Source: Candidatus Bathyarchaeia archaeon
Lineage (GTDB): Archaea > Thermoproteota > Bathyarchaeia > Bathyarchaeales > Bathycorpusculaceae
DNA length: 64,000 nt
Assembly: GCA_050010755.1 (NCBI GenBank)
Contig: JBEKKK010000001.1
Span: forward strand, 1,344,001 to 1,408,000
Reading direction: 5' to 3'
Within the stretch, counting starts at the first letter, position 1. Each line of letters opens with the position of its first letter. Positions 1 to 64,000 of this stretch are shown one piece after another. The translations under genes were made by a program, and so were the position numbers. The notes beneath the pieces were generated by a model. It did not search any database, was not told where the DNA came from, and saw only the letters and a program-made list of their open reading frames with translations.

Positions 1-128
1 TGAATGAAACAGACTGCCTGGAAGCAATAGCCGTAAAGGGCAAAGCTGCCGAAATTGGAGAACTGCGAAATCAGTTGGCTACAAAGAAAGGAGTCAAACT
101 GTTCAAAGTGATGGTTTTCTCCGTCTGA
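1..128 (+). CDS. nikR: NikR nickel-responsive regulator, C-terminal part (truncated by window edge)
   Basis: Frame from nt 3 reads NETDCLEAIAVKGKAAEIGELRNQLATKKGVKLFK*, which resembles the NikR C-terminal CLE..V.KG...GVK motif. Confidence 0.75.
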   Translation, partial: NETDCLEAIAVKGKAAEIGELRNQLATKKGVKLFKVMVFSV

Positions 129-167
129 CACGTTTAGCGGGCGCGGACAAGATTTATCAAAACCGGA

Positions 168-806
168 TTGAACAGAATTGTTCATTCGGAGAGGATTAAG
201 ATGAGAGAAACCAAAGTTCTAGCTTCTGGTGAACTGTGCTTTGTTGGAAGGGCTGAAGACGCTTTTGAAAGGGCTTTGAAGGAGCAGATTAAGCTTCACG
301 AAGGTGTGACCATAATGGACTTGCTGAAGTTTCTGTATCAATCGACTTTAGGGCCTTTTCATCTTTTTGATATGATGGACGAAACTCAGTTGAAGGAATG
401 GATTAGAAAGAATCTTGAAGATGCGAGGCCTTCTGATGGGCCGCTCATGGAGAACCTGTATGGCAAAAAATGGGTCAGACTCAATTTCGGACCCTACAAA
501 AAGAGATTTGGAAATGATTATCAAAGAATCTATGAGTTGTTTGGGGAAGCCAAGGGGATGAAGCACGGTCAGCTAAGAGAATACCAGGATCTCTTGAAGA
601 AATTGTTCGGTGCGTTGGCAAGTGGAAAGATAAGGCCGAAGACGGATGAGCCGAATATTGTCCGCCCTTTTCAATCTTTTCTTAAAGAATATGAAGAGAA
701 GAATTATCCGCCAATTCATCATTCGAAGAAGTACGTGCTGAAAAACGCCTCCGAATATCTTGTGGTACCTTGCTTGAGCATAGACAAGCTGGGCTGGCTT
801 GTTTAG
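168..806 (+). CDS. Hypothetical protein (DLLKFLYQSTLGPFH ... HHS..Y motifs)
   Basis: 212-aa ORF; true start may be ATG at 201. Confidence 0.65.
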   Translation: MNRIVHSERIKMRETKVLASGELCFVGRAEDAFERALKEQIKLHEGVTIMDLLKFLYQSTLGPFHLFDMMDETQLKEWIRKNLEDARPSDGPLMENLYGKKWVRLNFGPYKKRFGNDYQRIYELFGEAKGMKHGQLREYQDLLKKLFGALASGKIRPKTDEPNIVRPFQSFLKEYEEKNYPPIHHSKKYVLKNASEYLVVPCLSIDKLGWLV

Positions 807-931
807 GGACGCATGCGGCCAATTTATAGACTAATGTGAAAAATTCGAGGATCATCGAGTCAATATGACTCTTATAGAAAGACATAAAGAAGGGGCGAAC
901 TGGAGATAATTCGCCTCGTGCTAGGAGAAAC

Positions 932-1363
932 GTGTTGAAGCAAACGCAAGAAGACGCCACGATATCTGATGACTTGCTCAAACGTGCAGTTGAGTTTCAT
1001 GGGCACTTGGGTCCTTTTCTGGTCCTTGGTTTGAAGGCGGGGTTACTGGCGAATTCGCTGCTTGGGAAGGACTGTTTCGAGACTACGGCTGTCGTGGCAA
1101 CTGATCCTAATCCTCCGCACTCTTGTCTCGTTGACGGTGTCCAATTCGTTACTGGTTGCACGATGGGAAAAGGCAACATCAAAATTAAGAGAAGCAAGAG
1201 TATCTATGTGCTTTTTTTGAAGGGAGGCAGGAAACTCAAGCTCAAATTGATAAGGAACGTCTTGGGCACTATTCGAAACGCTTCTTCGCAAAAGGATTCC
1301 GAGAAGGTGGCACTTGAGCTTTTGAAAAAGCCGGCGCATGAACTATTTGTAATAGAGGAGTGA
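932..1363 (+). CDS. FmdE family protein
   Basis: FHGHLGPFLVLG and C..DGVQFVTGCTMGKGN motifs. Confidence 0.9.
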   Translation: MLKQTQEDATISDDLLKRAVEFHGHLGPFLVLGLKAGLLANSLLGKDCFETTAVVATDPNPPHSCLVDGVQFVTGCTMGKGNIKIKRSKSIYVLFLKGGRKLKLKLIRNVLGTIRNASSQKDSEKVALELLKKPAHELFVIEE

Positions 1364-1584
1364 TTGAAAACCAAGTGGCCCTCCTTGGTATTGCGCGCGG
1401 CTCAGCGCACGACTAACGGAATGATTTGCTTCTTGCATCACGACTTACAGCGTATCCCGCAGGGCGCGCGCGCTGAAATAATCGTTTTATAATTGCTGTG
1501 CTGTTGTTGAGTACCGTGAAACTGGTTTGGTTGTTTAAAAGGTGTTATATAAAGCCTTAGCATATTCTTGAGTACAGGTTTGAG

Positions 1585-2169
1585 ATGAATGAAATGAGCA
1601 AGAGAAAACCGACTATAAAGATTCAGAACATTGTTGCTTCGGCAGCGCTCAATCAGAGGATCAGCCTGAAGAAGATTGTTGAAAAGTTTCCGCACGCTGA
1701 GTACAGTCCAAAAGTGTTTCCGGGGCTAGTTTTCCGGTTGAAGAAGCCTAAGACGGCCACGTTGATTTTTGAAACGGGTAAGATGGTTTGCACGGGGGCG
1801 AAGTCGGAGAAGGAAGCGATTCAAGCTGTGAACAAGGTGACTAAGGAGCTGAAAACCCATGGAATACCAATCGACAATAAACCGGCTATCACCATTCAGA
1901 ACATTGTTGCTTCGGCGGAGCTGAACGGGGAAATAGACTTGGAGAACGTTGTTTACAAGCTGAAGAGAGTGATGTATGAACCTGAACAGTTTCCGGGAGC
2001 CGTTTACAGAATGGACGTACCGAAGGTCGTGTTTCTCATATTCTCGGCTGGAAAACTGGTGTGCGTGGGCGCCAAGAAAGAAGGAGACGTCTATGAAGCG
2101 GTCGGCAAGCTCCAGGCATTATTAGAAGAACAAGAACTCATTTTCTACCCAGAAGAGAAACCTGCCTAG
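1585..2169 (+). CDS. tbp: TATA-box binding protein
   Basis: Two TBP repeats: IQNIVASA...FPGLVFR...GKMVCTGAKS and YEPEQFPGAVYR...GKLVCVGAK. Confidence 0.98.
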   Translation: MNEMSKRKPTIKIQNIVASAALNQRISLKKIVEKFPHAEYSPKVFPGLVFRLKKPKTATLIFETGKMVCTGAKSEKEAIQAVNKVTKELKTHGIPIDNKPAITIQNIVASAELNGEIDLENVVYKLKRVMYEPEQFPGAVYRMDVPKVVFLIFSAGKLVCVGAKKEGDVYEAVGKLQALLEEQELIFYPEEKPA

Positions 2170-2334
2170 AACCAAAACAATCCATCCTGCAAATTCGAGT
2201 TCTATTGGTTTTGAAGGCTCAATTAGCCTTCTGTTTCAACGTTCAAGTCTTTTGTATGGTTCGAGGGTTTTGAACAAAATGTACTTTAGTTTTGTTGTGC
2301 CTTAGTGGTTTCACATGGGCACGTCAGGATATGA

Positions 2335-3285
2335 GTGGCTTTGACCGGTAACAGTGCCGTTTGCAGCGTGTGTAGCCGGAGGAAGGCATTTTTCTTCAGG
2401 TCCTACTCTGGGATGAGTCTCTGCAAGAGGTGCTTCACCGAGTCTATTGAGGAAAAGACGAGGGCAACGATTGCGAAGTATCAGATGTTCAGGTTCGATG
2501 ATACTATAGCAGTGGCCGTTTCAGGCGGAAAAGACAGCGTTAGCCTGCTGCAGGTCTTGGCGAAGATAGAGCTGAGACATCCCAAGGCTCGGCTCGTCGC
2601 CATAACGGTTGACGAGGGGATCAAGGGATACCGAGACGAGGCTTTGAAGATAGCCGCGGAAAACTGTGAGAAGCTGGATGTGGAGCATTATGTGGTCTCT
2701 TTCAAAGAACTTTTCGGCTACACCTTCGATCAGATGGTGAAACGTCTGAAGGGCAAGGACGGCGCGAAGCTTACGCCTTGCGCGTACTGCGGTGTCCTGC
2801 GGAGAAAAGCCTTGAACACCGCCGCGAGGAAACTCGGCGCGGACAAGCTTGCGACTGCCCACACTCTGGATGATGAGGTGCAGACGATGCTTCTGAACAT
2901 TCTCCATGGAGACGTTTTGCGGATAGCAAAGGAAAAACCTGTTACGGATGAGGTGCATCCGAAGTTTGTGCCTAGAATAAAGCCTTTCTGCGAGATTCCT
3001 GAGAGAGAAACTGCGCTGTACGCGTACGTCAAGGGAATAAGATTCCAGAGCACGCCCTGTCCCTACGCTTCAGAGGCTTTGAGAAACGATGCACGAGCGA
3101 TGCTTAACAGGATGGAGGAGAAGCATCCTGGGATAAAATTCACGATTTTCAAGTCGATAGAGAAGATCAGGCCGGCGATAGAGGAAACCGCGAAGAAGGA
3201 AGGGCTCCGTGAATGTATCGAATGCGGAGAACCGACGACAGAAAAAATCTGTAGAACGTGCCAGCTGCGGAAACTTTTGAAGTGA
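2335..3285 (+). CDS. tRNA 2-thiolation protein (Ncs6/TtuA, TIGR00269-like)
   Basis: N- and C-terminal CxxC zinc fingers, PP-loop SGGKDS, CAYCGVLRR, TAHTLDDE. Confidence 0.92.
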   Translation: MALTGNSAVCSVCSRRKAFFFRSYSGMSLCKRCFTESIEEKTRATIAKYQMFRFDDTIAVAVSGGKDSVSLLQVLAKIELRHPKARLVAITVDEGIKGYRDEALKIAAENCEKLDVEHYVVSFKELFGYTFDQMVKRLKGKDGAKLTPCAYCGVLRRKALNTAARKLGADKLATAHTLDDEVQTMLLNILHGDVLRIAKEKPVTDEVHPKFVPRIKPFCEIPERETALYAYVKGIRFQSTPCPYASEALRNDARAMLNRMEEKHPGIKFTIFKSIEKIRPAIEETAKKEGLRECIECGEPTTEKICRTCQLRKLLK

Positions 3286-3303
3286 TTCGAACCCTTGGCT
3301 GAA

Positions 3304-3531
3304 TTACGACGTGTTGAGGCCTCTCTCTTTTGTTGCGGCTTCGGTTTTGAGTTTGCGCAGCATGACCGAGGCTTCGTTGGCGGTGCTGGCTGAAGCCAGT
3401 GTCAATGCCTTTTGAAGTAGGATTGTCAAGCCACAGTGTGGACATGCCCTTGTCTTTTGGTCAGCTTTGGCGAGTAGAAGGCCTCCGCATCTGCTGCAAA
3501 CAACTACTAGCGTTGTAGCCATCGATGTCAC
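3304..3531 (-). CDS. Small zinc-ribbon protein (DUF1922-like)
   Basis: CSRCG...QKTRACPHCG. Confidence 0.75.
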   Translation of the reverse strand: MTSMATTLVVVCSRCGGLLLAKADQKTRACPHCGLTILLQKALTLASASTANEASVMLRKLKTEAATKERGLNTS

Positions 3532-3590
3532 TGATCGAAAGCCTTTTCCACGTTCGACTAGATAACGCTTAGTACTGAGAGGAAAGGGGC

Positions 3591-3959
3591 ATGAGCGACG
3601 AGCAAGAGGCCAAATCGAAATCGGCGTCGAGTCTGGTGCAGGCGGCGGTGCATTATTTCAAGAAGGACGGTTACAAGGTTGAAACGGACGCCACGACGTT
3701 TGAGGGTTTCAGCGGGGTCTCGAAAGTTTTTGATTTGATTGTTCAGAAGGGACGGGTTGAGCAGGGCGTCTGGGTTAGAGATTGGAACAGGACCATAGGG
3801 GTCAACGTGATTATAAACATTGACAAGGCCTCTGAGGATGTGGGGCTGGCCAGTCCCATCATTGTGGGGGAAAAATTCAGCGATCACGCAAAGTCTTATG
3901 CTAACCGAAGGAAGATCACGTTGCTCACGAAAAGGCAGATAACTCAGAGCCTTCGGTGA
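3591..3959 (+). CDS. Mrr-like restriction-endonuclease-fold protein
   Basis: YF...GYKVE...GFSG...FDLIV...FSDHAKSYA...ITLL pattern. Confidence 0.7.
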   Translation: MSDEQEAKSKSASSLVQAAVHYFKKDGYKVETDATTFEGFSGVSKVFDLIVQKGRVEQGVWVRDWNRTIGVNVIINIDKASEDVGLASPIIVGEKFSDHAKSYANRRKITLLTKRQITQSLR

Positions 3960-3965
3960 ACAGGG

Positions 3966-4556
3966 CTAGATTCTTAGGAACTCGTCGAGCCGACCTTCTT
4001 TTTCCAGTTTGCCTAGCCAATCAACAACGCCTATGCGGCACTTGTTGGGATCGGAGATCACTTCTAGTATCGCTCCGACGATGTCTTCTCCGCTCTTTCC
4101 TGTGAGGTCTAATTCGCATGTTTTTCCGTTTCCCACCGCCTTTATGGCATCCACGAGACACACGTCTAAGATTTCAGAGGCCAGGTTCTCCGTCATCTTG
4201 GGTTCAGAAAAGCCGCGCCGTCTCATAAACTCCCGCAACTCGAGAGGATCGCGCCTGAGCACGAACACGAGCGTGACAAGATTCTTTGGGACTACGTTGA
4301 CGGCGTAGTGCCCATCGACCACGACGTTTTCCTTGTCTGTTTTTTTGATTAGCTCGCGAATTCTTCTTGTCATCTTCGATTGGTTCACTATGACGGTGTC
4401 TCTTCTCTCATCTCTTCCCGAGGTCAGATGTTCTCGCAGAGCCAGGTCCGTCAGGTTGATGTACAAGGCATCAAGCTTGGCTTCAAGCAGACGTGCCGCC
4501 GAAGTCTTTCCAACACACGGCGTTCCGGTTATCAGGATAACGCGTTTAGACATCAT
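3966..4556 (-). CDS. Archaeal adenylate kinase (AK6/Fap7 type)
   Basis: ILITGTPCVGKT P-loop, VVDGH, ENL.SE; start placed at MMSKR rather than at the ORF-track start (4625). Confidence 0.92.
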   Translation of the reverse strand: MMSKRVILITGTPCVGKTSAARLLEAKLDALYINLTDLALREHLTSGRDERRDTVIVNQSKMTRRIRELIKKTDKENVVVDGHYAVNVVPKNLVTLVFVLRRDPLELREFMRRRGFSEPKMTENLASEILDVCLVDAIKAVGNGKTCELDLTGKSGEDIVGAILEVISDPNKCRIGVVDWLGKLEKEGRLDEFLRI

Positions 4557-4644
4557 CGAGCAAACCTCAACTCGCTCTATTGAAGCGTTGGGCAAAAAAG
4601 GGTTTCCAAAATTCTTATTGCACACCTGTGTGCACTTCTATCTT

Positions 4645-4964
4645 GGGCTGGCGAGTTGGTGTGTGGCTTTCGAGCCTAACATCTGAAAGGCTTGAGGAAA
4701 CTCCGCCCACGCGTAGAATTGCAACGCTCGAAAGGGCGTAAGGCGAGAGCCTTGGCTACGGAGCAGAAACGAAACGTCCGCTCGGCAAATGCCGATGACA
4801 CATGCTAAGTTGTCGAGAATGCCAAGCGTGAAACGGTGAAACGGCCGTCCTGCAAGTGGAAAGGGCAAACAGACGCTGATGAAGCATCTACCCGAAGCGC
4901 GGGTAGCCCGATTAGCCGAATGCCACAAAAAACAAAAGGCGGGTTACGGCCAACACGCCAGCCC
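4645..4964 (+). ncRNA. rnpB: RNase P RNA
   Basis: 5' GGGCTGGCG-A-GTTGGT pairs with 3' GCCAAC-A-CGCCAGCCC (P1). Conserved GAGGAAACTCC (4695-4705), GCAGAAAC, TGAAACGG and AACAAAAGGCGGGTTAC (P4 3' strand). About 320 nt. Confidence 0.93.
4940..4963 (+). repeat. attL core (3' end of rnpB)
   Basis: Identical to 13492-13515; extends to 28/29 with the upstream AAAG(G/A). Confidence 0.9.
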
Positions 4965-4981
4965 AAAATAAACCCCTTGGA

Positions 4982-5058
4982 CGTCATAAACAACAAAAGT
5001 TCCGTCATAAACAACAAAACCACCACCACAAACAGCCAAAATTCCGTCGTGAACAACA
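4982..5058 (+). repeat. Three phased direct repeats CGTC(A/G)T(A/G)AACAACA
   Basis: Copies start at 4982, 5003 and 5045 (spacing 21 and 42 bp). Confidence 0.8.
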
Positions 5059-6134
5059 TTACTTCCCCAGCCATAGAATATTGGCTCAACGAATTAGCCA
5101 CAAAAAGCGAAACAACCAAGGAACTCTACCTGAAAAACTTCAAGAAATTTCTAGAATTTACAAACAAAACAGCCGACGAACTACTAGAACAACGCCAAGA
5201 AAACCAAACCAGCACAAACCCAAAAATCCAACGACTAATCGAGAGTCAACTCATCAAGTTCATAGCCACCAAAAGGAACGAAGGATTGTCACCAGCAACA
5301 CTTCAAACATACTTCGCCTCAGTCCGCTCATTCTTTGAAATCCATTACTACCCGCTACGAATGAGGCGCGGAGACTACCCAAGTGGCGAAAGTTTAGGAG
5401 TCAAAGCAGCAAACAAAGAGAACATACTCAAAGCGATAGAAAACAAAGCTAACCGCAACAAAACCACCATAAAAGCCGCCATCCTATTCCTAAAAGACTC
5501 AGGCCTAAGAATCAGTGACGCACGACTATTCAACTATGGCGATGTGAAAGAACAACTAGAACGCGGAGACGAATTCATTGAACTAGCACGAATAACACAA
5601 AAACAAAAAACCATAGCGAAGCCATTCATAGGCCCCGAAGCAATCCACGCACTCAAAACCTACCTACAAGAAAGAGAGCACGGTTCTAGACGAGTCCCAC
5701 CCGAAAAACTAACAGACAAAAGTCCATTGTTCCGCACATGGGAATCAACCAAAATCCAACGAATCCCTCGCAACTCCTTCTCTTCACTCGTACGCCAAAC
5801 ATTCCTAAGAATCAACGCACAACACACCACCGCACACAGCCTGAGAAAATACCTCCAAACAAACTTGGAAGCCGCAGGCGTCAACACAAACTGGATAGAC
5901 CAAATCCTAGGTCACAAACTCATCAACAGCCGAGACGCATACAGCAAACCAACCGACGAACAACTGCGAGAAGCGTACACAAAAGCATACAAGTTCATAC
6001 AAGTCTATCCAGAGTTAGACACACCGAAACCACAAGCAAACACAACACAACTCGAGACTAACAAACCAACAATACCAACGCTACAAGAATTCCAATTCAC
6101 CGTAACAATAGAAGGAAAAGAATACAAATCATAG
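5049..6134 (+). CDS. Tyrosine recombinase / integrase
   Basis: SGLRISDA (R), TAHSLRK (HxxR), ILGHK (H), DAYSK (Y). The ORF-track start (4836) lies inside rnpB; in-frame GTG 5049 or TTG 4977 is more plausible. Confidence 0.93.
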   Translation: MNNITSPAIEYWLNELATKSETTKELYLKNFKKFLEFTNKTADELLEQRQENQTSTNPKIQRLIESQLIKFIATKRNEGLSPATLQTYFASVRSFFEIHYYPLRMRRGDYPSGESLGVKAANKENILKAIENKANRNKTTIKAAILFLKDSGLRISDARLFNYGDVKEQLERGDEFIELARITQKQKTIAKPFIGPEAIHALKTYLQEREHGSRRVPPEKLTDKSPLFRTWESTKIQRIPRNSFSSLVRQTFLRINAQHTTAHSLRKYLQTNLEAAGVNTNWIDQILGHKLINSRDAYSKPTDEQLREAYTKAYKFIQVYPELDTPKPQANTTQLETNKPTIPTLQEFQFTVTIEGKEYKS

Positions 6135-6148
6135 ACTAAAAGGGAGCG

Positions 6149-6583
6149 CTAAGACAATGGCTTGATTGAGAGCGCGACGTAGAAAGGATTCAAAGGGTTA
6201 GCGGAAGTCGTGTATATGGTTGTGACATTAAATTGTATTCCACCGTAAATAGAAGACTCTGAACCTACGTTATAAGATGCATTAAGATAAACTGGAAAAT
6301 TGAAAACGTTCTGGTTCTCAGGAAAAGCTGAATCATTAACGTATGAACTTGTTTCAACAGAAATCCAATTCGACTGGCCATACTGCCAATCGAAAGCATA
6401 GACTGTTCTTACGTTCTCTCTTTTATCAGTGTAAGAAGCAGGAACTCCAGAATAGACATTTAATTCAGTGTATCCTAGATTGGATTTTGAGAAGGGATGA
6501 GTAATTATTACACCAAGCAGGAATGCCACACATGCAATAACTATCACCCAAGCTATTATTCTGTTTCTATCCATCTTCCCCAA
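6149..6583 (-). CDS. Membrane-anchored hypothetical protein
   Basis: N-terminal TM helix followed by a beta-rich polar region. Confidence 0.7.
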   Translation of the reverse strand: MGKMDRNRIIAWVIVIACVAFLLGVIITHPFSKSNLGYTELNVYSGVPASYTDKRENVRTVYAFDWQYGQSNWISVETSSYVNDSAFPENQNVFNFPVYLNASYNVGSESSIYGGIQFNVTTIYTTSANPLNPFYVALSIKPLS

Positions 6584-6731
6584 TTCATCAAGCTATGTCC
6601 TTTAAAATAAACCTTTCACCATCATTCAACAAGTACGGGCGTGAAGATAACTTCTTTTTGGCGCGCGCTAAATCATAGCTCAGACACAATAAATCGCTAA
6701 ACATATATTCCTATAATTAGACGTTTTAACC

Positions 6732-7544
6732 ATGACTGATAACGCTGCTGAGGCAATATTAGACGATATGGAGAAGCAAGGTTTCCCACTTGAGATACGA
6801 GTAACCGAGATGTTAAAAGCCCATGGTTGGAGTGTCTACAATCAAGAACCCTACTTTGACAGAAATACAAACAAACAGAGAACAATAGACATCGAAGGCA
6901 TAAGAAGCATTGACTTACCTAAAGGAGAATGGGTATTTCAGGTACGGCTCATTATAGAATGCAAAAAATGCAGTAAACCATGGGTATTTTATGTTTCTGA
7001 TATAAGTAGAGATGAAATAAGAAACGAGCTTCCCTTTTACACCAAAATTTACTCTGACAGCTCAAACCAATTAGATTTTCCTAAAAACCAAATCCAGACC
7101 GATGACTACGTCCCTCAAATCTTGTTCAAAAAAGAGCTTGAGCAACTTATTTTTGAAAAATTAGCGCGTATTGCATATGAACCCTTTACAGATGGCAAAG
7201 GAAACAGCATTCGTAGAGCACGAACACAAGTCTGCAACGCAATCATAGACCTTAAGCGAGATCTAGCTCAAAGTATGGGAGTGGAAATTCCACATTATAT
7301 GCTGTTTAAACCTATAATCATTCTTGACGGTCAATTATACACATATCAAGAAGAGAACCTCATTAAGAAAAAGGGACTCTACTATTACGTAAGATTTTAT
7401 GATGAAACATTCATCATCGAAGTGGTGACTATAGGTTTTCTCAACGAATACCTCACAAAAATTGAGAACAATATCAATAACTTTCTGAGAACACAAGAAG
7501 CGCGCACACTACAAGCGATAGAAACAAAAAAGGCAGCCAACTAG
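6732..7544 (+). CDS. PD-(D/E)XK nuclease-fold protein
   Basis: GFPLE.RV...GW.V...YFD....RTIDI...LIIECKK...PWVF pattern. Confidence 0.7.
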   Translation: MTDNAAEAILDDMEKQGFPLEIRVTEMLKAHGWSVYNQEPYFDRNTNKQRTIDIEGIRSIDLPKGEWVFQVRLIIECKKCSKPWVFYVSDISRDEIRNELPFYTKIYSDSSNQLDFPKNQIQTDDYVPQILFKKELEQLIFEKLARIAYEPFTDGKGNSIRRARTQVCNAIIDLKRDLAQSMGVEIPHYMLFKPIIILDGQLYTYQEENLIKKKGLYYYVRFYDETFIIEVVTIGFLNEYLTKIENNINNFLRTQEARTLQAIETKKAAN

Positions 7545-7755
7545 AAAAGAAACAAAGCAACCAGCAGACCTGCTCAACTAACTTGCGAAAATGCTCACGG
7601 CCAAAGCATAAAACAACACTATCAACGCTCTAGCGCGGCTTTTGGCTCGCACTCGCTTCGCATCGTGCTCGCATCACCCACATTACGCGCGCCTAAGGAG
7701 CTCGTAGAAACGATTAAATAGGAAACAATTTAAGGTGAAATGGAGTGATAAAACC

Positions 7756-8796
7756 ATGAGCGGAGCGGAAGAGTCTAGAAAACAGAGACCCTTTCCAAGG
7801 AATACAGTCGAAGATGCCCTAAGAATTGCGAAAACAATTCTAGACCTTAACAATGGCAAACCCATGAAACGAATTTTTATTGCAGATCACTTGAAAATAA
7901 GACCCGATAGCACCAATTTCAAGTATTTGATTAGTGCCTCTTTTAGGTACGGTCTTACGCAAGGGAATGAGAAATCTGAATTCATCAGCCTGACACCCTT
8001 AGGCGAATCGATAGTGAGAGCAAAGGATGCAGAAAAGACGGCATTTCTCCAAGAGGCTGTTCAAAAGATACCTGTATTCCACAATTTCTATGAAAGGTAT
8101 CGAGATGCTAAACTGCCTACGGATGAGTATGCAAAGAAACTTCTAAAAGACGAGTTTCAGGTTCCCTCAGAGCATTTGGATGAATGCCTAAACATATTAA
8201 TCACGAATGGAAGATTCGCAGGACTAATAAGAGAAGTAGCAGGAGCCACTCGTGTTGTTTTTGAGACGGCTACTTCAGCTACTCCTGTAGTCCCGCAAGA
8301 GTCAGAAGCCCAAGGAGAAGAAGGAGCGGGAGAGGAAAAGGAAGAGAAAGCCGAGCTACTCAAGGAGCAAATCAAGAAGCCACGGGTATTCATTTCTCAC
8401 AGCAAAAACAAGAAAATAGTCGACCAGATAAAACAGATTTTGGATTTTGGACAGTTTGAATATGTAGTTGCAGAGGAAACAGAAACTACAGCGATTCCTA
8501 TTCCTGACAAAATCTTTGGATTGATGAGAGACTGTGATTGCGCAATAATAAATGTAAGCGCAGATGAGCAAGAGAAACGAGCCGATGAAACCTATGGAAT
8601 AAATCCCAACGTTCTCGTGGAAATTGGCGCCGCTTTCCTCAAGTATAACAAGAAAGTGATTTTACTCGTGGACAAGAGAATAAACTTGCCTTCGAATTTG
8701 CAAGGGCTATACCGAAGCGAGTATGAAGGCGATGAACTCACCTTTACCACGGCAATGAAATTACAAAAAGCACTCACGGATTTTAGGAAACTGTGA
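7756..8796 (+). CDS. Winged-helix-like N-terminal domain fused to a TIR-like (PF10137-type) domain
   Basis: C-terminal RVFISHS...AIINVSAD...NPNVLVEIGAA...LPSNLQG; N-terminal YGLT.G...ISLTPLG; acidic linker. Confidence 0.8.
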   Translation: MSGAEESRKQRPFPRNTVEDALRIAKTILDLNNGKPMKRIFIADHLKIRPDSTNFKYLISASFRYGLTQGNEKSEFISLTPLGESIVRAKDAEKTAFLQEAVQKIPVFHNFYERYRDAKLPTDEYAKKLLKDEFQVPSEHLDECLNILITNGRFAGLIREVAGATRVVFETATSATPVVPQESEAQGEEGAGEEKEEKAELLKEQIKKPRVFISHSKNKKIVDQIKQILDFGQFEYVVAEETETTAIPIPDKIFGLMRDCDCAIINVSADEQEKRADETYGINPNVLVEIGAAFLKYNKKVILLVDKRINLPSNLQGLYRSEYEGDELTFTTAMKLQKALTDFRKL

Positions 8797-8811
8797 TTGA
8801 AGGTTGAAAGA

Positions 8812-9354
8812 ATGTGGCATGAATATCCGATTCCGACAGATTTTGAGAACCAGAAAAGAATCATTAGGGCGTTGAGGGAATGGATAAAGCAACTTGAAGC
8901 TGACAACTTGATCTCTGGATTCGCGTTTAATCATTATTCCTCAAATCCTGAAGTGCCTGATGAACTTCGAGTCAGATTTCAATACTCTAATGAAAATAAC
9001 CGCGAGGGCGTAGAAAATCAATTAGAAACCGAAGTTAAAGAGATGCTACCGAATTATGTGATGCAAGAGAGGGAATGGGGCTCAGACACAACCGATAGGC
9101 ATATTCTCCAAGCCTACGAACTCGGAAGTAGATGGTCTTTTCTAGCTTGGGAACTAATCGAAAAGGGACGTTTTCCAGCGGAGTATTTCACGCGCCCAGA
9201 GTTCCAGTTCCATTTTAACCACGGAGTAATGAACTCTCTCGGTATTCCGAAAATCCCTGACGAACTAAACATTCACATAAACAACATAATGGATGCTACC
9301 AATTCGCGAACAAAAGAATCTCTAATAAGATGGTTGCAGGAACATCTTGCCTGA
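8812..9354 (+). CDS. Hypothetical protein, weak resemblance to the lantibiotic dehydratase C-terminal (Lant_dehydr_C) fold
   Basis: FAFNHYS...DELRVRF recalls FFIRY..PHLRLRF; gene directly follows the TIR gene. Confidence 0.55.
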   Translation: MWHEYPIPTDFENQKRIIRALREWIKQLEADNLISGFAFNHYSSNPEVPDELRVRFQYSNENNREGVENQLETEVKEMLPNYVMQEREWGSDTTDRHILQAYELGSRWSFLAWELIEKGRFPAEYFTRPEFQFHFNHGVMNSLGIPKIPDELNIHINNIMDATNSRTKESLIRWLQEHLA

Positions 9355-9522
9355 ACTCGACAATCCTTGGAATCCAATCCTTCCTTTCTCCCCACGCACC
9401 ATCTCCTTTTGCTGAAAAACTAATTATGGATTACTAGCGCGCGCCACCCAACAAACGAAAAACATTAAGCATACTCTCGCCAAAGAGGAATTAACAATAA
9501 CGACATCTGGTAGGTTACCAAA

Positions 9523-10254
9523 ATGACAATTGAGAATTGTGCATATTGCAGGGGAACAGGTAAAGATCCCAACACAGGCCTTATTAGCAAATTTAGGCCC
9601 TGTCCAGTTTGTAATGGGCACGGTGAGCGTACCATTGAGGTTCCCATAGACCAACTGAAGCACTGTCCTTATTGCAGTGGAACAGGTAAAGATCCCAACA
9701 CAGGCCTTATTAGCAATTATGAGCCCTGTCCAACTTGCGGAGGTTGGGGTCGAATTGCGAGATCTACATGCGATTCTTCTAAAAAGAAGGAAGAACCAAG
9801 TCCAGATTTGGGCAAGAGCAAACTTCAATTCTCAAATAGGATATTCATCGTTCATGGAAGAGACAGATTGCCAGCACTTGAACTCAAAGTGCTTGTTGAG
9901 GACAAGTACCCGATAGAAGCTATCCTTTTAGAAGAAAAGGCTCATCAAGGCAAGACTCTTGTTGAGAAATTGGAGAAATACTCTGATGTGAATTATGCGT
10001 TCATAATCATCACTCCAGATGACGTCGGATCATTGAAAGGCGAGCCTCTCAAAGAAAGGGGGCGCCAAAATGTTATTTTTGAATGGGGAGTTTTTCTAGG
10101 CAAAATAGGAAGGAGTAACACGTGCCTTCTAATCAAAGGAGATGGGGAAATTCCTTCAGATTTGCACGGAGTCGGATTCTACAGATTCAATGAGAGCGTA
10201 AAAGAGTGTTTTCTAGACATAGATAATGAACTCAAAGGAGCCAAAATAGTCTAG
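9523..10254 (+). CDS. DnaJ-type cysteine-rich zinc finger fused to a TIR-like (CAP12/PycTIR family) domain
   Basis: Four CxxCxGxG motifs; RIFIVHGRD...GKTLVEKLE...TPDDVG...RQNVIFEWG. Confidence 0.88.
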   Translation: MTIENCAYCRGTGKDPNTGLISKFRPCPVCNGHGERTIEVPIDQLKHCPYCSGTGKDPNTGLISNYEPCPTCGGWGRIARSTCDSSKKKEEPSPDLGKSKLQFSNRIFIVHGRDRLPALELKVLVEDKYPIEAILLEEKAHQGKTLVEKLEKYSDVNYAFIIITPDDVGSLKGEPLKERGRQNVIFEWGVFLGKIGRSNTCLLIKGDGEIPSDLHGVGFYRFNESVKECFLDIDNELKGAKIV

Positions 10255-10477
10255 CGCGCGCTCAAGTCACTTCGCTCCTTTCGCCGAAACTAAACCGTGC
10301 ACTATCCAAGAAATAGACGGAATCAGACTATGCAGAAAACGCAAATGAACTCAAACCTCCTCTTTCTCTAATTACCAAAACAGAGCGTCAGTTAGTCTCG
10401 TTGCCATCTGGTGGCAATCAGAAGGTTTTAAGAACTAGTTCCAAGGATGCTATAAGTGAGTTCTAGGAGACAATAGC

Positions 10478-10882
10478 ATGGAAAAAGAACTGCTCTTCGA
10501 AGCCAAAGAGAACGCCACCTCATTTAACATCAAGGAATTCAGCCCAGAAGGCGCGAAGATCGACATCACCCTTACGGGAAAAATCAACGGAAAGGTGAAA
10601 GGGACAATCATAACCACACACACTGTCCTCATGAAGCCTGACGGCACATCGAAAATCGATCACAGATCAGTCATCTTCAGCAACGGCGAGCCAATCTTCG
10701 TAATGGGAACTGGCATGGGGAAAATCGTGAACCCCGCTCCTGTGCGGGACGTTGAGGAAGACCTGACATTCCAGACACCATCTCAAAAACTGGCATATCT
10801 CAATACGACTAAGGGCTGGTCAAAGGGTCCCTTCAACCCCGAAACGGGCGAATACAACTTCAAGGTCTACGCCGTCAAGTAA
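10478..10882 (+). CDS. Hypothetical beta-rich protein
   Basis: 134-aa ORF with upstream AGGAG. Confidence 0.7.
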   Translation: MEKELLFEAKENATSFNIKEFSPEGAKIDITLTGKINGKVKGTIITTHTVLMKPDGTSKIDHRSVIFSNGEPIFVMGTGMGKIVNPAPVRDVEEDLTFQTPSQKLAYLNTTKGWSKGPFNPETGEYNFKVYAVK

Positions 10883-11142
10883 CGCGCAACACAACTTTTC
10901 AAAAAACGCAAATAACCCTCCTTTTTCTATGACCAACAGAACCAACACACTTCATCGCGCGCGCTAATAGCATTTTAAACAAGAATCAATTTGGCTCGTG
11001 AGCCTTCGGCTCACTCGCCCGTTCCAGACGATACGCCAAAAATGCCGATACGCTCAAAAACTGCTTGCACAAGTCTAAGCGAGGCGCGCGCTAGTTACCC
11101 TAATGTTTATCCTTTTGACAGATCATTAGTAGAAGTGAATAA

Positions 11143-11692
11143 TATGGAAAAGAAAGCTGTACTTATAACAACCTTGTGCGCTATGATTGTAGTTGTCATC
11201 TTTTTCCAGTTCATCCTGTTCAACACTTCGCTACCAAAAGACTACACGACATATTACAGCGAGTTCAACAAGACTCCCACGCTTGCATACAACTACTCCT
11301 TGTCTCCTCCAGTTTCCGTATACCAAGCGTTGTTGATAGCTCTAAATAGCCGATACTGGAACCGAGAATCCCTCGAAAATTTCAGCGTCTACATCGAGCT
11401 TGACTACTGGGCATACTTTACGAACCTTTCCCCTCCGAACGGAGTGTTGGAATTGGGTGGCGCAACTTACAGGTCGACTGGCAAACCCATAAGCGGAACG
11501 GCTATAATAAATACGGTGACACAACCGCCCGCGGATTGGTTACCTCAACAAATCGACAACATCACTTACCGATACGTCTGGACAATCAACGTCCAATATG
11601 TGATCCATCCCAATGATAAGATTCCTATTGTGCCTAGCTTGCCTTTTCAGTTTCAAGTTGACGCCGCAACCGCAGAATTAATTGAGCCATAA
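11143..11692 (+). CDS. Membrane-anchored hypothetical protein with a PepSY-like C-terminus
   Basis: MEKK plus TM helix; ends with FQVDAATAELI. Confidence 0.65.
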
Positions 11693-11960
11693 ACACGTTA
11701 AGCGTGCACGAAACGAAAAATCAAGAAAACGCCCAAGTCCTCGGCGACATAAGCCTTTCCCCTTCGCTCCGCTCAGGGTGCGCCTCCTTCGCAACTTTTT
11801 ACTGATGCAAAATATCCCACAAGGTCGCGCGCGCTACAAAAAAAGGCGAAATGCCAATCGAACGCCAAAGGAACAGCAACAATAACGCCACAAACAACCC
11901 GCTATACTCTCGCTAACAGGAACGAATTAACTAACACACGCTACAACAACAGAACACACA

Positions 11961-12034
11961 ACAGAACAAACAACGACAGAACAAACAACGACAGAACAAA
12001 CAACGACAGAACAAACAACGACAGAACAAACAAC
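11961..12034 (+). repeat. Tandem repeat, 15-bp unit ACAGAACAAACAACG, about 5 copies
   Basis: Perfect units at 11961, 11976, 11991 and 12006, partial unit at 12021, degenerate flanks. Confidence 0.95.
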
Positions 12035-12233
12035 AAACAACAGTAAACAACAGAACGCTATAAACACCCGCCGTTTTAACGCTCAGTAAAGTAACGCGGA
12101 AATCCAACAGAGCAACAAGCCGCCCGCACAGCGCGCGCTACTGACAGCTCAAGCAAGCCATCAACATCAACAAACCAAGCAAAGCTAGAAGCATTAGATG
12201 CTTCGCAAACTAATTTAGGAACAACCATGCGCG

Positions 12234-13031
12234 CTATTTCTTCGAATTGTGTATTAGATAATTGACAACAAAACCAAGTGCCATGAATGTAAACCCAACA
12301 GCATCTACCAATATACCTATCGTTTGGTAAGGATATACTCGGCGCGGAATCGATAAAACATCGGCGTGACTATATTGCATCTCGAAATAGGATGCCGCAA
12401 CCAAGCCAATCGCCAAAAGAAATATCCCCAAAATCAACAATACGTTGCTTCTCGCTAGCGCCCGCGCGCTGGTTGCCTCATTAACTAAGAAGGCACACAG
12501 AAACATTGCTATTGCAGGGTAAACAAGGTAGTAGCCTAGTTGATATCCTGCGAAAAATATATTGCCCGCCTGTATGAGGGCGCTCACGCACGTCATCAGA
12601 ACGACAACTAGTAGGCTAAGAAGAACTGGTGCAAGCAGTAATGTTTTTCTTTTGAATTTGATTGAAACCAAGCCTAGGACTAACGTGAGAAGTTGAGCTA
12701 TAAACATCATTGGTATAAACACCGACGCTGAATCAAAAGTAGATTCAACGTAATTGCTCGCCCAGTAATTATAGAACCATACCGTCTGCGCTAGCGTGCG
12801 CGAGCCAGAACTATAGAAAAAGAATTGGGTGGCCCTAGTCATGTACGACGAGTAATAGTTTGACCAGTTTTGACCAGACACAAAGCCATCAGACACCTGG
12901 ACACCATACCATTGAAGATAGAAGAACGGCAAAATGAAAGAAAATAGAAAAAGGAGGCATCCCACAACTGTGAATGTCTTTCTAAGGGTACCGCCAGTCC
13001 AATGTCCAACTGTTTTCTCAAGATAACTCAA
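12234..13031 (-). CDS. Multi-pass membrane protein
   Basis: About 6 hydrophobic segments; LPFF...GYYL pattern. Confidence 0.75.
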   Translation of the reverse strand: MSYLEKTVGHWTGGTLRKTFTVVGCLLFLFSFILPFFYLQWYGVQVSDGFVSGQNWSNYYSSYMTRATQFFFYSSGSRTLAQTVWFYNYWASNYVESTFDSASVFIPMMFIAQLLTLVLGLVSIKFKRKTLLLAPVLLSLLVVVLMTCVSALIQAGNIFFAGYQLGYYLVYPAIAMFLCAFLVNEATSARALARSNVLLILGIFLLAIGLVAASYFEMQYSHADVLSIPRRVYPYQTIGILVDAVGFTFMALGFVVNYLIHNSKK

Positions 13032-13283
13032 GTTAATCTAAAAGAAATATTACTAGAGCACCTTAAAAGGGCTATTGTTAAGAACAGCATTGCCAAAATC
13101 ATGTCATGCGCGCGCTCTTCGCATTCTTTTATCTTCTTTTCACTTATCCCCAAACCCACCAGATGGAATGATTGGGCGTATATTCATAAGCCGTTACAAG
13201 CGCACGCTCCCCGCAGTCCTAAAAAGTTGCTCAGTCGGGAAAGGCATATTGTCGCCTCGTCAAAGACGAATTAGGAATGTGGG

Positions 13284-13526
13284 TTGAATTACATGACAAA
13301 CCAAACAAACGAAACCCAAAAAAGAACATGTAAAGAAATAGAACACGGGAGACTGAGGACAGAAATAGAAATTCCCAAACTCCCAGAAAGGGCAAAAACT
13401 ATGAATGAAGAAACCAAACCCGAAACCAAGGATCAACCACAAACCAAAAACCAACAAGAAACACCAAAACCAGAATTACTTGTACTAAAGACGGGTTACG
13501 GCCAACACGCCAGCCTTTTTCGCTAA
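13284..13526 (+). CDS. Small hydrophilic ORF running through attR
   Basis: 80-aa ORF; the att core encodes its GYGQHAS segment; start uncertain (13293 or 13401). Confidence 0.4.
   Translation: MNYMTNQTNETQKRTCKEIEHGRLRTEIEIPKLPERAKTMNEETKPETKDQPQTKNQQETPKPELLVLKTGYGQHASLFR
13492..13515 (+). repeat. attR core (duplicated rnpB 3' end)
   Basis: Identical to 4940-4963 and followed by TTTTT. Confidence 0.9.
13516..13520 (+). terminator. Oligo-T tract, probably the original rnpB terminator
   Basis: TTTTT directly after the duplicated rnpB 3' end. Confidence 0.45.
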
Positions 13527-13761
13527 CCCGCCTCATTTTTACTTCCTCTTCGCGCGCGCTAATCTTCCCATTCTTCGATAATATTTACCAAACGGTTTCA
13601 CCTTGGACTATGTTGGCGCAGGAGTTTAAGGGAATTCTGGCACTGATAAAGCACAGTGTGCTTTAGAAGGCTGTACAAATATTGCAAGTTCGACCGCGCG
13701 CGTTTCAGAAATACTATTATCTGGGTTTGATCTGTCCTTTTCCAACTGGGAGATATGTGCT

Positions 13762-14034
13762 ATGAATATTGGGGTTTGGGAAGTTGGGGTACGCGTTGGC
13801 TTGGTGTTGGCCACCGGCTTGTTGTTTGCAGTCATGTTTTCGGCTTATCGCCGCGCAAAAGGCCGCAAAATGCTGTTGATCACTACAGGCTTTGGAGTGT
13901 TCTTTGTAGATGGATTGATCTCACTGCCTGAGCTAGTCAACGAAACGTATGCGATGGCCATGACTGAAGAAATGCATATGCTCATTCAGATAATAGGCCT
14001 TGTATTCATTTTGATTGGTATCTTGCAGGAATAG
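13762..14034 (+). CDS. Small three-TM membrane protein
   Basis: SAYRR...LLITTGFGVF pattern; immediately upstream of a wHTH regulator. Confidence 0.75.
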   Translation: MNIGVWEVGVRVGLVLATGLLFAVMFSAYRRAKGRKMLLITTGFGVFFVDGLISLPELVNETYAMAMTEEMHMLIQIIGLVFILIGILQE

Positions 14035-14040
14035 TCCGAC

Positions 14041-14598
14041 ATGTTCAAGAACGAGATTCTGGAGAACGAAAGAAGACGCAAGATATACGCACTGATAGAG
14101 GCCAATCCAAGCGTTCATCTTAGGGAACTGCAGAGGATGATGAATATGCCTCTGGCCACGTTGGAGTATCATCTGGATTACATGTTGCGTAAGAAAGTAC
14201 TTTTCGCCGAATCGGATGCGTATCACAAGCGATATTACACGAAGCCTGTTGACGCGGCTGACAAGAAGGTACTTTGTTCACTTAGACAGACCAGAATGCG
14301 GGAAATCATCCTCATAGTCCTCGCAAACACCAAACCCAAATACCAGTTTCTATCAGACTGCATGAAAATTCCTCACTCAACTCTCTCATTTTACCTCAAA
14401 CACCTGATCGACGACAATATACTGGCGAAAGAAAGAATCGGCTACGACACATTTTACACCGTACGGGACGAAGATCGAATCGTGAGGTTGTTGGTAGCCT
14501 ACAAGTCAAGTTTTCTGGACAAGATCGTGGACAGAACTCTGAAAACATGGATAGAAACGCGATTCCGCAGTGAACCTGAAAACGCTCAGGCGACCTAG
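14041..14598 (+). CDS. Archaeal double winged-helix transcriptional regulator
   Basis: RRKIY.LI..NP.VHLREL.R...TLEYHL, and a second STLSFYLK.L. Confidence 0.88.
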   Translation: MFKNEILENERRRKIYALIEANPSVHLRELQRMMNMPLATLEYHLDYMLRKKVLFAESDAYHKRYYTKPVDAADKKVLCSLRQTRMREIILIVLANTKPKYQFLSDCMKIPHSTLSFYLKHLIDDNILAKERIGYDTFYTVRDEDRIVRLLVAYKSSFLDKIVDRTLKTWIETRFRSEPENAQAT

Positions 14599-14700
14599 CC
14601 CAGCATTTGTACTAGTCCCATCCAACATTCGTCCGACTCTTCTTATAAAGGCGCGCGCTTGTGTGGTGACAATTAAGGAAACGTATTTAGAGAATAGGGG

Positions 14701-15807
14701 GTGAAAAAGGTGGAAAGAAAAATCTTGGCAATTTTGAGCATTGCAGTTGCAATCTTCGCGGTATTTGCAGTGGCGAGTGTAGCAAGTGCAGGACTTAAAA
14801 ATGTTGGAGCCATCTACACCATCGATAATGCCGCAGCAGGAAACAACGTCCTATACTACAGCAGAGCAGCAGACGGATCAATCACATATGTTAGTTCTTT
14901 CTCGACTAATGGGTTGGGAACAGGAACGAAACTTGCAAGCCAAGGCGCAGTGGTCCTTACAGAAGATGGGCGCTTCTTGCTTGTAGTTGACGCTGGAAGC
15001 AACGAAATCTCAGTTTTCAAGGTGCAAAGCAACGGATTGACTTACTCGAGTAAGGCGGGTTCCAATGGGACTATGCCGATAAGCTTAACCGTCTACGAGA
15101 ACTGGGTGTATGTGCTGGATGCTGGCGGATCTGGAAACATAGCAGGATTCACGCTGAGCAAATCTGGCGTATTGACCTACATACCCGGCTCGAATCAGCC
15201 TCTAAGCGGTGCATCTACACCTTCGCCTGAGCAGATAGGGTTCAGCCCTGACGGAAACGTGTTAGTCGTAACAGAAAAAGGCACTAACACCATCGATACG
15301 TACATGGTCGGCACTAATGGAGTAGCCAGCGCCCCGACAACTCATGCCTCCAATGCTTTTGGACCATACGGATTTGCCTTCACTGATGATGACAAACTGG
15401 TTCTTAGCGAAGCAGCAAACAATACATTGTCTTCATACATCATTTCTGACCAAGGTGACTTGAGAACTATCAGCGGTGCTATGCCAACTTTTGGCAATGC
15501 ACCCTGCTGGGTCACAATAAATGATAAGGGCAGCTTTGCCTACACGACCAACGCGCATGGGGGAACTATATCGACGTTCTCAATCTCGTGGAATGGGGGC
15601 ATAACCTTGCTAAGTTCTGTAGCTGCGACAATCAATGTTCCGGCACTTGACATGGCTTTCAGCCATCATAGTCAGTTCCTTTACGTGCTCAATGGCAACA
15701 GCCCTGCAGGCATCACAGGATTCAAAGTGTACCCAGATGGAAGTTTGTCGCAGGTAACATCAGTGAGCGGAATCGCTGGATCTGCTGCAGGATTGGCGGC
15801 ATCTTAA
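14701..15807 (+). CDS. Secreted lactonase-family beta-propeller protein
   Basis: Signal peptide; repeated DGRFLLVVDAGSNEISVF-type blades. Confidence 0.85.
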   Translation: MKKVERKILAILSIAVAIFAVFAVASVASAGLKNVGAIYTIDNAAAGNNVLYYSRAADGSITYVSSFSTNGLGTGTKLASQGAVVLTEDGRFLLVVDAGSNEISVFKVQSNGLTYSSKAGSNGTMPISLTVYENWVYVLDAGGSGNIAGFTLSKSGVLTYIPGSNQPLSGASTPSPEQIGFSPDGNVLVVTEKGTNTIDTYMVGTNGVASAPTTHASNAFGPYGFAFTDDDKLVLSEAANNTLSSYIISDQGDLRTISGAMPTFGNAPCWVTINDKGSFAYTTNAHGGTISTFSISWNGGITLLSSVAATINVPALDMAFSHHSQFLYVLNGNSPAGITGFKVYPDGSLSQVTSVSGIAGSAAGLAAS

Positions 15808-16119
15808 GAGCTGCAAAAACAAAAAATCTAACTCTCTCCTCTTTTTTAGCATATGGGAAAGATGTAAGACATAGTGCGTCAATGTTTTGTTGATATAGCT
15901 GTTCATTATTCTCTCAAGCTTCTGGATTCTGACGCGCTCTCGAGTGTTGCTAAAGGAGATGCAGAACGTTTTCTTTGAAAGCTTCAAGCGTTGGAGTTGT
16001 TGGTGCACATTGGAAGATTATGTAAGAGATTCCAGTTTCGTCTTTCTCGAGGCGCGCGCGTTTTGCATACGTTGACTCACCAGAAAGCTTATGCATCAAT
16101 CCCGTGATTTTGATACTAA

Positions 16120-16599
16120 GTGATTTGTTTGGCGAAAGAAGAACTGAAACCACTTGAAGTTGTGCCATATGTCGAGCTGAATAAATATCTAGGTAAATGG
16201 TATGAGATTGCACATCTTCCCTTTAGGTTTGAAAATGGTTGTACTGACATAACAGCGACTTACAGCTTATCTAAAGATGGCAACGTTTCCGTACTCAATG
16301 AATGCCTGAGAGATGGCAAGCTGAAACAGGCAAATGGGAAGGCAAAAGTGGTTGACAAAAATTCTGGAGCAAAACTTAAGGTAACATTCTTCTGGCCGTT
16401 CTCTGCTGATTATTGGATTATAGATCTAGGAAATGACTACGACTACGCCGTTGTAGGGACACCAAACCGCAAGTATCTATGGATATTGAGCAGAACCCCC
16501 CAAATGGATGACAACCTATTTTCCCAATTAGTTGAATCTGTAAAGTCAAAAGGTTTCGATATTAACAAACTGATCAAAACCAGCCATAAAGGAAACTGA
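16120..16599 (+). CDS. blc: Lipocalin (Blc family)
   Basis: YLGKWYEIA, YWIIDL..DY.YAVVG, YLWILSRTP. Confidence 0.92.
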   Translation: MICLAKEELKPLEVVPYVELNKYLGKWYEIAHLPFRFENGCTDITATYSLSKDGNVSVLNECLRDGKLKQANGKAKVVDKNSGAKLKVTFFWPFSADYWIIDLGNDYDYAVVGTPNRKYLWILSRTPQMDDNLFSQLVESVKSKGFDINKLIKTSHKGN

Positions 16600-16633
16600 T
16601 TTCATAATCGTAGCGCGCGCTTAAAGTAATTCT

Positions 16634-17089
16634 TTACTCGCTCTGCCTGCGATGAAGCGAGGTCAAGATGAGCATAAGCCCCGTGCAGCAACACAGGAAA
16701 CCTTTCAAGATCCAAGTTGAATAAAACAGGTTGTCCAAGGCAGCGAATTTAGCCACTTCTGGAATAATAAACCTAGTTGCGTCCTCGCTCCGATAAGCTA
16801 GGGCAAGAAAGATAGTAAACAATCCGTATAGGATGACAATGAAAGAGAGACGGAAAATCACGTTTGCTTCTTTATCTGTTCCTTCTCGCTTTAGATAGCC
16901 ATTGAGATAAAAACCTATTCCAATTGCTAAGAGCGCCATCATTGATACGTTCCAAGCTATACCGGGTTGAGGGGACTGAAGATACAGATCGAGTTGCCAA
17001 CCCGCCAACGGCAAAACCACTGTTACAGCACAGAGGGAAAAGACAGGCGTTAGCAGAATCAGATTTGAACCGGCAAGAAACTGTCGCAA
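16634..17089 (-). CDS. Four-TM hypothetical membrane protein
   Basis: Four hydrophobic segments. Confidence 0.6.
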   Translation of the reverse strand: MRQFLAGSNLILLTPVFSLCAVTVVLPLAGWQLDLYLQSPQPGIAWNVSMMALLAIGIGFYLNGYLKREGTDKEANVIFRLSFIVILYGLFTIFLALAYRSEDATRFIIPEVAKFAALDNLFYSTWILKGFLCCCTGLMLILTSLHRRQSE

Positions 17090-17267
17090 CTCTTTGCCCC
17101 ATCAATCTTCTGCCGCCTGCCGCTTTAAAGGTTTGTCGCGCGCGCTAAAATCGAAAAAACCGAAATAAATAACGCGCCCATCAGTGCGCGCTAGGCAAGT
17201 TTTCAGAGATAGAGCGCAGCGTTCAAGACGTTAGAAAGGACATTCAAGAACTGAAGAAAACAATCTC

Positions 17268-17786
17268 TTAAGTATGCGCAGTTTGATTTGTGTCATTTTT
17301 CTTACACTCCTTGCAACGCATAGGTTTTATGGGTTTGAAAGGAACTTCAAATAGCTTTCCACAATTACTGCACACAGTGTGATACATTGTCTTAGGAGCT
17401 GTTGAAAAATAGGTTTTGACTCTTTCTGTCGAGAAGTATGCGAAGGAGAAGAAGGGGTACAGGACAAGGTACGCTATTATCGGAATGAAGATGGTAGACG
17501 GGCCGACCCAGTAGACTAGCCAGATGTCGAAGAGGATGAGCAGAACCCAAGAGGCCATCGACAGAAAATAGCCTGCGCGCATTCCTAGAAATATGAGAAC
17601 AGTATCCGCAATGAACAATGTGCCGAACGCGGCGGTCAGCCCTATGAGCGTAAGCACTGGCGTTGAGGGTTCTCCTACCTGTGCCCATACAGAAAGAAAG
17701 AAAATTGCGATTAACCATGCTCCAATAGCGGTTAACACGGTGAACAGGCACACCAGAGTGACCCCAACTGGCTGGACTCTCTCCAC
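17268..17786 (-). CDS. Four-TM membrane protein with a C-terminal CxxC..CxxC zinc ribbon
   Basis: QPVGVTL...VKTYF followed by CSNCGKLFEVPFKP....CKEC. Confidence 0.75.
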   Translation of the reverse strand: MERVQPVGVTLVCLFTVLTAIGAWLIAIFFLSVWAQVGEPSTPVLTLIGLTAAFGTLFIADTVLIFLGMRAGYFLSMASWVLLILFDIWLVYWVGPSTIFIPIIAYLVLYPFFSFAYFSTERVKTYFSTAPKTMYHTVCSNCGKLFEVPFKPIKPMRCKECKKNDTNQTAHT

Positions 17787-18210
17787 AGCGTCACCAAAAG
17801 TTACATTTGTTTCCGAAGATAAAAACTTTAAGCGACAGCCAGAAAAAAAGTTTTTCAGAACAAGGCTGGACGGAGACTGTGTTTTGCGAATGAAGCTGCC
17901 AGCAGGCTCTGTTCAGACTCGAAACTCACTCATAACAACATGTAAACTCACTGTACAGTTGCCCATCTGCAGGACGATTTCAGGATTAACCCGTTTAACG
18001 ATGCGGGAGAACGCAGTAACCGCTTCGGTCCAGCCCGCGCTCACAACTGCCAAAACTCTCCAGACTCATCAACAAGCGCACAGGAGCCGAGAAGATGATT
18101 GCCGTCAACACAGCAGACCACGTTAAACACGCCTTGCCACTTCACATCCCATTTTCGAAAAAATTCATTCAACACGCCAATTATTTAACTCACCCGCGCG
18201 CACTGCGATT

Positions 18211-18786
18211 CTACGTTGGCAGAGGGGGAAAAGGTTGGGGTGGTATTATTGCCTCAACGGGCTTTGGCACGCGCTCTCTAGTTAGTGCGGCAAACATCAT
18301 AATCGCGGCAACCAAGGCCAGCCAAAAACCGAAAGATAGGTACGACGAGTAATCCATGGATATTCCAAGGTAGCCGTATGAACCACTGGAGAACAAACCT
18401 GCTCCTGTTGGGATCCCCGTAACCAAAGACCCATTTGAAATCTGGCTTTGCAATCCCGCAGCGAATATAATAATCGAAAACAAAGCAAGTATCCCGCCAA
18501 GTGAAAGCACAATCCTTCTTCCATTAGCAATGACACTACCTGCCAAACCCAGCAAGCCGCCTAACACCACAAATGCCAAGGCAATCGAACAATACCAAGG
18601 AAGATTCGTTGAAGCGGATAATGATATACCTGTTATGGTCACTCTCGTTTGGTATAGGTACAGAGCAACCTGATCAGAGAGGTTCATTCCCATGCCTGAA
18701 CTCGAAATGCCCATAGCCCACCACGGTAACACCAAGCTAATGAAAGCCAATATGCCTCCGATAAAACCTGAATAGTTAATTCTCAA
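18211..18786 (-). CDS. Four-TM membrane protein
   Basis: LPWW...GFWLAL pattern; Pro-rich tail. Confidence 0.75.
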   Translation of the reverse strand: MRINYSGFIGGILAFISLVLPWWAMGISSSGMGMNLSDQVALYLYQTRVTITGISLSASTNLPWYCSIALAFVVLGGLLGLAGSVIANGRRIVLSLGGILALFSIIIFAAGLQSQISNGSLVTGIPTGAGLFSSGSYGYLGISMDYSSYLSFGFWLALVAAIMMFAALTRERVPKPVEAIIPPQPFPPLPT

Positions 18787-18881
18787 ATTGCGCCCCCCAC
18801 TCTACAATGTCGCGCGCGCTGTCCTCGATTTTAATCGAATTCATTTTCATATAAAACTTTCTAAGGCGCGCGCTACGAAGC

Positions 18882-19349
18882 TCAACTGGCGCTCTTAATC
18901 GGTCTCTTCACGGCAACATAGAGTTGTAGAACAGACGCTATCGAGGTGATAATTGCGCCAGTTAGAGTGACGTAAGCACCGTAGAGAATCGAGTATATAT
19001 TAAAAGGCCATTCGAGTCCCAGCCTTGGCTCGATTATGCGCAGGCTTGGAAGCGCAATCCAAGCAGCTGTGATAGAAAGAGTGGCCAAGCTTCCACATAA
19101 AACTAGTAATCCTGTGTACCATCTAGGTCTTAGGATGAAAACTGCTGAAAGAAATAGTGTCAAGATACAAGTCAGCAGGATATAGGCTGCCATTTTAATG
19201 TATGGGATACCTGGCCTGGAAACAGGAACATAGTTATACAATAGAATCGTTCCTACATATCCCCATGGCATATAGCAACCTGCTAGGCTGACAGAAACTC
19301 CAAAAAGAACTATAACCGTGATTAACATCCGACGCCTCAATTCAAACAA
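18882..19349 (-). CDS. Four-TM membrane protein
   Basis: MPWG...YGAYVTL pattern. Confidence 0.7.
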   Translation of the reverse strand: MFELRRRMLITVIVLFGVSVSLAGCYMPWGYVGTILLYNYVPVSRPGIPYIKMAAYILLTCILTLFLSAVFILRPRWYTGLLVLCGSLATLSITAAWIALPSLRIIEPRLGLEWPFNIYSILYGAYVTLTGAIITSIASVLQLYVAVKRPIKSAS

Positions 19350-19396
19350 TGGACATCAGTCCCATCTTGGAAACGAAGTCTGATGAGCATATAGCT

Positions 19397-19885
19397 TTAC
19401 CGCGCTGTCTTCATTCTTAAGCCAAAATATTCATGAATATTTCCTGACAAGAGAAACCATAGTGAACAGCCAATTGCGTAAGCATATGGCATTAAAACCG
19501 CAATTAGGCTTTCGATTTGCCAGTTTGCCAGATTTTGAAGGCCTGCATACTCGCCAGTACTGTAACTTTTCCAAACAGAAAATGTAAGTCGAGAAAACAA
19601 GAAACAAACGAAAGTCCAAAAGAGCATTGACGCGTACCAAACGTATTTCGACTTGCTGACTAGCATAGAAATAGAGAGGCAGAAAGCATAGAGCGACATC
19701 AGAATTGCGGGTAAAAGACTTAACAAGACATGTTCCGTGTAGATGGCACCCTCCCCAGAAGCGGCAAGTCCTTCTCCCCCGACAAAGGCGACCAAGAAAC
19801 TGATGAGAGTGAGAAGACCCATGGCAAATGAAGCAAACAACGTCAATATCGCGACTATCTTTACACTATTTGGTTTTTTACTCAA
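19397..19885 (-). CDS. Four-TM membrane protein, paralog of 24293-24763
   Basis: MSKKPNSVKIVAILTL...SKYVWYAS..FW...PYAYAIGCS. Confidence 0.75.
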   Translation of the reverse strand: MSKKPNSVKIVAILTLFASFAMGLLTLISFLVAFVGGEGLAASGEGAIYTEHVLLSLLPAILMSLYAFCLSISMLVSKSKYVWYASMLFWTFVCFLFSRLTFSVWKSYSTGEYAGLQNLANWQIESLIAVLMPYAYAIGCSLWFLLSGNIHEYFGLRMKTAR

Positions 19886-19941
19886 CTTGCGTCACCAGCT
19901 CGCGACACTTTGGTTCATATAAACAGATTGAGCAGGAAGAA

Positions 19942-19984
19942 GTTAACTCCTGTGTTATTGACCATTAAGTCAATGATAATTGAC
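19942..19984. promoter_or_regulatory. 43-bp element GTTAAYTCCTG..TTGAC-N6-GTCAA-N6-TTGAC, copy 1
   Basis: Homologous to 24823-24865 and 26903-26945; upstream of a minus-strand gene. Confidence 0.7.
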
Positions 19985-20024
19985 CAACACGCCAACCAAC
20001 ACGCCAAAGGCGCGCTATCTCTTT

Positions 20025-21020
20025 TCATATATGCATCAGGAATGTTAGTAATACGTAGGCAACGAAAAAGACCAGACCGAAAGTCAACCCATACCAGGGT
20101 ATCTTCTTTTTTGAGATGAAATAGAGCATAAGCGAAGAGACCACTGTCGTGGCAAGAACGCTAAGATAAGCGTGAACGTCTAGGACCCATGCTGTAAGAA
20201 AAAGTCCAATCGCAATATACAATGTTGAGTACAGGACTTTTTCGCCGACCAGCGATCCTATGCTTAAGGTGTCCTTGCCTCTGAAGCCCCAGATTAAAGC
20301 GCTCGCGGTCTCAGGAATCGCGGTCGCTGCTGGGATTACGATAATAGACAGCCCGATCAAGCTAGCTCCAAGCGAAATAGATATCTGGTTAACTATTGAA
20401 ACGAGTTGGCTAGCTCCAACGTAAAGCACGACAACTGAAACAGCTAATTGAACGAAGCTTCCGATCTCCCTGTTGGGAATTATTCTGCAGAAATAGGGAC
20501 TCTCAGCCTCCGAGGCAACCTCGAAAGTTCTATGCCTATACATCAGACCAACATAAACAAGGTATGCTGATAGGAACAACAGTCCAAATAAGATCCGCAC
20601 TTGAAATGAATGAAAAACCGATGGAACTAGCGCTATCGGCAAGAGAATCGTGACGAAAATGAACGGTATTGCCAGAGTTTGGCTAACTTCAAGGTAGCTG
20701 TGCTTCCTTCTTTTCAGAAAGAAACCGAATAAAGCGACTACTCCGACCAACCCGTAAGAAACACTCGACGCTATGAACGGCTCACCGAATATTGTTCCAA
20801 CCGCCACCGCCGCACCGCCGGCTCCCCTAAGACTGAAAATGGCTATGAGCAATACCACAAGCTCGGGAAGTGACGTGAAAAGCGGCGACAGAATAGCACC
20901 CACAAAAGAATGCCCTATGTTAAACCTGTAGCCAAGGAACTCGATCGAATTCACATACAGCAATGCGGATACGAAAACAACTATAATACTAATCAGCAGA
21001 AATACTACGAGCTCAAGCAT
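20025..21020 (-). CDS. Sodium/calcium exchanger (CaCA family) membrane protein
   Basis: Alpha-repeats TSLPEL...GTIFG and TAIPET...GSLVG. Confidence 0.88.
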   Translation of the reverse strand: MLELVVFLLISIIVVFVSALLYVNSIEFLGYRFNIGHSFVGAILSPLFTSLPELVVLLIAIFSLRGAGGAAVAVGTIFGEPFIASSVSYGLVGVVALFGFFLKRRKHSYLEVSQTLAIPFIFVTILLPIALVPSVFHSFQVRILFGLLFLSAYLVYVGLMYRHRTFEVASEAESPYFCRIIPNREIGSFVQLAVSVVVLYVGASQLVSIVNQISISLGASLIGLSIIVIPAATAIPETASALIWGFRGKDTLSIGSLVGEKVLYSTLYIAIGLFLTAWVLDVHAYLSVLATTVVSSLMLYFISKKKIPWYGLTFGLVFFVAYVLLTFLMHI

Positions 21021-21306
21021 TTTTATGCCATCAAAAAAACTATTGAGACCCGTGGATCTATTTATGTGATTACTTGTTTCAGCGCGTGCAGAAACAGTGG
21101 ATGCGTTTCCTAGCCGACCAAACTGAAGATGAGTTGACCCTTCACAGCATCAACTCCTAATTCCAGTCTCAGAACGTCCAAGTTCACTATTAGATATTAG
21201 GCGCGCGCGTGAATTATGAGAACGCGTGTTGCTGCGGCACTACAGTCACACAGGCTTAAATATCGTGCACATTATTCTTGTTATCAGGTGATTTGGTTTG
21301 TTGTTC

Positions 21307-21597
21307 ATGGTTGTTGCTAGGCATAGTGCTGAGTCGTGCCCTGCAGGCACAGTTCGACCTGATAAAGGGTTCGCAGCAAAGGTGGAAGAGAGTATGAAGA
21401 AATCTGGAGTCAAGGAAATAGCAGGATACTCGGATGTACCAGGCCACGTACACTATTTTGTTCTCGAAACCGACAGTAATACAGCTCTCAATAATGCCGT
21501 TGAACCGCTAAGGCTTGTAGGAGACGTAACCATAACTCCGGTACTCAAGTGGTCAGACGTAGTTGTCTGGGCCAAGCAAATAGGGATTCAAAAGTAG
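21307..21597 (+). CDS. Small ferredoxin-like-fold protein (DUF3303/GYD-like)
   Basis: H.AESCP...DVPGHVHYFVLETD...TPV. Confidence 0.6.
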   Translation: MVVARHSAESCPAGTVRPDKGFAAKVEESMKKSGVKEIAGYSDVPGHVHYFVLETDSNTALNNAVEPLRLVGDVTITPVLKWSDVVVWAKQIGIQK

Positions 21598-21653
21598 CCC
21601 ACGCGTTAGAAACGAATATCAATCGTAAATCAGTCAAGGTTGGAGGTGAGCCT

Positions 21654-21827
21654 ATGAGTAAAGGTAAGATGAAGACGATGACTTGCCCCGAGTGTGGATG
21701 GACTGTGAAGTCGCCTTGGGGAGAGAACGATGTAATGGACCATATAATGCTTCATGCAAAGAATCATCATCCTGAGTTTTTGAAGCACAGCAAGGAAGAC
21801 ATGAAGAGGACGATAAAGGACGCATAG
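21654..21827 (+). CDS. Small metal-binding protein (DUF1059-like)
   Basis: CPECGW...HAKNHH; RBS GGAGGTGA before ATG 21654. Confidence 0.75.
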   Translation: MSKGKMKTMTCPECGWTVKSPWGENDVMDHIMLHAKNHHPEFLKHSKEDMKRTIKDA

Positions 21828-21877
21828 GCTAGTTACAGACACCTAGAGTTAATTGAACGTGAGAGGAGGTGAAATAA

Positions 21878-22270
21878 ATGGGAGAATATGAAGACACGAC
21901 AAGAGATATTGAGAAGACCTTCGGATTTGTTCCGGGCTTCATGAAAGGACTGCCACACGATGTTCTAATCCACGACTGGCCTCTAATGAAAAAATACACC
22001 CTCGGAGAAAGCAAGATACCCGCAAAGCAAAGGGAGCTCTTAGGCTTAGCGGTAGCAGCTAACATAAAATGCCCATACTGCCAGCTCTTCCACAAGAGCG
22101 TTGCCCAAATGTATGGAGCCACACCGGAAGAGTTCGCCGAGATTGCGTTCCTAGCCAGCTATACATCCAGGTGGAGCTCCATGATTCACGCCCAACACTA
22201 CCCCTATGAAACTTTTGAAAGAGAAACACGACAAATAGGCGAACACCTAAGCAAAGCTGCCAAAAAGTAA
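21878..22270 (+). CDS. Carboxymuconolactone decarboxylase / AhpD family protein
   Basis: FGFVP, RELLGLAVA...CPYC..FH. Confidence 0.88.
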   Translation: MGEYEDTTRDIEKTFGFVPGFMKGLPHDVLIHDWPLMKKYTLGESKIPAKQRELLGLAVAANIKCPYCQLFHKSVAQMYGATPEEFAEIAFLASYTSRWSSMIHAQHYPYETFERETRQIGEHLSKAAKK

Positions 22271-22325
22271 AATGACAGAATCCGCGCACACTTTCCTTTT
22301 TTTCTTCCTCTCATTGCATCAAGCT

Positions 22326-22380
22326 ATCAATGTCGCGCTCGCATCACGCTCGCGCTCCAACCAATGAAAACACAAAAGCG
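22326..22380 (+). repeat. 55-bp direct repeat, copy 1
   Basis: 52/55 identical to 24095-24149. Confidence 0.9.
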
Positions 22381-22840
22381 CGCGCTTATTCTATAGGATT
22401 TTTCAAAGACGCGTGCTACTACACGCGACCTTGTTCCCAACGTCCATGCGCACGAAACCACGCTTCATGATGCGCAAAATCACCAAAAGTCTTCAAATGC
22501 GAAGCCAAATCTGCCTCAGTTGCAAACACACAGGGGCACCAACGACACTTAAAACACTTCTCAACTTCACTCATGTAAGCCACAGCGGATCTAACACATA
22601 AACACTGATAAATCTAATCCTCACTACTAGGGCGCGCACGCTAATAGCAACGTAAATAGACGCGCTATCTAGACGCAGTATCAGAATGCATTAAGCGCGC
22701 GCGATGAGCATCATTTCTACTTCATTGCTTCTTTCTTCTTTTTTCTTCTTTCATTCTATCTCTCTTTGTTTTGGTTACCATGGCGTCACGCCCCATTTAC
22801 CAGAATGGCAAGCGCCCTACAAAACGCTTATGTCTCCAGA

Positions 22841-23125
22841 ATGCATTTCTTGGTATCTAAAGTTGAAAGCGAGGAATGTGTTTTTAGTCCCAAAAAACGA
22901 GCTCCAAGAAACGCAAAAAACAAACGCGGCAGAGGCATAAATTACCCTATCAAGCTTGGGGAAGAATATGAAGTAGACATAGTAGATATGACTCCAAACG
23001 GGCAGGGCATCGCCAGAATCAAAGGTTTTCCAATCTTCATCAGCAACACAAAACCCAACGAACACCTAAAAATAAAAATAACAAATCTGACCAGCGGTGG
23101 CGCAGACGCCCAAATAATCCCATAA
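22841..23125 (+). CDS. Stand-alone TRAM-domain protein
   Basis: PIKLGEEYEVDIVDM...GQGIARIKGFPIFI....P.E.LKIKIT; start uncertain. Confidence 0.85.
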   Translation: MHFLVSKVESEECVFSPKKRAPRNAKNKRGRGINYPIKLGEEYEVDIVDMTPNGQGIARIKGFPIFISNTKPNEHLKIKITNLTSGGADAQIIP

Positions 23126-23213
23126 CTTTCTATCGCGCGCGCTAAGCAATCGTTTATATAAAGTGCAGTCGCGTTATAACAACGACACAAAAACTAAGGA
23201 GAAAAGCAGAAAA

Positions 23214-23276
23214 ATGCCGAGCACACAAAAGAAGAAAAAACCACTCCCCAAAAAATACACGAAAAACAAGAAATAA
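23214..23276 (+). CDS. Putative 20-aa Lys-rich microprotein
   Basis: MPSTQKKKKPLPKKYTKNKK*; upstream TTTATATA and AAGGAG. Confidence 0.35.
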   Translation: MPSTQKKKKPLPKKYTKNKK

Positions 23277-23476
23277 CTAAGGAACCATGATGGAAGCAGA
23301 CGCACAAAATGCCAAGTCCTTAATCACCTTCCGCGCGCGCATGAGCAAGCCGAAGTCTTGAAGCCCCAAGAAAGAGCACGGCAAGACTCTTTTTCTCTTT
23401 TTACGCGCGCGAGACATCGCAACACAACGAAAATTAGAGTGCGGTTATTTAGACTCACTGTAGACAACAAGTAAGG

Positions 23477-24031
23477 GTGACTCAAATAATGGGAAACAAT
23501 GTGCGTTTCAAGTGTCTTCATTGTGGCCGATGCTGTAGAAACCTCTTAAGAGGATACAATGGAATCATCAGTGGACTAGTGCTGTTTCCTGATGAAACTG
23601 AACTTTTTCCGAAGGAGATTGTATTTCCAAGTATAGGCTTGGGATTTGACAGAATAGACCCTTTGAAACCCGAGTCCATTCTGACATATCAACTTGATTC
23701 AGAGGATTGTCCACATGTTTCAGAAAAGAACACCTGCAAAATCTACGATAAAAGACCCCTAATCTGTCGCGCATTTCCACTAATAACAATGAATGAAAAA
23801 GGATTCAACATTGCGGATTCGCAAAATTGCCTTTTTGTAGAAAAGGCAGAGCAAGAAAAAGGACCATTGGATTCGCTTCTCCCAATTACCCCAAAAAGGC
23901 TAAAGGCGCAATCAGAATGGGTGTTCGCAAGAATCATAAATACACGTTGGGAAGCAATCACTGCAAAACAGCACAAAGACCAAGCAGCCCTTAGAAAATT
24001 CAACCTAGCAACAAAAGAATGGGCACTCTAA
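23477..24031 (+). CDS. YkgJ-family cysteine-cluster protein
   Basis: FKCLHCGRCC...CP......CKIY.KRPLICRAFP. Confidence 0.88.
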   Translation: MTQIMGNNVRFKCLHCGRCCRNLLRGYNGIISGLVLFPDETELFPKEIVFPSIGLGFDRIDPLKPESILTYQLDSEDCPHVSEKNTCKIYDKRPLICRAFPLITMNEKGFNIADSQNCLFVEKAEQEKGPLDSLLPITPKRLKAQSEWVFARIINTRWEAITAKQHKDQAALRKFNLATKEWAL

Positions 24032-24094
24032 ACACTCATCAACAAAGCGCGCGCGCTCTCTTCTTTCAAACCTCCAATCGAATTGATTCAACCC

Positions 24095-24149
24095 ATCAAT
24101 GTCGCGCTGGCATCACGCTCGCGCTCCAACCCATGAAAACACAAAGGCG
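24095..24149 (+). repeat. 55-bp direct repeat, copy 2
   Basis: 52/55 identical to 22326-22380. Confidence 0.9.
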
Positions 24150-24292
24150 AGCGCGTCACGCTAGACCGATAAGGAAACAATTTTGAAAGAGCTGTCGATT
24201 TGGTCGGCCGGAGGGGTTCCTTTGCAGAAGTAGAGACTCCTTAGCGGGGCGCGCTATCACTATTGTTTGTTTTTGTCCATCAAATCACGTCA

Positions 24293-24763
24293 CTAAACGT
24301 CAAAGTAATCTCTTACACCTCTCTTGAAAATAAAATAAATTGAGCATCCGACTGCATAGACATATGGCAATAAGATTAAAGTCAACTGTCCAATTCCCAT
24401 TTCTAAATCCTGCATATTGTCTGACGGAAAACTAGCCCACACATTTACCCAACCAGAATAAGCAAAGTTGGCAAGCAATATACAAACCAAAATCCAAAAC
24501 ACTATTGAAGCATACCAAATGTACTTTGACCTGATAAGAAACAAAACAATACCCAAAATCAAGGCATATTCCCAACATATTTGCAGAGGTAAAGCAATTA
24601 CTGGATATGGTGGTGTAGGATTCTCATAATCACCTTCTCCTCCACCTCCAACAAAACCAATAGAAGAAACGACAACAATAGCATCAAGGGAAGCTAAAAC
24701 AAAGAAAGCAATCAAAGTCAATATCGCAACTATTGTTACACTATTAGGCCGCCTTTTACTCAT
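24293..24763 (-). CDS. Four-TM membrane protein, paralog of 19397-19885
   Basis: MSKRRPNSVTIVAILTL...SKYIWYAS..FW...PYVYAVGCS. Confidence 0.75.
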   Translation of the reverse strand: MSKRRPNSVTIVAILTLIAFFVLASLDAIVVVSSIGFVGGGGEGDYENPTPPYPVIALPLQICWEYALILGIVLFLIRSKYIWYASIVFWILVCILLANFAYSGWVNVWASFPSDNMQDLEMGIGQLTLILLPYVYAVGCSIYFIFKRGVRDYFDV

Positions 24764-24822
24764 TCATATCACCAACACACGCGACACCGCAACTCATACA
24801 AGCAAATGAACAGAATGACACC

Positions 24823-24865
24823 GTTAACTCCTGCGTCATTGACCACCTGGTCAACGATCATTGAC
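24823..24865. promoter_or_regulatory. 43-bp TTGAC/GTCAA element, copy 2
   Basis: GTTAACTCCTGCGTCATTGACCACCTGGTCAACGATCATTGAC. Confidence 0.7.
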
Positions 24866-24890
24866 ATGTTTGTGCCCTGCTTCGAGCGCG

Positions 24891-24989
24891 CTAGTTAAGC
24901 ACCTGCCCTTAGGGGATGTCAGCGGCGACGGTATAGTTAACATGAGAGACATCGCTCTCGTGGCCAGAAACTTGGGAAACCACGAATAA
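24891..24989 (+). pseudogene. Dockerin-like gene fragment
   Basis: LGDVSGDGIVNMRDIALVARNLG..* with no convincing gene body upstream. Confidence 0.65.
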
Positions 24990-25154
24990 CACAACTCACC
25001 GCGCACTATTTGGGATTTGAGTTTTTCGATCAGCGCAAACATGGACTGGAAAGTTGAAGCGCCAAGGAGCTGTTAACCAAGGTCTATTCTATCTACGGAC
25101 ATGCGCTCTCGAGTAAATCCTGCCGCTCTAACCTCTGCCTGCGTCGCGGGTGAG

Positions 25155-25904
25155 TTATTTAGCGAGCACCGTGACAGTACTGTTGGACAAGATGGGTGTT
25201 GTCAGATTTAATCCTGGGTCAAGATAATACGTCCCTAGCAACAGGTCGTTACCCAGGGATAAACCGAGGGTTGATGAGCCTGAAGAGAGTGCCTTGAACG
25301 TTACTTGGCATAGAAATCCTGAGCCGTAAAACGTCGTTTGGTTTTGCCCTAACAGACTATCGCCGGCGAGCACGTATCCTTCATCATTTTGAATAGATTG
25401 TAACGGTCTCTGGGTAAATTCTGTGCTGTTGAAGTCTATAAGAGCCTGAGACACTGGGTATTTGTCTGAAAACACTTGCGGGTTTGGAACTGAAACATTG
25501 ACGCACTCTACAATTGTAGAGTTGAAAGTGAAATTGATCTGCCAAGCATACATGTTTGTGAGGTTCTCAGCGAAGACGGAAACGGAAAACATGTCACCGG
25601 CACTCACGTTGACTTCCTGAGGAAGCACCATAAAAATTGTTTCATTGTCAGGGTTGGGCATAACCATATCTGATGTCGATTGCGTAGTCGAAACTGAGCC
25701 AGTAGTCCCCGGTGATTGAGTCGCCCGCGCAGAGTTAATAATCTGTGTCGAATCAATCATCGGCACCGAGCTCATCGGCGGCGTCGTCTGAGTCGTTGGA
25801 ATCGAACCCGTCGCTGAAACAAACAAACCGATAAAGGTGACGCCCAGCAGAAGACAAACGCAAACGGTGAGAGAGACTATTCTGGAAAATGCACCACGGT
25901 TCAA
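25155..25904 (-). CDS. Secreted cohesin-domain protein
   Basis: Signal/TM, Thr-rich linker, FSVSV...MYAWQINFTFN...GSG.LCQVTFKA..SG.S.L. Confidence 0.78.
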   Translation of the reverse strand: MNRGAFSRIVSLTVCVCLLLGVTFIGLFVSATGSIPTTQTTPPMSSVPMIDSTQIINSARATQSPGTTGSVSTTQSTSDMVMPNPDNETIFMVLPQEVNVSAGDMFSVSVFAENLTNMYAWQINFTFNSTIVECVNVSVPNPQVFSDKYPVSQALIDFNSTEFTQRPLQSIQNDEGYVLAGDSLLGQNQTTFYGSGFLCQVTFKALSSGSSTLGLSLGNDLLLGTYYLDPGLNLTTPILSNSTVTVLAK

Positions 25905-26125
25905 CGTAACCTAACACCACCTAAGCATATAGAGAGGTCCAACTTTTAACTCTGTCGCAAACTGAAACAGAAAGAAACGACTTTACAAGTTTCCTCAAAG
26001 AATCCACATCTCCAGAACTTCAAATGAAACAAACAACCGCGTACTGTGAAAGTTCTGTTACGAACGTTAACATGCCTGCTTACAGCAATAGTAAGACAAC
26101 TCCAAGAAAACTCTTCCCTTGCAAT

Positions 26126-26863
26126 TTAATCTCTTCCTCTGCAGGCTTCATATTTCGAATCACACAAGTGCCCTAACACATAGAAAAAGAAGTAGTTTCT
26201 CCACCACACCTTGTAGCTCTTCAACAATCCCCACTGTCCAAGTCTTCGACTGGACTCAAAAACGGGAGTCGACAACACTTTTGTCCGTCCGTAAGACGAT
26301 GCCTTCCGCAGCATGTCTGTTATCTCCAGCATTGGAAGTTTTTCGTTAAACCCCTTTATCCTCCAAAAAATGTCTTTCCTTACCGCAGTCATATCTCCTC
26401 TGTTATAAAACTTCAAAAGAAAACTCAGATAAGCGCATAACCTGACGTACAACCCATCTAACACATAGAACAAGACACTTGAGAGCGTCCTTCGTCGAGA
26501 CGAAGGTAAAACCCGCGAGATTACAGAAACCACGGAAGTATCTCTGAACTCTTTAGCGACATCAGTGAGCGAAGACTTCTGCAACGTCGTATCCGCATCC
26601 ATGAAAATCAAGATGCTGCCCTTTGCCAGACTCGCGCCGAAATTCCTCGCCCTAGAAACACCACGAGGAAGAAACGCGTACACGTTCTTGACGTATTTCC
26701 TTGCCTCTCCAACCGTGCCATCACTGCTACTATCTACTACGATAATTTCGGTGCTGACCCCGTATCTTCCAACCTCTTCACTAGCTTCTTTTACCTTCCT
26801 CAAAGTTTTTCCTATATATTTCCGTTCGTTCCTAGTGACCAAAATGACTGAAAGATCCGCCAT
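26126..26863 (-). CDS. Glycosyltransferase family 2
   Basis: LSVIL...EIIVVD.SSDGT...ARNFGA...FMDAD. Confidence 0.92.
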   Translation of the reverse strand: MADLSVILVTRNERKYIGKTLRKVKEASEEVGRYGVSTEIIVVDSSSDGTVGEARKYVKNVYAFLPRGVSRARNFGASLAKGSILIFMDADTTLQKSSLTDVAKEFRDTSVVSVISRVLPSSRRRTLSSVLFYVLDGLYVRLCAYLSFLLKFYNRGDMTAVRKDIFWRIKGFNEKLPMLEITDMLRKASSYGRTKVLSTPVFESSRRLGQWGLLKSYKVWWRNYFFFYVLGHLCDSKYEACRGRD

Positions 26864-26902
26864 TCAACCACATCCACAAACTGCATCAAGAAAGGAGCGA
26901 CA

Positions 26903-26989
26903 GTTAATTCCTGCCTTGTTGACCACGATGTCAACGATTGTTGACCTCCAGCCTGTTCTTCGTAACTGTTGTTGTCAACCAATGTTGAC
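26903..26989. promoter_or_regulatory. TTGAC/GTCAA element, copy 3, plus an extra GTCAA-N6-TTGAC at 26974-26989
   Basis: Between the divergent GT2 gene and the wHTH-TM regulator. Confidence 0.7.
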
Positions 26990-27062
26990 TACTGGTTCGG
27001 TGGCGGTTGATAACGGCAAGGATTAATTACGAGTTGCTTAGAGAAAGGTTTCAGGACTCGCA

Positions 27063-28187
27063 ATGGTAGATGCTGCGGAACTCTTTGAAGCTATTTCGCA
27101 TCCTGAGCGAATAAGAATTCTCAAAATCCTTGAGAAGCAACCCACTAGCTTTGCTTCCCTGAAGAGACAGTTGGGCATTGACAGCAGCGGGAACGTCGAC
27201 TTCCACCTCAAGAAACTCGCAGAACTCGTCGCAGTCAGGGAGGATGGGTTGTACGGGTTGACAGCCGCAGGGAAAGAGGCTCTCCTGTCCATAGACGCAG
27301 TAGAAGCATGGGCGGAAATGGAGAGACGGAAAACCAAGATGTTCAGAAAAATGCCCAACGAAGCGTTCGCCCTTGGGTTGCTAGAAATCTGCAGCTCGAC
27401 AGCTTTAATCTTCTGGTTCTTGCTACCCCAAATTCAATTGCCTTTTATCATGGACAGCCTATGGGGATACATCTTTTTTGGGGCCCTGGTACTCCTAGGC
27501 TTCCGTTCAGGCATTGGCGCATTCTTCCATTTGAGCTGGAGCTGGACTATGACTCTGGCCAAATCAGCTCTGATCATTTCAATGAGCCTCTTTCTACTCG
27601 ACTACATCTGGACACCAGGAGCAGTCACACAATCAGGCCTCGTGGCGCTCTCGTATCTGGCCTTCGTTGCTGCGGAAATAGCTGCTGTAATTCTGGCATT
27701 GAGACCTTTACTAAAGGATTACCTTGGAATAATAAGCCGGGCCAAACTGCCCCGCCGTGACCTCATCGGCAGCCTACTATGCATCTCCGGGGGGATGCTG
27801 CTAATTCTTCTGGAAAATGCAGTTCGCTTTCACGTTCTTCCGAACACGTTAAACCTACTAATGCTACCCGACCATGTTGGCACAGTTTTCGCCTCTATGG
27901 CCGATACATCCATTCTATGCGGCCTACTCATGATTGCCGGAGGCGTTCTAATTCCGCTAAGAAGCAGCATCCTGGGAGCCGTAATCAGCATCATCTTCGG
28001 GCTTTTCCCCACTCCGCTTTCTATCATTCCCTGGCTTCCAAAGCAAACAACCCACCACGCTTTCGAGCTCATATACGGAATAAACCAATCATTGCCGTAT
28101 GCCTTAATCGCCGCAATAGTCTACGCTCTGCCAATAGTTGGAGGGCTACTTGCTCTGTACAGTGCGTGGCGAAAAATCCGAACATAA
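27063..28187 (+). CDS. ArsR-like wHTH domain fused to a multi-TM domain
   Basis: LFEAISHPERIRILK.L...SSGNVDFHLKKL...YGLT..G, then 7-8 TM segments. Confidence 0.85.
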   Translation: MVDAAELFEAISHPERIRILKILEKQPTSFASLKRQLGIDSSGNVDFHLKKLAELVAVREDGLYGLTAAGKEALLSIDAVEAWAEMERRKTKMFRKMPNEAFALGLLEICSSTALIFWFLLPQIQLPFIMDSLWGYIFFGALVLLGFRSGIGAFFHLSWSWTMTLAKSALIISMSLFLLDYIWTPGAVTQSGLVALSYLAFVAAEIAAVILALRPLLKDYLGIISRAKLPRRDLIGSLLCISGGMLLILLENAVRFHVLPNTLNLLMLPDHVGTVFASMADTSILCGLLMIAGGVLIPLRSSILGAVISIIFGLFPTPLSIIPWLPKQTTHHAFELIYGINQSLPYALIAAIVYALPIVGGLLALYSAWRKIRT

Positions 28188-28299
28188 ACTAACCATACTG
28201 CATGCACTAAGAAATGTCTTGCATAAACCTGGGCGACCAGCGCGCGCTAACAAACCATTATATTTGTTGAACCGTAACTGTAGTAATGAGGTTTACTGA

Positions 28300-28413
28300 A
28301 TGGGAATAATTCAAAAGAAATGTTCAGTTTGCGGAAAAGCCTTTACGACATTAGATGCCAAAACCAAGTATTGCAGTGCCCAATGCGCCAAAAAAGCAAA
28401 TAAGAAAAAGTAG
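28300..28413 (+). CDS. 37-aa zinc-finger microprotein
   Basis: MGIIQKKCSVCGKAFTTLDAKTKYCSAQCAKKANKKK*; upstream GAGG. Confidence 0.65.
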   Translation: MGIIQKKCSVCGKAFTTLDAKTKYCSAQCAKKANKKK

Positions 28414-28559
28414 CCCGCATGCCTGCTATTCATAGCTTCGCGCGCGGGAACTTAAGGTAAAGCTTAATCTTGCACACATGGTTAATGATAATCTCCAAAC
28501 CTAAATGCCAAAAAAGATGTACTTGAGAAGACGCTAAAGGAAACCACAGGAAGTTAGAT

Positions 28560-28841
28560 ATGTCCAAGAAGAGGCAATCTAGAGCCGCAGATAACGCCGC
28601 TGAAGTAAAGGAATTCCTTGAAGTAACCCAATTTTCATCAGTTTTTACTAATATGAATTGTGTCGCCTCCAGACAGAGACACTACTACTGCGAACACTGC
28701 AAAGCCTATGTCTCAAATATTGACGCTGATGAGAAATTTGAATTAGTTGCCTCATTCATAACACGAACTATCACGGAAGTTGTTACTGCCAAACACAAAA
28801 AGTGTGGACAATTATTAACAGAAAAATTCTGGGAAGGATGA
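28560..28841 (+). CDS. Hypothetical protein with CxxC and HxxC
   Basis: YYCEHC...HKKCG. Confidence 0.5.
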   Translation: MSKKRQSRAADNAAEVKEFLEVTQFSSVFTNMNCVASRQRHYYCEHCKAYVSNIDADEKFELVASFITRTITEVVTAKHKKCGQLLTEKFWEG

Positions 28842-29324
28842 ACTAAACGCGCTATCACAACACAATTCTAGCGAAATTGATGGTTTCCTCAGCAATGAAA
28901 CTATCCTTTATTGAAATGGCTTGATCAAGCTACGACACTCGCAATTCGCTTTATCGGGCACCTTCGCGTTAGGTTGGCTGGGTTGAGCGTGCGTGTGCCG
29001 TTGACTTTTTTCGTTTCTCAGTCCAGACAATGCTCCAACCTACAAACCATTCCAATATTTTGAATGCCCGCACGTACAAATTGCCCAGCGGTTTCCTCAA
29101 TTGGCTTGCCCAAACATTGCTAGTGACTAAATGTTCTCTTACGCCTTTTTGTTAAGTCCAGTTCAGTAAATAGTCAAATGTTTTTCGCATAATCACAGGG
29201 GGGGTTGTTTTGTTTTGCTTCTGTTTTTCTTGCATTCCTGGGATGCGTGCAAGAGAGCGCTCTCCCTTTCACTGCGCGTGTGTGGAAATCGATATGAGCC
29301 CAAATTTACGTTATCCACGGCTGT

Positions 29325-30026
29325 TCATACGGTTTCAGAAAGTATCCTCTTTAGAATCGTCAATCCATGTCTCAGCTTTAGCTTTTTCTCGCCCAATCTT
29401 TTTCTATATCGGATTGGAACTTCAACGATGTCGTAACCCTTCTTCTCGACGTAATGGTTCAGCTCGGCTTCAACATCGAAGCCTTTTGATCTCGGCTTCC
29501 AATCTTTCATGATATCCCACCTCACAAGGCGCAGACCAGTTAGCGGATCTTCCAGGTGGACCCCGTTCAACAGGTTGTGAGCGAAGGCCAACAATCTGTT
29601 TCCAACATAAAACATGTTATGCATTGATTCGAAATCGAGACTTCCAGCGAACCTGTTCCCACAGACCATGCCCGTCTGCGGATTCTCCTCAAGTATTCTA
29701 ACCATCTTGAGCAAATGTTCCGCTGGGTAAGTATAGTCCGCGTCGATGAACACCACATATCTAGCATCAATTAGCTGCGCATGAGCTATTGCGGTTGCGA
29801 TCGCATCGCCTTTACCTGAACCTTTCTGTGTTAAAACTACAGCTCCCATGCTCTCGGCGATCTTCGTCGTACAATCCGTACTCCGTCCATCGACAACCAA
29901 GCAAAAGGGCTTATCCAAACAAGTCTTGATCTCGGCAAGCGTCGGGCCCACTCCTCTCTCTTCGTTCAGAGCGGCGACTATCACCAATATTGACGGTAAA
30001 CCACGTGTTTTCTGAATCATGAACAA
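29325..30026 (-). CDS. Glycosyltransferase family 2 (Dol-P-sugar synthase-like)
   Basis: ALNEE, VVDG.STD.T, GKG.A, DAD.TYP, GF.VE.E, R.GEKKL. Confidence 0.93.
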   Translation of the reverse strand: MFMIQKTRGLPSILVIVAALNEERGVGPTLAEIKTCLDKPFCLVVDGRSTDCTTKIAESMGAVVLTQKGSGKGDAIATAIAHAQLIDARYVVFIDADYTYPAEHLLKMVRILEENPQTGMVCGNRFAGSLDFESMHNMFYVGNRLLAFAHNLLNGVHLEDPLTGLRLVRWDIMKDWKPRSKGFDVEAELNHYVEKKGYDIVEVPIRYRKRLGEKKLKLRHGLTILKRILSETV

Positions 30027-30280
30027 GACATCTCAGGCGCGCGAGGTGCCTCATCATCATCGCGCTTTGCTGTGTTCTTATTGAAGCTACCGCAGCGCTT
30101 GCCCTTAGATTCTAGATCAGGGCACTGCGATCTTCAATCATTCTCCGCTATTTGCTCTCCATCCCTTCTGATTTAAAGCAGCAAGAACCATCAGGTTAGA
30201 ACCTGCTCGTTCTTAACACTTTAAATAGGCATGAGGGCAGCAAAGATTTTTGCACGTTCCGATGTTAGTGCCGACGCCTG

Positions 30281-30598
30281 CTAGAATCGTGATATCAACG
30301 ATCCAGCCTCTTTCTTGCGGCGGATCTTTCCCATGTTCACGAAGTTTGCCAGAAAATCCCTCCCCTGATCTGTCGTCGTGTAAACAATCCTCATCTCGTT
30401 CACGTTTCCTCCCCCGTACACGACGCTCAGGGAGATGTACCGCATGCCGAGAAGCATGCTCACATACTTGCTCAGCCGCGTGAAATTCAAATTCGCTCTG
30501 TAGACGACGCTAGTCTTCGCTGCCCCGTCCAGACAAGTTTCTAGGATATCGCAGATGATTTCGACCTGACTTCTTCGATGGGCAACCAACATTAACAC
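30281..30598 (-). CDS. Archaeal winged-helix protein (HTH_45-like)
   Basis: RRS.VEII.DIL...KT.VVYRANLNF...Y.TT..G..FL; start uncertain. Confidence 0.82.
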   Translation of the reverse strand: MLMLVAHRRSQVEIICDILETCLDGAAKTSVVYRANLNFTRLSKYVSMLLGMRYISLSVVYGGGNVNEMRIVYTTTDQGRDFLANFVNMGKIRRKKEAGSLISRF

Positions 30599-30706
30599 CA
30601 TTAAATCTGCCAAAAGTACATTAAACAAGAAGTGAAGCAAGAGCTATTAACAGTTTCGAAATGTTTAAATAAAAAAGAAACAGGCCCCCAGCAACGCAAT
30701 TGATTG

Positions 30707-31390
30707 CTAGATCCATTTGATGATGGGTTCATTCTTCTTCGGCCGCATCGCGCGAGCCTCAGGGACGTCCTTTGGATAGCCGAGCACGATGGGTCCGTAT
30801 ACTCGTTCACTATCCTTCAACTCGAGGGCTTGCACGACACCCGCATCGCCTGTGACCATTGAACCGAACCCCACATAGCAGCTTCCAAGACCAAGAGAGC
30901 AAGCGGCAAGCATGATGTTCTCGCAGGCTAACGCACAACTTAGAGCGTGTTCAGCCGGGCCAATCACAAAGAGAATGACAGGTGCAGAATAGTAAACCAT
31001 GTCTTTAGGTTCGTCCATTACCCCGCGGAGCCTCGTCACCTTCTCGTAATAGTCGGGGTGAGTCTCTTTGATTTCTTCATACATTCCATTCCATATAGGG
31101 AGCGTGGCCCGAACCAGTTTCTGTATAAACTCCGGGTCCTCGACAACGACAAACCGCCAAGGCTGAAAAAGAGCCTCCACACTTCCTTTTTCCTCCCTTC
31201 CCTGCGACGGCGCCAGATTGCCAGCCTCGATTATCGCATTAATGATACCCCTCGGAACTGGCTTTGGCATATAGGCCCTAACAGACTGCCTGTTCTTTAT
31301 GACTTCAATTACCGGATTCGTCACTACCTTATTGAGGTCTTCTGGCTCCAACTTTCTGTTCTTTCTTTCATCATCAACCATGTTTCTCAT
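30707..31390 (-). CDS. Nitroreductase family protein
   Basis: RQSVR.Y, APS, QPWRFVVV, ENIMLAA..LGLGSC. Confidence 0.92.
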   Translation of the reverse strand: MRNMVDDERKNRKLEPEDLNKVVTNPVIEVIKNRQSVRAYMPKPVPRGIINAIIEAGNLAPSQGREEKGSVEALFQPWRFVVVEDPEFIQKLVRATLPIWNGMYEEIKETHPDYYEKVTRLRGVMDEPKDMVYYSAPVILFVIGPAEHALSCALACENIMLAACSLGLGSCYVGFGSMVTGDAGVVQALELKDSERVYGPIVLGYPKDVPEARAMRPKKNEPIIKWI

Positions 31391-31812
31391 CTCCCAAATC
31401 TCTTCACAGCAGATTCAGATGAACTCTGTTCGAAACAGCCCACGTCGAACCCGAATCCGCACTGATCAGTTCGGTCAACCGACGACGAGTGGCTACCTTC
31501 TTTATTCTGGGAGAACTTGAACTTTGCCTCTGCCACAGAGACAGACATAATATTCTTCTCTTGAGCGACTTGCAAGTATCCAAACTTCACTCATTTCCAC
31601 CTTAAACCACTAGAGCAGTGGTCACGAGAGTTAAGGTGTTCTGTGCAATAGTGACCAGTCTAGCAGTCGGCCTGTCGACCAGCTCGTAGGTAGGGACGCG
31701 TCCGCAAGTCTACATTATTTCACTTTAACCTTGGTCTCTCCCCCCTTCAAGAATGCCGCATTGACAAACAACTTATACGGCTCAAAACTCGCCTTTCTCA
31801 TCGTGGCGCATC

Positions 31813-32127
31813 ATGCTTTCAACCCGCCTAACCCTGAAGAAACATTCGCCATCGACGCTTGAGGATACACTGTGCTCAAGGGTTCGGCTCAGAATACTGA
31901 AGCTGCTCATCAGCTCTCAGAAACTTACCCCAGCCCAGATCGCGGCCAAAGTAGGAGTTAACTATGTTGTGGTGCGCGCGCATCTCGAAGCTCTCGAAAA
32001 CGGCGACGTTCTCACGCATTCCAACTTCGGAAAGAGGATACGCTATTACAAGTTCAAAGAATCTGAGAGGGCAAAAGCCGTCAGGAACGTCATAGAAGCT
32101 TGGTGTCGCCCCGAGAACCCAGCCTAG
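31813..32127 (+). CDS. ArsR-type winged-helix protein
   Basis: S.VRLRILKLL...IA.KVG.NY...HL..LE...FGK.IRYY. Confidence 0.85.
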   Translation: MLSTRLTLKKHSPSTLEDTLCSRVRLRILKLLISSQKLTPAQIAAKVGVNYVVVRAHLEALENGDVLTHSNFGKRIRYYKFKESERAKAVRNVIEAWCRPENPA

Positions 32128-32386
32128 TTGCCAGCAAAGCCTTTTCTGAGACTCGTTCACTTGGCCGGCTCAACAAAACCTAATCGCACCTTTCGGACAT
32201 GCTGGAAAAAGAAAAAAAGAGGAATGTTAGCGAGTGGAACGTTACAATGCAACATTATAATTATCCTCACAAACAAACGGGAAAAGTCAGCCGTAAGCCT
32301 CGGTCAAGCCTGTTTTCAAAATGGTTTTTCACAAAACAACATTATGACTAACCTCACAACCGTAGAGCCGAGAGGCTTCGAAACGC

Positions 32387-32458
32387 AACATGGAAACCTT
32401 ACATTGCAACATTACAAAGCAACATTACATCTGATGTAAAGAAAAAAAAGGGAGGGGG
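32387..32458 (+). repeat. About 72-bp repeat (CATGGAAA...CAACATTACA x2...AAAGAAAAAAAGGGAGGGGG), copy 1
   Basis: Homologous to 32578-32647 and, inverted, to 63888-63959; partial copy near 32234-32260. Confidence 0.88.
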
Positions 32459-32577
32459 TCAACCGTTCACTGGCGAAATAATTCAGCACGAACTGAAGCC
32501 TAAACAAGCACAGATGGGCCGACATTAACGCGCATAATCTCGATTTTTAACCCGTTTTCTGGAACACTCTGCACGAT

Positions 32578-32647
32578 ACATGGAAATTTACGCTTACACA
32601 TTACAAAGCAACATTACAACAGACGTAAAGAAAAAAAGGGGAGGGGG
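32578..32647 (+). repeat. About 72-bp repeat, copy 2
   Basis: ACATGGAAA...CATTACAAAGCAACATTACA...GTAAAGAAAAAAAGGGGAGGGGG. Confidence 0.85.
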
Positions 32648-33058
32648 CGACTGCACAACTCACGCTTCTCCCCAATCGCTCGTCGCGACCCACAGCCTCA
32701 AAACCTTCAGAACTGTGCAGAACATCTTTGCCCGATTCATGAAACGGTCAATGCCTTCATGCATGATTCGTCACGTAGCTCGTCGCTGAGCAAAGCCTCG
32801 TAAACTCGTCATCATGGATAGGTCAGGAAAGGGTTCTGTTAGGCTTCGGGACTCCAGATCTGTTGGTCAACGGCGGTTTTTGAAAATGTAACAATGTTAC
32901 ACAATTCTTAAATAATATCAAATGATAAAAACCAATTTTGAAGGGAGAAGGGTAACTAGCAGACTCGCAGCGGCCTAACAACAGGCTTCTCACCCTTCAA
33001 GAGAGTTCATAAACGAACAGCAAACGAAAACCCCACGGAGGACAGAGGAGGTGACAAA

Positions 33059-33691
33059 ATGAAATTGAAGCTCAGTCGCAAATTATTGATCACACTCGTT
33101 CTTATCGGCACGTTAGGCGTACTGTTCGGATTGACAATGAACGCGTACGCACCCGCACCCCAACCGCTCTGCGCAATGAAAACTCTCATAGACGGAAACT
33201 TCTACGTACCCTACAGCCTGCAGCCAACAGGACTCAACATCGACCTAATATTCACGACGCCTCACCTCATCGGAGACCAAAGCGGAGGAGTATCCCCATA
33301 CAGCACAATACCGTACTGGCCTGACGGAACCATAAACCTGAAGGACATTGCAATCATCGCCAAAGCATTCGGCTCCACCCCAGGCTCACCGAACTGGAAC
33401 TACATGGCAGACATTGTGCCAGACGTAAACGCTTCCACGGGCCTCCCAACAGTAAACATGAACGACCTCGCCATAGCCGCCAGAGACTTCGGCAACATAG
33501 GCGTGTACACACCTTACTCGGCCCTGTACCCCCTCGTCAGAGTCGAGTTCAACAACACACTCCCCTACTACACACCCAACGCCACTGGATTCCTACCCAT
33601 CCCAACCATCTACCAATACCCAAACTACGCGAACTTCACAGTCAACTACCTCACAACCCGCCTAGGCGCACTCGTAACCTTCTGGCAATAA
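33059..33691 (+). CDS. Secreted dockerin-like-domain protein
   Basis: Signal peptide; DGTINLKDIAIIAKAFGS.PG.PNWN..AD...VNMNDL...ARDFG. Confidence 0.8.
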   Translation: MKLKLSRKLLITLVLIGTLGVLFGLTMNAYAPAPQPLCAMKTLIDGNFYVPYSLQPTGLNIDLIFTTPHLIGDQSGGVSPYSTIPYWPDGTINLKDIAIIAKAFGSTPGSPNWNYMADIVPDVNASTGLPTVNMNDLAIAARDFGNIGVYTPYSALYPLVRVEFNNTLPYYTPNATGFLPIPTIYQYPNYANFTVNYLTTRLGALVTFWQ

Positions 33692-33955
33692 CCACACCCC
33701 CATCACAACCCTCTTTTTTTGTTCCGAAACACAAACCACACGCCACGGCCAGCAAGTCCTCACTTCCTCAAACTCAAGAACAACATGAACCAAACCACAA
33801 CACCCTCAAAACTACCAATACTATTGATCCGAAACAAAGTTCAGTGCACAAAAAATGGGAGGGGGCTACCGACTCTTCCGTCGCGCCCCAAACATCTCTA
33901 CAGCATTTTCAACGTAGCCAAGGACGAAGTTGATAGACAAATGATCGATTGTATG

Positions 33956-35308
33956 CTACGTCGGTGAGGGTCGAGTTCCAAGCTTCACCGGGACGTTTAT
34001 TGTCTGGTTGCTTCGGACAACCGTGACGTTTATCGTTTGGCCTGGTTGAGTGAACTCTTCCATGTAGCTTGAGAGAGCATCCCCGTTCGCTATTTTCGTA
34101 CCGTTGAACGCTATTATTACGTCGCCTCCGATAGTATACGTGTTCCCGAGAACGTCGGTAAACTGCGTCGTGCCAGCTCTCAAGCCGGCCGTTGCCGCAG
34201 GTCCTCCACTCGTTACTTGTGAGACTAGCCAGCCGTAGGTCACACTTGTGCTCATCGCCTGCCCGAGCTCATAATCCATGTCGACTCCGCTTGCCCCCAG
34301 ATAGGGATGCTTGTTGTACGAACCCGTTGTGATGAGTGACGGAACCTCCCGCAGTATCGAGCTGGACGGAATCGCCAGACCGAGCCCCTGAGCCGCCACG
34401 CCCTCATAGGTGGCAGTGTAGGAGGTTATTCCAACAACCTCGCCCGCATAATTCAACAGCGGCCCCCCAGAGTTGCCAGGGTTTATCGGTGCCGAAGTCT
34501 GTATGCAATCAGAGATGGCGTAGGTGGTCCAGTCAACCGTAACCGATCTGTGCAAAGCACTGACTATGCCCGAAGTCATCGATCCAGTCAACCCAAGAGG
34601 ATTACCCACCGCGAAAACGGGATCGCCCACTTCCAGCGTAGACGAGCTCACGATCGTGAGAGGATGATACTCGCTCATGGGCGCGGTCGTTGACAGCGTG
34701 GCCAGATCCGAATAGAGATCCGTGCCCGTCACGTTGGCAGGATACGTGTTTCCATCTGTGAAGGTTACGGTAACGTTGACTGCATCTTGCACAACGTGGA
34801 AGTTTGTTACGATTGCAAACTGTCCCGTCAGGTTAGTGACGAACCCTGAGCCCTCCACTCCCTCGTAGATAGGGGTTCCGAAGAAACTGGATCCCAGCAC
34901 TATTCCTTGAACCATGACTATCGAATCATTGACCTGATAGTACAGCTGAGAAAGCGAAACATTTTCTCCCGAAAAGATAGTGACGTTACCGGCGGATGAG
35001 TTCTGGTTCGATTGAAGCTCCTGCTCCAGATCTGAAACTTGAGTCTGGAGACTGCTGATTTGGCTCGAATTTGACTGGAGGTCCTGTTTCAAGCCTGAAA
35101 CTTGACTCTGAAGGTTGTTGATTTGATCTGAAGTTGTAAAGTTGTTTATCGCGTAGCCGAGTACTCCGCCCAACAGCAAACACATGAGCGCTATCCCTAT
35201 CAGAATCGCCGTCAAACTACGCGTTTTTGGTTTTTCAGGTGGTGGTTGCATCATCATCAACTCCTGAGGCTTGTCCGCTTGGCGCGTGGGGAATTTTCGA
35301 CTCCGCAC
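33956..35308 (-). CDS. htrA: Membrane-anchored HtrA/DegP serine protease with PDZ domain
   Basis: GSGF, TNFHVV, SDLA, INPGNSGGPL, C-terminal PDZ; TM plus coiled coil. Confidence 0.95.
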   Translation of the reverse strand: MRSRKFPTRQADKPQELMMMQPPPEKPKTRSLTAILIGIALMCLLLGGVLGYAINNFTTSDQINNLQSQVSGLKQDLQSNSSQISSLQTQVSDLEQELQSNQNSSAGNVTIFSGENVSLSQLYYQVNDSIVMVQGIVLGSSFFGTPIYEGVEGSGFVTNLTGQFAIVTNFHVVQDAVNVTVTFTDGNTYPANVTGTDLYSDLATLSTTAPMSEYHPLTIVSSSTLEVGDPVFAVGNPLGLTGSMTSGIVSALHRSVTVDWTTYAISDCIQTSAPINPGNSGGPLLNYAGEVVGITSYTATYEGVAAQGLGLAIPSSSILREVPSLITTGSYNKHPYLGASGVDMDYELGQAMSTSVTYGWLVSQVTSGGPAATAGLRAGTTQFTDVLGNTYTIGGDVIIAFNGTKIANGDALSSYMEEFTQPGQTINVTVVRSNQTINVPVKLGTRPSPT

Positions 35309-35364
35309 TTAATCTCGTTTTCCATGCATGCCGTTGTTTCTTTCATTTTTTCACCTTTCAGTGG

Positions 35365-35459
35365 TTACTATGTGCTATAGTAGCGAACTTTATAAACGTT
35401 ACGACCGCCGATAGTAGCGTGTCTGCGAAACATTAAATAGCTACTACTGGCAATAGTAG
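35365..35459. promoter_or_regulatory. Three inverted-repeat operators YTACKA-N7-TAGTAG
   Basis: 35365-35383, 35399-35417 and 35441-35459, between the divergent htrA and blaI-like genes. Confidence 0.72.
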
Positions 35460-35463
35460 TGAA

Positions 35464-35925
35464 TTGACGACCATGCCTGACAACGATAAATCGAGGATTT
35501 CTCAATACAACCTCAGAGGGAAAGAAATAGAGGCTTTCCTGGGCCCATTAGAATCAAGCATAATTGGCGTCATATGGAACTCAGAAAGAAAACCTGTAAG
35601 AGTAAGAGAAGTCTACGAGAAACTCAAGAAGAAGAAGAACATCGCTTACACTACAGTCATGTCCACCATGGACAGACTCTACGACAAGAGTCTGCTTGAC
35701 AGGCGATTAGAAAAAGGAAAGGGCGGCCTCTTCTACGTTTATTGGCCCAGACTTGAGGAACAAAACTTCAAGAAATCCGCGGTGCGGGAAGTCATTAACA
35801 GCCTCGTCGAAAACTTTGGGGAAATCGTCACCAGCTACTTGATTGAAGAGGCGACTTCGGATGAGCAAGAGCTGAAAGCTCTAAAGGAGCAAGTCGAAAA
35901 CATCGCTAAAGAAAAACAGAAGTGA
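35464..35925 (+). CDS. BlaI/MecI/CopY family repressor
   Basis: LGPLE..I...IW...VREVYE...AYTTVMSTMDRLY.K.LL.R. Confidence 0.93.
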   Translation: MTTMPDNDKSRISQYNLRGKEIEAFLGPLESSIIGVIWNSERKPVRVREVYEKLKKKKNIAYTTVMSTMDRLYDKSLLDRRLEKGKGGLFYVYWPRLEEQNFKKSAVREVINSLVENFGEIVTSYLIEEATSDEQELKALKEQVENIAKEKQK

Positions 35926-37817
35926 ACGTAATGCTCCCAACGGGTCTGGACAACGTTCTGGCGCAGGTTTTTCAACCATACTTTTACTATTCCGTGATTC
36001 TTTTGGCAATATCGTTCATCTGCGTCAAAGCGTTCCTCCGGTACGATCACTCAGTTGGCAGAAGGACAAGAAGCGTCGCATACATTCTTCCGTTAGTGAT
36101 TCCCATTCTGGTATTCGCGGTCTTTCATCCAGCAACAACGGCAAGCATGGTGAACGGAAGCGGCGCTGCAGGAATTTTCATAATGTCATCAAACCTAGGC
36201 TCTGCAAACGCCTCGCCATTTCAGTCTCTCTTCGGCCAGCTGCAGAGCTTTCCGAGCGTTTCTCCTCCGCCGTCTATCGTGCTAGCATTTCTTCCGGGAG
36301 AAACTGAGATGCTCTCAGTGACGGGGATATTGTGTTTGATCGGGCTCGTCGTAGCTTCATGTTATTTCGTTCTGATGACAGTCTTTGATGACAAAATAGT
36401 TGCCAAGGTTTTCCACATTATCCCACTTAAGCAAGAAGAGTACGCTCAATTGCAAAGGAACGTTGATGAGTTATCACAAAAACTGACCATAAGACCTCCA
36501 ACAATAGGCATTATGGAAGACTTGAGACCGAACGCCTTCGTCGCAGGATATGGAAACAAAACGATGCTCGTCTTCTCAGTTGGAATGTTGAACGTCCTAG
36601 ATGAAAAGGAGTTGACGGCAGTAGCGGCACATGAACTTTCACACATTAAGAAACATGATTTCTTCTTCAAGACTTTTTCATACGCTTTGACGATGGTTTC
36701 GTTTTTCAACCCCATCGCGTTTTTTGCAGCGTCAGCTGCGCAAAGAGAAAGGGAGATGCTTGCAGACGAGGATGGCGCAAAACTGTTGGGCCAACCGGGA
36801 ATGCTGGCTAGGGCATTATCAAAAACATATAAAGCGCTACAAAGCTTTCCCAAGGAAGACCTCACGGTCCGTCTGACCTCGGGCCTGTTCTTGGTATCCC
36901 CGATTGCTCGAAGACCTGAAATACTCGCCACACACCCGAGAGTGAACCAAAGAATAGATAACATCGCAAGACTGACGACAAAAACCGCGAAAACAAGGCG
37001 AAACATGACAATCACAGTTGCCCTGTCTTTCCTGATACTTCTAGGAGGGTTGATGGCAGGTTATCCGATAGTAAAGATTCAAACGTCATTTGTGCAGGGT
37101 CAGCCGAGTTTAATTTCAGTAATGTCGAGTGAAGGCTCAAAACTCGAACTCATTCCCTGGGCAGAAACGATAAGGCTTCAATCTAACAAACTCGTTTCAC
37201 CCGTTGAATTTGTCGGCACGCGGCTTCCAGATTTTGTCGTTGGAGGAAAACAGCCAAACATGACAACTCTCCTCCTAAACGAATCGTACATCGCTGGTTC
37301 AGTGAGGGACTACATCAGCGTCAATGCATTAGGAACAGCTACCGAACTCGCAGAAAAGTATCTGCCTCGCACCGTTGAACAAGCAACCCCTAAAAAAGCT
37401 GACGCGAGTGAAAATGGGCTTACAGCCGTATATATAGTATCTTGGCAAGCAAGTGCAAAGCCAGACTACTCGGTGAATTCTGCTGAACCAAGTTTGGGCA
37501 ATTCAGAATCATACGGGTGCATCTTCTTTCAATCTCAAATATCGGCAACGTACACCTCTTTGTGGCTGTCCAAATCTCTGCCTAGGCCAGTGCAGAGAAC
37601 CGACTTTGCGGTCGGACCGATCAGCAATGAACCGACGGCATTTGGCAACGCCATAATCCTCATGCTCTATCTTCCTTCTTCACATTCGACGATGCAACAC
37701 GAACCCACGAACTTTTACATGGTCCTTTTGAGCTTCGCCGAACATAATAATCAACATGTTGCAGGCGCTGTTGTTTTGGCGGTGTTGCCAACTCCTGCCC
37801 AAGAAATGAATTCGTAA
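35922..37817 (+). CDS. Membrane zinc metalloprotease (M56/M48, BlaR1-like)
   Basis: TM segments, PNAF, AHELSH (HExxH), RE.LADE, THP..QRI; overlaps the blaI-like stop. Confidence 0.88.
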   Translation: MNVMLPTGLDNVLAQVFQPYFYYSVILLAISFICVKAFLRYDHSVGRRTRSVAYILPLVIPILVFAVFHPATTASMVNGSGAAGIFIMSSNLGSANASPFQSLFGQLQSFPSVSPPPSIVLAFLPGETEMLSVTGILCLIGLVVASCYFVLMTVFDDKIVAKVFHIIPLKQEEYAQLQRNVDELSQKLTIRPPTIGIMEDLRPNAFVAGYGNKTMLVFSVGMLNVLDEKELTAVAAHELSHIKKHDFFFKTFSYALTMVSFFNPIAFFAASAAQREREMLADEDGAKLLGQPGMLARALSKTYKALQSFPKEDLTVRLTSGLFLVSPIARRPEILATHPRVNQRIDNIARLTTKTAKTRRNMTITVALSFLILLGGLMAGYPIVKIQTSFVQGQPSLISVMSSEGSKLELIPWAETIRLQSNKLVSPVEFVGTRLPDFVVGGKQPNMTTLLLNESYIAGSVRDYISVNALGTATELAEKYLPRTVEQATPKKADASENGLTAVYIVSWQASAKPDYSVNSAEPSLGNSESYGCIFFQSQISATYTSLWLSKSLPRPVQRTDFAVGPISNEPTAFGNAIILMLYLPSSHSTMQHEPTNFYMVLLSFAEHNNQHVAGAVVLAVLPTPAQEMNS

Positions 37818-37994
37818 ACGCTGCGCATCGCTGCAAACTTTTTGCTTTCGCAGACGAGTTCCTATATTCCTTTGGATAGTGCTTTTTTTTCAACAACATA
37901 ACCAGGCGGGACAGAAAAGAAACAATTGACTAGTTTTGGGTATTGCGGAAAAGTTATAGCCAAATCATCTCTCAACCTGTCGTGGTGACGATGA

Positions 37995-38525
37995 TTGCTT
38001 GAAGGAAAGACGTTGAACTTGAGGATCATGGAGAAAGATGATTTGGGACTCCTTGTGAACTGGTCGAATAATCCAGATTTCATGGGTGAGTTTTGGGACT
38101 ATTTTCCACTGCAGAGGTCTAGGTTGGAGATAGAGGGAGTTATTGAATCCAATTTGTTTGAGGCCGAATATTTTATGATTGAGAAGAAGGATGGAACAAT
38201 AATCGGTTATGTGAATCACTTTAGCATGCTGCATCCGCTTGGGAAACTTTTGGAAATAGGTTACGTGGTAGCTCCGAATGAGAGGGGTAAAGGCTATTGC
38301 ACAGAGGCAGTCCGCCTCATACTTGATTATCTGTTTCTCTCAAGAAGTGTGCAGAGAATTCAAGCAAGCACGCACATAGATAACAGAGCTTCCCAAAGAG
38401 TCTTAGAAAAGGTTGGTTTCCAAAGAGAAGGCGTCATGAGAAAAGCTTTGTTCAACAAGGGAGCTTGGAAAGACGGAGTCCTCTATAGCATCCTCAGAGA
38501 AGAGTGGACAGAACCAAAAAACTGA
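37995..38525 (+). CDS. GNAT acetyltransferase (RimJ/RimL type)
   Basis: EIGY...RGKGY.TEA...N.AS.RVLEK.GF..EG. Confidence 0.93.
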   Translation: MLEGKTLNLRIMEKDDLGLLVNWSNNPDFMGEFWDYFPLQRSRLEIEGVIESNLFEAEYFMIEKKDGTIIGYVNHFSMLHPLGKLLEIGYVVAPNERGKGYCTEAVRLILDYLFLSRSVQRIQASTHIDNRASQRVLEKVGFQREGVMRKALFNKGAWKDGVLYSILREEWTEPKN

Positions 38526-38965
38526 CAAAAGCACTTTCTGGAAGCTAGTGGAAAGTGCACTGTTTTGTTTTCACGTCCGCGACATAGGTCGACGCTAGGT
38601 TGAGCGGGAAGTTGCACAAACTAAAGTCTAAGAGTATAATTGGATCATATTTGGATCATATCGTGGACCGGGGGGAGGGGCCGTTGGCGCACACATATCG
38701 GTCTCATCCTGCCCATGAGCGAAATTTGAAATCATGAATTCGCGCTCTATTACGGTCAGAAACGGAATTATGAACACCCATGCGCGTTAGGCATATATTT
38801 AATAGATGGTTTAAAAAGGCGGAGGAAGTCTTGTGCCGTTTATGAAAGCAGTCCAAGTCCGTGCTCCTGGAGCAGATTTTGAGTGCCGCCAGTGTCACAA
38901 TCATTAATAGGGATAGAAATAGGAATGGCGCGCGTTTCTTATTTGGATTTGACATTTTTGCTGGG

Positions 38966-39907
38966 TTATGGTCTGTATCCGTCGAGGACGCACAGTGCCA
39001 AGGCCGCTGCGATTATATCTGCTGTCGTCCCTGGGTTCAGGAGGTTGCTATATTTTCTGAGTTCTTGGTCAAAATCGTTCATGCTTTTTTTGCCCAGAGG
39101 GGTTTCGGTTCCGCCGAGGTTCAAGATCAGTTTGGCTTTTGTTGAGATTTCTCTTGATTTTTCGATGCCTGCCTTTCTGGTTATGAAGGTGTCGGGAACC
39201 TTTGCCAGGACTTCCAGGAAGGTTTGGACTGTGGCGGTATTGGAGTCGTTCTTGTTTTGCAGTTTTTTGGTGAGGCTTGGGTAGGCAAGATCGAAGGTTA
39301 TTGGGTAGTTGTTTATCCATTCTGAGCAGATGCTGTCATATTTTTCTGCTATCTCGAAAACTTTGTACAATGATATTTGGTCGTGAAGTATTCTGTTTAC
39401 CGAGTTTGGGTCGTTGATGTCTAAGTTTGGAGCCTTTCCGAGTCCACCAGGGTTCGCCAGATTTATCGCTGCATACATGTTGACAGCGTCTCTCGGTGTG
39501 GTTGATTCTACGATGAGTTTCAGGTCTTTTCTCAATATTTCAAGGTTATCGGTTGTCGACGCCATTCCAGAAGCCACCGCAATGGGGAAGAGCAGGATGA
39601 TAGTGCCTAGAAGGGTGTTGCCACCGTGTTGCCAAGCGTTGATGTCAGTTATGCACTTTCGTATTAAACGTCCCACTCCCACATCAGCCAATTCTATCTC
39701 GCCTTGCGAGACCGAGATTCCTCGTTGAGCGGCAGTTTCGAAGGAGGGCGCGACAGCCACTGCCGAAGCGAGAAAGTGAGTATAAAAGGTCTTCTCGAAA
39801 TTAGCCGCTATGCTCACGTTACCAGGTTTAGGAGCGCTGACTTCTAGCAGGATGGCCAGCTCCAGACATCGCGCGATGTCCTTGGCTCGGTTGGTTACTC
39901 TCGGCAT
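38966..39907 (-). CDS. citG: Triphosphoribosyl-dephospho-CoA synthase (CitG family)
   Basis: LEVSAPKPGNV, NTLLG, PDT.I.RK.G, NPGTTAD. Confidence 0.9.
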   Translation of the reverse strand: MPRVTNRAKDIARCLELAILLEVSAPKPGNVSIAANFEKTFYTHFLASAVAVAPSFETAAQRGISVSQGEIELADVGVGRLIRKCITDINAWQHGGNTLLGTIILLFPIAVASGMASTTDNLEILRKDLKLIVESTTPRDAVNMYAAINLANPGGLGKAPNLDINDPNSVNRILHDQISLYKVFEIAEKYDSICSEWINNYPITFDLAYPSLTKKLQNKNDSNTATVQTFLEVLAKVPDTFITRKAGIEKSREISTKAKLILNLGGTETPLGKKSMNDFDQELRKYSNLLNPGTTADIIAAALALCVLDGYRP

Positions 39908-40083
39908 CCTTGTTTCCCCAATAAATTGGACGTTAAGACGAGAAGTTTTATTAACATTGTGTAAAAGCGTACAATCCAGTGAAGTATTTTACATCGACGC
40001 ACGATCGTAATGCCCTTCCTAACTCGAAGCTGCGGAAGTTTAAAGAGAAGTAAATATCGTTGTCGATTCTTGGGAGTGAGGTC

Positions 40084-40491
40084 ATGCCCAACTATCCAAA
40101 ATGTGGTTCAGAAGTGAGAAGATGGTTTTTTGCCCGAAGTGTGGTGCTTCTTTGAGGGCAAAATCTGGACTGATTGGAGAGACGAACTGAAGGGGAGGCG
40201 AAGAAAATGGAGGGAAGAGAGATGGAGGCTCAGGAATCATAGGCGCAGGCTACAAGAAGTGAGAAAGAAGAGAAATGGGAAAAAACTGAAAAGCATAAGT
40301 ACATCTTCCTGGGGCCGCTCATCGGCGGATTAGTGTTGATAGTATTCGGTGCTTTTCTCTACTTGATAACAGCGGGAGGTTACAGGTCGCAGATATTGTA
40401 AGCGTTGTTCTTTTTCTTTGTTGGCGTGATAATCATCGCTACCGCTGCCTACGGCGCTATCATGGCGAGAAGAAGGCACCCCAAACCTTAG
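40084..40491 (+). pseudogene. Degraded zinc-ribbon membrane protein
   Basis: MPNYPKCGS and MVFCPKCGASL lie in different frames; TM segment is interrupted by an in-frame TAA. Confidence 0.7.
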
Positions 40492-40608
40492 GAGAAATCT
40501 ATTCGAGATGGAAGTGCCGGGATCTGATTTTCTCTTCCGCAGTTTCAGTTCTGAGCGTAGTTTGCCAATGAACGTTTCCTCAGGGTCTCCAAATTATGGA
40601 GCGAGTTT

Positions 40609-41247
40609 CTACCTGAGGCTTAGCTTTTCTCCGGTGGCTATGTAGACTATTGATTCGCCGATGTAGATCGCGTGATCTGCTATTCTTTCAAGGTATCTTA
40701 CGACGAGAAGGTTGCAGACCAGGCATTTTGTTTTTGGGGGGGCTTTCGAGAGTAGGTCCAAGTAAGCTGCGTATATTTCGTCCACTTCGTTCTCGGTTTT
40801 GGCCAAGGTCCTTGCCATGTCTGCATCGTTGTCACTGAGCGCTTTGATACTTGTGCCGACCATTTGCAGGGTTTTCTCTGTAATCTTGTTCATGAGCTCG
40901 CTTGATTGCACGCACTCTTTGCAGCTGGCAAGTTTTCTATGGGTGAAAGAAATGTCCCAGGCATATCGGCCGTATCTTTCCATGTCGTAAGCAATTTTCA
41001 TGTAAGAATTGATTATTCTCAAATCAGAAGCAACCGGTTGGTACTTGACTATCAGCTCAAAAGCTTTGTCTTCGGCCGTCACAGTCATCGCGACCAGAAG
41101 CTCTGAAAGCTCATGAACTTCATCGCCCACATCTTCGCCTTCAAGGAAACCTTGCACTGCGACGTTGATGGCTCTGTTTGCAACCTCTCCCATTTTGAAC
41201 AAACCAGCTGTGAGCTGCTCCAAACCCGTGTCCAATAACCTGCTCAT
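40609..41247 (-). CDS. phoU: Phosphate signalling protein PhoU
   Basis: QPVASDLR...DMERYG; RYLERIADHA..I.E. Confidence 0.93.
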   Translation of the reverse strand: MSRLLDTGLEQLTAGLFKMGEVANRAINVAVQGFLEGEDVGDEVHELSELLVAMTVTAEDKAFELIVKYQPVASDLRIINSYMKIAYDMERYGRYAWDISFTHRKLASCKECVQSSELMNKITEKTLQMVGTSIKALSDNDADMARTLAKTENEVDEIYAAYLDLLSKAPPKTKCLVCNLLVVRYLERIADHAIYIGESIVYIATGEKLSLR

Positions 41248-41257
41248 GTTTTCACTC

Positions 41258-42121
41258 TTAACCGAACCTTCCTGTTATATACTTCTCGGTAAGTTCACTT
41301 TTCGGATTCTCGAAAATGCTCCAGGTGGAGCCGTATTCTATGAGTTCTCCCACGTAGAGGAAAGCTGTGAAATCTGAAACCCTGGCCGCCTGTTGCATGT
41401 TGTGCGTGACGACCACCACCGTGTAGTCTTCCTTGAGTGTAACTATCAGCTCCTCAATCTTGGCTGTAGCGGCAGGATCAAGGGCTGAGCACGGCTCATC
41501 CATGAGTATGACTTCAGGCTGCAGCGCAATGGCACGCGCGATGCACAGTCGTTGCTGCTGTCCTCCTGAAATGCTCGTACCAGGCTTCTTCATGTCATCC
41601 TTCACTTCATCCCACAGGGTCGCCTGTTCGAGACTATGCCTTACCACCTCGTCAAGGTTTTTGCCTTTCTTCAGTCCTGTAAGTCTCAAGCCTGCGGCAA
41701 CGTTATCGTGTATGGACATTGTCGGAAACGGGTTCGGTTTCTGGAAAACCATCCCCACTCTCCTGCGGATTAAGACAGGGTCAACTTCCTTCGAGTAAAT
41801 GTTCTGTCCGTCTAAAAGCACTTTTCCCGACGATCTGGAGCCGGGAACCAGCTCATGCATCCTGTTGAGACATCGAACAAACGTTGATTTTCCGCAGCCG
41901 GATGGCCCTATTATGGCAGTGACTGCGTTAGCTTTGATGGAGAGATTAATGTCTTTCAAGGCTTGCTTGGCACCGAACCATGCGTTTAGGTTGATGGTTT
42001 GTATCTTTATTCCGGTTGGCACTGAATTTTGCATGTTCGAAGTCTTCACATCATCCATGTTTTCGTTCATTCCGGCATTCTCACTTTCGAAGCCAGCCAC
42101 TGCTAGCTGCTCTGACGCCAA
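41258..42121 (-). CDS. pstB: Phosphate ABC transporter ATPase
   Basis: [40 protein letters not shown]. Confidence 0.97.
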
Positions 42122-42935
42122 TGTTAAGGCTTAGGACTATTAAAATCAAGAACAAAGCCGCTCCCCAAGCTTGCGCCTGAAAGTTCGAATAAGGCAGGAA
42201 AGCATCCCTATAGATTCTCAGCGGAAGAGCATCCATAGGCTGACCAAAGCCTTGGGAGAAATACTGCCCTCCGAGAATCGTCATAAGTAGGGGCGCAGTT
42301 TCACCAGCGATCCTTGCCGTGGCGAGAAGAGCACCAGTCACCAAACCTTTTCTGGCATCAGGCAACACAACGCTGACTGTGGTTCTCCAATTGCGCACAC
42401 CGAGGGCAAGCGACGCTTCACGAACGGAGTTTGGAACCAACTTCAACGATTCCTCCGTGGTTCTGGCAACTATGGGAATCGCGATGAAAGAAAGGGCAAC
42501 AGCGCCTGCTAGAGGCGAATAGTGACCCAGAGTGAGAACCACAACGGCGAAGACTGTGATACCAACGACTATGGAGGGAACTCCTGTCAGCGCGTTGTTG
42601 AAAATTCTCATCCAAGCAGCATACGCGCTTGTATACTTGTTGTTGCCGTGTTCGGCCAAGAATATTCCCGACATCACGCCGAAAGGCATGCTGATTAGGC
42701 AAGTAAGTCCTATCAGGATTAAGGTTCCCTGAATTGCGGGGCCTATGCCGCCTGCGTCCGAGGATCCAATGACTCCCCCAGTTTGTGTCAGGAACTTGAT
42801 GCTGAGTTCCGGTGCTCCCTTCAAGATAACCTCGATTAGGATGCTCAGCAAGGGGACGGCGGCGATGATGACGCATCCTAGGCTGAGCGCTAAGAAGAGT
42901 TTATTCTTGAACTTCCTGTAGGTGTAGCTCGTCAT
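42081..42935 (-). CDS. pstA: Phosphate ABC transporter permease
   Basis: [27 protein letters not shown]. Confidence 0.95.
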
Positions 42936-43889
42936 CTATTCCACGGCACCTCCTTTGACTTTGAGGACGCGGGTCACCATGACTTGGGCAATCACGTTTA
43001 TCGAAAGACTGAGCAAGAGCAAGAACAACCCGATGCCTATGTATGCTGATAACTCCAGGGTTCCAGGCGTTGCTTCCAGGAAGTTGTTGGCTATGAGTGA
43101 TGCCATCGTTTGGCTGGGTTTGAAAAGCGAAGTGGGGATTGCTGAAGGGCCAATGGTATTTCCAATTACCATGGTGACTGCCATTGTTTCCCCCACTGCT
43201 CTGCCGAGGCCCAGGATTACCGCCCCAAAGATTCCTGAACGGCCATAGCTTAGCACCCAATTTCTGATTACTTCCCACTTAGTTGCTCCGATGCTGTATG
43301 CTCCTTCTCGGATCGAGTTGGGAACTGCTTGAATGACTTCTCTGGAGATTGATGACACTGTTGGTATTATCATAATCGCTAGGATTACTCCGCCGTTGAG
43401 CACGTCTAGACCCTGAGGAGTTCCGCCGAATATCGGGATCCAACCTAAGTAACGAGACAGAGGGATCTCGACGTAGTCTAGAAGCCAGAACCTAAGAACA
43501 AAGTACCCCCATAGTCCGTATATTACGCTTGGGACCGCAGCGAGCATATCCACGAGGTACGAAACTGATACTCTCAACGTTCTGGGAGCCATCTCTACGA
43601 GAAAAATCGCTATTCCAATACTAAGTGGCACGCCAATGAGGAGTGCAATGGCTGAAGTGACGAGCGTTCCAAGAAGGTAAGGAAGGGCTCCGTATATCTC
43701 CGGGTTGACCATTGTTTGAACAGGGTTCCATTTCGTGCCCGTGAAGAAGTATATGCCGAATTTCTGCAACACCGGCAAAGAGCCAACAAAGAGTTCGTAT
43801 GCAGTAATCATGAGGATGGCGGCAGCTGAAACTGCGAGTAGAGCCGTCAATGTCTTGAACAGATTGTCCCCAGACAATCTTGGACTCAT
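42936..43889 (-). CDS. pstC: Phosphate ABC transporter permease
   Basis: LAAVPSVIYGLWG, LGLGRAVGETMAV. Confidence 0.96.
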   Translation of the reverse strand: MSPRLSGDNLFKTLTALLAVSAAAILMITAYELFVGSLPVLQKFGIYFFTGTKWNPVQTMVNPEIYGALPYLLGTLVTSAIALLIGVPLSIGIAIFLVEMAPRTLRVSVSYLVDMLAAVPSVIYGLWGYFVLRFWLLDYVEIPLSRYLGWIPIFGGTPQGLDVLNGGVILAIMIIPTVSSISREVIQAVPNSIREGAYSIGATKWEVIRNWVLSYGRSGIFGAVILGLGRAVGETMAVTMVIGNTIGPSAIPTSLFKPSQTMASLIANNFLEATPGTLELSAYIGIGLFLLLLSLSINVIAQVMVTRVLKVKGGAVE

Positions 43890-43967
43890 GTCAACCGGTC
43901 CTCACCCTTACTGAAATCAGGATCAAAAAAAGGATTTTGGGGAGCGTGTCCAATTCTTGACACTCTG

Positions 43968-45119
43968 TTAGCTCGTGGGCAGATGTTGTCCGTTGAAGGT
44001 TATCGATTGGATGGTGGCTTCGTCTATTTGTACTACGTTTGTTGGAAGTGGAACATACTCTAGACCGGAAGAATATTGTTGGCCGCCGTTTGGTTGCACA
44101 ACCCACCAGAGGAACTGAACAAGAGCTGTTGCCTTAGACTGCGACATTCCAGGGACCACGTTGAGTTCTTGGTACACTAGTAGGTACGTGAAGCTTACTA
44201 TGGGATAGGCTTGCGGGTCATTGGCGTTTACAAGGCTTACGTTCGTCCAACTCTGATTCCCCGCCGGCAAACCGCTTGAAGCACCTACCTGTACGGCTAA
44301 TTGAATGGTGCTGAGGGAAGGTAGAATCCAGTTGCCCGTCGGGTTCTGAACTGCTGCCACTGTCATAGCATTCTGTAGCGCGTAGGCCAATTCGACGTAT
44401 CCGATGGTGTATTGAGTGTTGTTGACGTCCTCGGCCACTCCCGTATTGCCACTTGCGCCAAGACCTACAGGCCAGGAAACCGTTTTGCCCTGTCCGATTG
44501 TCTCGTTCCATGCAGGACTGGACACGCTTAGGTAACCAGTGAAGATGAAAGTAGTACCGGAACCGTCGGACCGGTGAATTGTAGTTATGCTTTTGGCGGG
44601 TAACGTTGTGTTCGTATTTAGGTTTTGTATCTCCGGGTCGTTCCACATTGTAACGGTGCCAGCGAAGATGTCGGCGATGACCTTGCCAGTCAGGTGAAGA
44701 CCTGTTGAGATTCCTGGCAGATTGTACGCTATTGTGACGGCGCCTATTGTTTCTGGGATGTGAAGTGCGCCTGGTGCTTTAGCCATGTCAGCTGGCCCTA
44801 GCGGTGCGTCTGAGGCAGCGAAGTCTACTAATTTGCTTTCGAGATCTGAGATACCTCCTCCGCTACCTATCGATTGATAGCTAACTTGGACACTGGAGTT
44901 TTGGTCGTGATAGTGTGAAATCATCACGGACAGCAACGGATAAGGGAATGTTGCCCCCGCACCGGTCAGTGTTATCGTTGTTGGGGTTGGCGATGATGAC
45001 GACTTGCCAGACGATGACAGATATGCATATCCGGCTACGCCTGCCACGATGACTACGATTGCGGCTATTGCAATAACAATCTTGTAATTCATTTTGGCAT
45101 CTCTTCTTTTTGCATTCAA
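43968..45119 (-). CDS. pstS: Phosphate ABC transporter substrate-binding protein
   Basis: GAGATFP, YQSIGSGGG, DFAASD, HRSDGSGTT. Confidence 0.97.
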   Translation of the reverse strand: MNAKRRDAKMNYKIVIAIAAIVVIVAGVAGYAYLSSSGKSSSSPTPTTITLTGAGATFPYPLLSVMISHYHDQNSSVQVSYQSIGSGGGISDLESKLVDFAASDAPLGPADMAKAPGALHIPETIGAVTIAYNLPGISTGLHLTGKVIADIFAGTVTMWNDPEIQNLNTNTTLPAKSITTIHRSDGSGTTFIFTGYLSVSSPAWNETIGQGKTVSWPVGLGASGNTGVAEDVNNTQYTIGYVELAYALQNAMTVAAVQNPTGNWILPSLSTIQLAVQVGASSGLPAGNQSWTNVSLVNANDPQAYPIVSFTYLLVYQELNVVPGMSQSKATALVQFLWWVVQPNGGQQYSSGLEYVPLPTNVVQIDEATIQSITFNGQHLPTS

Positions 45120-45213
45120 TTTTCGAGCCTAGAATGGTTAAGCGGAATTATATAGGTTGCTTATGTATTCTTTATATACTATATAGAAAAAGATTTAATA
45201 AATAGATGGCAGT

Positions 45214-46287
45214 GTGACTATAAAGATGACTAAATTGTCTCCCCTTTCCAAAAAACAAGAAGGAGAAATGAGAAGACTTCAAGTGACTGGCGGATCCACC
45301 TACATAGTCTCTTTGCCCAAGAAATGGGTCACAAAAAACCAGCTTAAGAAAGGTAGCTTACTGCTAATCTCCGAAGAAGAAAACGGCTCCCTCGCAGTCT
45401 CATCACAGAACGCTTTGACGACGGAGAAGAGCGCTGGCGACGCACTTATCAAGGTGTCTTCAAACGATAACCCAAATACCATAGTTAGAAAAACTGTTTC
45501 AGCCTACTTGGTAGGCTATAATATGATTCGCATGAAGACCCAAGAGCATCAACAAATGACCTCCAAACAGAGAAACACGATAAAGGACTTCGCACGTCGC
45601 TTACTCGTTGGAACAGAAATCGTCACAGACACTCCGACGGAACTCATATTACAGGTTCTGCTAAGCTATCCCGAACTCTCAATCCAAAGTGCCTTGAGAA
45701 GAATGTGCATCATAACTTCTTCTATGCACAAAGACGCCTTGACCGCGCTGAAAGAACTTGACTCGCAGCTGGCAAAGGGCGTTGTGGCAACAGACGATGA
45801 AGTTGACCGATTCAATCTATACGTGGTACGACAGCTCAAAGTGGCGATACAGAATCCACGGATCATAAGAGAAATAGGCCTAAAAAACGCGAGGGACTGC
45901 CTTGGCTATCGCCAGGTAACAAAGTCTGTAGAAAGAGTAGCAGATCACGCAGCCAGCATCGCGGAGAACGTTCTGTTACTAAAGAAGCCCATAGACGAAG
46001 AGATTCTCAAAAACGTCGAGGAAATGAGCAACATTGCCGTTTCGTTGTTTGAAACTGCAATAGACTCCCTGTTCCGACTGGACTTCAATCTCGCAGAAAG
46101 CGTAATCCAAAAAACAAAAGATGTCAGCTTCCCGATGAAAGAGGCATTGCTTTCCTCAAAGAAGGTTGGAACAGAAGAAGTGGCTAACCTGAGGCTGGTT
46201 ATTGAAAGTCTGAGAAGAACAGCAGAGTATGCCAGCGACATCGCAGAAATTGTCCTCAACATGACCGTGGAAACAATTGTAGAGTGA
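45214..46287 (+). CDS. Archaeal phosphate uptake regulator (AbrB-like N-terminus plus PhoU domains)
   Basis: RRLQVTGGSTYIVSLPKKW; DDEVDRF; ERVADHA. Confidence 0.93.
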   Translation: MTIKMTKLSPLSKKQEGEMRRLQVTGGSTYIVSLPKKWVTKNQLKKGSLLLISEEENGSLAVSSQNALTTEKSAGDALIKVSSNDNPNTIVRKTVSAYLVGYNMIRMKTQEHQQMTSKQRNTIKDFARRLLVGTEIVTDTPTELILQVLLSYPELSIQSALRRMCIITSSMHKDALTALKELDSQLAKGVVATDDEVDRFNLYVVRQLKVAIQNPRIIREIGLKNARDCLGYRQVTKSVERVADHAASIAENVLLLKKPIDEEILKNVEEMSNIAVSLFETAIDSLFRLDFNLAESVIQKTKDVSFPMKEALLSSKKVGTEEVANLRLVIESLRRTAEYASDIAEIVLNMTVETIVE

Positions 46288-47201
46288 GCGGCCGAGAGTT
46301 AAACAAACTAACCAACGCGCGACCTATGTTAACCCGCGCGCTCAAACGGACTCAAGTAGCAACATACAAACTTCGATCTTTAAACAAGTCGGCTCGCTTT
46401 TCGGGAACAAGCAATGGCTAAAGCGCACTAGCTAATTCTTCAGAAGGACACTTCCGTTCTGAGAGTCGGGTATCACTCTTCAATTATCACAGATCCATGT
46501 ATCTCAGGCGCATCGAGAATCAGCTTTAAAATCGACCACCTGCAGTGCATCGAGAATAACAAGGACAAGATGCTCACATTTTCCCTTTTTATTCTTCCTT
46601 ATTTTGCCCATTTTGCTCATCTAAGACATAAGGATTTTTTTCCAATCAAACGGTGAAGAGCACGGGGCTTTCCTGATCGGTTTGATATTCTTATCTATTT
46701 CCTTGTCTTTCACCATGATTGCTTATGATATTACATATCAGGGCGGCTAATTTGTGATTTGCAAATAGACTATTGAGGACATGTTTTCTTACATAGAATG
46801 GAGATTTGCGATTCCTACTATAACTCTTGAACTCAAGAGCATTGGATCCAACATTGTGAATTCCGCCGAATTATTTACTCATACGCATTGCCCTGCTGCT
46901 AAATGAAACATTTGGAAAGAAAGAGTTAGGCTCTCAAGATTTCGAAACATCTTTTCTCATTTTCTTCGTCTCTGATTACTCTCGTGGCCAATGTCTCCTC
47001 AAATGCAATGCTTCACAATTGGGAAGCGACGACTAAGTCTCATTAAAGCAAAAGCGAGGCATGACTAAAGCCTAAAGAATGCCAACACTTTGATAAATCG
47101 TGCAGAAGGCATCAAAGACCATAGTGGAAAAGCAGCCACATACGCGTATATAGTTTATTTTGGCAACGAATAAATCCATTGCCTCGATGTAAAAACCCAT
47201 T

Positions 47202-47579
47202 ATGCTGAAGCAGATTTCGCTTGCCCAAGCAAAAAGAACCAAGAGAGACAGGTTTTTCATTATCTCGGCCATGCTGTCTCACGCGGGCAGGGGTGCCTGC
47301 AAGACCCACCTTATGAACAGGGTTGGATTAAGTTCTTCCCAGGTCGAGGCATATCTACAAGTACTTTTACAGTCAGAACTGCTGGAAGTTTCAAATTGCA
47401 GGAGGAAGTCTTTGTACAGAACGACCGAGAAAGGAAAAAACTTTCTTTGCGTATTCGATGCTCTTATCAGTTTGCTGGATGACGCGCACAACGTTCTGCC
47501 TAGTGCAGAATCCGAACGACTCTTGCTCTGTGTTGATAATAAATTGAAAGTCTCAATTTCAGGCATGGCTTCAGTATAG
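47202..47579 (+). CDS. Archaeal winged-helix protein (HTH_45-like)
   Basis: KRDR..II...KTHLM..VGLS...Y.TTEKG..FL. Confidence 0.8.
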   Translation: MLKQISLAQAKRTKRDRFFIISAMLSHAGRGACKTHLMNRVGLSSSQVEAYLQVLLQSELLEVSNCRRKSLYRTTEKGKNFLCVFDALISLLDDAHNVLPSAESERLLLCVDNKLKVSISGMASV

Positions 47580-47618
47580 CAGCTAATATTAGGATCGTCA
47601 AAGTAATTAGCACATGAG

Positions 47619-48539
47619 GTGTTCTTCAAAATGTCTATCGGGGCCGTTGAAAATTTCAAAGTGCCTGCAGGGAAAGAGATAGACTTGAAAGCTTATGATC
47701 CACGTTGGGTCCCAAAATGGGCCAAATCCATGGAAGACAAAGAAGGGAAAAAAGCAGTGAAGAGGCAAGCGTTAGATATCCTTGAGAAGAACAAGCAAAA
47801 GCTTGCAAACATGCAGGAATTGCTTTGGGCAAGCGACACCTATTCAATGCTTATTATCCTCCAGGGAATGGACGCAGCGGGCAAGGACGGAGTGATCAGT
47901 CACGTGATGGCGGGCGTCAATCCCCAAGGATGCCAAGTCTTTGGGTTCAAAGCACCGTCTGAGGAAGAATTGAATCACGATTTCCTGTGGCGACACGTGA
48001 AAGTGCTTCCTGAGAGAGGGCGAATAGGTATTTTCAATCGCTCATACTATGAGGATGTTCTCATAGTCAAAGTCCGCCCAGAAGTTTTGAAAACACAGAA
48101 GTTGCCGCCAGGGCCCAGAGACGAATCTTTCTGGCGTCAGCGATATGACGACATAAACGCGTTCGAACACCATCTACTACGGAACGGGACGATAGTTCTG
48201 AAATTCTTTCTGAACGTCTCAAGGGAGCAACAGAGACAACGTTTACTCAAACGACTCGAAGATCCAAACAAGTATTGGAAATTCTCTTTCACTGATCTTT
48301 CAGAAAGAGAAAAATGGGATAAATACATGGAAACGTATCAGGAGGTTCTCAGAGAGACAAGCACCAAATGGGCTCCGTGGTACGTCATTCCCGCAGACAA
48401 AAAATGGGTCACGTGGGCATCAGCCTCCGAGATCCTGACATCACAAATTGAGAATCTAGGCCTGAGGTATCCAGTTCTGAACGACGAGCAAACTATTGCT
48501 TTCAAAAAGGCAAAAGCAAAACTTGAAAAAGACCGCTAA
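47619..48539 (+). CDS. ppk2: Polyphosphate kinase 2 family protein
   Basis: QGMDAAGKDG, FKAPS.EE..HDFLWR, FNRSYYE, WAPWYVIPAD.K. Confidence 0.96.
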   Translation: MFFKMSIGAVENFKVPAGKEIDLKAYDPRWVPKWAKSMEDKEGKKAVKRQALDILEKNKQKLANMQELLWASDTYSMLIILQGMDAAGKDGVISHVMAGVNPQGCQVFGFKAPSEEELNHDFLWRHVKVLPERGRIGIFNRSYYEDVLIVKVRPEVLKTQKLPPGPRDESFWRQRYDDINAFEHHLLRNGTIVLKFFLNVSREQQRQRLLKRLEDPNKYWKFSFTDLSEREKWDKYMETYQEVLRETSTKWAPWYVIPADKKWVTWASASEILTSQIENLGLRYPVLNDEQTIAFKKAKAKLEKDR

Positions 48540-48568
48540 GACGAATCGAAAACCTTGGAAGAAAGAAA

Positions 48569-49393
48569 ATGGCAAGACTTGAGCTACTCCAATTAGAGAC
48601 GAAACAAAAGAATCGCTCCGGAAAAGAGCGGGAAGAAATCATCTCCAGACATCAACCGCCTTGGAAAAGGGACTTCGCCAACTCTAAGCGCGAATGGCGT
48701 CGGTTGTTCGCGGAGACTCTGGGAACATTCTTTCTATTGCTCGTGGCCGTAGGAGGCAGCATTGTTAGCGTATTGAACAAGGCAGTCATCAGTCCAGCAG
48801 GAGTGGCTGTAGTACCGGGTTTGATGGTGATGGTAATTATCTTGTTCATGGGGAAAGTCTCTGGAGCACACCTGAATCCAGCTGTCAGCATCTCTTTTGC
48901 CGCACGCGGTGATTTTCCTTGGCGGCGTGTTCCAGGCTATATCGTTGCGCAATTGGTAGGATCCATTCTGGCATGTCTGTTTCTGAGGTCCATATTGGGA
49001 AACGTACCCGGATTCGGCGCCACCGAACCTGGAACCGGCATCAGCGATCTGCAAGCGATGCTAATAGAGCTCGTGCTTACGCTGGGTTTGGTAAGCACGA
49101 TTCTCGGCACGGCATCCCAAGCGCAGAACGTTGGACCTCTCTCCGCCATCGGCGTAGGCGGGTACATCGCCCTCACAGGACTATGGGCGAATCCGATAAG
49201 CGGCGCTTCGATGAACCCCGCGCGATCGTTTGGCCCAGACCTCATACTCTTCAACTTCACCCATTACTGGGTTTACGCCGTCGGACCAATCGTCGGCGGA
49301 CTGATCGCTGTAGCATTTGCTTACATCCTCCGAGGGCCAGGTGGCGACACAGCAGCAATCCAGGCTGCCCAAGGAACTCTTGATCGTATGTGA
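48569..49393 (+). CDS. Aquaporin / MIP channel
   Basis: SGAHLNPAVS and GASMNPARSFGP. Confidence 0.95.
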   Translation: MARLELLQLETKQKNRSGKEREEIISRHQPPWKRDFANSKREWRRLFAETLGTFFLLLVAVGGSIVSVLNKAVISPAGVAVVPGLMVMVIILFMGKVSGAHLNPAVSISFAARGDFPWRRVPGYIVAQLVGSILACLFLRSILGNVPGFGATEPGTGISDLQAMLIELVLTLGLVSTILGTASQAQNVGPLSAIGVGGYIALTGLWANPISGASMNPARSFGPDLILFNFTHYWVYAVGPIVGGLIAVAFAYILRGPGGDTAAIQAAQGTLDRM

Positions 49394-49570
49394 TTTTGCA
49401 AAGCTGATAAGTCCGTCGAAAGCGTCGGCATTAAATTAAACGCTCACTCTTTCAAGAGCGCTTCAACGGGCATTACGCAGCCGGAAACAAGCTGTAAGTT
49501 TAGTAAATGCTTTCCTTTATTCGAAGGCGTTTGTCGAATCCGATTTCTAGTTCCAACAGTCCTTTGAAAC

Positions 49571-51163
49571 CTATCTGGCAACGGTCTCACAGGTGCACTT
49601 TACCTTGGAAACATCGAGTTTCTTCGCGAAGGCCGCGTGAAAAGCCTGTGCGTTCTGGGCCACGCTCCACTCTTCTAGGCTGCAGTCTTCATCTCCAAAG
49701 AGTGAAAGAAGAATTCTGTCTTTTTCAGCTTCTTTAAACTCCACTTTCTTCACTAGGCCACGATGGCTTCTGTCAAGTTTCTCTGCAAGCCTGAGGAAAA
49801 CTGAGAGAATGATGATGATCTCCTTTGTGCGGTCGTCCAACCCGGTGCCTTTAAGAGCTTTCATTGTGGGAAATTTTTTCCTGTGAAACCGTGCTAGATT
49901 TGCCATTATCGCTATCTCTCTTTGGTCGAAGCCAAGAAGCTCGGCGTTGCCAATAATATAATGGGCGTGAAGGTGATGGTCGTTGAAAGAAAGAAAGTCG
50001 CCTATGTCGTGCAACATCGCACCGTATTTCAGAAGTTCTCTCTCTTCATCTCCAAGATCGTGTAATCCTGCTTTTCTGCCACTGTCAAAGAGTTGTAACG
50101 CTAGGGACGCGACAACTTCCGAGTGCCTTTCATCGAAATCGAAAGACCTCCCGAGTTGTAACACGGTTCTGTTCCGCATTGGAGTTTTCTGAAAGTCCTG
50201 AAAACCTTCAAATCTGGATAGGTAATCGACAAGTAGTCCGTCTCGCAGACCTTTGTAGCTCACAGTGATTTCGTCGAGGTCGAATTCTTCCATGATAGTT
50301 TCGATAATGGCGGCTCCAGCTATTATAATGTCAGCTCTTTCTGGGTTGATACCATGAATCTTTCTTCTCTCTTTGAGCGGTGAGGAGCAAAGAATCGGAA
50401 CCAGCTTTTTCAAATTCTTTTTTGACAACACTAGATTGCGGCCGTTTTCAGCATTCCTGAACATTCTGTTTGTGATTTCAGCTAGGTTGATGATTGTACC
50501 CGAGCTTCCGAACGCAAGCTTGGCTTGGACTTGCTTGACTCGAGATGCGGTTCTCAACATGTTGCCCCTCACGTACCGTTTAATGTGTTCGTAGACATGC
50601 CTAGGTACGGATTCAGTCCATCCTTCGCCAATAAAATTCGCGGTAAGTCTTACGGATCCAAATTTAAGGCTATCCAGATAACACCATTTATATTGATTTC
50701 CTATGGCAATCTCCGTGCTGCCGCCGCCTAGGTCAATGAAAATCGCTTTTTCCTCCCCAATGTCCACTCCATTTGACACACCTAGATATATCAAGCGGGC
50801 TTCTTCTCTGCCTGAAATAACATGAACGTTGAGTCCTGCTTCAGTCAGTAGTTGCTGAAGAAATCCTCTCTGATTTCGCGCTTCGCGAATCGCAGATGTT
50901 CCGACAGCAATAATCTCAGTAGCACCGTAGGTCTTTGCAAGTTCAGCGAACTTCCTGCATACGAGGATTGTGCGTCTCATGGCTTCCGGTTTTAGAATGT
51001 CGTCCTTAAACTCTTGTTCGCCCAGTCTGACAACTTCTTTCTCTTGGCTGATCACCGTTGAGGAAAGATTCGGGTTAATCCTCACAACTAGAAGGCGAAC
51101 CGAGTTGGTTCCTATATCGACAAACCCAACAACTTGACCCGTCGTATTCAAGGCTTTTCCCAT
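49571..51163 (-). CDS. ppx: Exopolyphosphatase Ppx/GppA with HD domain
   Basis: DIGTNS.R, EEARL, DLGGGSTE, GLRDG, LHDIG. Confidence 0.95.
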   Translation of the reverse strand: MGKALNTTGQVVGFVDIGTNSVRLLVVRINPNLSSTVISQEKEVVRLGEQEFKDDILKPEAMRRTILVCRKFAELAKTYGATEIIAVGTSAIREARNQRGFLQQLLTEAGLNVHVISGREEARLIYLGVSNGVDIGEEKAIFIDLGGGSTEIAIGNQYKWCYLDSLKFGSVRLTANFIGEGWTESVPRHVYEHIKRYVRGNMLRTASRVKQVQAKLAFGSSGTIINLAEITNRMFRNAENGRNLVLSKKNLKKLVPILCSSPLKERRKIHGINPERADIIIAGAAIIETIMEEFDLDEITVSYKGLRDGLLVDYLSRFEGFQDFQKTPMRNRTVLQLGRSFDFDERHSEVVASLALQLFDSGRKAGLHDLGDEERELLKYGAMLHDIGDFLSFNDHHLHAHYIIGNAELLGFDQREIAIMANLARFHRKKFPTMKALKGTGLDDRTKEIIIILSVFLRLAEKLDRSHRGLVKKVEFKEAEKDRILLSLFGDEDCSLEEWSVAQNAQAFHAAFAKKLDVSKVKCTCETVAR

Positions 51164-53541
51164 TCCACAATCAGATTTCTTTTGAAGACCGCTTCAAACA
51201 AATCCTTCTTCTTATTAAGTGCCTGCTCTTCCAGGGCTGGGTCCAACCGCACTAGGCATGATAATTTGACTCTCTTTGGGCCTACGCTGGCTTTCATTCT
51301 CTCGACGACAGACTGATGCGTGAAGTCTAGAGCATCAGCTACTCGCAGAATGGAAGAAAGCAAAGTAATTCTTCGCTTTGTGGCTGCGGTTAACGAGGCA
51401 AGGTTATACTGGTTTTCCTTGGGCTGGCCCTTCCGGTGATACCTTGCGATGCTTCCAACTACGCGTCTTTCCAAAGACGTAAACGACAACTTAGCGTCAT
51501 TCAATATCAGTCTGAGCGAGGCCTTATGGTGCCCTCGCGTGCCTTGGGACAGACCGACATCGTGAAGGATTGCGGCGCATTCGAGCCACCACTGCTCTTG
51601 TGCTTTCATCTTGTGCAATTGACCTAGACTACCAAATAGTGTCAAAGCCAATTTTCTGACCTGCTCCGGATGATCAGTGTCCCGCCAGTACTTCTTGGCG
51701 ATCTCTCTGGTGATTTTCACGATTTCCCCGCATTGGAGTTCACTGCGATGGCTTTTCGCCCGGTCTTCCCGCACAACGGCATCAATCGATACCCCGCGAA
51801 GCAACATTTGTGCAAAGCTTTCGGGCAGTCTTTTTTTCCTGAGAGTCTCTGCTGCGGACTCTACGTCATAGTTTAGTCTGACAAGCTGCACAGAAAAAGG
51901 GTTAGAGTTGACCACTGCATACGCCGTCTGGGGGTTCCCATCGTCTGGTCTTCCAACGCTTCCAGGATTGATGAATGAGACGCAGTCGACTTCCCTTGCA
52001 AACTGCAGGTGCGAATGACCCATGATGACCACATCGGCGTTCACGGTTCTGGCGAGCTCTTTCAGTCGCTTTTCAGGGGTATCGGGGTAGATGTGCTCGT
52101 CGATAGAATCAGGGCTTCCATGGACCATAAGCAGCCTTTTACCGGCCATTTCAAACGTGATGCTGCGGGGCAGGGAGCGAAGGTAGGTTTCGCATGATTT
52201 CGCGAGCTCTTTTTTGGCAACCCGCAAAGCAAGCTTCTTTTCGCCTTTCTTCTTGTCGTCCTTCTTCATCACCTCAGAGTCGAAATTGCCAAGAACGCTG
52301 ACAGCATTCTTGGCACGAAGGAGCTCAACGACTTCGTTGGGGAACGCACCGTAACCGAGGACATCGCCAGCGTTCAGGAATGCGTCTACACCTCTTCTTT
52401 CGGCATCTTGAATGACCGCTTCCAGCGCGTGAAGGTTGCCGTGAACGTCGGCTAAAACTGCAATCTTCGCACTAGGGCTTGCCAGAGTCTCCCTAATCTT
52501 TTTTGCAGCAGTCACGAATCCAGGGTTCATTTCTTGCATCAGTTTTTCAAAGAAATTCTTTTCTTTCGTCGCTTCCCAAAGCCGAACAAAACTTCTATAG
52601 TGGGTTTTTCTTCTGTCTCTTATGTGTTCCACAAACTTCGAGAGCGCTTGCTCTGCCTTGTTGATGTCCTCTCTGTCTTCGCCTTTTGACAGGAGTTCGT
52701 TCTTCACTTCGGCAATAAATCTTGGAATGTACTCAATCCAGACGTCGCAGTCGTGCATTTCGCCTAGCGTGTCTTGGAATTTCTTGATGATGCCTATCTG
52801 TTCTGAAAGCTCATCCTTATACAAGGGAGAGAAGACTTCCATAGTGTAACGTAGCCACTTCGCGCAAATCCTCATCTCATGATGCCTGAGGATGTCGTTT
52901 TCTCGATAAACGCAGTCTTCCATTGCTAGGAAGTCGTCTACTTTTGCCGAAACGTGCAAGTATGCTTTTTCCTGTACAGAAGACGAATCCAAATGTGCGG
53001 TCGAAGTTTCTTTGAGTACCTGATCGCAGAGTTCTGTGATGCTCTGTAGAACGCCTGAATCCTTTAGCTTTTGAAGTCCACTGATGACTTTCGCTTGCGC
53101 GTCGAGTCTGCGGTCTCTTTGGCGAGTGAGCAAGAGATCTAGCCCTTTGCTTGCGTTGCCGACTCCGATTTTCTTTGAATAATTCTCGATGAAGATAATC
53201 TGCACGTCGAGATCCCGTGCTGCTCCCAAGAACCTCGTCACTTTCTTTATTTCTTTAATCCATTCTCTGTAACGTTTCTTTCGAAAGCATTTTCGGAAAA
53301 GAGGGAGCGCAGCTCTTATTCTGCGTGACGTGACTCGCATCTTATGTACGTACTCTTTGTCCTCACTGTTTTGTACTCCGTCAATCTGACTTTGGAAAGT
53401 CCCAATGAGTTTGAGGAGGGTCTCTGCTCCAAATCGGCAATAGCCGGAGCCTTTCTCACAATCGTATGGCTCAACGCGCGTATCCATGCCATATGCCTCT
53501 GTTCTCGATAAGCCAAGATTGAGAGTTGATTCTTCTCTCAC
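51148..53541 (-). CDS. CHAD + metallophosphoesterase + Ppx-type HD fusion protein
   Basis: VHKMRV.SRR.R and QD.LG.MHD (CHAD); DVHGN, GD, GNFD, HGSP, GHSH, NPGSVG (MPP); LHDVG, RYHRK, LRVADALD (HD). Confidence 0.9.
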   Translation of the reverse strand: MREESTLNLGLSRTEAYGMDTRVEPYDCEKGSGYCRFGAETLLKLIGTFQSQIDGVQNSEDKEYVHKMRVTSRRIRAALPLFRKCFRKKRYREWIKEIKKVTRFLGAARDLDVQIIFIENYSKKIGVGNASKGLDLLLTRQRDRRLDAQAKVISGLQKLKDSGVLQSITELCDQVLKETSTAHLDSSSVQEKAYLHVSAKVDDFLAMEDCVYRENDILRHHEMRICAKWLRYTMEVFSPLYKDELSEQIGIIKKFQDTLGEMHDCDVWIEYIPRFIAEVKNELLSKGEDREDINKAEQALSKFVEHIRDRRKTHYRSFVRLWEATKEKNFFEKLMQEMNPGFVTAAKKIRETLASPSAKIAVLADVHGNLHALEAVIQDAERRGVDAFLNAGDVLGYGAFPNEVVELLRAKNAVSVLGNFDSEVMKKDDKKKGEKKLALRVAKKELAKSCETYLRSLPRSITFEMAGKRLLMVHGSPDSIDEHIYPDTPEKRLKELARTVNADVVIMGHSHLQFAREVDCVSFINPGSVGRPDDGNPQTAYAVVNSNPFSVQLVRLNYDVESAAETLRKKRLPESFAQMLLRGVSIDAVVREDRAKSHRSELQCGEIVKITREIAKKYWRDTDHPEQVRKLALTLFGSLGQLHKMKAQEQWWLECAAILHDVGLSQGTRGHHKASLRLILNDAKLSFTSLERRVVGSIARYHRKGQPKENQYNLASLTAATKRRITLLSSILRVADALDFTHQSVVERMKASVGPKRVKLSCLVRLDPALEEQALNKKKDLFEAVFKRNLIVEWEKP

Positions 53542-55615
53542 CTTCCTCAGGTTTTACTCTAACGTATGTTCCGTCAGACAGGAGTTTTCTGGCTTTCACG
53601 TTGTCGCTGAGGTGAATTTTCAGGATGTTTTCCAGAATTGCATGCTTTATCAGCGGATCAGGAACTGAGAAGAGCACCTCCACTCTTTCGTTAAGGTTTC
53701 TGAACATCATGTCCGAACTTCCGATTAGAACCTCATCTGCTCCTCCGTTTTTGAAATAGTAGATCCGGGCATGCTCTAGAAAACGTCCGACTATGGATAT
53801 TACGGAAATATTATCGCTTATTCCTTCCACACCCGGCCTCAGACAGCATAGGGCTCTAACGTTGAGGTCAATCTTCACACCTGCCATCGATGCTTTGTAC
53901 AAGGCTTTGATTACGTCAGTTTCTTCTAGGTTGTTGAGTTTGAATGCCAAGTAGCCGCCCCCTGATTTCCGCTGAGAGGCTATTTCTCGGTCGATGCGTC
54001 TTAGGATCTCAGTTTTCAAAGTCCTCGGCGCCACGAGCAAGTACTTGAAGTCTTCTTTCTGGAATCCACGCATCAAGACACCGAAAAGGTCCGAAAGCTC
54101 CGCGCCTATCTCGGGTCTGGCCGTCAAATAACCAATGTCGCCGTATATCTTGGTTGTTACCGCGTTGTAGTTTCCTGAACCGATGTGCGAGTATCTTTTG
54201 ATGCCTGTTTTTTCTCGTCTCACGATGAGACAAAGTTTCGCGTGAACCTTGAAGTTCGGGAAGTTGTAAACTGTGTGCACGCCAGCAGCTGCCAGTCTCC
54301 AAGTAAGCCCTATGTTGTTCTCCTCATCGAACTTGGCCTTAAGCTCGATGATGGCTGTCACTATTTTTCCTTTTTTTGCCGCCTCTATCAGAGCATCAAC
54401 AATCGGCGATTTTGAATCCATTCTGTAGAGTGTGATGTATATTTCCAAAACGTTTTGGTCTTTGGCGGCTTCCCTCAGCAGGTTGATTATGACTTCAAAA
54501 CTGTCATAGGGGTGATAGAGAATGATGTCTCTCTTCGCGATGGTTTCAAAGAGGCTTGTGCCATGCGTCAGCAAGGGTGAAATGCTGGGGAGGAATGTTT
54601 TGTCTTTTAGGTCGGGTCTTTTTGTTTCTAACAGTTGCCAAAGGTCCACAAGTCCGAGCGGGCCGTCAGACTCATAAAGCAGATAGCTTGGTAACGCGGC
54701 AATGTTGGCCAAGGTTTCACTCAGCTCCTCGGGCAAACTCTTATCGAATTCAAGCCTGCTGGCGAATCCTGTTTTCCTGTTTTGCAGACTATTCTTCACT
54801 GAAACTAGGAAATCTGAAGATTCATCCATGACGATGTCTATTTCGGCGTTGCGCGTTATCCTGAATGGGTACGACACGATTTCTAGGTTCGAAAACATCA
54901 GGTCAATGTTGTTTTCTATCAAGTCTTCTAAGAAAACAAGCTCGACCTCGTGTGATTCAGTTTCGTTGAAAGATGTAGCCTTGTACCCATGTTTTGGGAT
55001 TTTTATCAGTCTTCTAAATTGTTCCGTCGGGATTTCCAGTACGTGATAAGAGCGATGAGCGGTCGCGTCTTTTGCAACAACGAGGAGGTTGATGCGGAGA
55101 TTTTCAATAAAAGTTTGAGCTATGTCGGGGACGAGCGTTTTCAAGGTTGGAAGAACCCTGTCTTTGAAGAACTCCCGCAGCGTGTGCTTCTGTTCATTCG
55201 TTAACTCCTCAACTTTTCGAATGTGAATATCCTCTTTAGATAGGGCAGGAACCAATTCCTGCTTCCAACAATCAGCATGTTTTTTGATTAGTGGAATTAT
55301 CTCTCTTCTGGTGACTTCAATTTGATCGTACGGTGTCATCCCGTCTGTGGATTTTTCAACCGAGCCTTTGTTGACCTTTTTGAGGAGCCTAGGAACCCTT
55401 GTCATAAAGAATTCGTCAAGGTTGCTTCCGCATATGGCGAGAAACTTGACCCTTTCAAGTAGAGGGTGCCAGGGGTCCTGTGCTTCCTCCAGTATGCGCG
55501 CGTTGAATCTTATCCAACTGAGTTCTCTATTCAAGAACATAGTTGGGCTATCAAATGATGTTTTCTGAGTTGAGTCTTTTGTTGTATTTCCGCCCTTGCC
55601 TGAAGCTGTCAACAA
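53471..55615 (-). CDS. ppk1: Polyphosphate kinase 1
   Basis: NRELSW..FN.R.L, SNLDEFF, HPYDSF, KVHAK, GRFLEH.RIY. Confidence 0.97.
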   Translation of the reverse strand: MLTASGKGGNTTKDSTQKTSFDSPTMFLNRELSWIRFNARILEEAQDPWHPLLERVKFLAICGSNLDEFFMTRVPRLLKKVNKGSVEKSTDGMTPYDQIEVTRREIIPLIKKHADCWKQELVPALSKEDIHIRKVEELTNEQKHTLREFFKDRVLPTLKTLVPDIAQTFIENLRINLLVVAKDATAHRSYHVLEIPTEQFRRLIKIPKHGYKATSFNETESHEVELVFLEDLIENNIDLMFSNLEIVSYPFRITRNAEIDIVMDESSDFLVSVKNSLQNRKTGFASRLEFDKSLPEELSETLANIAALPSYLLYESDGPLGLVDLWQLLETKRPDLKDKTFLPSISPLLTHGTSLFETIAKRDIILYHPYDSFEVIINLLREAAKDQNVLEIYITLYRMDSKSPIVDALIEAAKKGKIVTAIIELKAKFDEENNIGLTWRLAAAGVHTVYNFPNFKVHAKLCLIVRREKTGIKRYSHIGSGNYNAVTTKIYGDIGYLTARPEIGAELSDLFGVLMRGFQKEDFKYLLVAPRTLKTEILRRIDREIASQRKSGGGYLAFKLNNLEETDVIKALYKASMAGVKIDLNVRALCCLRPGVEGISDNISVISIVGRFLEHARIYYFKNGGADEVLIGSSDMMFRNLNERVEVLFSVPDPLIKHAILENILKIHLSDNVKARKLLSDGTYVRVKPEEGERRINSQSWLIENRGIWHGYAR

Positions 55616-55982
55616 TTGTTCTTCATCTTGATGGGATTTTCAGCCATTCGGCAGATAAACTGTTTGTCCTTTGGGAGTTCCATAACAAGCATTTATCGTT
55701 AATCCTATAGACTGAAAAGAACGTATAACCGTTATGAGGCTTTTTGTTCAGCGTTGTTGCTTCCTTTGGATATCTATCATTGGTTTTGTTACGTGAACAC
55801 GAAATACCTCGTATTCGAAGAGGGGTCGCTTCTTGTTCATCGCAGACTTCCATCTCACTATAGAGGACGAGAACATGCTTAAGGGCTCCCGAAGTAGAAG
55901 CTATAGTCGCACGTAAGCTATATAGATACAGCGTTGAGACAGCATAGCAAGGGTTTTATTTGACGGAAAGAATGAATTACCT

Positions 55983-56429
55983 ATGAATTCTACAACTATG
56001 AAGGAAATGGGCTTCACTGAGTGGTACCCGTTGAAGAGTCTCTCGTTCTCTAACCTACCGTACAACAAGGGCAGCGTTTTTGTGATAATAGACAAGACTC
56101 TGTCTGGAAAAACAGTCTCTGACGTAATGTACATCGGACGTTCGAAGAAACCGACAAGAAAAATCTTGGGTGGCTACTTTTCAGGCTATGGAGGAAAAAG
56201 CAGCAAAAAGATTAACAGCAAATTGTTCGATGAAGGATACATGGATAAAACCGCAATTAGCTGGGTCATAAGCGATAATCCCAAGACGATGCAGAAAGAA
56301 TTGTTGAGCAAATTCAGCGAAGAACATGGCGAATTTCCAAACTGGAATGTCAAGAACAAACCGCAAGAAAAAACCACACGCGTGCGCGCCAAACCAGCAG
56401 CTCGCCAACCTCACAAAACCCCCTCTTAA
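55983..56429 (+). CDS. Hypothetical protein with a GIY-YIG-like fold
   Basis: GSVFVII...MYIGRS...ELL..F..EHGEFP.WN. Confidence 0.55.
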   Translation: MNSTTMKEMGFTEWYPLKSLSFSNLPYNKGSVFVIIDKTLSGKTVSDVMYIGRSKKPTRKILGGYFSGYGGKSSKKINSKLFDEGYMDKTAISWVISDNPKTMQKELLSKFSEEHGEFPNWNVKNKPQEKTTRVRAKPAARQPHKTPS

Positions 56430-56457
56430 CAACAGACAAAAAACTCGGTTCGACTAC

Positions 56458-56991
56458 TCATTTCGACGTTTTTCTAGAATAATAGCTGACTAACTCTTCT
56501 GTGGACCAAGGCAAGCAATCCTTAATGCTGAAGCCTAACAGCTTGGCATACTTGTGAATAGTATCTGCGTCTTCAGCTTCTATTTCTAGGAACTCAGGAA
56601 TGTAAGCATGCTCCCCCTTGTACTTGTCTATGTCAAAGTGCACTTGGCCGAGACTATAACTCAATCTGTCCTTCTTCGTGCTTGAAGTCGTGGACAAGCC
56701 CAGAAACTCTAGAATCTTTTTCGCCTTTGCCATGTCCGAAACAACGACTCCGATCTCCTCAACGTCTTTGACAGCTTTATTGCTCAGGAATTTCTTGAAT
56801 GTTAGAATGGTCTTGTTATCCTCTCTTCTTAATCTAACAACGTTCTTCGCTTTTGACATCGCACTGTCCTCGAAGTCGAAAAACAACGATTCAATCTCAC
56901 CATCAAACACTTTCTTAGCGCCCAGACGAATCAGCTTTTCTTCGACCTGACGTCCATCAACGTTCAAAATTTTGACTTCTATCTCTTCCAT
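56458..56991 (-). CDS. CYTH family protein (class IV adenylyl cyclase / triphosphatase-like)
   Basis: EIEVK, RLR, LTFK, K.R, FLEIE. Confidence 0.9.
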   Translation of the reverse strand: MEEIEVKILNVDGRQVEEKLIRLGAKKVFDGEIESLFFDFEDSAMSKAKNVVRLRREDNKTILTFKKFLSNKAVKDVEEIGVVVSDMAKAKKILEFLGLSTTSSTKKDRLSYSLGQVHFDIDKYKGEHAYIPEFLEIEAEDADTIHKYAKLLGFSIKDCLPWSTEELVSYYSRKTSK

Positions 56992-57516
56992 AGACTCGAA
57001 AGAAAACAGTCTTTGACTTAAATGAATTATGTTGGAATTGGAAATAAATAGAGCTAAAAAGACTTTTTATCCATCGCTAACATCTGAGGTCCCGCAACGT
57101 CCTAATTTGGTCAAAAGGCATTTTCTCAAGCATCAGATTCCGACGGCCAGAAAATTTTCTCTATATAGATTAGATGCTTGTTCGTAAATTATTTGGAGAT
57201 CCTACATATGTTCGATTTCCATAGTTCTGTGTAGTGGTTTGAAAATGAAAAACAAATCCAAGAAGAAAAGGCAAGCAACGACACCTGAAGAGCCGTGGTA
57301 TATCATCCACATTTAACCGAGTTTCAACAGTCCTCAATGCTTGGAGAAATTTGCAATGGGAAAAACAAAAAGAAAAGACAAGCCACCGAATCGAAGTCTA
57401 GATCGTGGCCCCGATAATGAGACAATAGATTGGTTCTTGGCTATCGATGCAGCTTAGAACAACATTCTTCCGGCATTTTCTCGTTCTTCATTTTTCACCG
57501 ACTAAACTCTAGCCCG

Positions 57517-58218
57517 CTATATTATATTGGTTTTGCAGATTATTTCGATTATTTCTTGGAAATCTGTGATGATTCTGCAATGTATGCCTTGTTTTGCACA
57601 CAACTTTGCTAGCTTAGATCCTTCGATTGCGAACGAGTAGTCGGCAACCTTGGCCGCAGTGCAGTCTGCTAACCCATCCCCAATGTAGATGACGGTCTTG
57701 TTGCGGCTCTTGTAGCGTCTGACTGCGTCGTCTTTGATGTTTTCCGATGCCGTGTCTAGGAGCGTTGGAAAAACGAGTTTAATCCCGTTGTCTGTGAACG
57801 TAGTCTTCGCAGCGCAGACTTCGACCAGGTCTAGGCAATCGTTGAGTTCGAGGAAGTGTTCAATGACGAAATCGAGTCCTGCGCTCACCACGATTAGAGG
57901 AACATGGTTTTTCTTGCAATACTCGGCTAACTCTTTGAAGTTCGAACGAAACACGACGAGGTCATTCAGCTCTTGAAGAATCTGTTTCTTCGATGCGCTC
58001 ACGAGGGAAAACTGTCTGTTCAAGCATTCTTCAAGCGTTATTTCGTTCTTCTTGAACTTTTTGTCGAACTGTCGCCAGTTTCCTTGAGCAAACTTGGACA
58101 GAACCCATTCTGCCGTATCGATTGTAGTGATTGTTCCATCGAAGTCGCAGAGTACGACAAGGTTTTTGGGTTTGGCCAAATTCTTTTGCCTGAGCAGAGG
58201 ATGGTTCGAGTCAAGCAT
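57517..58218 (-). CDS. HAD-IB phosphatase (MtnX-like)
   Basis: CDFDGTIT..D, VSAG, K, YIGDG.AD. Confidence 0.9.
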   Translation of the reverse strand: MLDSNHPLLRQKNLAKPKNLVVLCDFDGTITTIDTAEWVLSKFAQGNWRQFDKKFKKNEITLEECLNRQFSLVSASKKQILQELNDLVVFRSNFKELAEYCKKNHVPLIVVSAGLDFVIEHFLELNDCLDLVEVCAAKTTFTDNGIKLVFPTLLDTASENIKDDAVRRYKSRNKTVIYIGDGLADCTAAKVADYSFAIEGSKLAKLCAKQGIHCRIITDFQEIIEIICKTNII

Positions 58219-58381
58219 ACTTTTTCGTTTCGGGTTATGAGCTTTGCGCCTAAGATAATCCGATTCTGGGAACCATTCAAGAGACCGCTTCTGCCGACCA
58301 GTTCACGTTTTGCCCGAATCTGCAAACAGGATTGTTTTTATGCTGGGTTTCAGAGTCACAGAAAGTGTGTGCTGATTTGAA

Positions 58382-58906
58382 TTGGTTCTTTCAATTGAAG
58401 AGCTCTCCACCAACCTAAAATCGGTGTCCGACGAACAAGACGCGAATGCGGCGGTGGCGTTGCTTCTGAAGCTTGAAGATAGAAGACCATACGTTCTGTT
58501 CGTGAGACGCATCCAAGATTCCAGCGATCCATGGTCTGGGCAGATAGCGTTGCCTGGAGGAAAACGAGAGCTAGAAGATAAAGACCTGAAAGAAACGGTG
58601 ATCAGAGAAACAATGGAAGAGACGAAGATAGACCTTCTTGACAATTGCCGGTTCCTAAGAGTGATGTCAACATTTCAAACGAAACCGCGACCTGAAATCA
58701 AGGTTCTCCCTTTCGTCATTCTCGTCAGAGGCAAACCATCGATAAGATTGAACGAAAAAGAACTTAAAGAGTATTTTTGGGTTCCTCTTGACGAGCTTAT
58801 CAAAAACAGGATAGTGGCAAAATTCAGTTTCGGAAAAGTTCCTGCCTTCGTCGTGGGAAACAGGATAATTTGGGACTCACATACAGAATCATTGAATGTT
58901 TCGTAA
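58382..58906 (+). CDS. Nudix hydrolase (CoA pyrophosphatase type), apparent frameshift near the C-terminus
   Basis: AAVA, WSGQIALPGGK.E..D..L.ET..RET.EE. Confidence 0.88.
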   Translation: MVLSIEELSTNLKSVSDEQDANAAVALLLKLEDRRPYVLFVRRIQDSSDPWSGQIALPGGKRELEDKDLKETVIRETMEETKIDLLDNCRFLRVMSTFQTKPRPEIKVLPFVILVRGKPSIRLNEKELKEYFWVPLDELIKNRIVAKFSFGKVPAFVVGNRIIWDSHTESLNVS

Positions 58907-59238
58907 TTTATCGGAACGGAAAGTAACTCTGCAACGACAATTAATGCGGAATGTGCACTTGCAACATTTGGGCCTTAATATGCTGCTCCAAGAGGGAATT
59001 CCTCCCGATTCCTTGCGAATATCTTTTCCTCAGTTGCTCTGAAGTCAGCCGATTTTCAGGCGTCTTTAATATCGACGAGCCCGCGCAGGACGTTTTGGAA
59101 CGAAGGTGAACTATCATCTTCGTCTCTCTGTTGCACTATGGAAGCTTAGTATCCAATTTTGAACAAGATCGGGTTCAATTTTGGAAAACAGTTAATAATC
59201 CAGAGGTTCTCTCACTTGAGGCTATAGACATTAGAGGA

Positions 59239-59973
59239 ATGGCATTGCAGTTCCAGGGCATTTTCACTTGGATGTATAATCTCTGCGTGCAGTACGGCTA
59301 TTTGGGAATATTCGCCATCAGCTTAGCCGGTGCCATGTCCATCATTGTCCCAGTTCCAGATACGATTATGATTTTCACTCTTGCCGGGCTTCAGACGGGA
59401 GGCAACTGGGTTTTCGCGCCTCTATTTATCGCATTAGCCGCTACACTCGGCGGAGCGATAGGAGAAGTTTCCGGATATTTGCTTGGTCTTAGCAGCAAGA
59501 AAGTCATAAGCGGAAAGTACAAGAAGAACGTAGATTTCCTCTCCAAGGTTTTCAACAAGTTTGGTGCAATTGCAATATTTGCCTTTGCCCTGACACCATT
59601 GCCCGATGACATGGTTTTCATCCCCCTCGGCTCCTCTCGATACAATCCAGTCAAAGCCTTCGCACCAGCCCTAACTGGGAAATTACTCTTGAGCCTAGCA
59701 GTAGCTTACGGGGGTAGATTTTCAATAGGCATTATCAGGAACTTATTTGGAGTGGGAGGCGACCTGACATCGATGGCAATAAGCACAAGTATAGGGATAG
59801 CCTTTGCAATTGCATTGTTTAAAGTGGATTGGGCAAAACGCTTCGATAAGTACCTGTTTAACGAAAGTTCTGACAGATGTTCGCAAACGGGAGCGACTTT
59901 GGGCGGTGAAAACGCGAAGACCTTTCCATTCTCCAGTTGGATCAACTTTCCAAACCCCAACAATCTGGTCTAG
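59239..59973 (+). CDS. DedA/VTT (SNARE-associated) membrane protein
   Basis: YGYLGIF, PVP, GE..GY..G, TPLPDD...G. Confidence 0.85.
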   Translation: MALQFQGIFTWMYNLCVQYGYLGIFAISLAGAMSIIVPVPDTIMIFTLAGLQTGGNWVFAPLFIALAATLGGAIGEVSGYLLGLSSKKVISGKYKKNVDFLSKVFNKFGAIAIFAFALTPLPDDMVFIPLGSSRYNPVKAFAPALTGKLLLSLAVAYGGRFSIGIIRNLFGVGGDLTSMAISTSIGIAFAIALFKVDWAKRFDKYLFNESSDRCSQTGATLGGENAKTFPFSSWINFPNPNNLV

Positions 59974-60326
59974 ATCAAAACAAAAGAATCCTTATCGCGT
60001 TTGATGGGACCTTATCAGGCTGGAATCGCAACAGCTTCAGAAGAAACTTTATTCCAGGATACGGACGCAGTGTTTTTCCAAAACAGCATCTCTGACATCC
60101 TCGCAAAAAGTGCAAGAATGAATAAGTCTTCGAATTAACGCTTCCAGTTTCTTCAAGTCCGCAACCCTTTGAACGAATGAAAGTCGAAAACACGAGGTCG
60201 CCTCGCTGACGATTTTGGCAACATGAAAATGCGACAGTGTTCATAGTCGAATCGACTTTGGCTTACATCAAAAATCATAAATACAGGCCGATGCGAGCTA
60301 AGGTTTCGTTCAAGGTGCTTTCGTAC

Positions 60327-61253
60327 ATGTCTGTCGCGTTTCATGGTGCAGAATTCTGTTGGATGAACGGTGATATCATCGAAACTGGAAAGGCGCTCGT
60401 CTCCGCTATGGAACCCATTCATCTGGGAATTTTCGAAGGAATAAAAGCCTACGTGGAGAATGATGTTCAAAGCAGAGGAAATTTGAACATTTTTCGATGG
60501 AGGCCTCACGTCGAACGTCTCAGGCGTTCCGCGGCAGTTTGCGGAATGAAGATAACCTACACCGACGATGAGCTTCTTGAGGCCACAAGAAAAACTATTA
60601 GAGCTAATCGTTTCGACACGAACGTTTACATACAACCCAGAATCTGGCCAAAGGCAGGAGCCCCACAGGACGTCCATGTCGTCATTCCAGTCTGGGCCTT
60701 CGAAACCGTGCTAGGTAGAGACAATCCGCAGTTTTCTAAGAATCGCAGGTTCATGATTAGCAGTTGGCGACGAATCGCCTCAGACGCGCTACCTCCACAG
60801 GCGAAATCCTGGGCAAACTACGGCAATTCCGCACTGGCCCTGCGTGAGGCTCAGAGGCTGGGTTTTGATGGCGCGATATTCTTGGATAATAGGGGTTTTG
60901 TCAGCGAAGGCACAGGCGCCTGCGTAATGGCGGTTAGAAACGGGAAGGTGACAACTCCCCCCATAACTGCTTCGATACTGGAAAGTGTAACCCGAGAAAC
61001 GCTTCTCAAAGTAATAGCAGAGGATCTGAACATTCCAGTGGACGTGAGTGACATTGCGCGTGTTGAGCTTTACGCTTCCGATGAAGTCTTCCTCTGCGGA
61101 ACTGGCGGGGAGATCACACCCCTAACCAGCGTTGATGACTTATCCTTAGGAAAAGAGTATCCCGGCCCTGTGACGAAACGAATAGCAGAGTACTACGCGA
61201 ACATTTTGGCAGGAAAAACAGAGAAATACAAAGAATGGTTAACTCCTATCTGA
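60327..61253 (+). CDS. ilvE: Branched-chain amino acid aminotransferase (PLP class IV)
   Basis: GIFEGIKAY, HVERL, AK...NY, SEG.G, ILE.VTR, DEVFLCGT. Confidence 0.93.
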   Translation: MSVAFHGAEFCWMNGDIIETGKALVSAMEPIHLGIFEGIKAYVENDVQSRGNLNIFRWRPHVERLRRSAAVCGMKITYTDDELLEATRKTIRANRFDTNVYIQPRIWPKAGAPQDVHVVIPVWAFETVLGRDNPQFSKNRRFMISSWRRIASDALPPQAKSWANYGNSALALREAQRLGFDGAIFLDNRGFVSEGTGACVMAVRNGKVTTPPITASILESVTRETLLKVIAEDLNIPVDVSDIARVELYASDEVFLCGTGGEITPLTSVDDLSLGKEYPGPVTKRIAEYYANILAGKTEKYKEWLTPI

Positions 61254-61407
61254 GGCTTGGAATGAATTCTACTCTTTCTTAGAGTGATGTACACGTATTG
61301 TCTGATTGGTTTCCTTCAAGATATGGCAGAAGACTGTGGCTAGATTCGTCGTGAATGTTTTGTTGCTGTAGCCCTGCAGCAACATCGATTTAATTAGCTG
61401 GAAGGCA

Positions 61408-61830
61408 TTGCTGAAAAGAATAGAGATGGAGAAAATGGATCACACGGTTGTTCATTTCGAAATTCCGGCAAACGACACTGAGAAATTGAAGAAATTCTAT
61501 TCGGGAGTCTTCGGATGGAAGATCGAGAAAGGCAGCGAAGACATGAGCGGGCCAATGGAATATTGGATGCTGGGCACAGTACCAATGGACAAGCAGATGA
61601 GACCCATGCGACCTGGTGTCAACGGAGGTTTGTACAAGAAGACCAATAAGGAGATGAAGCCCGTCGTCTACATTTCAGTCGAGTCTGCTGACGAATACAT
61701 CGCAAAAATAAAGAAGCTCGGCGGAAAAATCATTGTTCCGAAACAAGAAGTCCCACATGTAGGCTGGACAGCCATAGCTGCTGATCCCGAGGGCAACCAA
61801 TTCGCCATACTGCAGCCAATGAACCCATAA
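61408..61830 (+). CDS. VOC / glyoxalase family protein
   Basis: VVHFEI, FY..VFGW, GG.I..P, DPEGN.F. Confidence 0.93.
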   Translation: MLKRIEMEKMDHTVVHFEIPANDTEKLKKFYSGVFGWKIEKGSEDMSGPMEYWMLGTVPMDKQMRPMRPGVNGGLYKKTNKEMKPVVYISVESADEYIAKIKKLGGKIIVPKQEVPHVGWTAIAADPEGNQFAILQPMNP

Positions 61831-62172
61831 CCCAACCCTTTTTCTCTTTCTTTACTATTGCGAACACTCAAGCCAAAGAGGCCGAATTAGAGTGCGCATT
61901 ATATTTCAATCGTCGTTTGCGAGATTGCTTGTGCTTCAGAATATTGTTATGTCTGTAAAAGACGTGTGCAGTTGGTGCGAAATGGGCGTCTGGAAGAGGC
62001 AAACAAATTCAGGGTTGGAAAAAAGAAATTCAAGAACAGGCTGGCACGTTTGAAGGTGTTCCAAAAGACTTTAATCTCGTGCGAACTCATCAATGATTGA
62101 GGTTGAGGAGCAACGGAAGAAGCCCCGAAAAGATACCTGCAGAGATTCAACCGACTTCTTGTTTGGCCAACG

Positions 62173-62475
62173 TTGGTCCTGTTCATACTTTTGGCAATTT
62201 CAGGATATGGAATCTTAAACCCTGGGTTGGAAAGTGAGCTGACCGGAGGGCTCTTCAGTGCGAGCGCGCTTCATCCGTTTTCATTGGAGTTACACACGGA
62301 TTTGATAGTGCCTACTTTGACGTTGCTCATGGTTCACATCTTGATTGCGCTGAGGTCAACTCTGACTCGTTGGGGCATAAGACAGGGCAAACTTTTGGAT
62401 GCTTTTCTGGTTCTTCTGGGAGTCTTCGCGTTTACTCTGATGGTGTTGATGCAGTATCTAATGATAGGGAGTTGA
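62173..62475 (+). CDS. Small membrane protein
   Basis: Three TM segments with two His (LH..., H.LI); start uncertain. Confidence 0.6.
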   Translation: MVLFILLAISGYGILNPGLESELTGGLFSASALHPFSLELHTDLIVPTLTLLMVHILIALRSTLTRWGIRQGKLLDAFLVLLGVFAFTLMVLMQYLMIGS

Positions 62476-62480
62476 GAAGC

Positions 62481-63860
62481 ATGCACAGAATCCTGAGGAT
62501 GGCTTCTTTGGCTCTGGTGTTAGTCCTTGCTTTGGTTACGTTTATGCCTCCGCCGAAGATGGCAAGTGCGCAGGCACCGGGCATGTTGGAGATAGATGGG
62601 GACGTTAACATGCCTATGAATTTGACTTATGCTGAGCTGTCTTCTTTACCGATGGTTTCAGAGGTGGCCAAGCTGCAGTGCATAGAGGGCTGGTATGTCA
62701 CTTACAACTGGACTGGAGTGCCGCTGTTTTATCTTTTGACCTTGGCTGAAATGAAGCCTGATGCCTATAAGGTTGTAACGAGTTGTTCAGACGGCTATAC
62801 TTCGGATCTTCTTGTGCAGGACGCTTTGAACCCTATGATAATTTTGGCTCTTGGAGCAAACGGGACAAGCCTGCCGCAGCTGACTTATGGCCCGGAAGGT
62901 CCTTACAGACTTGTCGTCCCAGGCAAGTATGGTTACAAATGGTCCAGCGGCGTTCAAGAAATAACAGTTGTCACGACTGATTACAAGGGATATTGGGAGA
63001 GTAATGGATTCAGCGACGTTGCCGACGTGCCAAACTATGGACCGATGCCGACGCCGACCCCTCCGGTGCAGTCGTTAAACGTAGCCTATGGAAATAGAAC
63101 GTTTCAGGTCGGGGCCTTCACAGACGCTTCAATAACGGTCTCTTCTTTCGATGCGTCCCTGAAAACATTGAACATGGATGTTACTGTTCCTCTTGGAACA
63201 TTGGGTTTCGCAGACTTGATCCTGCAGCAAAACTTTCTGAGCAGACCGTACAACGTCACACTTGACGGAAAGGCGGTCAGCCCGATTGAAGCTGACACCA
63301 ACACAAGCTCGTACCTGTACTTGGCCCTTCAGGAAGGCTCTCACACAATGAGCATATCAGCCGCAGAATTTCAAAACATTCCAGAAGCCATCGTGTACTA
63401 TCCGGCATCGATTGGTGTTGGACAGAACGCGACGTTTGACGCAAGTAAATCCGTTGACGTTGGAAGAATAGTCTCATATCAATGGAGTTTCGGCGACGGC
63501 ATAAACGGAACAGGACCGATAGTGACACACTCCTACAGCAAGGCAGGAACGTACCAGGTGACGGTCAACGTCACCAACAATCAAGACGTAAGTGATTTGC
63601 AAACGTTCACCATAACAGTTGGAAGCGGAATAAACATCGTTCTGCTCTCCAAGGTCCTCTTGGCAGCAATGCTGGCCGCGCTTATTTTGATTTTTGCCCT
63701 TCTTTTAACAAAAAGGAGAAAACCGAATCAGCCAGACAAAGAAAACTCAACAGTGACGCTCTATACGGAAAGAAACCAATTCTTCAATGCACGACTTACG
63801 ATGGGGCGTGTAGGTCGTTGCCAGCCTCGAAAAACCAGGTTAGCGCAAAGGTGGTTCTGA
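62481..63860 (+). CDS. Secreted molybdopterin-oxidoreductase (sulfite oxidase/YedY-type) domain + PKD domain + C-terminal TM
   Basis: LQCIEGW...WTGV.L...DGY...P.RLVVPGKYGYKW...GYWE..G; FDAS.S.D...Y.W.FGDG...H.Y..AGTY.V. Confidence 0.85.
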   Translation: MHRILRMASLALVLVLALVTFMPPPKMASAQAPGMLEIDGDVNMPMNLTYAELSSLPMVSEVAKLQCIEGWYVTYNWTGVPLFYLLTLAEMKPDAYKVVTSCSDGYTSDLLVQDALNPMIILALGANGTSLPQLTYGPEGPYRLVVPGKYGYKWSSGVQEITVVTTDYKGYWESNGFSDVADVPNYGPMPTPTPPVQSLNVAYGNRTFQVGAFTDASITVSSFDASLKTLNMDVTVPLGTLGFADLILQQNFLSRPYNVTLDGKAVSPIEADTNTSSYLYLALQEGSHTMSISAAEFQNIPEAIVYYPASIGVGQNATFDASKSVDVGRIVSYQWSFGDGINGTGPIVTHSYSKAGTYQVTVNVTNNQDVSDLQTFTITVGSGINIVLLSKVLLAAMLAALILIFALLLTKRRKPNQPDKENSTVTLYTERNQFFNARLTMGRVGRCQPRKTRLAQRWF

Positions 63861-63887
63861 AAAGACTCTGAACCTGCGCCGGATCAG

Positions 63888-63959
63888 CCCCCCTCCCTTT
63901 TTTTCTTTACATCAGATGTAATGTTGCAATGTAATGTTGGATTGTAAGGTTTCCATGTT
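63888..63959 (-). repeat. About 72-bp repeat, inverted copy
   Basis: Reverse complement AACATGGAAACCTTACAATCCAACATTACATTGCAACATTACATCTGATGTAAAGAAAAAAAGGGAGGGGGG closely matches 32387-32458. Confidence 0.88.
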
Positions 63960-64000
63960 TAACGCTGATGCGCGTTTCAAAAACGGCTAAGAATGGCCTC

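Follow-up and report, generated by a model that had tools for sequence, protein, structure and literature searches.

A probable collapsed array of integrative islands at the 3′ end of a bathyarchaeial RNase P RNA gene

Bathyarchaeia are an abundant, uncultivated class of archaea. In the window, by which we mean the whole 64-kb stretch of bathyarchaeial DNA analysed here, an intact gene for archaeal RNase P RNA (rnpB) lies on the forward strand at 4651–4963, as located with Rfam RF00373 and with an nhmmer profile of relatives (4651–4963). The RNaseP_arch model (RF00373) is matched in full (model positions 1–288) at 4651–4958 with 196.9 bits (gathering threshold 84, E = 4e-57); it is the sole Rfam hit within the window, and the 2.19-Mb assembly holds a single copy of the gene. 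The last nucleotides of rnpB lie in a 24-nt core (attL, 4940–4963, forward strand) that recurs exactly at 13492–13515 (attR, forward strand; 24-mer search and nhmmer), where the displaced rnpB 3′ end runs directly into TTTTT. Exactly these two sites, both on the forward strand, carry the terminal 24-mer of rnpB in the window, even with two mismatches allowed, and 0 of 100 dinucleotide shuffles of the window gave a match. No further core-like sequence was found between the two cores, either with up to seven mismatches or by nhmmer at E ≤ 100. According to the structure line of the Rfam alignment the P1 3′ strand falls within the core, which presumably also covers the end of the conserved region labelled P4-3′. 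As at islands in the 3′ ends of RNA genes, the target gene is intact at one end of the interval and its 3′ segment is directly repeated at the other; the target itself is RNaseP_arch and not a tRNA or tmRNA gene, neither of which was found in the 64-kb window. GC content is 0.37–0.47 in the island against 0.50–0.52 in the left flank. An earlier note on this DNA had reported the exact repeat with its TTTTT and had proposed the RNase P model as a check, and both the repeat and the full-model match hold.

The core is followed, 85 nt further on, by the ORF of a tyrosine integrase of 361 amino acids (5049–6134, forward strand, GTG start at 5049; PF00589, 9e-16), assigned here to family B. When the protein is aligned with 24 homologs, residues R154, H263, R266, H289 and Y298 do not vary, which together with PF00589 confirms the earlier reading of a tyrosine recombinase with intact R, HxxR, H and Y just past the left copy; 271 homologs are found at E ≤ 1e-10. 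The longest ORF, of 432 amino acids (4836–6134), reaches back into rnpB and was rejected as an annotation artefact, and the called ORF opens with the translated rnpB 3′ end in 8 of the 120 listed homolog proteins. Two other identities were set aside: XerA, because NF040815 gives 73.5 bits against an NCBIfam equivalog cut-off of 220, and an SSV-type integrase, because the ORF is intact, the core lies upstream of it and the att site is not inside the gene. The integrase-side arm (P′, 4964–5058, forward strand), which extends from the core into the start of the integrase gene, comprises four 21-nt direct repeats with the consensus CGTCATAAACAACAAAAATTC, which are candidate arm-type or regulatory sites, and contains no T run longer than two. 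The far arm (P, 13468–13491, forward strand) lies directly left of attR and bears GAATTACTTGTACTAAAGA, a diverged copy of the motif ATTACTAAGGCT. Past attR (13516–13545, forward strand) come T5 and then AACCCGCCT, which is complementary to AGGCGGGTT at the core start.

Among the cargo genes, a 353-aa protein (7735–8796, forward strand) combines an N-terminal DUF7226/AAA_assoc_C region with a C-terminal CAP12/Pycsar-type TIR domain (PF10137, 7e-17; weak match to the PADLOC TIR effector PDC-S35, 3e-09), and a 243-aa protein (9523–10254, forward strand) combines a DnaJ-type CxxCxGxG zinc finger (PF00684, 3.6e-09) with a TIR domain (PF10137, 3.5e-30; PDC-S35, 2e-48). PDC-S35 is a PADLOC candidate single-gene defence system, and the sequence match that defines it is found in the 243-aa protein, which also has a 58% identical relative in an island of the related genome G002. 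The TIR proteins of the island probably act in defence. ORFs of 144 aa (6149–6583, reverse strand) and 270 aa (6732–7544, forward strand) match no family in Pfam, PADLOC, NCBIfam or PHROGs, and ORFs of 185 aa (8797–9354) and 134 aa (10478–10882), both on the forward strand, match none in Pfam. Family matches are also lacking for the ORFs at 10991–11692, 11682–11885 and 13002–13274 on the forward strand and at 12234–13031 on the reverse strand; a 15-nt tandem repeat occupies 11943–12056. Scans of the 12 island ORFs with Pfam, PADLOC, NCBIfam and PHROGs found no virion gene (capsid, portal, terminase or other) and no replication gene, in agreement with what had been noted from the letters. Pfam likewise found no virion genes among 42 ORFs from eight other family-B islands, and no family-B relatives occur in IMG/VR contigs. 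A provirus was rejected for want of virion genes in the four scans of the island, but since 7 of its 12 ORFs match no family in any of these libraries it may yet be a novel virus.

Relatives of the window integrase were surveyed at 27 genomic loci, all in Bathyarchaeia or Thermoproteota MAGs. At 16 of these the end of rnpB lies 30–117 nt upstream, the gene being either whole or truncated by the contig start, and four more (L073, L085, L083 and L079) have an rnpB 3′ fragment or core upstream, giving 20 of 27 in which the integrase comes immediately after rnpB or a 3′ fragment of it. Integrase fragments stand beside cores at L092, a complete chromosome, and at L093. Five of the 27 lack a core, four of them forming a subgroup with a TATA-like upstream motif, and none of the 27 has a tRNA or tmRNA gene. 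Distal cores lie downstream at ten loci, in nine of them 3–9 kb from the proximal core. Among same-genus genomes in which rnpB was found, an integrase gene follows it directly in four of four. In each of the genomes G002 and G003 the 3′ end of the host's own rnpB occurs four times in direct orientation within 19–30 kb, and these repeats are tandem island arrays: integrases follow cores 1 and 4 in the former and cores 1, 3 and 4 in the latter, and the copies past core 4 are frameshifted or contain stops. In G030, from another family of the same order, a different rnpB 3′ end is repeated exactly (25 nt) 4.9 kb downstream, and the pair encloses an integrase and an AAA_15/AAA_21 ATPase. The proposal that rnpB is the attachment site, for which the neighbourhoods of integrase homologs had been suggested as a check, is strongly supported by the 20 of 27 loci and by these arrays of each host's own rnpB 3′ end.

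Occupancy of the site is sporadic. Even sampling of the class gave 102 rnpB loci followed by 600 nt or more of sequence. A co-oriented integrase follows rnpB directly at nine of these loci (families f1, f6, f7 and f24), or only about 9%, and integrase fragments follow it at two more, compared with 0 of 27 integrases among other co-oriented neighbouring ORFs. Among relatives with at least 1.1 kb past rnpB, 7 of 30 are occupied, plus G024; next to unoccupied rnpB genes stand housekeeping genes such as Tsr3, TtuA and TFE, so the integrase is no conserved neighbour. These counts weigh against an account in which the integrase-like gene is a conserved Xer-like housekeeping neighbour of rnpB and the 24-nt repeat an unrelated local duplication. 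Both integrase families do match the archaeal XerA model, but weakly, at 73.5 and 78.4 bits against the cut-off of 220, and such a gene stands at only those 9 of 102 loci; the variable cargo, the four-core arrays, the drop in GC and a repeated core that is each host's own variant also speak against this account, which we regard as highly improbable.

At least two deeply diverged integrase families, A and B, which are 17% identical, evidently use the same rnpB core. In a tree of 15 sequences the rnpB-associated family-A integrases are not one clade, the label needing three changes, and a single rnpB-associated group appears in 0 of 200 bootstrap trees, although the starred branches are compatible with one origin. 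Members of the same broad family as family A stand at tRNA-Thr and protein-gene ends. The ATTACTAAGGCT motif precedes distal cores of both families: 14 of the 25 distal cores have it, compared with 119 of 20,000 sites picked at random, and the window copy lies just beyond the three-mismatch limit.

Remains of family A lie inside the window island. The first stump (10304–10348, forward strand) is the 3′ end of a family-A integrase gene, its last 14 codons, ending in IQEIDGIRLCRKRK, plus the stop; it is 89% identical over 54 nt to the integrase gene 3′ end of G004, and at the protein level a match of 93% over 14 aa is seen. The second (10892–10915, forward strand) is what is left of another such gene, seven codons (QLFKKRK) and the stop, 84% identical over 57 nt to G002 and also matching G021 and G003, and the sequence after it is what trails such integrase genes in relatives. 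The remainder of the older family-A-type element or elements occupies 10991–13274 on mixed strands; here 11735–12139 and, further on, 13199–13517 share 87–91% identity with the right end of G003 island 1, an island with a family-A-type integrase. An integrase and two TIR proteins thus abut the 3′ stumps of two other integrase genes, which points to a collapsed array, and on sequence comparison no fewer than two or three elements make up the 8,552 bp. The earlier note had taken them for a single island, a view that the stumps contradict. A single intact 8.55-kb element, with one integrase, one cargo and one att pair and mobile as a unit, would agree with cores identical at 24 of 24 positions, nothing core-like between them and an intact integrase. 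We nevertheless find it unlikely, given the two stumps of the other family within the interval, the match of its right 1.8 kb to a G003 island with the other integrase type, and a population, described below, in which the right part is present and the left 5.3 kb is missing.

The flank at 13516–13545 looks like an integrase-side arm of the family-A type; the array may therefore have extended further rightward in the past, and 13515 is perhaps not its original end. The right flank (13516–21100) is barely conserved in the genus, with any match in two of four genomes, and synteny in G002 and G004 resumes, inverted, at 59–62 kb of the window. The proximal module lacks a far arm of its own, so that movement of the unit would require the family-B integrase to work with a family-A-type arm.

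Other public runs yield contigs that span both junctions without change: record 5 of run X2 (4934–9582) shows no difference at the attL junction, and record 8 of X2 (12206–15500) and record 16 of run X4 (13242–14151) show none at attR. An assembly artefact at the junctions is thereby ruled out. An assembly or binning chimera, in which the island was misjoined to rnpB at a repeat, is hardly credible: the contigs of 7 of 37 sampled relatives do break at the rnpB 3′ end, but both window junctions are crossed without differences in two other studies and the same architecture recurs in dozens of independent assemblies, including the complete chromosome L092. Run X5 contains a population at about 200× that matches both flanks and 10368–15500 with 1–8 differences per contig and has no contig on 5104–10316. 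One of its contigs joins 4963 to 10899 with unknown letters between, and 1,129 letters precede its match at 10368; the short side of this joint is only 20 letters at 90% likeness, a setting prone to repeats or other organisms.

Neither an excision joint (4963 to 13516) nor a circle joint was seen among the joints listed (15 of 18), assembled contigs being prone to drop rare forms. In none of the genomes or contigs compared does rnpB run straight into the sequence past 13515, and no near-identical genome joins rnpB to the right flank of the window. With neither an exact empty site in a close relative nor an excision product, mobilisation is a matter of inference, and the unit may still be able to excise. 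These observations leave some room for a fixed fossil, that is, for islands that integrated at rnpB to form a composite that no longer excises, with an integrase left as a relic or taken over by the host. The missing excision and circle joints, the missing far arm of the proximal module and the degraded integrases of the G002 and G003 arrays fit this alternative, which we hold to be possible but doubtful: the two cores have not diverged, the integrase has kept an unbroken ORF and its catalytic residues, a near-identical strain differs, on weak evidence, in exactly the proximal module, and the far-arm motif is common to both integrase families, so that a heterologous arm may still serve.

We consider it very probable that 4940–13515 is a collapsed array of small islands inserted by site-specific tyrosine recombinases at the 3′ end of single-copy rnpB. 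The att core of each element would be a copy of the final ~24 nt of rnpB, so that recombination with the chromosomal gene would leave rnpB intact at attL, its tail supplied by the element, and would displace the original tail to attR, beside the T run that probably ended the native gene. Elements that arrived later would again use a core, tandem arrays would grow in this way, and internal deletions would then erode them. The latest arrival would be the rnpB-proximal module (4964 to about 10300) with its arm repeats, family-B integrase and two TIR proteins, and the distal 3.2 kb would be the remains of one or two older elements with family-A integrase genes cut to 3′ stumps. This order of events is a likely one, and the attL junction was presumably made by the family-B integrase. 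More tentatively, small islands with defence cargo could have rnpB as their dedicated docking site in Bathyarchaeia, where at least two integrase lineages (17% identity) share the core and the far-arm motif, so that modules exchange and stack; the T-poor family-B arm with its phased 21-nt repeats might replace the T run and allow read-through from a strong rnpB promoter, coupling integrase expression and 3′ maturation of RNase P RNA to the integration state.

The same arrangement at rnpB recurs in related archaea, and the island carries putative TIR-type defence genes. With many independent examples, a ribozyme gene joins the short list of structural-RNA landing sites (tRNA and tmRNA), and the region past rnpB becomes a predictable place for defence genes. 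The finding also matters for annotation, because MAG contigs often break past rnpB and gene callers extend integrase ORFs into chimeras in which the rnpB 3′ end is translated, as in the 432-aa call in the window and seven further database proteins. It raises the question of how RNase P RNA terminates and matures once its native trailer is replaced. We know of no genetic system for Bathyarchaeia, and a conserved single-copy attB with two cognate integrase families could serve as integration tools for the class.

Integration at tRNA and tmRNA genes was reportedly treated by Williams in 2002. Full-text literature searches found no paper that names rnpB as an att site. One large provirus survey (PMC13626063), whose supplements may list rnpB, assigns 13.5% of RNA targets to unspecified ‘ncRNAs’. 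For integrated elements of Thaumarchaeota (Krupovic et al. 2019, PMC6563490), the targets given are tRNA genes (57%), protein genes and intergenic sites, and ‘RNase P’ and ‘rnpB’ are absent from the main text; like the islands described here, these elements are small, att-bounded and tandem at one site, and many carry cryptic cargo without virion genes. Islander-type islands (PMC4383910) and prophages at tRNA or tmRNA 3′ ends likewise have a tyrosine integrase adjoining the target, restore the gene with the element's copy and leave the displaced 3′ fragment as a direct repeat at the far end, and they too form tandem arrays at one site with variable cargo, often defence genes. Here, in contrast, the target is the ~310-nt gene of the RNase P ribozyme, and the core takes in the P1 3′ strand and the final part of the P4-3′ region, not an anticodon or T-loop. 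The SSV-type ‘suicidal’ integrases (Badel et al. 2020, PMC7253208) are also archaeal tyrosine recombinases of integrative elements, but their attP lies inside the integrase gene, which is split on integration, whereas the core here ends 85 nt upstream of an intact ORF. The cargo resembles CAP12/Pycsar TIR effectors and PDC-S35 through the PF10137 and PDC-S35 matches of the 243-aa protein; unlike in CBASS or Pycsar, the island yielded neither a cyclase nor any other partner, and at their N-termini the TIR proteins carry a DnaJ-type zinc finger or a DUF7226 region. The dusA-specific integrases (PMC4482086) are likewise a family found nearly always at one conserved host gene, so that for the dusA type and for family B alike the site is predictable from the integrase. 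Their target is the 5′ end of a bacterial protein gene and here it is an archaeal RNA gene, and in contrast to the dusA clade two families that are only 17% identical share both the core and the far-arm motif.

[quoted passage not shown] No third site was found in the window at up to 2 mismatches, and a match to the 24-mer appeared in 0 of 100 shuffled sequences. The left copy belongs to a full-length archaeal RNase P RNA gene, whose 3' end it forms: RF00373 of Rfam matches 4651–4958 with 196.9 bits (gathering score 84) over model positions 1–288, bearing out the assignment, and is the sole Rfam match within the window, in which no tRNA was found. At attL the P1 pairing, read by eye, is perfect (GGGCUGGCG with CGCCAGCCC). 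The window's own genome assembly (G000; 2.19 Mb, 93% complete) has one copy of the gene, GC content goes from 0.50–0.52 left of rnpB to 0.37–0.47 inside the interval, and both junctions are crossed without difference by contigs from other public runs. A wider search of the window for additional cores (up to 7 mismatches, sub-cores, nhmmer E ≤ 100) returned just one chance-like 13-mer at 19985, and a candidate decayed internal core at 10881–10897 was dropped, as this stretch reads as an integrase C-terminus.

The integrase ORF runs on the + strand from a GTG at 5049 to 6131 and matches PF00589. Its residues R154, H263-x-x-R266, H289 and Y298 do not vary across an alignment that includes 24 homologs, so the tyrosine recombinase with intact R, HxxR, H and Y that had been claimed stands. 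Between core and integrase lies an arm at 4964–5058 (+), which comprises 85 nt plus the first 10 nt of the ORF and carries four 21-nt direct repeats but no T run longer than 2. T runs of at least 4 occur in one of 17 spacers of the window's integrase type, family B (the window not among them), compared with 11 of 25 unoccupied rnpB flanks, and only 5 of these 25 flanks have a run of at least 5. This contrast is suggestive of a terminator difference, although not decisive, and with T runs lacking from family-B arms, transcripts of rnpB may extend into the integrase gene. As the A-rich arm contains no stop, gene callers also carry these integrase ORFs back through the 3' end of rnpB, and database proteins therefore start with translated ribozyme (..GGLRPT(R/H)QP.. 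or ..AGY..H..). The window has such a chimeric ORF at 4836–6134, as do the database integrases P0001, P0008, P0013, P0035, P0047, P0052, P0062 and P0089; among the 120 family-B homologs listed, the called ORF opens with the translated rnpB 3' end in eight.

Family B has 271 database homologs at E ≤ 1e-10, and a scan of one genome per species gave 27 loci. Whole rnpB, or rnpB cut by the contig start, ends 30–117 nt upstream of the integrase at 16 of these, an rnpB 3' fragment or core lies upstream at four (L073, L085, L083, L079), an integrase fragment sits beside a core at two (L092, L093) and no core is present at five; a tRNA was found at none of the 27. The proposed association of the integrase homologs with rnpB thus holds. 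Going by the database names of these homologs and of the related genomic loci, the organism belongs to Bathyarchaeia. Distal cores lie downstream at ten loci; at nine of these the distance to the proximal core is 3–9 kb. Where proximal and distal copies differ, the changes concentrate at positions 1–2, 8–10 and 21–24, and pairing with the P1 5' strand is poorer for the distal copies than for the proximal ones; drift of an unused copy is therefore inseparable from exchange history, and we claim no crossover point from a mapping of these differences. Four of the five coreless loci (L078, L081, L082, L084; 45–51% identity) have a common TATA-like motif, TT(T/A)ATATAAGGGGGCTTTTG, about 60–70 nt before the gene, and this subgroup may represent another target or another element state.

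Relatives also carry a second integrase type, family A, present in the window only as stumps. Seven integrases from relatives, with 28–93% mutual identity, gave no significant BLASTP match to the window's integrase (best E-value 0.067). Profile–profile comparison of the two families finds remote homology (probability 97%, E 5e-11, 17% identity) with the C-terminal module in common, and XerA is excluded for both (scores of 73.5 and 78.4 bits, cut-off 220). Family A is large, with many paralogs per genome; the eight hits with the highest scores are all located at rnpB or a core, and lower-scoring members lie at tRNA-Thr and protein-gene ends. On a 15-row tree, where the integrases after the first cores of two same-genus genomes (G002 and G003) sit on a very long branch, three changes of the rnpB label are required and no single rnpB clade is resolved, so rnpB use within family A may have been gained or lost more than once. 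Paralogs away from rnpB (L100, L101 and L102 in G010, G001 and G022; L097, L098) form groups with conserved upstream sequence, one of which (..CCGTCATGAGTTCCTCATCTGTATAATCAGACTGGGACGGC..) matches no Rfam family and another of which lies at the apparent 3' end of a protein gene, while a copy in G040 follows tRNA-Thr; family-A subfamilies appear to differ in target. Contig C2 of the window's genome has similar integrase genes at both ends (210–1019 and 199558–200367) in opposite orientation, 28–30% identical to the window's, and these may be a repeat at which the assembly broke off.

In the window's genus rnpB is present in G000, G002, G003 and G004 and was not found in G001 (77% complete); all four genomes with rnpB have a tyrosine integrase gene directly after it. 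Tandem arrays are present in G002 and G003, where the genome's own rnpB 3' end occurs four times in direct orientation within 19–30 kb (the gene's end plus three). In G002 an integrase comes after cores 1 and 4, in G003 after cores 1, 3 and 4; those after core 4 are frameshifted or interrupted by stops. Genes carried by these arrays encode, among others, a TIR protein, a Cas4-like nuclease, an HD protein, a DNA methylase, HEPN and DUF5343 proteins and an MFS transporter.

Among 41 related genomes rnpB was detected in 37, and 30 with at least 1.1 kb after the gene were assessed. An integrase ORF starts at or overlaps the rnpB end in seven of the 30 (G000, G002, G003, G004, G021, G023, G030); G024 shows an integrase N-terminus before its contig ends, and G017 a 66-aa integrase fragment. 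In G030, a member of another family within the order, the genome's own rnpB end, which differs in sequence from the window core, is repeated exactly over 25 nt at a point 4.9 kb downstream. Unoccupied rnpB genes are followed by housekeeping genes. Seven of the 37 rnpB-bearing contigs end inside rnpB or at most 140 nt past its 3' end, the pattern expected of a strain-variable junction. A second rnpB in G021 (L096, C1:258500–262500) scores 83.5 bits against the cut-off of 84, with the relatives' profile covering only its positions 81–311; it carries an exact core, is followed 51 nt downstream by a family-A integrase and lies on another contig than the intact rnpB. In G020 (L094, the same locus as L073, on C1) a 93-nt rnpB 3' fragment, a family-B integrase and a distal core lie apart from the contig of the full rnpB. 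The arrays of these two genomes seem to have been moved or split by rearrangement.

After the window's integrase come two ORFs without a family, a DUF7226-TIR protein, one further ORF without a family and a zinc-finger-TIR protein, which matches the PADLOC candidate PDC-S35 at 2e-48. Two remnants of family-A integrases follow. Stump 1 (10304–10348) consists of the last 14 codons, reading ..IQEIDGIRLCRKRK*, and its DNA is 89% identical to the 3' end of the G004 integrase gene; stump 2 (10892–10915) is a second integrase end, reading QLFKKRK*, with the same sequence downstream as after such genes in G002, G021 and G003. The last 1.8 kb of the interval is 87–91% identical to the right end of G003 island 1, which has a family-A-type integrase. 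The earlier note had read the 8,552 bp as one island; given the stumps and the G003-like right end, that reading gives way to a collapsed array, in which a family-B module lies directly against what is left of one or two family-A elements, the intervening cores and integrase bodies having been deleted. Just left of distal cores of both families, the motif ATTACTAAGGCT occurs at 14 of 25 cores compared with 119 of 20,000 random positions; the window's copy has diverged beyond the 3-mismatch limit. A mini-ORF across attR (13284–13526) seemed conserved, but by eye its frame is not kept across loci, and the stretch is hence treated as a DNA motif. A hairpin-forming 34 nt at 11005–11038 (CTCGTGAGCC TTCG GGCTCAC..) recurs at 88–95% identity in islands of G002 (twice), G003, G021 and G004 and is a frequent joint in metagenome contigs of several runs. 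The older element also contains two A-rich tandem repeats, at 11943–12056 (15-nt unit ACAACAACAGAACAA, 7.9 copies) and 13411–13472 (18-nt unit, 3.3 copies), the first of which differs in length among metagenome contigs, with a 10-nt deletion in run X9.

The claimed lack of replication and virion genes was upheld: the 12 island ORFs had no such match in Pfam, PADLOC, NCBIfam or PHROGs, nor did 42 ORFs of eight other family-B islands in Pfam. The recognisable cargo of those eight islands is defence-like (ThsB-type TIR, AAA_15/21 ATPases, PLD nuclease, DUF6602), and no family-B relatives were found in IMG/VR. The island may still be a novel virus or plasmid backbone, since many ORFs match nothing.

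The flank right of attR is not conserved in the genus. Its first 30 nt resemble family-A integrase-side arms, so the array may once have extended further right; beyond them no integrase remnants were found right of 13515. The 10-mer GCGCGCGCTA has 13 copies in the window, all within 6661–28249, compared with 0.08 expected by chance, and this distribution hints at a variable region that extends to about 28 kb. Across the genome it has 129 copies (9 for a reversed control), mostly between ORFs and clustered, for example at C1 945–968 kb and next to an integrase where contig C2 begins. The 10-mer may serve as a regulatory site or be a mark of variable or mobile DNA. The ORF at 18211–18786 (−), in the region 18196–18873, encodes a protein 78% identical to an integrase neighbour in G003 island 1, and 28531–28835 shares 86% identity with DNA close to the end of G002 island 2. 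These matches, taken with the weakly conserved 13516–21100, suggest older mobile DNA right of attR. The sequence AACCCGCC(T), complementary to (A)GGCGGGTT where the att core begins, lies about 10–15 nt past many rnpB genes (window 13516–13545, just after rnpB in G002 and G003, G015, L092), in apparently native trailers and family-A integrase-side arms alike, and could be a part of the native rnpB trailer copied by elements or a scar of old elements.

No exact empty site was found, no excision or circle joint occurs among the metagenome contig joints listed, and the ends of five small family-B contigs (L069, L075, L077, L078, L084) do not overlap, so none of these was found as a circle. A population in the metagenome run X5 (about 200×) matches 3500–4926 and 10368–15500 with 1–8 differences per contig, and no X5 contig lies on 5104–10316. 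In one X5 contig 4963 is joined to 10899 across a stretch of unknown letters, and ahead of its match at 10368 this contig has 1,129 letters. This fits a near-identical strain that lacks the family-B module and whose older element still has its own integrase; the short side of the joint is 20 letters, which makes it weak evidence.

In an evenly drawn sample of the class rnpB was found in 109 of 151 genomes; 110 loci of 107 genomes were examined, 102 of them with at least 600 nt downstream. A co-oriented integrase directly follows rnpB at nine of the 102 (G000, G030, G117, G131, G133, G134, G140, G151, G154), belonging to families f1, f6, f7 and f24, and integrase fragments follow it at two (G089, G165); none of 27 other co-oriented ORFs neighbouring rnpB is an integrase. 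The rnpB site is used widely yet sparsely, with the densest use in the window's genus.

We propose that each element would bring P-core-P', where P is the far arm left of the distal core, P' the integrase-side arm and the core a copy of the host rnpB tail. The integrase would exchange strands somewhere within the 24 nt, such that attL would retain a complete rnpB, its last nucleotides supplied by the element, and attR would hold the old rnpB tail beside the T-run. Newcomers would enter at a core and displace older elements from rnpB, a course of events that fits the decay of the integrases farthest from rnpB in the G002 and G003 arrays. Full-text literature searches and papers on archaeal and Bathyarchaeia mobile elements yielded no description of rnpB as an attachment site, and a 2026 provirus survey attributes 13.5% of RNA targets to 'ncRNAs', which its available text does not name (PMC13626063). 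Within that literature, we rate rnpB targeting as an apparently undescribed variation on the tRNA/tmRNA-type integration strategy, from which it differs in its target, here rnpB, the RNase P RNA gene.

Follow-up and report, generated by a model that had tools for sequence, protein, structure and literature searches.

Z-forming repeats provoke rearrangements. Tn10 has symmetric hot-spot targets with 9-bp duplications, and known tyrosine-recombinase sites are much longer than a site of 8-12 bp. The known uptake sequences occur often in core DNA. HIP1 of cyanobacteria is described, in excerpts of two papers (PMC4390886, PMC5861425), as an octamer palindrome that is lineage-restricted and present in very high excess. 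The motif analysed here, GCGCGCGC, is likewise a lineage-restricted octamer palindrome in very high excess.

The motif is a phase-specific word

The window is the whole stretch of DNA analysed, 64 kb of a Bathyarchaeia MAG from peat soil (source genome, G000). It holds 26 copies of GCGCGCGC, as compared with a mean of 0.69 in 100 dinucleotide-preserving shuffles (largest shuffle, 4). The first-pass annotation had reported more than 30 GCGCGC runs, nearly all intergenic, between 6.1 and 30 kb. We counted 37 alternating GC runs of at least 6 nt between 6661 and 30043. According to our own crude ORF model, on which the intergenic/coding split in both window and genome rests, 33 of them lie outside ORFs and four within (7500, 12463, 17575 and 24886). 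Few runs were found outside 6-32 kb, as had been claimed: these are at 1393, 1464, 38928 and 46335, plus four inside genes. A copy formerly placed at 6149, GAGCGCTA, is not a GC run under the definition used here.

The genome-wide consensus is (T)A-GCGCGCGC-T(A): A precedes 135 of the 253 genome copies and T follows 133. The full palindrome is AGCGCGCGCT, the extended form is (T)AGCGCGCGCT(A), and beyond TA the flanks of the 253 copies show no conservation. Runs of 8 nt start with G in 147 cases versus C in 22, and runs of 10 nt in 19 versus 0; C-phase runs in the window include CGCGCGCG (13695..13702). Run length is capped, with one 11-nt run and none longer. AGCGCGCGCT is a phase-specific and sequence-specific word, not a composition effect.

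Alternating GC could also act as structural DNA, either as Z-DNA or as a GC clamp in AT-rich spacers, which would absorb supercoils or cause breaks without any sequence-specific reader. The alternating purine-pyrimidine sequence and the position between transcription units agree with this idea. However, a purely structural role predicts neither the phase specificity nor the capped length nor the TA flanks. Because the G-start phase is specific, the Z-DNA alternative of the first-pass annotation is disfavoured, and we find a structural role scarcely credible.

The motif is genus-wide and lineage-restricted

The source genome contains 253 copies of GCGCGCGC, 219 of them intergenic. With both strands counted and a first-order Markov expectation, the intergenic count is 424 versus 8.0 expected, an excess of about 50 times, whereas coding DNA is near expectation (68 versus 46). 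The motif is not particular to this region, as shown by the genome-wide copies and by another hotspot at C1 940-985 kb. The two hotspots have 1.7-2.3 copies per intergenic kb versus 0.43 elsewhere, and about 170 intergenic sites fall outside both. Carriers are all five genomes of the genus (48-231 copies of TAGCGCGCGC) and two other genera (56 copies in G018 and 142 in G021). In the 34 other relatives searched, TAGCGCGCGC is present in 0-3 copies in 30 and in 7-19 copies in the remaining four. The motif is a genus-wide, lineage-restricted feature and not a local cassette array.

The likeness to HIP1 raises the idea of a mutational by-product, in which the motif would arise through biased repair linked to a methyltransferase, or through some other sequence-specific mutational drive, and would be cleared by selection from genes and conserved spacers. 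Some copies indeed differ from the orthologous or paralogous place by point changes only. However, coding DNA is at expectation, with GCGCGC there below it, and a profile search found a PF00145 m5C methylase over the cut-off in none of the five genomes of the genus. Moreover, a mutational drive does not predict the homology ends described below. An m5C-methylase origin, proposed earlier, is therefore disfavoured, and we judge a by-product of the HIP1 type to be very unlikely. The analysis did find a gene for a type IV SRA-HNH nuclease.

Position of the motif relative to genes and promoters

At 0-40 nt past stops, 82 copies were observed where 41 would be expected; the 60 nt upstream of starts contain 22 copies instead of the expected 44.6. 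Its density is 0.89 per kb in convergent spacers versus 0.40 in divergent ones. T-tracts tend to come after the motif, and a TATA-like box lies at +10..+14 of a minority of copies (14 in the 5-nt bin versus roughly 5 typically).

Pfam gives two TIR proteins, a lipocalin, TRAM, CxxCxxCC, a Na/Ca exchanger and several HTH proteins in the region, in agreement with the cargo types listed earlier. The close fit to stop codons that had been described also holds. The first G of GCGCGCGC at 10254..10261 doubles as the final base of the TAG stop in the TIR gene 9523-10254, and the run 12229-12234 adjoins a CTA, the reverse-strand TAG of the gene ending at 12234. Five further copies lie 8-15 nt past a stop: TA-GCGCGCGC-TTAA at 16613..16620 (13 nt past the lipocalin stop, 16599), GCGCGCGC-TA at 18866..18873 (8 nt past the stop of a minus-strand ORF, 18882), GCGCGC-TA at 20010..20015 (9 nt past the Na/Ca exchanger stop, 20025), CGCGCGCGC-TA at 23134..23142 (8 nt past the TRAM stop, 23125; TTTATATAAA is 12 nt downstream) and GCGCGCGCGC at 24047..24056 (15 nt past stop 24031 and followed by a T-rich tract). 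Other copies are more distant, such as TA-GCGCGCGC at 9437..9444, 82 nt past the stop of ORF 8797-9354, and GCGCGCGC at 14651..14658, 52 nt past stop 14598 and 42 nt before start 14701. GCGCGCGCG at 16052..16060 is followed by TTTT.

For the motif copies that start at 23134 and 28240, TATA-like boxes downstream were confirmed. The second of these copies, GCGCGCGC-TA at 28240..28247, has the box 13 nt downstream and precedes an ORF for a 37-aa zinc-ribbon microprotein (28300-28413), after which a C-phase run follows (28439-28446). A box also lies about 8 nt downstream of CGCGCGCGC-TA at 10956..10964 and 13 nt downstream of GCGCGCGCGC at 1464..1473, which precedes the TBP gene by 111 nt; the region starting 50-70 nt to the right of this copy is syntenic with four congeners. 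GCGCGCGC-TA at 11084..11091 is 52 nt upstream of the called start 11144. Copies in divergent spacers include GCGCGCGC followed by TA (6661..6668) and TA-GCGCGCGCG (21201..21209). Some runs are close to another one: CGCGCGCGC-TA at 17137..17145 is followed 41 nt further by GCGCGC-TA (17186-17191), and TAA-GCGCGCGCG at 22695..22703 accompanies GCGCGC at 22632-22637. One of the few coding copies is GCGCGCGC at 31974..31981, within the ArsR-like ORF 31813-32127.

This placement would suit a boundary element, bound by an abundant dimeric DNA-binding protein particular to the lineage. Such an element would separate transcription units, mainly those of recently acquired genes, by working as an insulator, as a roadblock, as a terminator helper or as an upstream promoter element. 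The enrichment after stops, the depletion before starts, the convergent bias, the T-tracts and the minority of TATA-like boxes all speak for such a role, and a dimeric protein would be in keeping with the palindrome and its phase specificity. However, only roughly 7% of well-scored genes (an estimate from counts) have a run within 50 nt of the stop. Furthermore, the boundary role leaves unexplained the exact stop of homology at the motif edge and the filled/empty pair, and the rarity of the motif in syntenic spacers, without conservation at the aligned place, is odd for a host transcription signal. Thus, we regard a boundary element as possible but unlikely.

The motif is concentrated in the flexible genome

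Spacer classes were compared over 387 kb of G002. Syntenic spacers have 0.02 motif copies each (2 copies in 95 spacers). The value is 0.53 where both orthologues are present but non-adjacent (n=34), 0.38 where there is one orthologue (n=85) and 0.34 where there is none (n=111). Per kb, non-syntenic spacers carry 7-10 times as many copies as syntenic ones; the equal frequency in core DNA that would have spoken against the first-pass annotation was not observed. Among 71 syntenic spacer pairs of G000 and G002, 5 spacers of G000 and 6 of G002 carry the motif; both members carry it in two pairs, in neither of them at the aligned place. The motif is concentrated in the flexible genome and depleted in conserved spacers.

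Homologous segments end at the motif edge

Ends of homologous segments coincide with the outer edge of the motif at 1-nt resolution. Among 2,568 distinct HSP ends, those at offsets -1, 0, +1 and +2 to this edge number 11, 22, 15 and 10, as compared with 13 in total at -30..-4 and about 3-6 per nt at +14..+30. Motif runs are at an HSP edge in 37 cases and internal in 49, and 20 other palindromic hexamers used as controls gave 0-6 edge ends each. With nested matches counted, homology stops at the edge of GC runs in 43 cases versus 6 in which it runs past, whereas at intergenic control words (T6, A6, TATA-like, GCGC, CGCG and CTAG) it mostly continues past the word. By our own reading of the match list, about 20 independent families are behind the edge coincidences, many of which come from one seven-copy family. 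When the motif was masked, 58 ends versus 28 fell within 5 nt. Because a shortage of ends at 6-60 nt balances this excess, the masked test, taken alone, could be an alignment artefact.

Most rearrangement breakpoints have no motif. An HSP edge carries it in 56 of 1,521 HSPs, and 223 of 252 HSP ends at RNase P loci have no motif within 5 nt in either sequence. The expectation that indel breakpoints would fall at the motif was borne out in one gene-sized indel flanked by direct copies, but 44 of 48 breakpoints between G000 and G002 have no motif within 5 nt, and many of these indels have none at all.

Motif-bounded modules and a filled/empty site

The gene-sized indel is a 1,069-bp insertion at 12140..13195 (minus strand; joint 12135->13205). 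Its left junction copy is AGCGCGCGCT (12130..12139), where homology with G003:C14 ends, and its right junction copy is AGCGCACGCT (13196..13205), with one mismatch to the motif. The insert comprises a 95-nt element, GCGCGC at 12229-12234, ORF 12234-13031 (minus strand), which has no Pfam match, and an upstream region with GCGCGCGC at 13108..13115. G003:C14 and a contig from peat run X9 lack the insert and have a single AGCGCGCGCT; CGCGCGCGC-TA nearby (11826..11834) is conserved at the same alignment position in G003:C14. Insertion would account for the filled/empty pair, and so would deletion between two motif copies.

A single-gene cassette is bounded motif to motif (18196-18873) in the window, in G003 and in metagenome contig L118. 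Its body (18202..18865, minus strand) contains a membrane-like ORF (18211-18786), a TATA-bearing upstream region and an internal run (18811-18819), and is 89% identical with G003:C14 and L118, where the order relative to the RNase P RNA differs. The right end of the cassette is the copy at 18866..18873. Its left end, CGCGCGC at 18195..18201, is 9 nt beyond the ORF stop and is also the right end of a multi-copy segment of ~360 nt (17843..18194). This segment recurs in at least six further places of G000 at 77-88% identity, and in every copy homology ends at a GC run on the right. GCGCGCGC at 22378..22385 closes a 73-nt duplicate, whose other copy (24082-24154) reads GCGAGCGC. Short homology blocks of G004:C3, G003 and G002 start or stop at CGCGCGCGC (23332..23340) and at 23404-23411.

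A module of 400-530 bp is 98-99% identical in G002, G003 and G004. It adjoins the motif in each, its left neighbour differs in each, and the flanking genes are only about 85% identical. This difference in identity suggests a recent exchange of motif-bounded DNA. The same observation, together with genus-level restriction, hundreds of copies and location after genes, could point to an uptake or self tag, a DUS/USS-like signal favouring uptake or recombination of same-genus DNA and thereby enriched in exchanged DNA. Unlike known uptake sequences, however, the motif is almost absent from conserved spacers, and exact homology ends would not be expected from a tag. We consider it highly improbable.

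Search for a partner enzyme

The 10-bp direct copies around the insert, one of which is at the empty site, could be a target-site duplication made by a transposase- or integrase-like enzyme that prefers AGCGCGCGCT, so that the motif would be a landing site. The symmetric target resembles the Tn10 hot spots, with 10-bp copies here and 9-bp duplications there. Contig ends of G001, G002 and G004 carry IS200/IS605-type Y1 transposases; no Y1 transposase was found in G000, G003, G018 or G021. However, the IS200-type element carries CCCCGG hairpins instead of the motif, and its family is not known to make target duplications. Moreover, the G000 assembly has no multi-copy IS, the inserts have neither ends nor inverted repeats in common, the spacers between motif pairs are unrelated, and the 50-fold over-representation of the target is left unexplained. 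Therefore, we think a target-site duplication quite unlikely.

We identified no recombinase that could be linked to the motif. The integrated element encodes a tyrosine recombinase (4836..6134, plus strand), which scores under every NCBIfam cut-off; its att site, at the RNase P RNA gene (4651..4958, plus strand), is another sequence, 32 nt long. The 3' end of this gene overlaps the left att repeat (4932-4963), to which the right repeat (13484..13515) is 94% identical. As the first-pass annotation had stated, the motif continues past the right repeat; CGCGCGCGC-TA lies just beyond it (13551..13559). A serine recombinase, searched for as motif partner, was not found, the second hotspot has no recombinase, and, by count, tyrosine recombinases are not confined to genomes rich in the motif.

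A probable junction signal for gene modules

The motif is probably a junction signal where gene-sized pieces join in or out. The cassette junction proposed by the first-pass annotation is supported in part, by the exact homology ends, the filled/empty pair and the shared module; the lack of a motif at most breakpoints and the absence of a recombinase weigh against it. We give about an even chance to the motif being the crossover point of a recombination that joins gene modules in and out. Recombination would then occur at the motif itself and not merely beside it. Its direction may be insertion or deletion, and it may depend on a dedicated enzyme or on 8-10 bp of GC-rich identity serving as microhomology. 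The pieces bounded by the motif are single genes with their own promoters, or small modules, that recur elsewhere or in other genomes. A motif on the incoming or excised piece would pair with a chromosomal motif, after which the insert would have a motif copy at both ends. Over many such events, motif-punctuated gene arrays may build up in integration-prone regions, for example downstream of the RNase P RNA gene.

An intergenic octamer that is over-represented genome-wide and genus-wide

The motif is the GC palindrome octamer GCGCGCGC, which is often flanked by TA. The window contains 26 copies of GCGCGCGC as compared with 0.69 in shuffled sequences (shuffle maximum, 4). At 6661-30043 there are 37 alternating GC runs of at least 6 nt, 4 of which are inside ORFs according to our own gene calls. 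Thus, the observation of the first-pass annotation, that such palindromes lie almost entirely between the genes of a cassette-like array (6144..30045), is borne out. Its finer placements were also reproduced: the motif overlaps the stop codons at 10254 and 12234, five other stops are followed by GC runs at a distance of 8-15 nt, TATA-like boxes come after the runs at 23134 and 28240, and the cargo genes are as it described them.

The assembly of the source Bathyarchaeia genome (G000) is 2.19 Mb in 8 contigs. By our own gene caller, a crude ORF and hexamer model that assigns 81% of bases to 2,119 genes, 219 of the 253 genomic copies of GCGCGCGC are intergenic and 34 are coding (0.525 versus 0.019 per kb). 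When both strands are counted, the intergenic number is 424 against 8.0 expected from a first-order Markov model; the coding number (68) is near its expectation (46). The related word TAGCGCGCGC occurs 48-231 times in all five genomes of the genus (G000 and its congeners G001-G004), and 56 and 142 times in G018 and G021, which belong to two other genera. Among 34 other relatives, 30 have 0-3 copies and four (G013, G019, G023 and G024) have 7-19. The reversed control word has 0-27 copies. The motif is therefore a genome-wide and genus-wide word rather than a local array. The stretch itself is present in peat and wetland metagenomes, and the TBP genes nearest to its own come from Bathyarchaeia MAGs.

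The conserved site is short. T-A is preferred before and after the octamer and nothing is preferred further out, so that the site measures 8-12 bp: conservation stops two bases beyond the octamer, with no wider symmetry and no extended palindrome. The phase of the runs is specific. In G000, 147 runs of 8 nt start with G and 22 with C; for runs of 10 nt the numbers are 19 and 0, and there is a single 11-nt run and none longer. This phase specificity and capped length argue against slippage and against a purely structural role such as Z-DNA, which we consider hardly credible; the Z-DNA insulators offered as an alternative in the first-pass annotation are disfavored for the same reason. Phase and length argue instead for a specific sequence, which is either read or copied.

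A mutational drive of the kind proposed for the HIP1 palindrome (GCGATCGC) would be another way to generate many copies. HIP1 of cyanobacteria is abundant inside genes. Like our motif, HIP1 is a lineage-restricted octamer palindrome that is over-represented tens of times. However, the archaeal motif is at expectation in coding DNA, sits at the ends of homology (see below), and is accompanied by no m5C methylase (PF00145) over the cut-off in the genus (G000-G004). We therefore regard a HIP1-like drive as very improbable. According to the HIP review, HIP1 is read by two methylases (PMC4390886), and a word search of this review returned neither archaea nor GCGCGC. Recent reports link HIP1 to horizontal transfer or transformation (PMC5861425, PMC13756078, bioRxiv 10.1101/2024.09.10.611283).

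The motif belongs to the flexible genome

On contig C1, which contains the window (1344001-1408000), the motif clusters at 940-985 kb and at 6-32 kb of the window (1.7 and 2.3 copies per intergenic kb, respectively, versus 0.43 elsewhere in G000). The window hotspot is located downstream of the RNase P RNA gene (4651-4958), and this locus is also variable and motif-rich in G002, G003 and G004. Across the variable region of the window (4000-26000), the plus strand has a strong A-over-T skew of 0.13-0.25 irrespective of gene strand, and the spacers are A/C-rich on that strand. The second hotspot carries stress and defence genes, and no recombinase was found in it. At C1 958628-960352 and 987635-988405 (stretches L115 and L116), an N4/N6 methylase adjoins an MvaI/BcnI-type restriction nuclease, not far from an SRA-HNH nuclease (methyl-cytosine-directed). 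N4/N6 methylases thus occur in G000, for example beside the MvaI/BcnI-type nuclease.

With respect to genes, copies are over-represented in the first 40 nt past stops (82 observed versus 41 expected) and under-represented in the 60 nt before starts (22 versus 44.6). Convergent spacers are the densest, with 0.89 copies per kb versus 0.40 in divergent spacers. T-tracts tend to come after the motif. A TATA-like box at a fixed distance of 10-14 nt accompanies a minority of copies, which is a weak association. The orientation of half-flanked forms is independent of strand genome-wide (41 versus 41 on C1), and motif pairs show no preferred spacing.

We compared 387 kb of G002 with G000 (median protein identity, 83.5%) and counted GCGCGCGC per spacer. 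The 95 conserved syntenic spacers contain 2 copies (0.02 per spacer; 0.15 per kb). In contrast, the density is 0.53 per spacer (1.56 per kb) in the 34 spacers whose neighbours both have orthologues that are non-adjacent in G000, 0.38 (1.09 per kb) in 85 spacers with one orthologue, and 0.34 (1.10 per kb) in 111 spacers with none. Equal frequency in core spacers, which the first-pass annotation had named as the outcome contrary to its reading, was thus not what we found (0.15 versus 1.09-1.56 copies per kb). The motif belongs to the flexible genome. Among 71 syntenic spacer pairs, it is present in 5 spacers of G000 and 6 of G002, in both members of 2 pairs and never at an aligned place. Therefore, individual sites turn over fast and are not conserved cis-elements.

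Two further explanations bear on this distribution. The motif might be a protein-bound boundary element of acquired genes, which we judge unlikely. An uptake or self tag has an even slimmer chance: the motif is rare in conserved spacers, unlike the distribution of the DUS and USS uptake sequences.

Ends of homology at the motif

Our sampling of the relatives covered 20 kb of G001, 459 kb of G002, 45 kb of G003 and 17.7 kb of G004. When G000 and all fetched stretches were compared with each other by BLASTN, 1,521 HSPs reached a length of 100 nt and an identity of 75%; their 2,568 distinct ends are not independent events. The numbers of ends at offsets -1, 0, +1 and +2 from the outer edge of the motif are 11, 22, 15 and 10, as compared with a total of 13 at -30 to -4 and about 3-6 per nt at +14 to +30. 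Motif runs fall at an HSP edge in 37 cases and more than 30 nt inside an HSP in 49, and none does both. When nested matches are counted, 43 ends lie at the edge of GC runs versus 6 that run 4-30 nt past. Twenty other palindromic hexamers have 0-6 edge ends each, and homology mostly continues past the word; the same is true of the intergenic controls T6, A6, TATA-like, GCGC, CGCG, CTAG and TTAA. Edge peaks were seen for the terminal words (GGGGG and CAACATTA) of an unrelated 75-nt repeat family, which thus serve as a positive control for words that are terminal. By our own reading, about 20 independent families account for the 56 edge HSPs, and one seven-copy family gives many of the rows. Of the gene ends that face an edge motif, 7 are 3′ and 11 are 5′; the polarity is thus mixed and not attC-like.

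The repeat family of about 75 nt is intergenic and is represented in the window at 32383-32458 (also at 32238-32260), with about 70 BLAST matches in G000. Its over-represented words are CAACATTA and CATCAGATG, it ends in an A-run plus GGGAGGGG, its copies are often paired, and the test of homology ends shows sharp termini for it.

Most breakpoints have no motif. At the RNase P loci, 223 of 252 HSP ends are without a motif within 5 nt in either sequence. Only 4 of 48 indel breakpoints between G000 and G002 fall within 5 nt of a motif, and many of these indels contain no motif at all. Breakpoint tests with the motif masked gave about 2-fold enrichment. Genome-wide, 58 ends were within 5 nt versus 28 expected, an excess that is balanced by a deficit at 6-60 nt and may be an alignment artefact. 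Because of this ambiguity, we rely on the unmasked signed-offset test.

Individual modules and junctions

The clearest junction in the window is the segment 12140-13195, which comprises a 95-nt element and an ORF on the minus strand together with the region upstream of this ORF. The segment has AGCGCGCGCT on its left (12130-12139) and the natural single-base variant AGCGCACGCT on its right (13196-13205). The empty counterpart in G003 (contig C14) has one AGCGCGCGCT and no insert, and a contig from peat run X9 has the same joint (12135 to 13205; depth, 172; 104 nt on the shorter side; 4 shared letters). This filled/empty pair is compatible with deletion between two copies as well as with insertion. 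Duplication of a preferred symmetric target site would be a further origin for paired copies, and we consider it distinctly unlikely. The copies do not fit a MITE or another mobile repeat either: they share no internal sequence or terminal inverted repeats, and no long multi-copy element carries them, except for one 360-nt family (see below) that ends at the motif.

Two further features lie at this junction. The 95-nt element (12139-12234), located between two motifs, has a hairpin with a 7-bp stem. G000 has one copy of it, whereas short matches to it are numerous in G001-G004, and its contig depth in the peat runs is very high (up to 1,040, at position 12200). Just left of the motif at 12130, a tandem 15-nt unit (AACAACGACAGAACA-like) is repeated about 6-7 times (11936-12041).

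The cassette at 18196-18873 has a motif at either end in all three places where we compared it, namely the window, G003 and the metagenome contig L118, and its order relative to the RNase P RNA gene differs. A metagenome scan with the cassette protein found only three loci, of which one is identical to the window and one is G003-like. Another module, at 9051-9592 of the stretch L084 (G002, contig C6), is 400-530 bp long, encodes two very basic microprotein ORFs, and is also found in G003 (C14) and G004 (C3). The module is 98-99% identical in these three genomes, whereas the flanking genes are about 85% identical. This difference suggests recent exchange or strong constraint. The module has three different left neighbours, and each abuts the motif. 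A partial match to it is present at 23356-23404 of the window.

A 360-nt segment (17843-18201) recurs in six or more further places in G000; its homology ends at a GC run in three aligned copies and in further HSPs of the family. It is the sole long multi-copy family touching the motif, and it ends there. A permissive Rfam scan of 17700-18300 gave nothing. One segment that is replaced between G002 and G000 stops precisely at GCGCGCGC in the former genome and at GCGCGTGC in the latter. Contig C2 of G002 has a conserved counterpart of the microprotein ORF at 28300-28413, but without flanking motifs. Thus, that unit does not travel with its motifs. Pfam searches with four small ORFs near junctions yielded nothing useful. 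We found no longer repeat around the motif and no repeat family longer than the motif that is common to the spacers; the sequences between and beside motifs are unrelated to each other.

Candidate enzymes and the RNase P locus

A tyrosine-recombinase element uses the RNase P RNA gene as its target for integration, and its 32-nt att repeat (4932-4963 and 13484-13515) overlaps the 3′ end of the gene. The integrase of this element (4836-6134) is the only recombinase at the array, and its own att repeat is distinct from the motif. It scores 72.8 bits against NF040815, the XerA/integron-integrase model (cut-off, 220), and is below the cut-off of every NCBIfam model. No relatives of it were found in viral contigs. 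In the window, Rfam at the gathering score detects only the RNase P RNA, and tRNA genes are absent. The RNase P locus in G002 (C6), G003 (C14) and G004 (C3) carries additional att-like copies and variable DNA, and therefore looks like a hotspot of tandem integration. The left part of the integrated element, where the two TIR genes lie (6000-10000), has zero contig depth in peat run X7, in which the rest of the region is covered; thus, the element is probably absent from that population.

We searched for a partner of the motif by phyletic pattern in five Pfam families (PF00145, PF01797, PF07282, PF00239 and PF00589), and none of them yielded an enzyme tied to the motif. Serine recombinases (PF00239) match in one of 41 genomes (G007) and in none of the motif-rich ones. 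TnpB-type proteins (PF07282) show no pattern. There are 3 tyrosine recombinases (PF00589) in G000, 6-22 in the congeners and 28 in G021, and motif-poor genomes also have 10-15. Y1 transposases (PF01797) number 0 in G000, G003, G018 and G021 and are present in G001, G002 and G004, where the hairpins are CCCCGG and not the motif. For example, an IS200/IS605-type Y1 transposase gene at the end of a G004 contig (C3; 17150-17662 of stretch L086) has CCCCGG...CCGGGG hairpins on both sides. In G002 and G004, copies of this type sit at the ends of contigs; the assembly of G000 has none.

Comparison with known systems and proposed mechanism

Integron arrays are one point of comparison. attC sites are imperfect palindromes of 57-141 nt with R and L boxes, which are read as folded single strands by IntI, and integron cassettes are mostly promoterless, co-oriented and expressed from Pc. 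The likeness lies in arrays of unrelated one- or two-gene units, with a signal just past the ORF and one signal added per unit. In contrast, our motif has 8-12 nt and no wider symmetry, its sites are scattered over the chromosome, no IntI is found at the array, and the units are in both orientations, several with TATA-like boxes 8-13 nt from the motif. Integron cassettes with attC have been reported in Archaea (bioRxiv 10.1101/2022.02.06.479319).

In the plasmid dif (pdif) modules of Acinetobacter, accessory genes lie between short sites and are shuffled across replicons, apparently by a housekeeping recombinase (PMC6449649, PMC13141974, PMC7399989). Similarly, modules bounded by our motif are found in different contexts (18196-18873, L084 9051-9592 and 12140-13195), although most other junctions have no motif. 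However, pdif is a 28-bp site with 11-bp arms for XerC and XerD and a 6-bp spacer, whereas our motif is conserved over 8-12 bp and resides in an archaeal chromosome.

REP/BIME elements are hairpins of 20-40 nt with a GTAG head and a cognate, single-copy Y1 (RAYT) transposase, and hundreds of them lie in intergenic DNA, after genes and between convergent genes. Our motif shares the hundreds of intergenic palindromic copies, with a preference for places past genes and in convergent spacers. It differs in being an 8-mer without hairpin potential and in the absence of Y1 transposases from four motif-bearing genomes. The GC clusters of yeast mitochondrial DNA are mobile GC-rich elements of 30-40 bp in AT-rich spacers, and are tied to recombination and rearrangement. 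They too are GC-rich palindromic islands associated with rearrangement, but they belong to an organelle, and our 8-12 bp motif shows no sign of moving alone. By analogy, then, the motif appears to act like attC and dif modules yet lacks their defining features in site size and architecture, in IntI or Xer, and in orientation. Our full-text literature searches found no paper describing it.

The best fit, to which we give about an even chance, is that the motif is a crossover point, or a microhomology, through which modules the size of a gene are inserted and removed; an enzyme and microhomology carry equal weight within this reading. Each joining event would leave a motif copy on either side of the module, so that regions with many inserts would turn into motif-punctuated arrays and conserved spacers would remain without copies. 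On this view, the location past stops and at a distance from core promoters would mark tolerated insertions, and the specific phase and capped length would reflect enzyme recognition or descent by copying. The first-pass annotation had proposed a junction signal for cassettes. The exact homology ends and the filled/empty pair favor this part, while the breakpoints mostly lack the motif and no enzyme is tied to it.

A more specific proposal, which we put forward tentatively and regard as doubtful in its entirety, is an undescribed chromosome-wide module-exchange system in one Bathyarchaeia genus and at least two related genera. A dedicated enzyme would recombine any two copies of TAGCGCGCGCTA (10-12 bp) and so insert, excise and swap promoter-carrying single-gene modules within and between species. 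If real, this system would give archaea an equivalent of integrons or dif modules that works from a much smaller site and without a fixed platform. If the enzyme exists, its sites would be among the shortest natural recombination sites known and a possible tool. If the process is driven by microhomology, it would illustrate clearly how a short repeat can shape the architecture of archaeal genomes in nature.

The Bathyarchaeia, which are for the most part uncultured, are abundant in sediment and peat. The motif is a simple, countable mark, which is confined to a few genera, is nearly absent from conserved spacers, and stands at the exact ends of shared modules. It offers direct access to the gain and loss of genes in these organisms, and predicts where modules start and end, which DNA has been gained recently and which genomes draw on a common gene pool.
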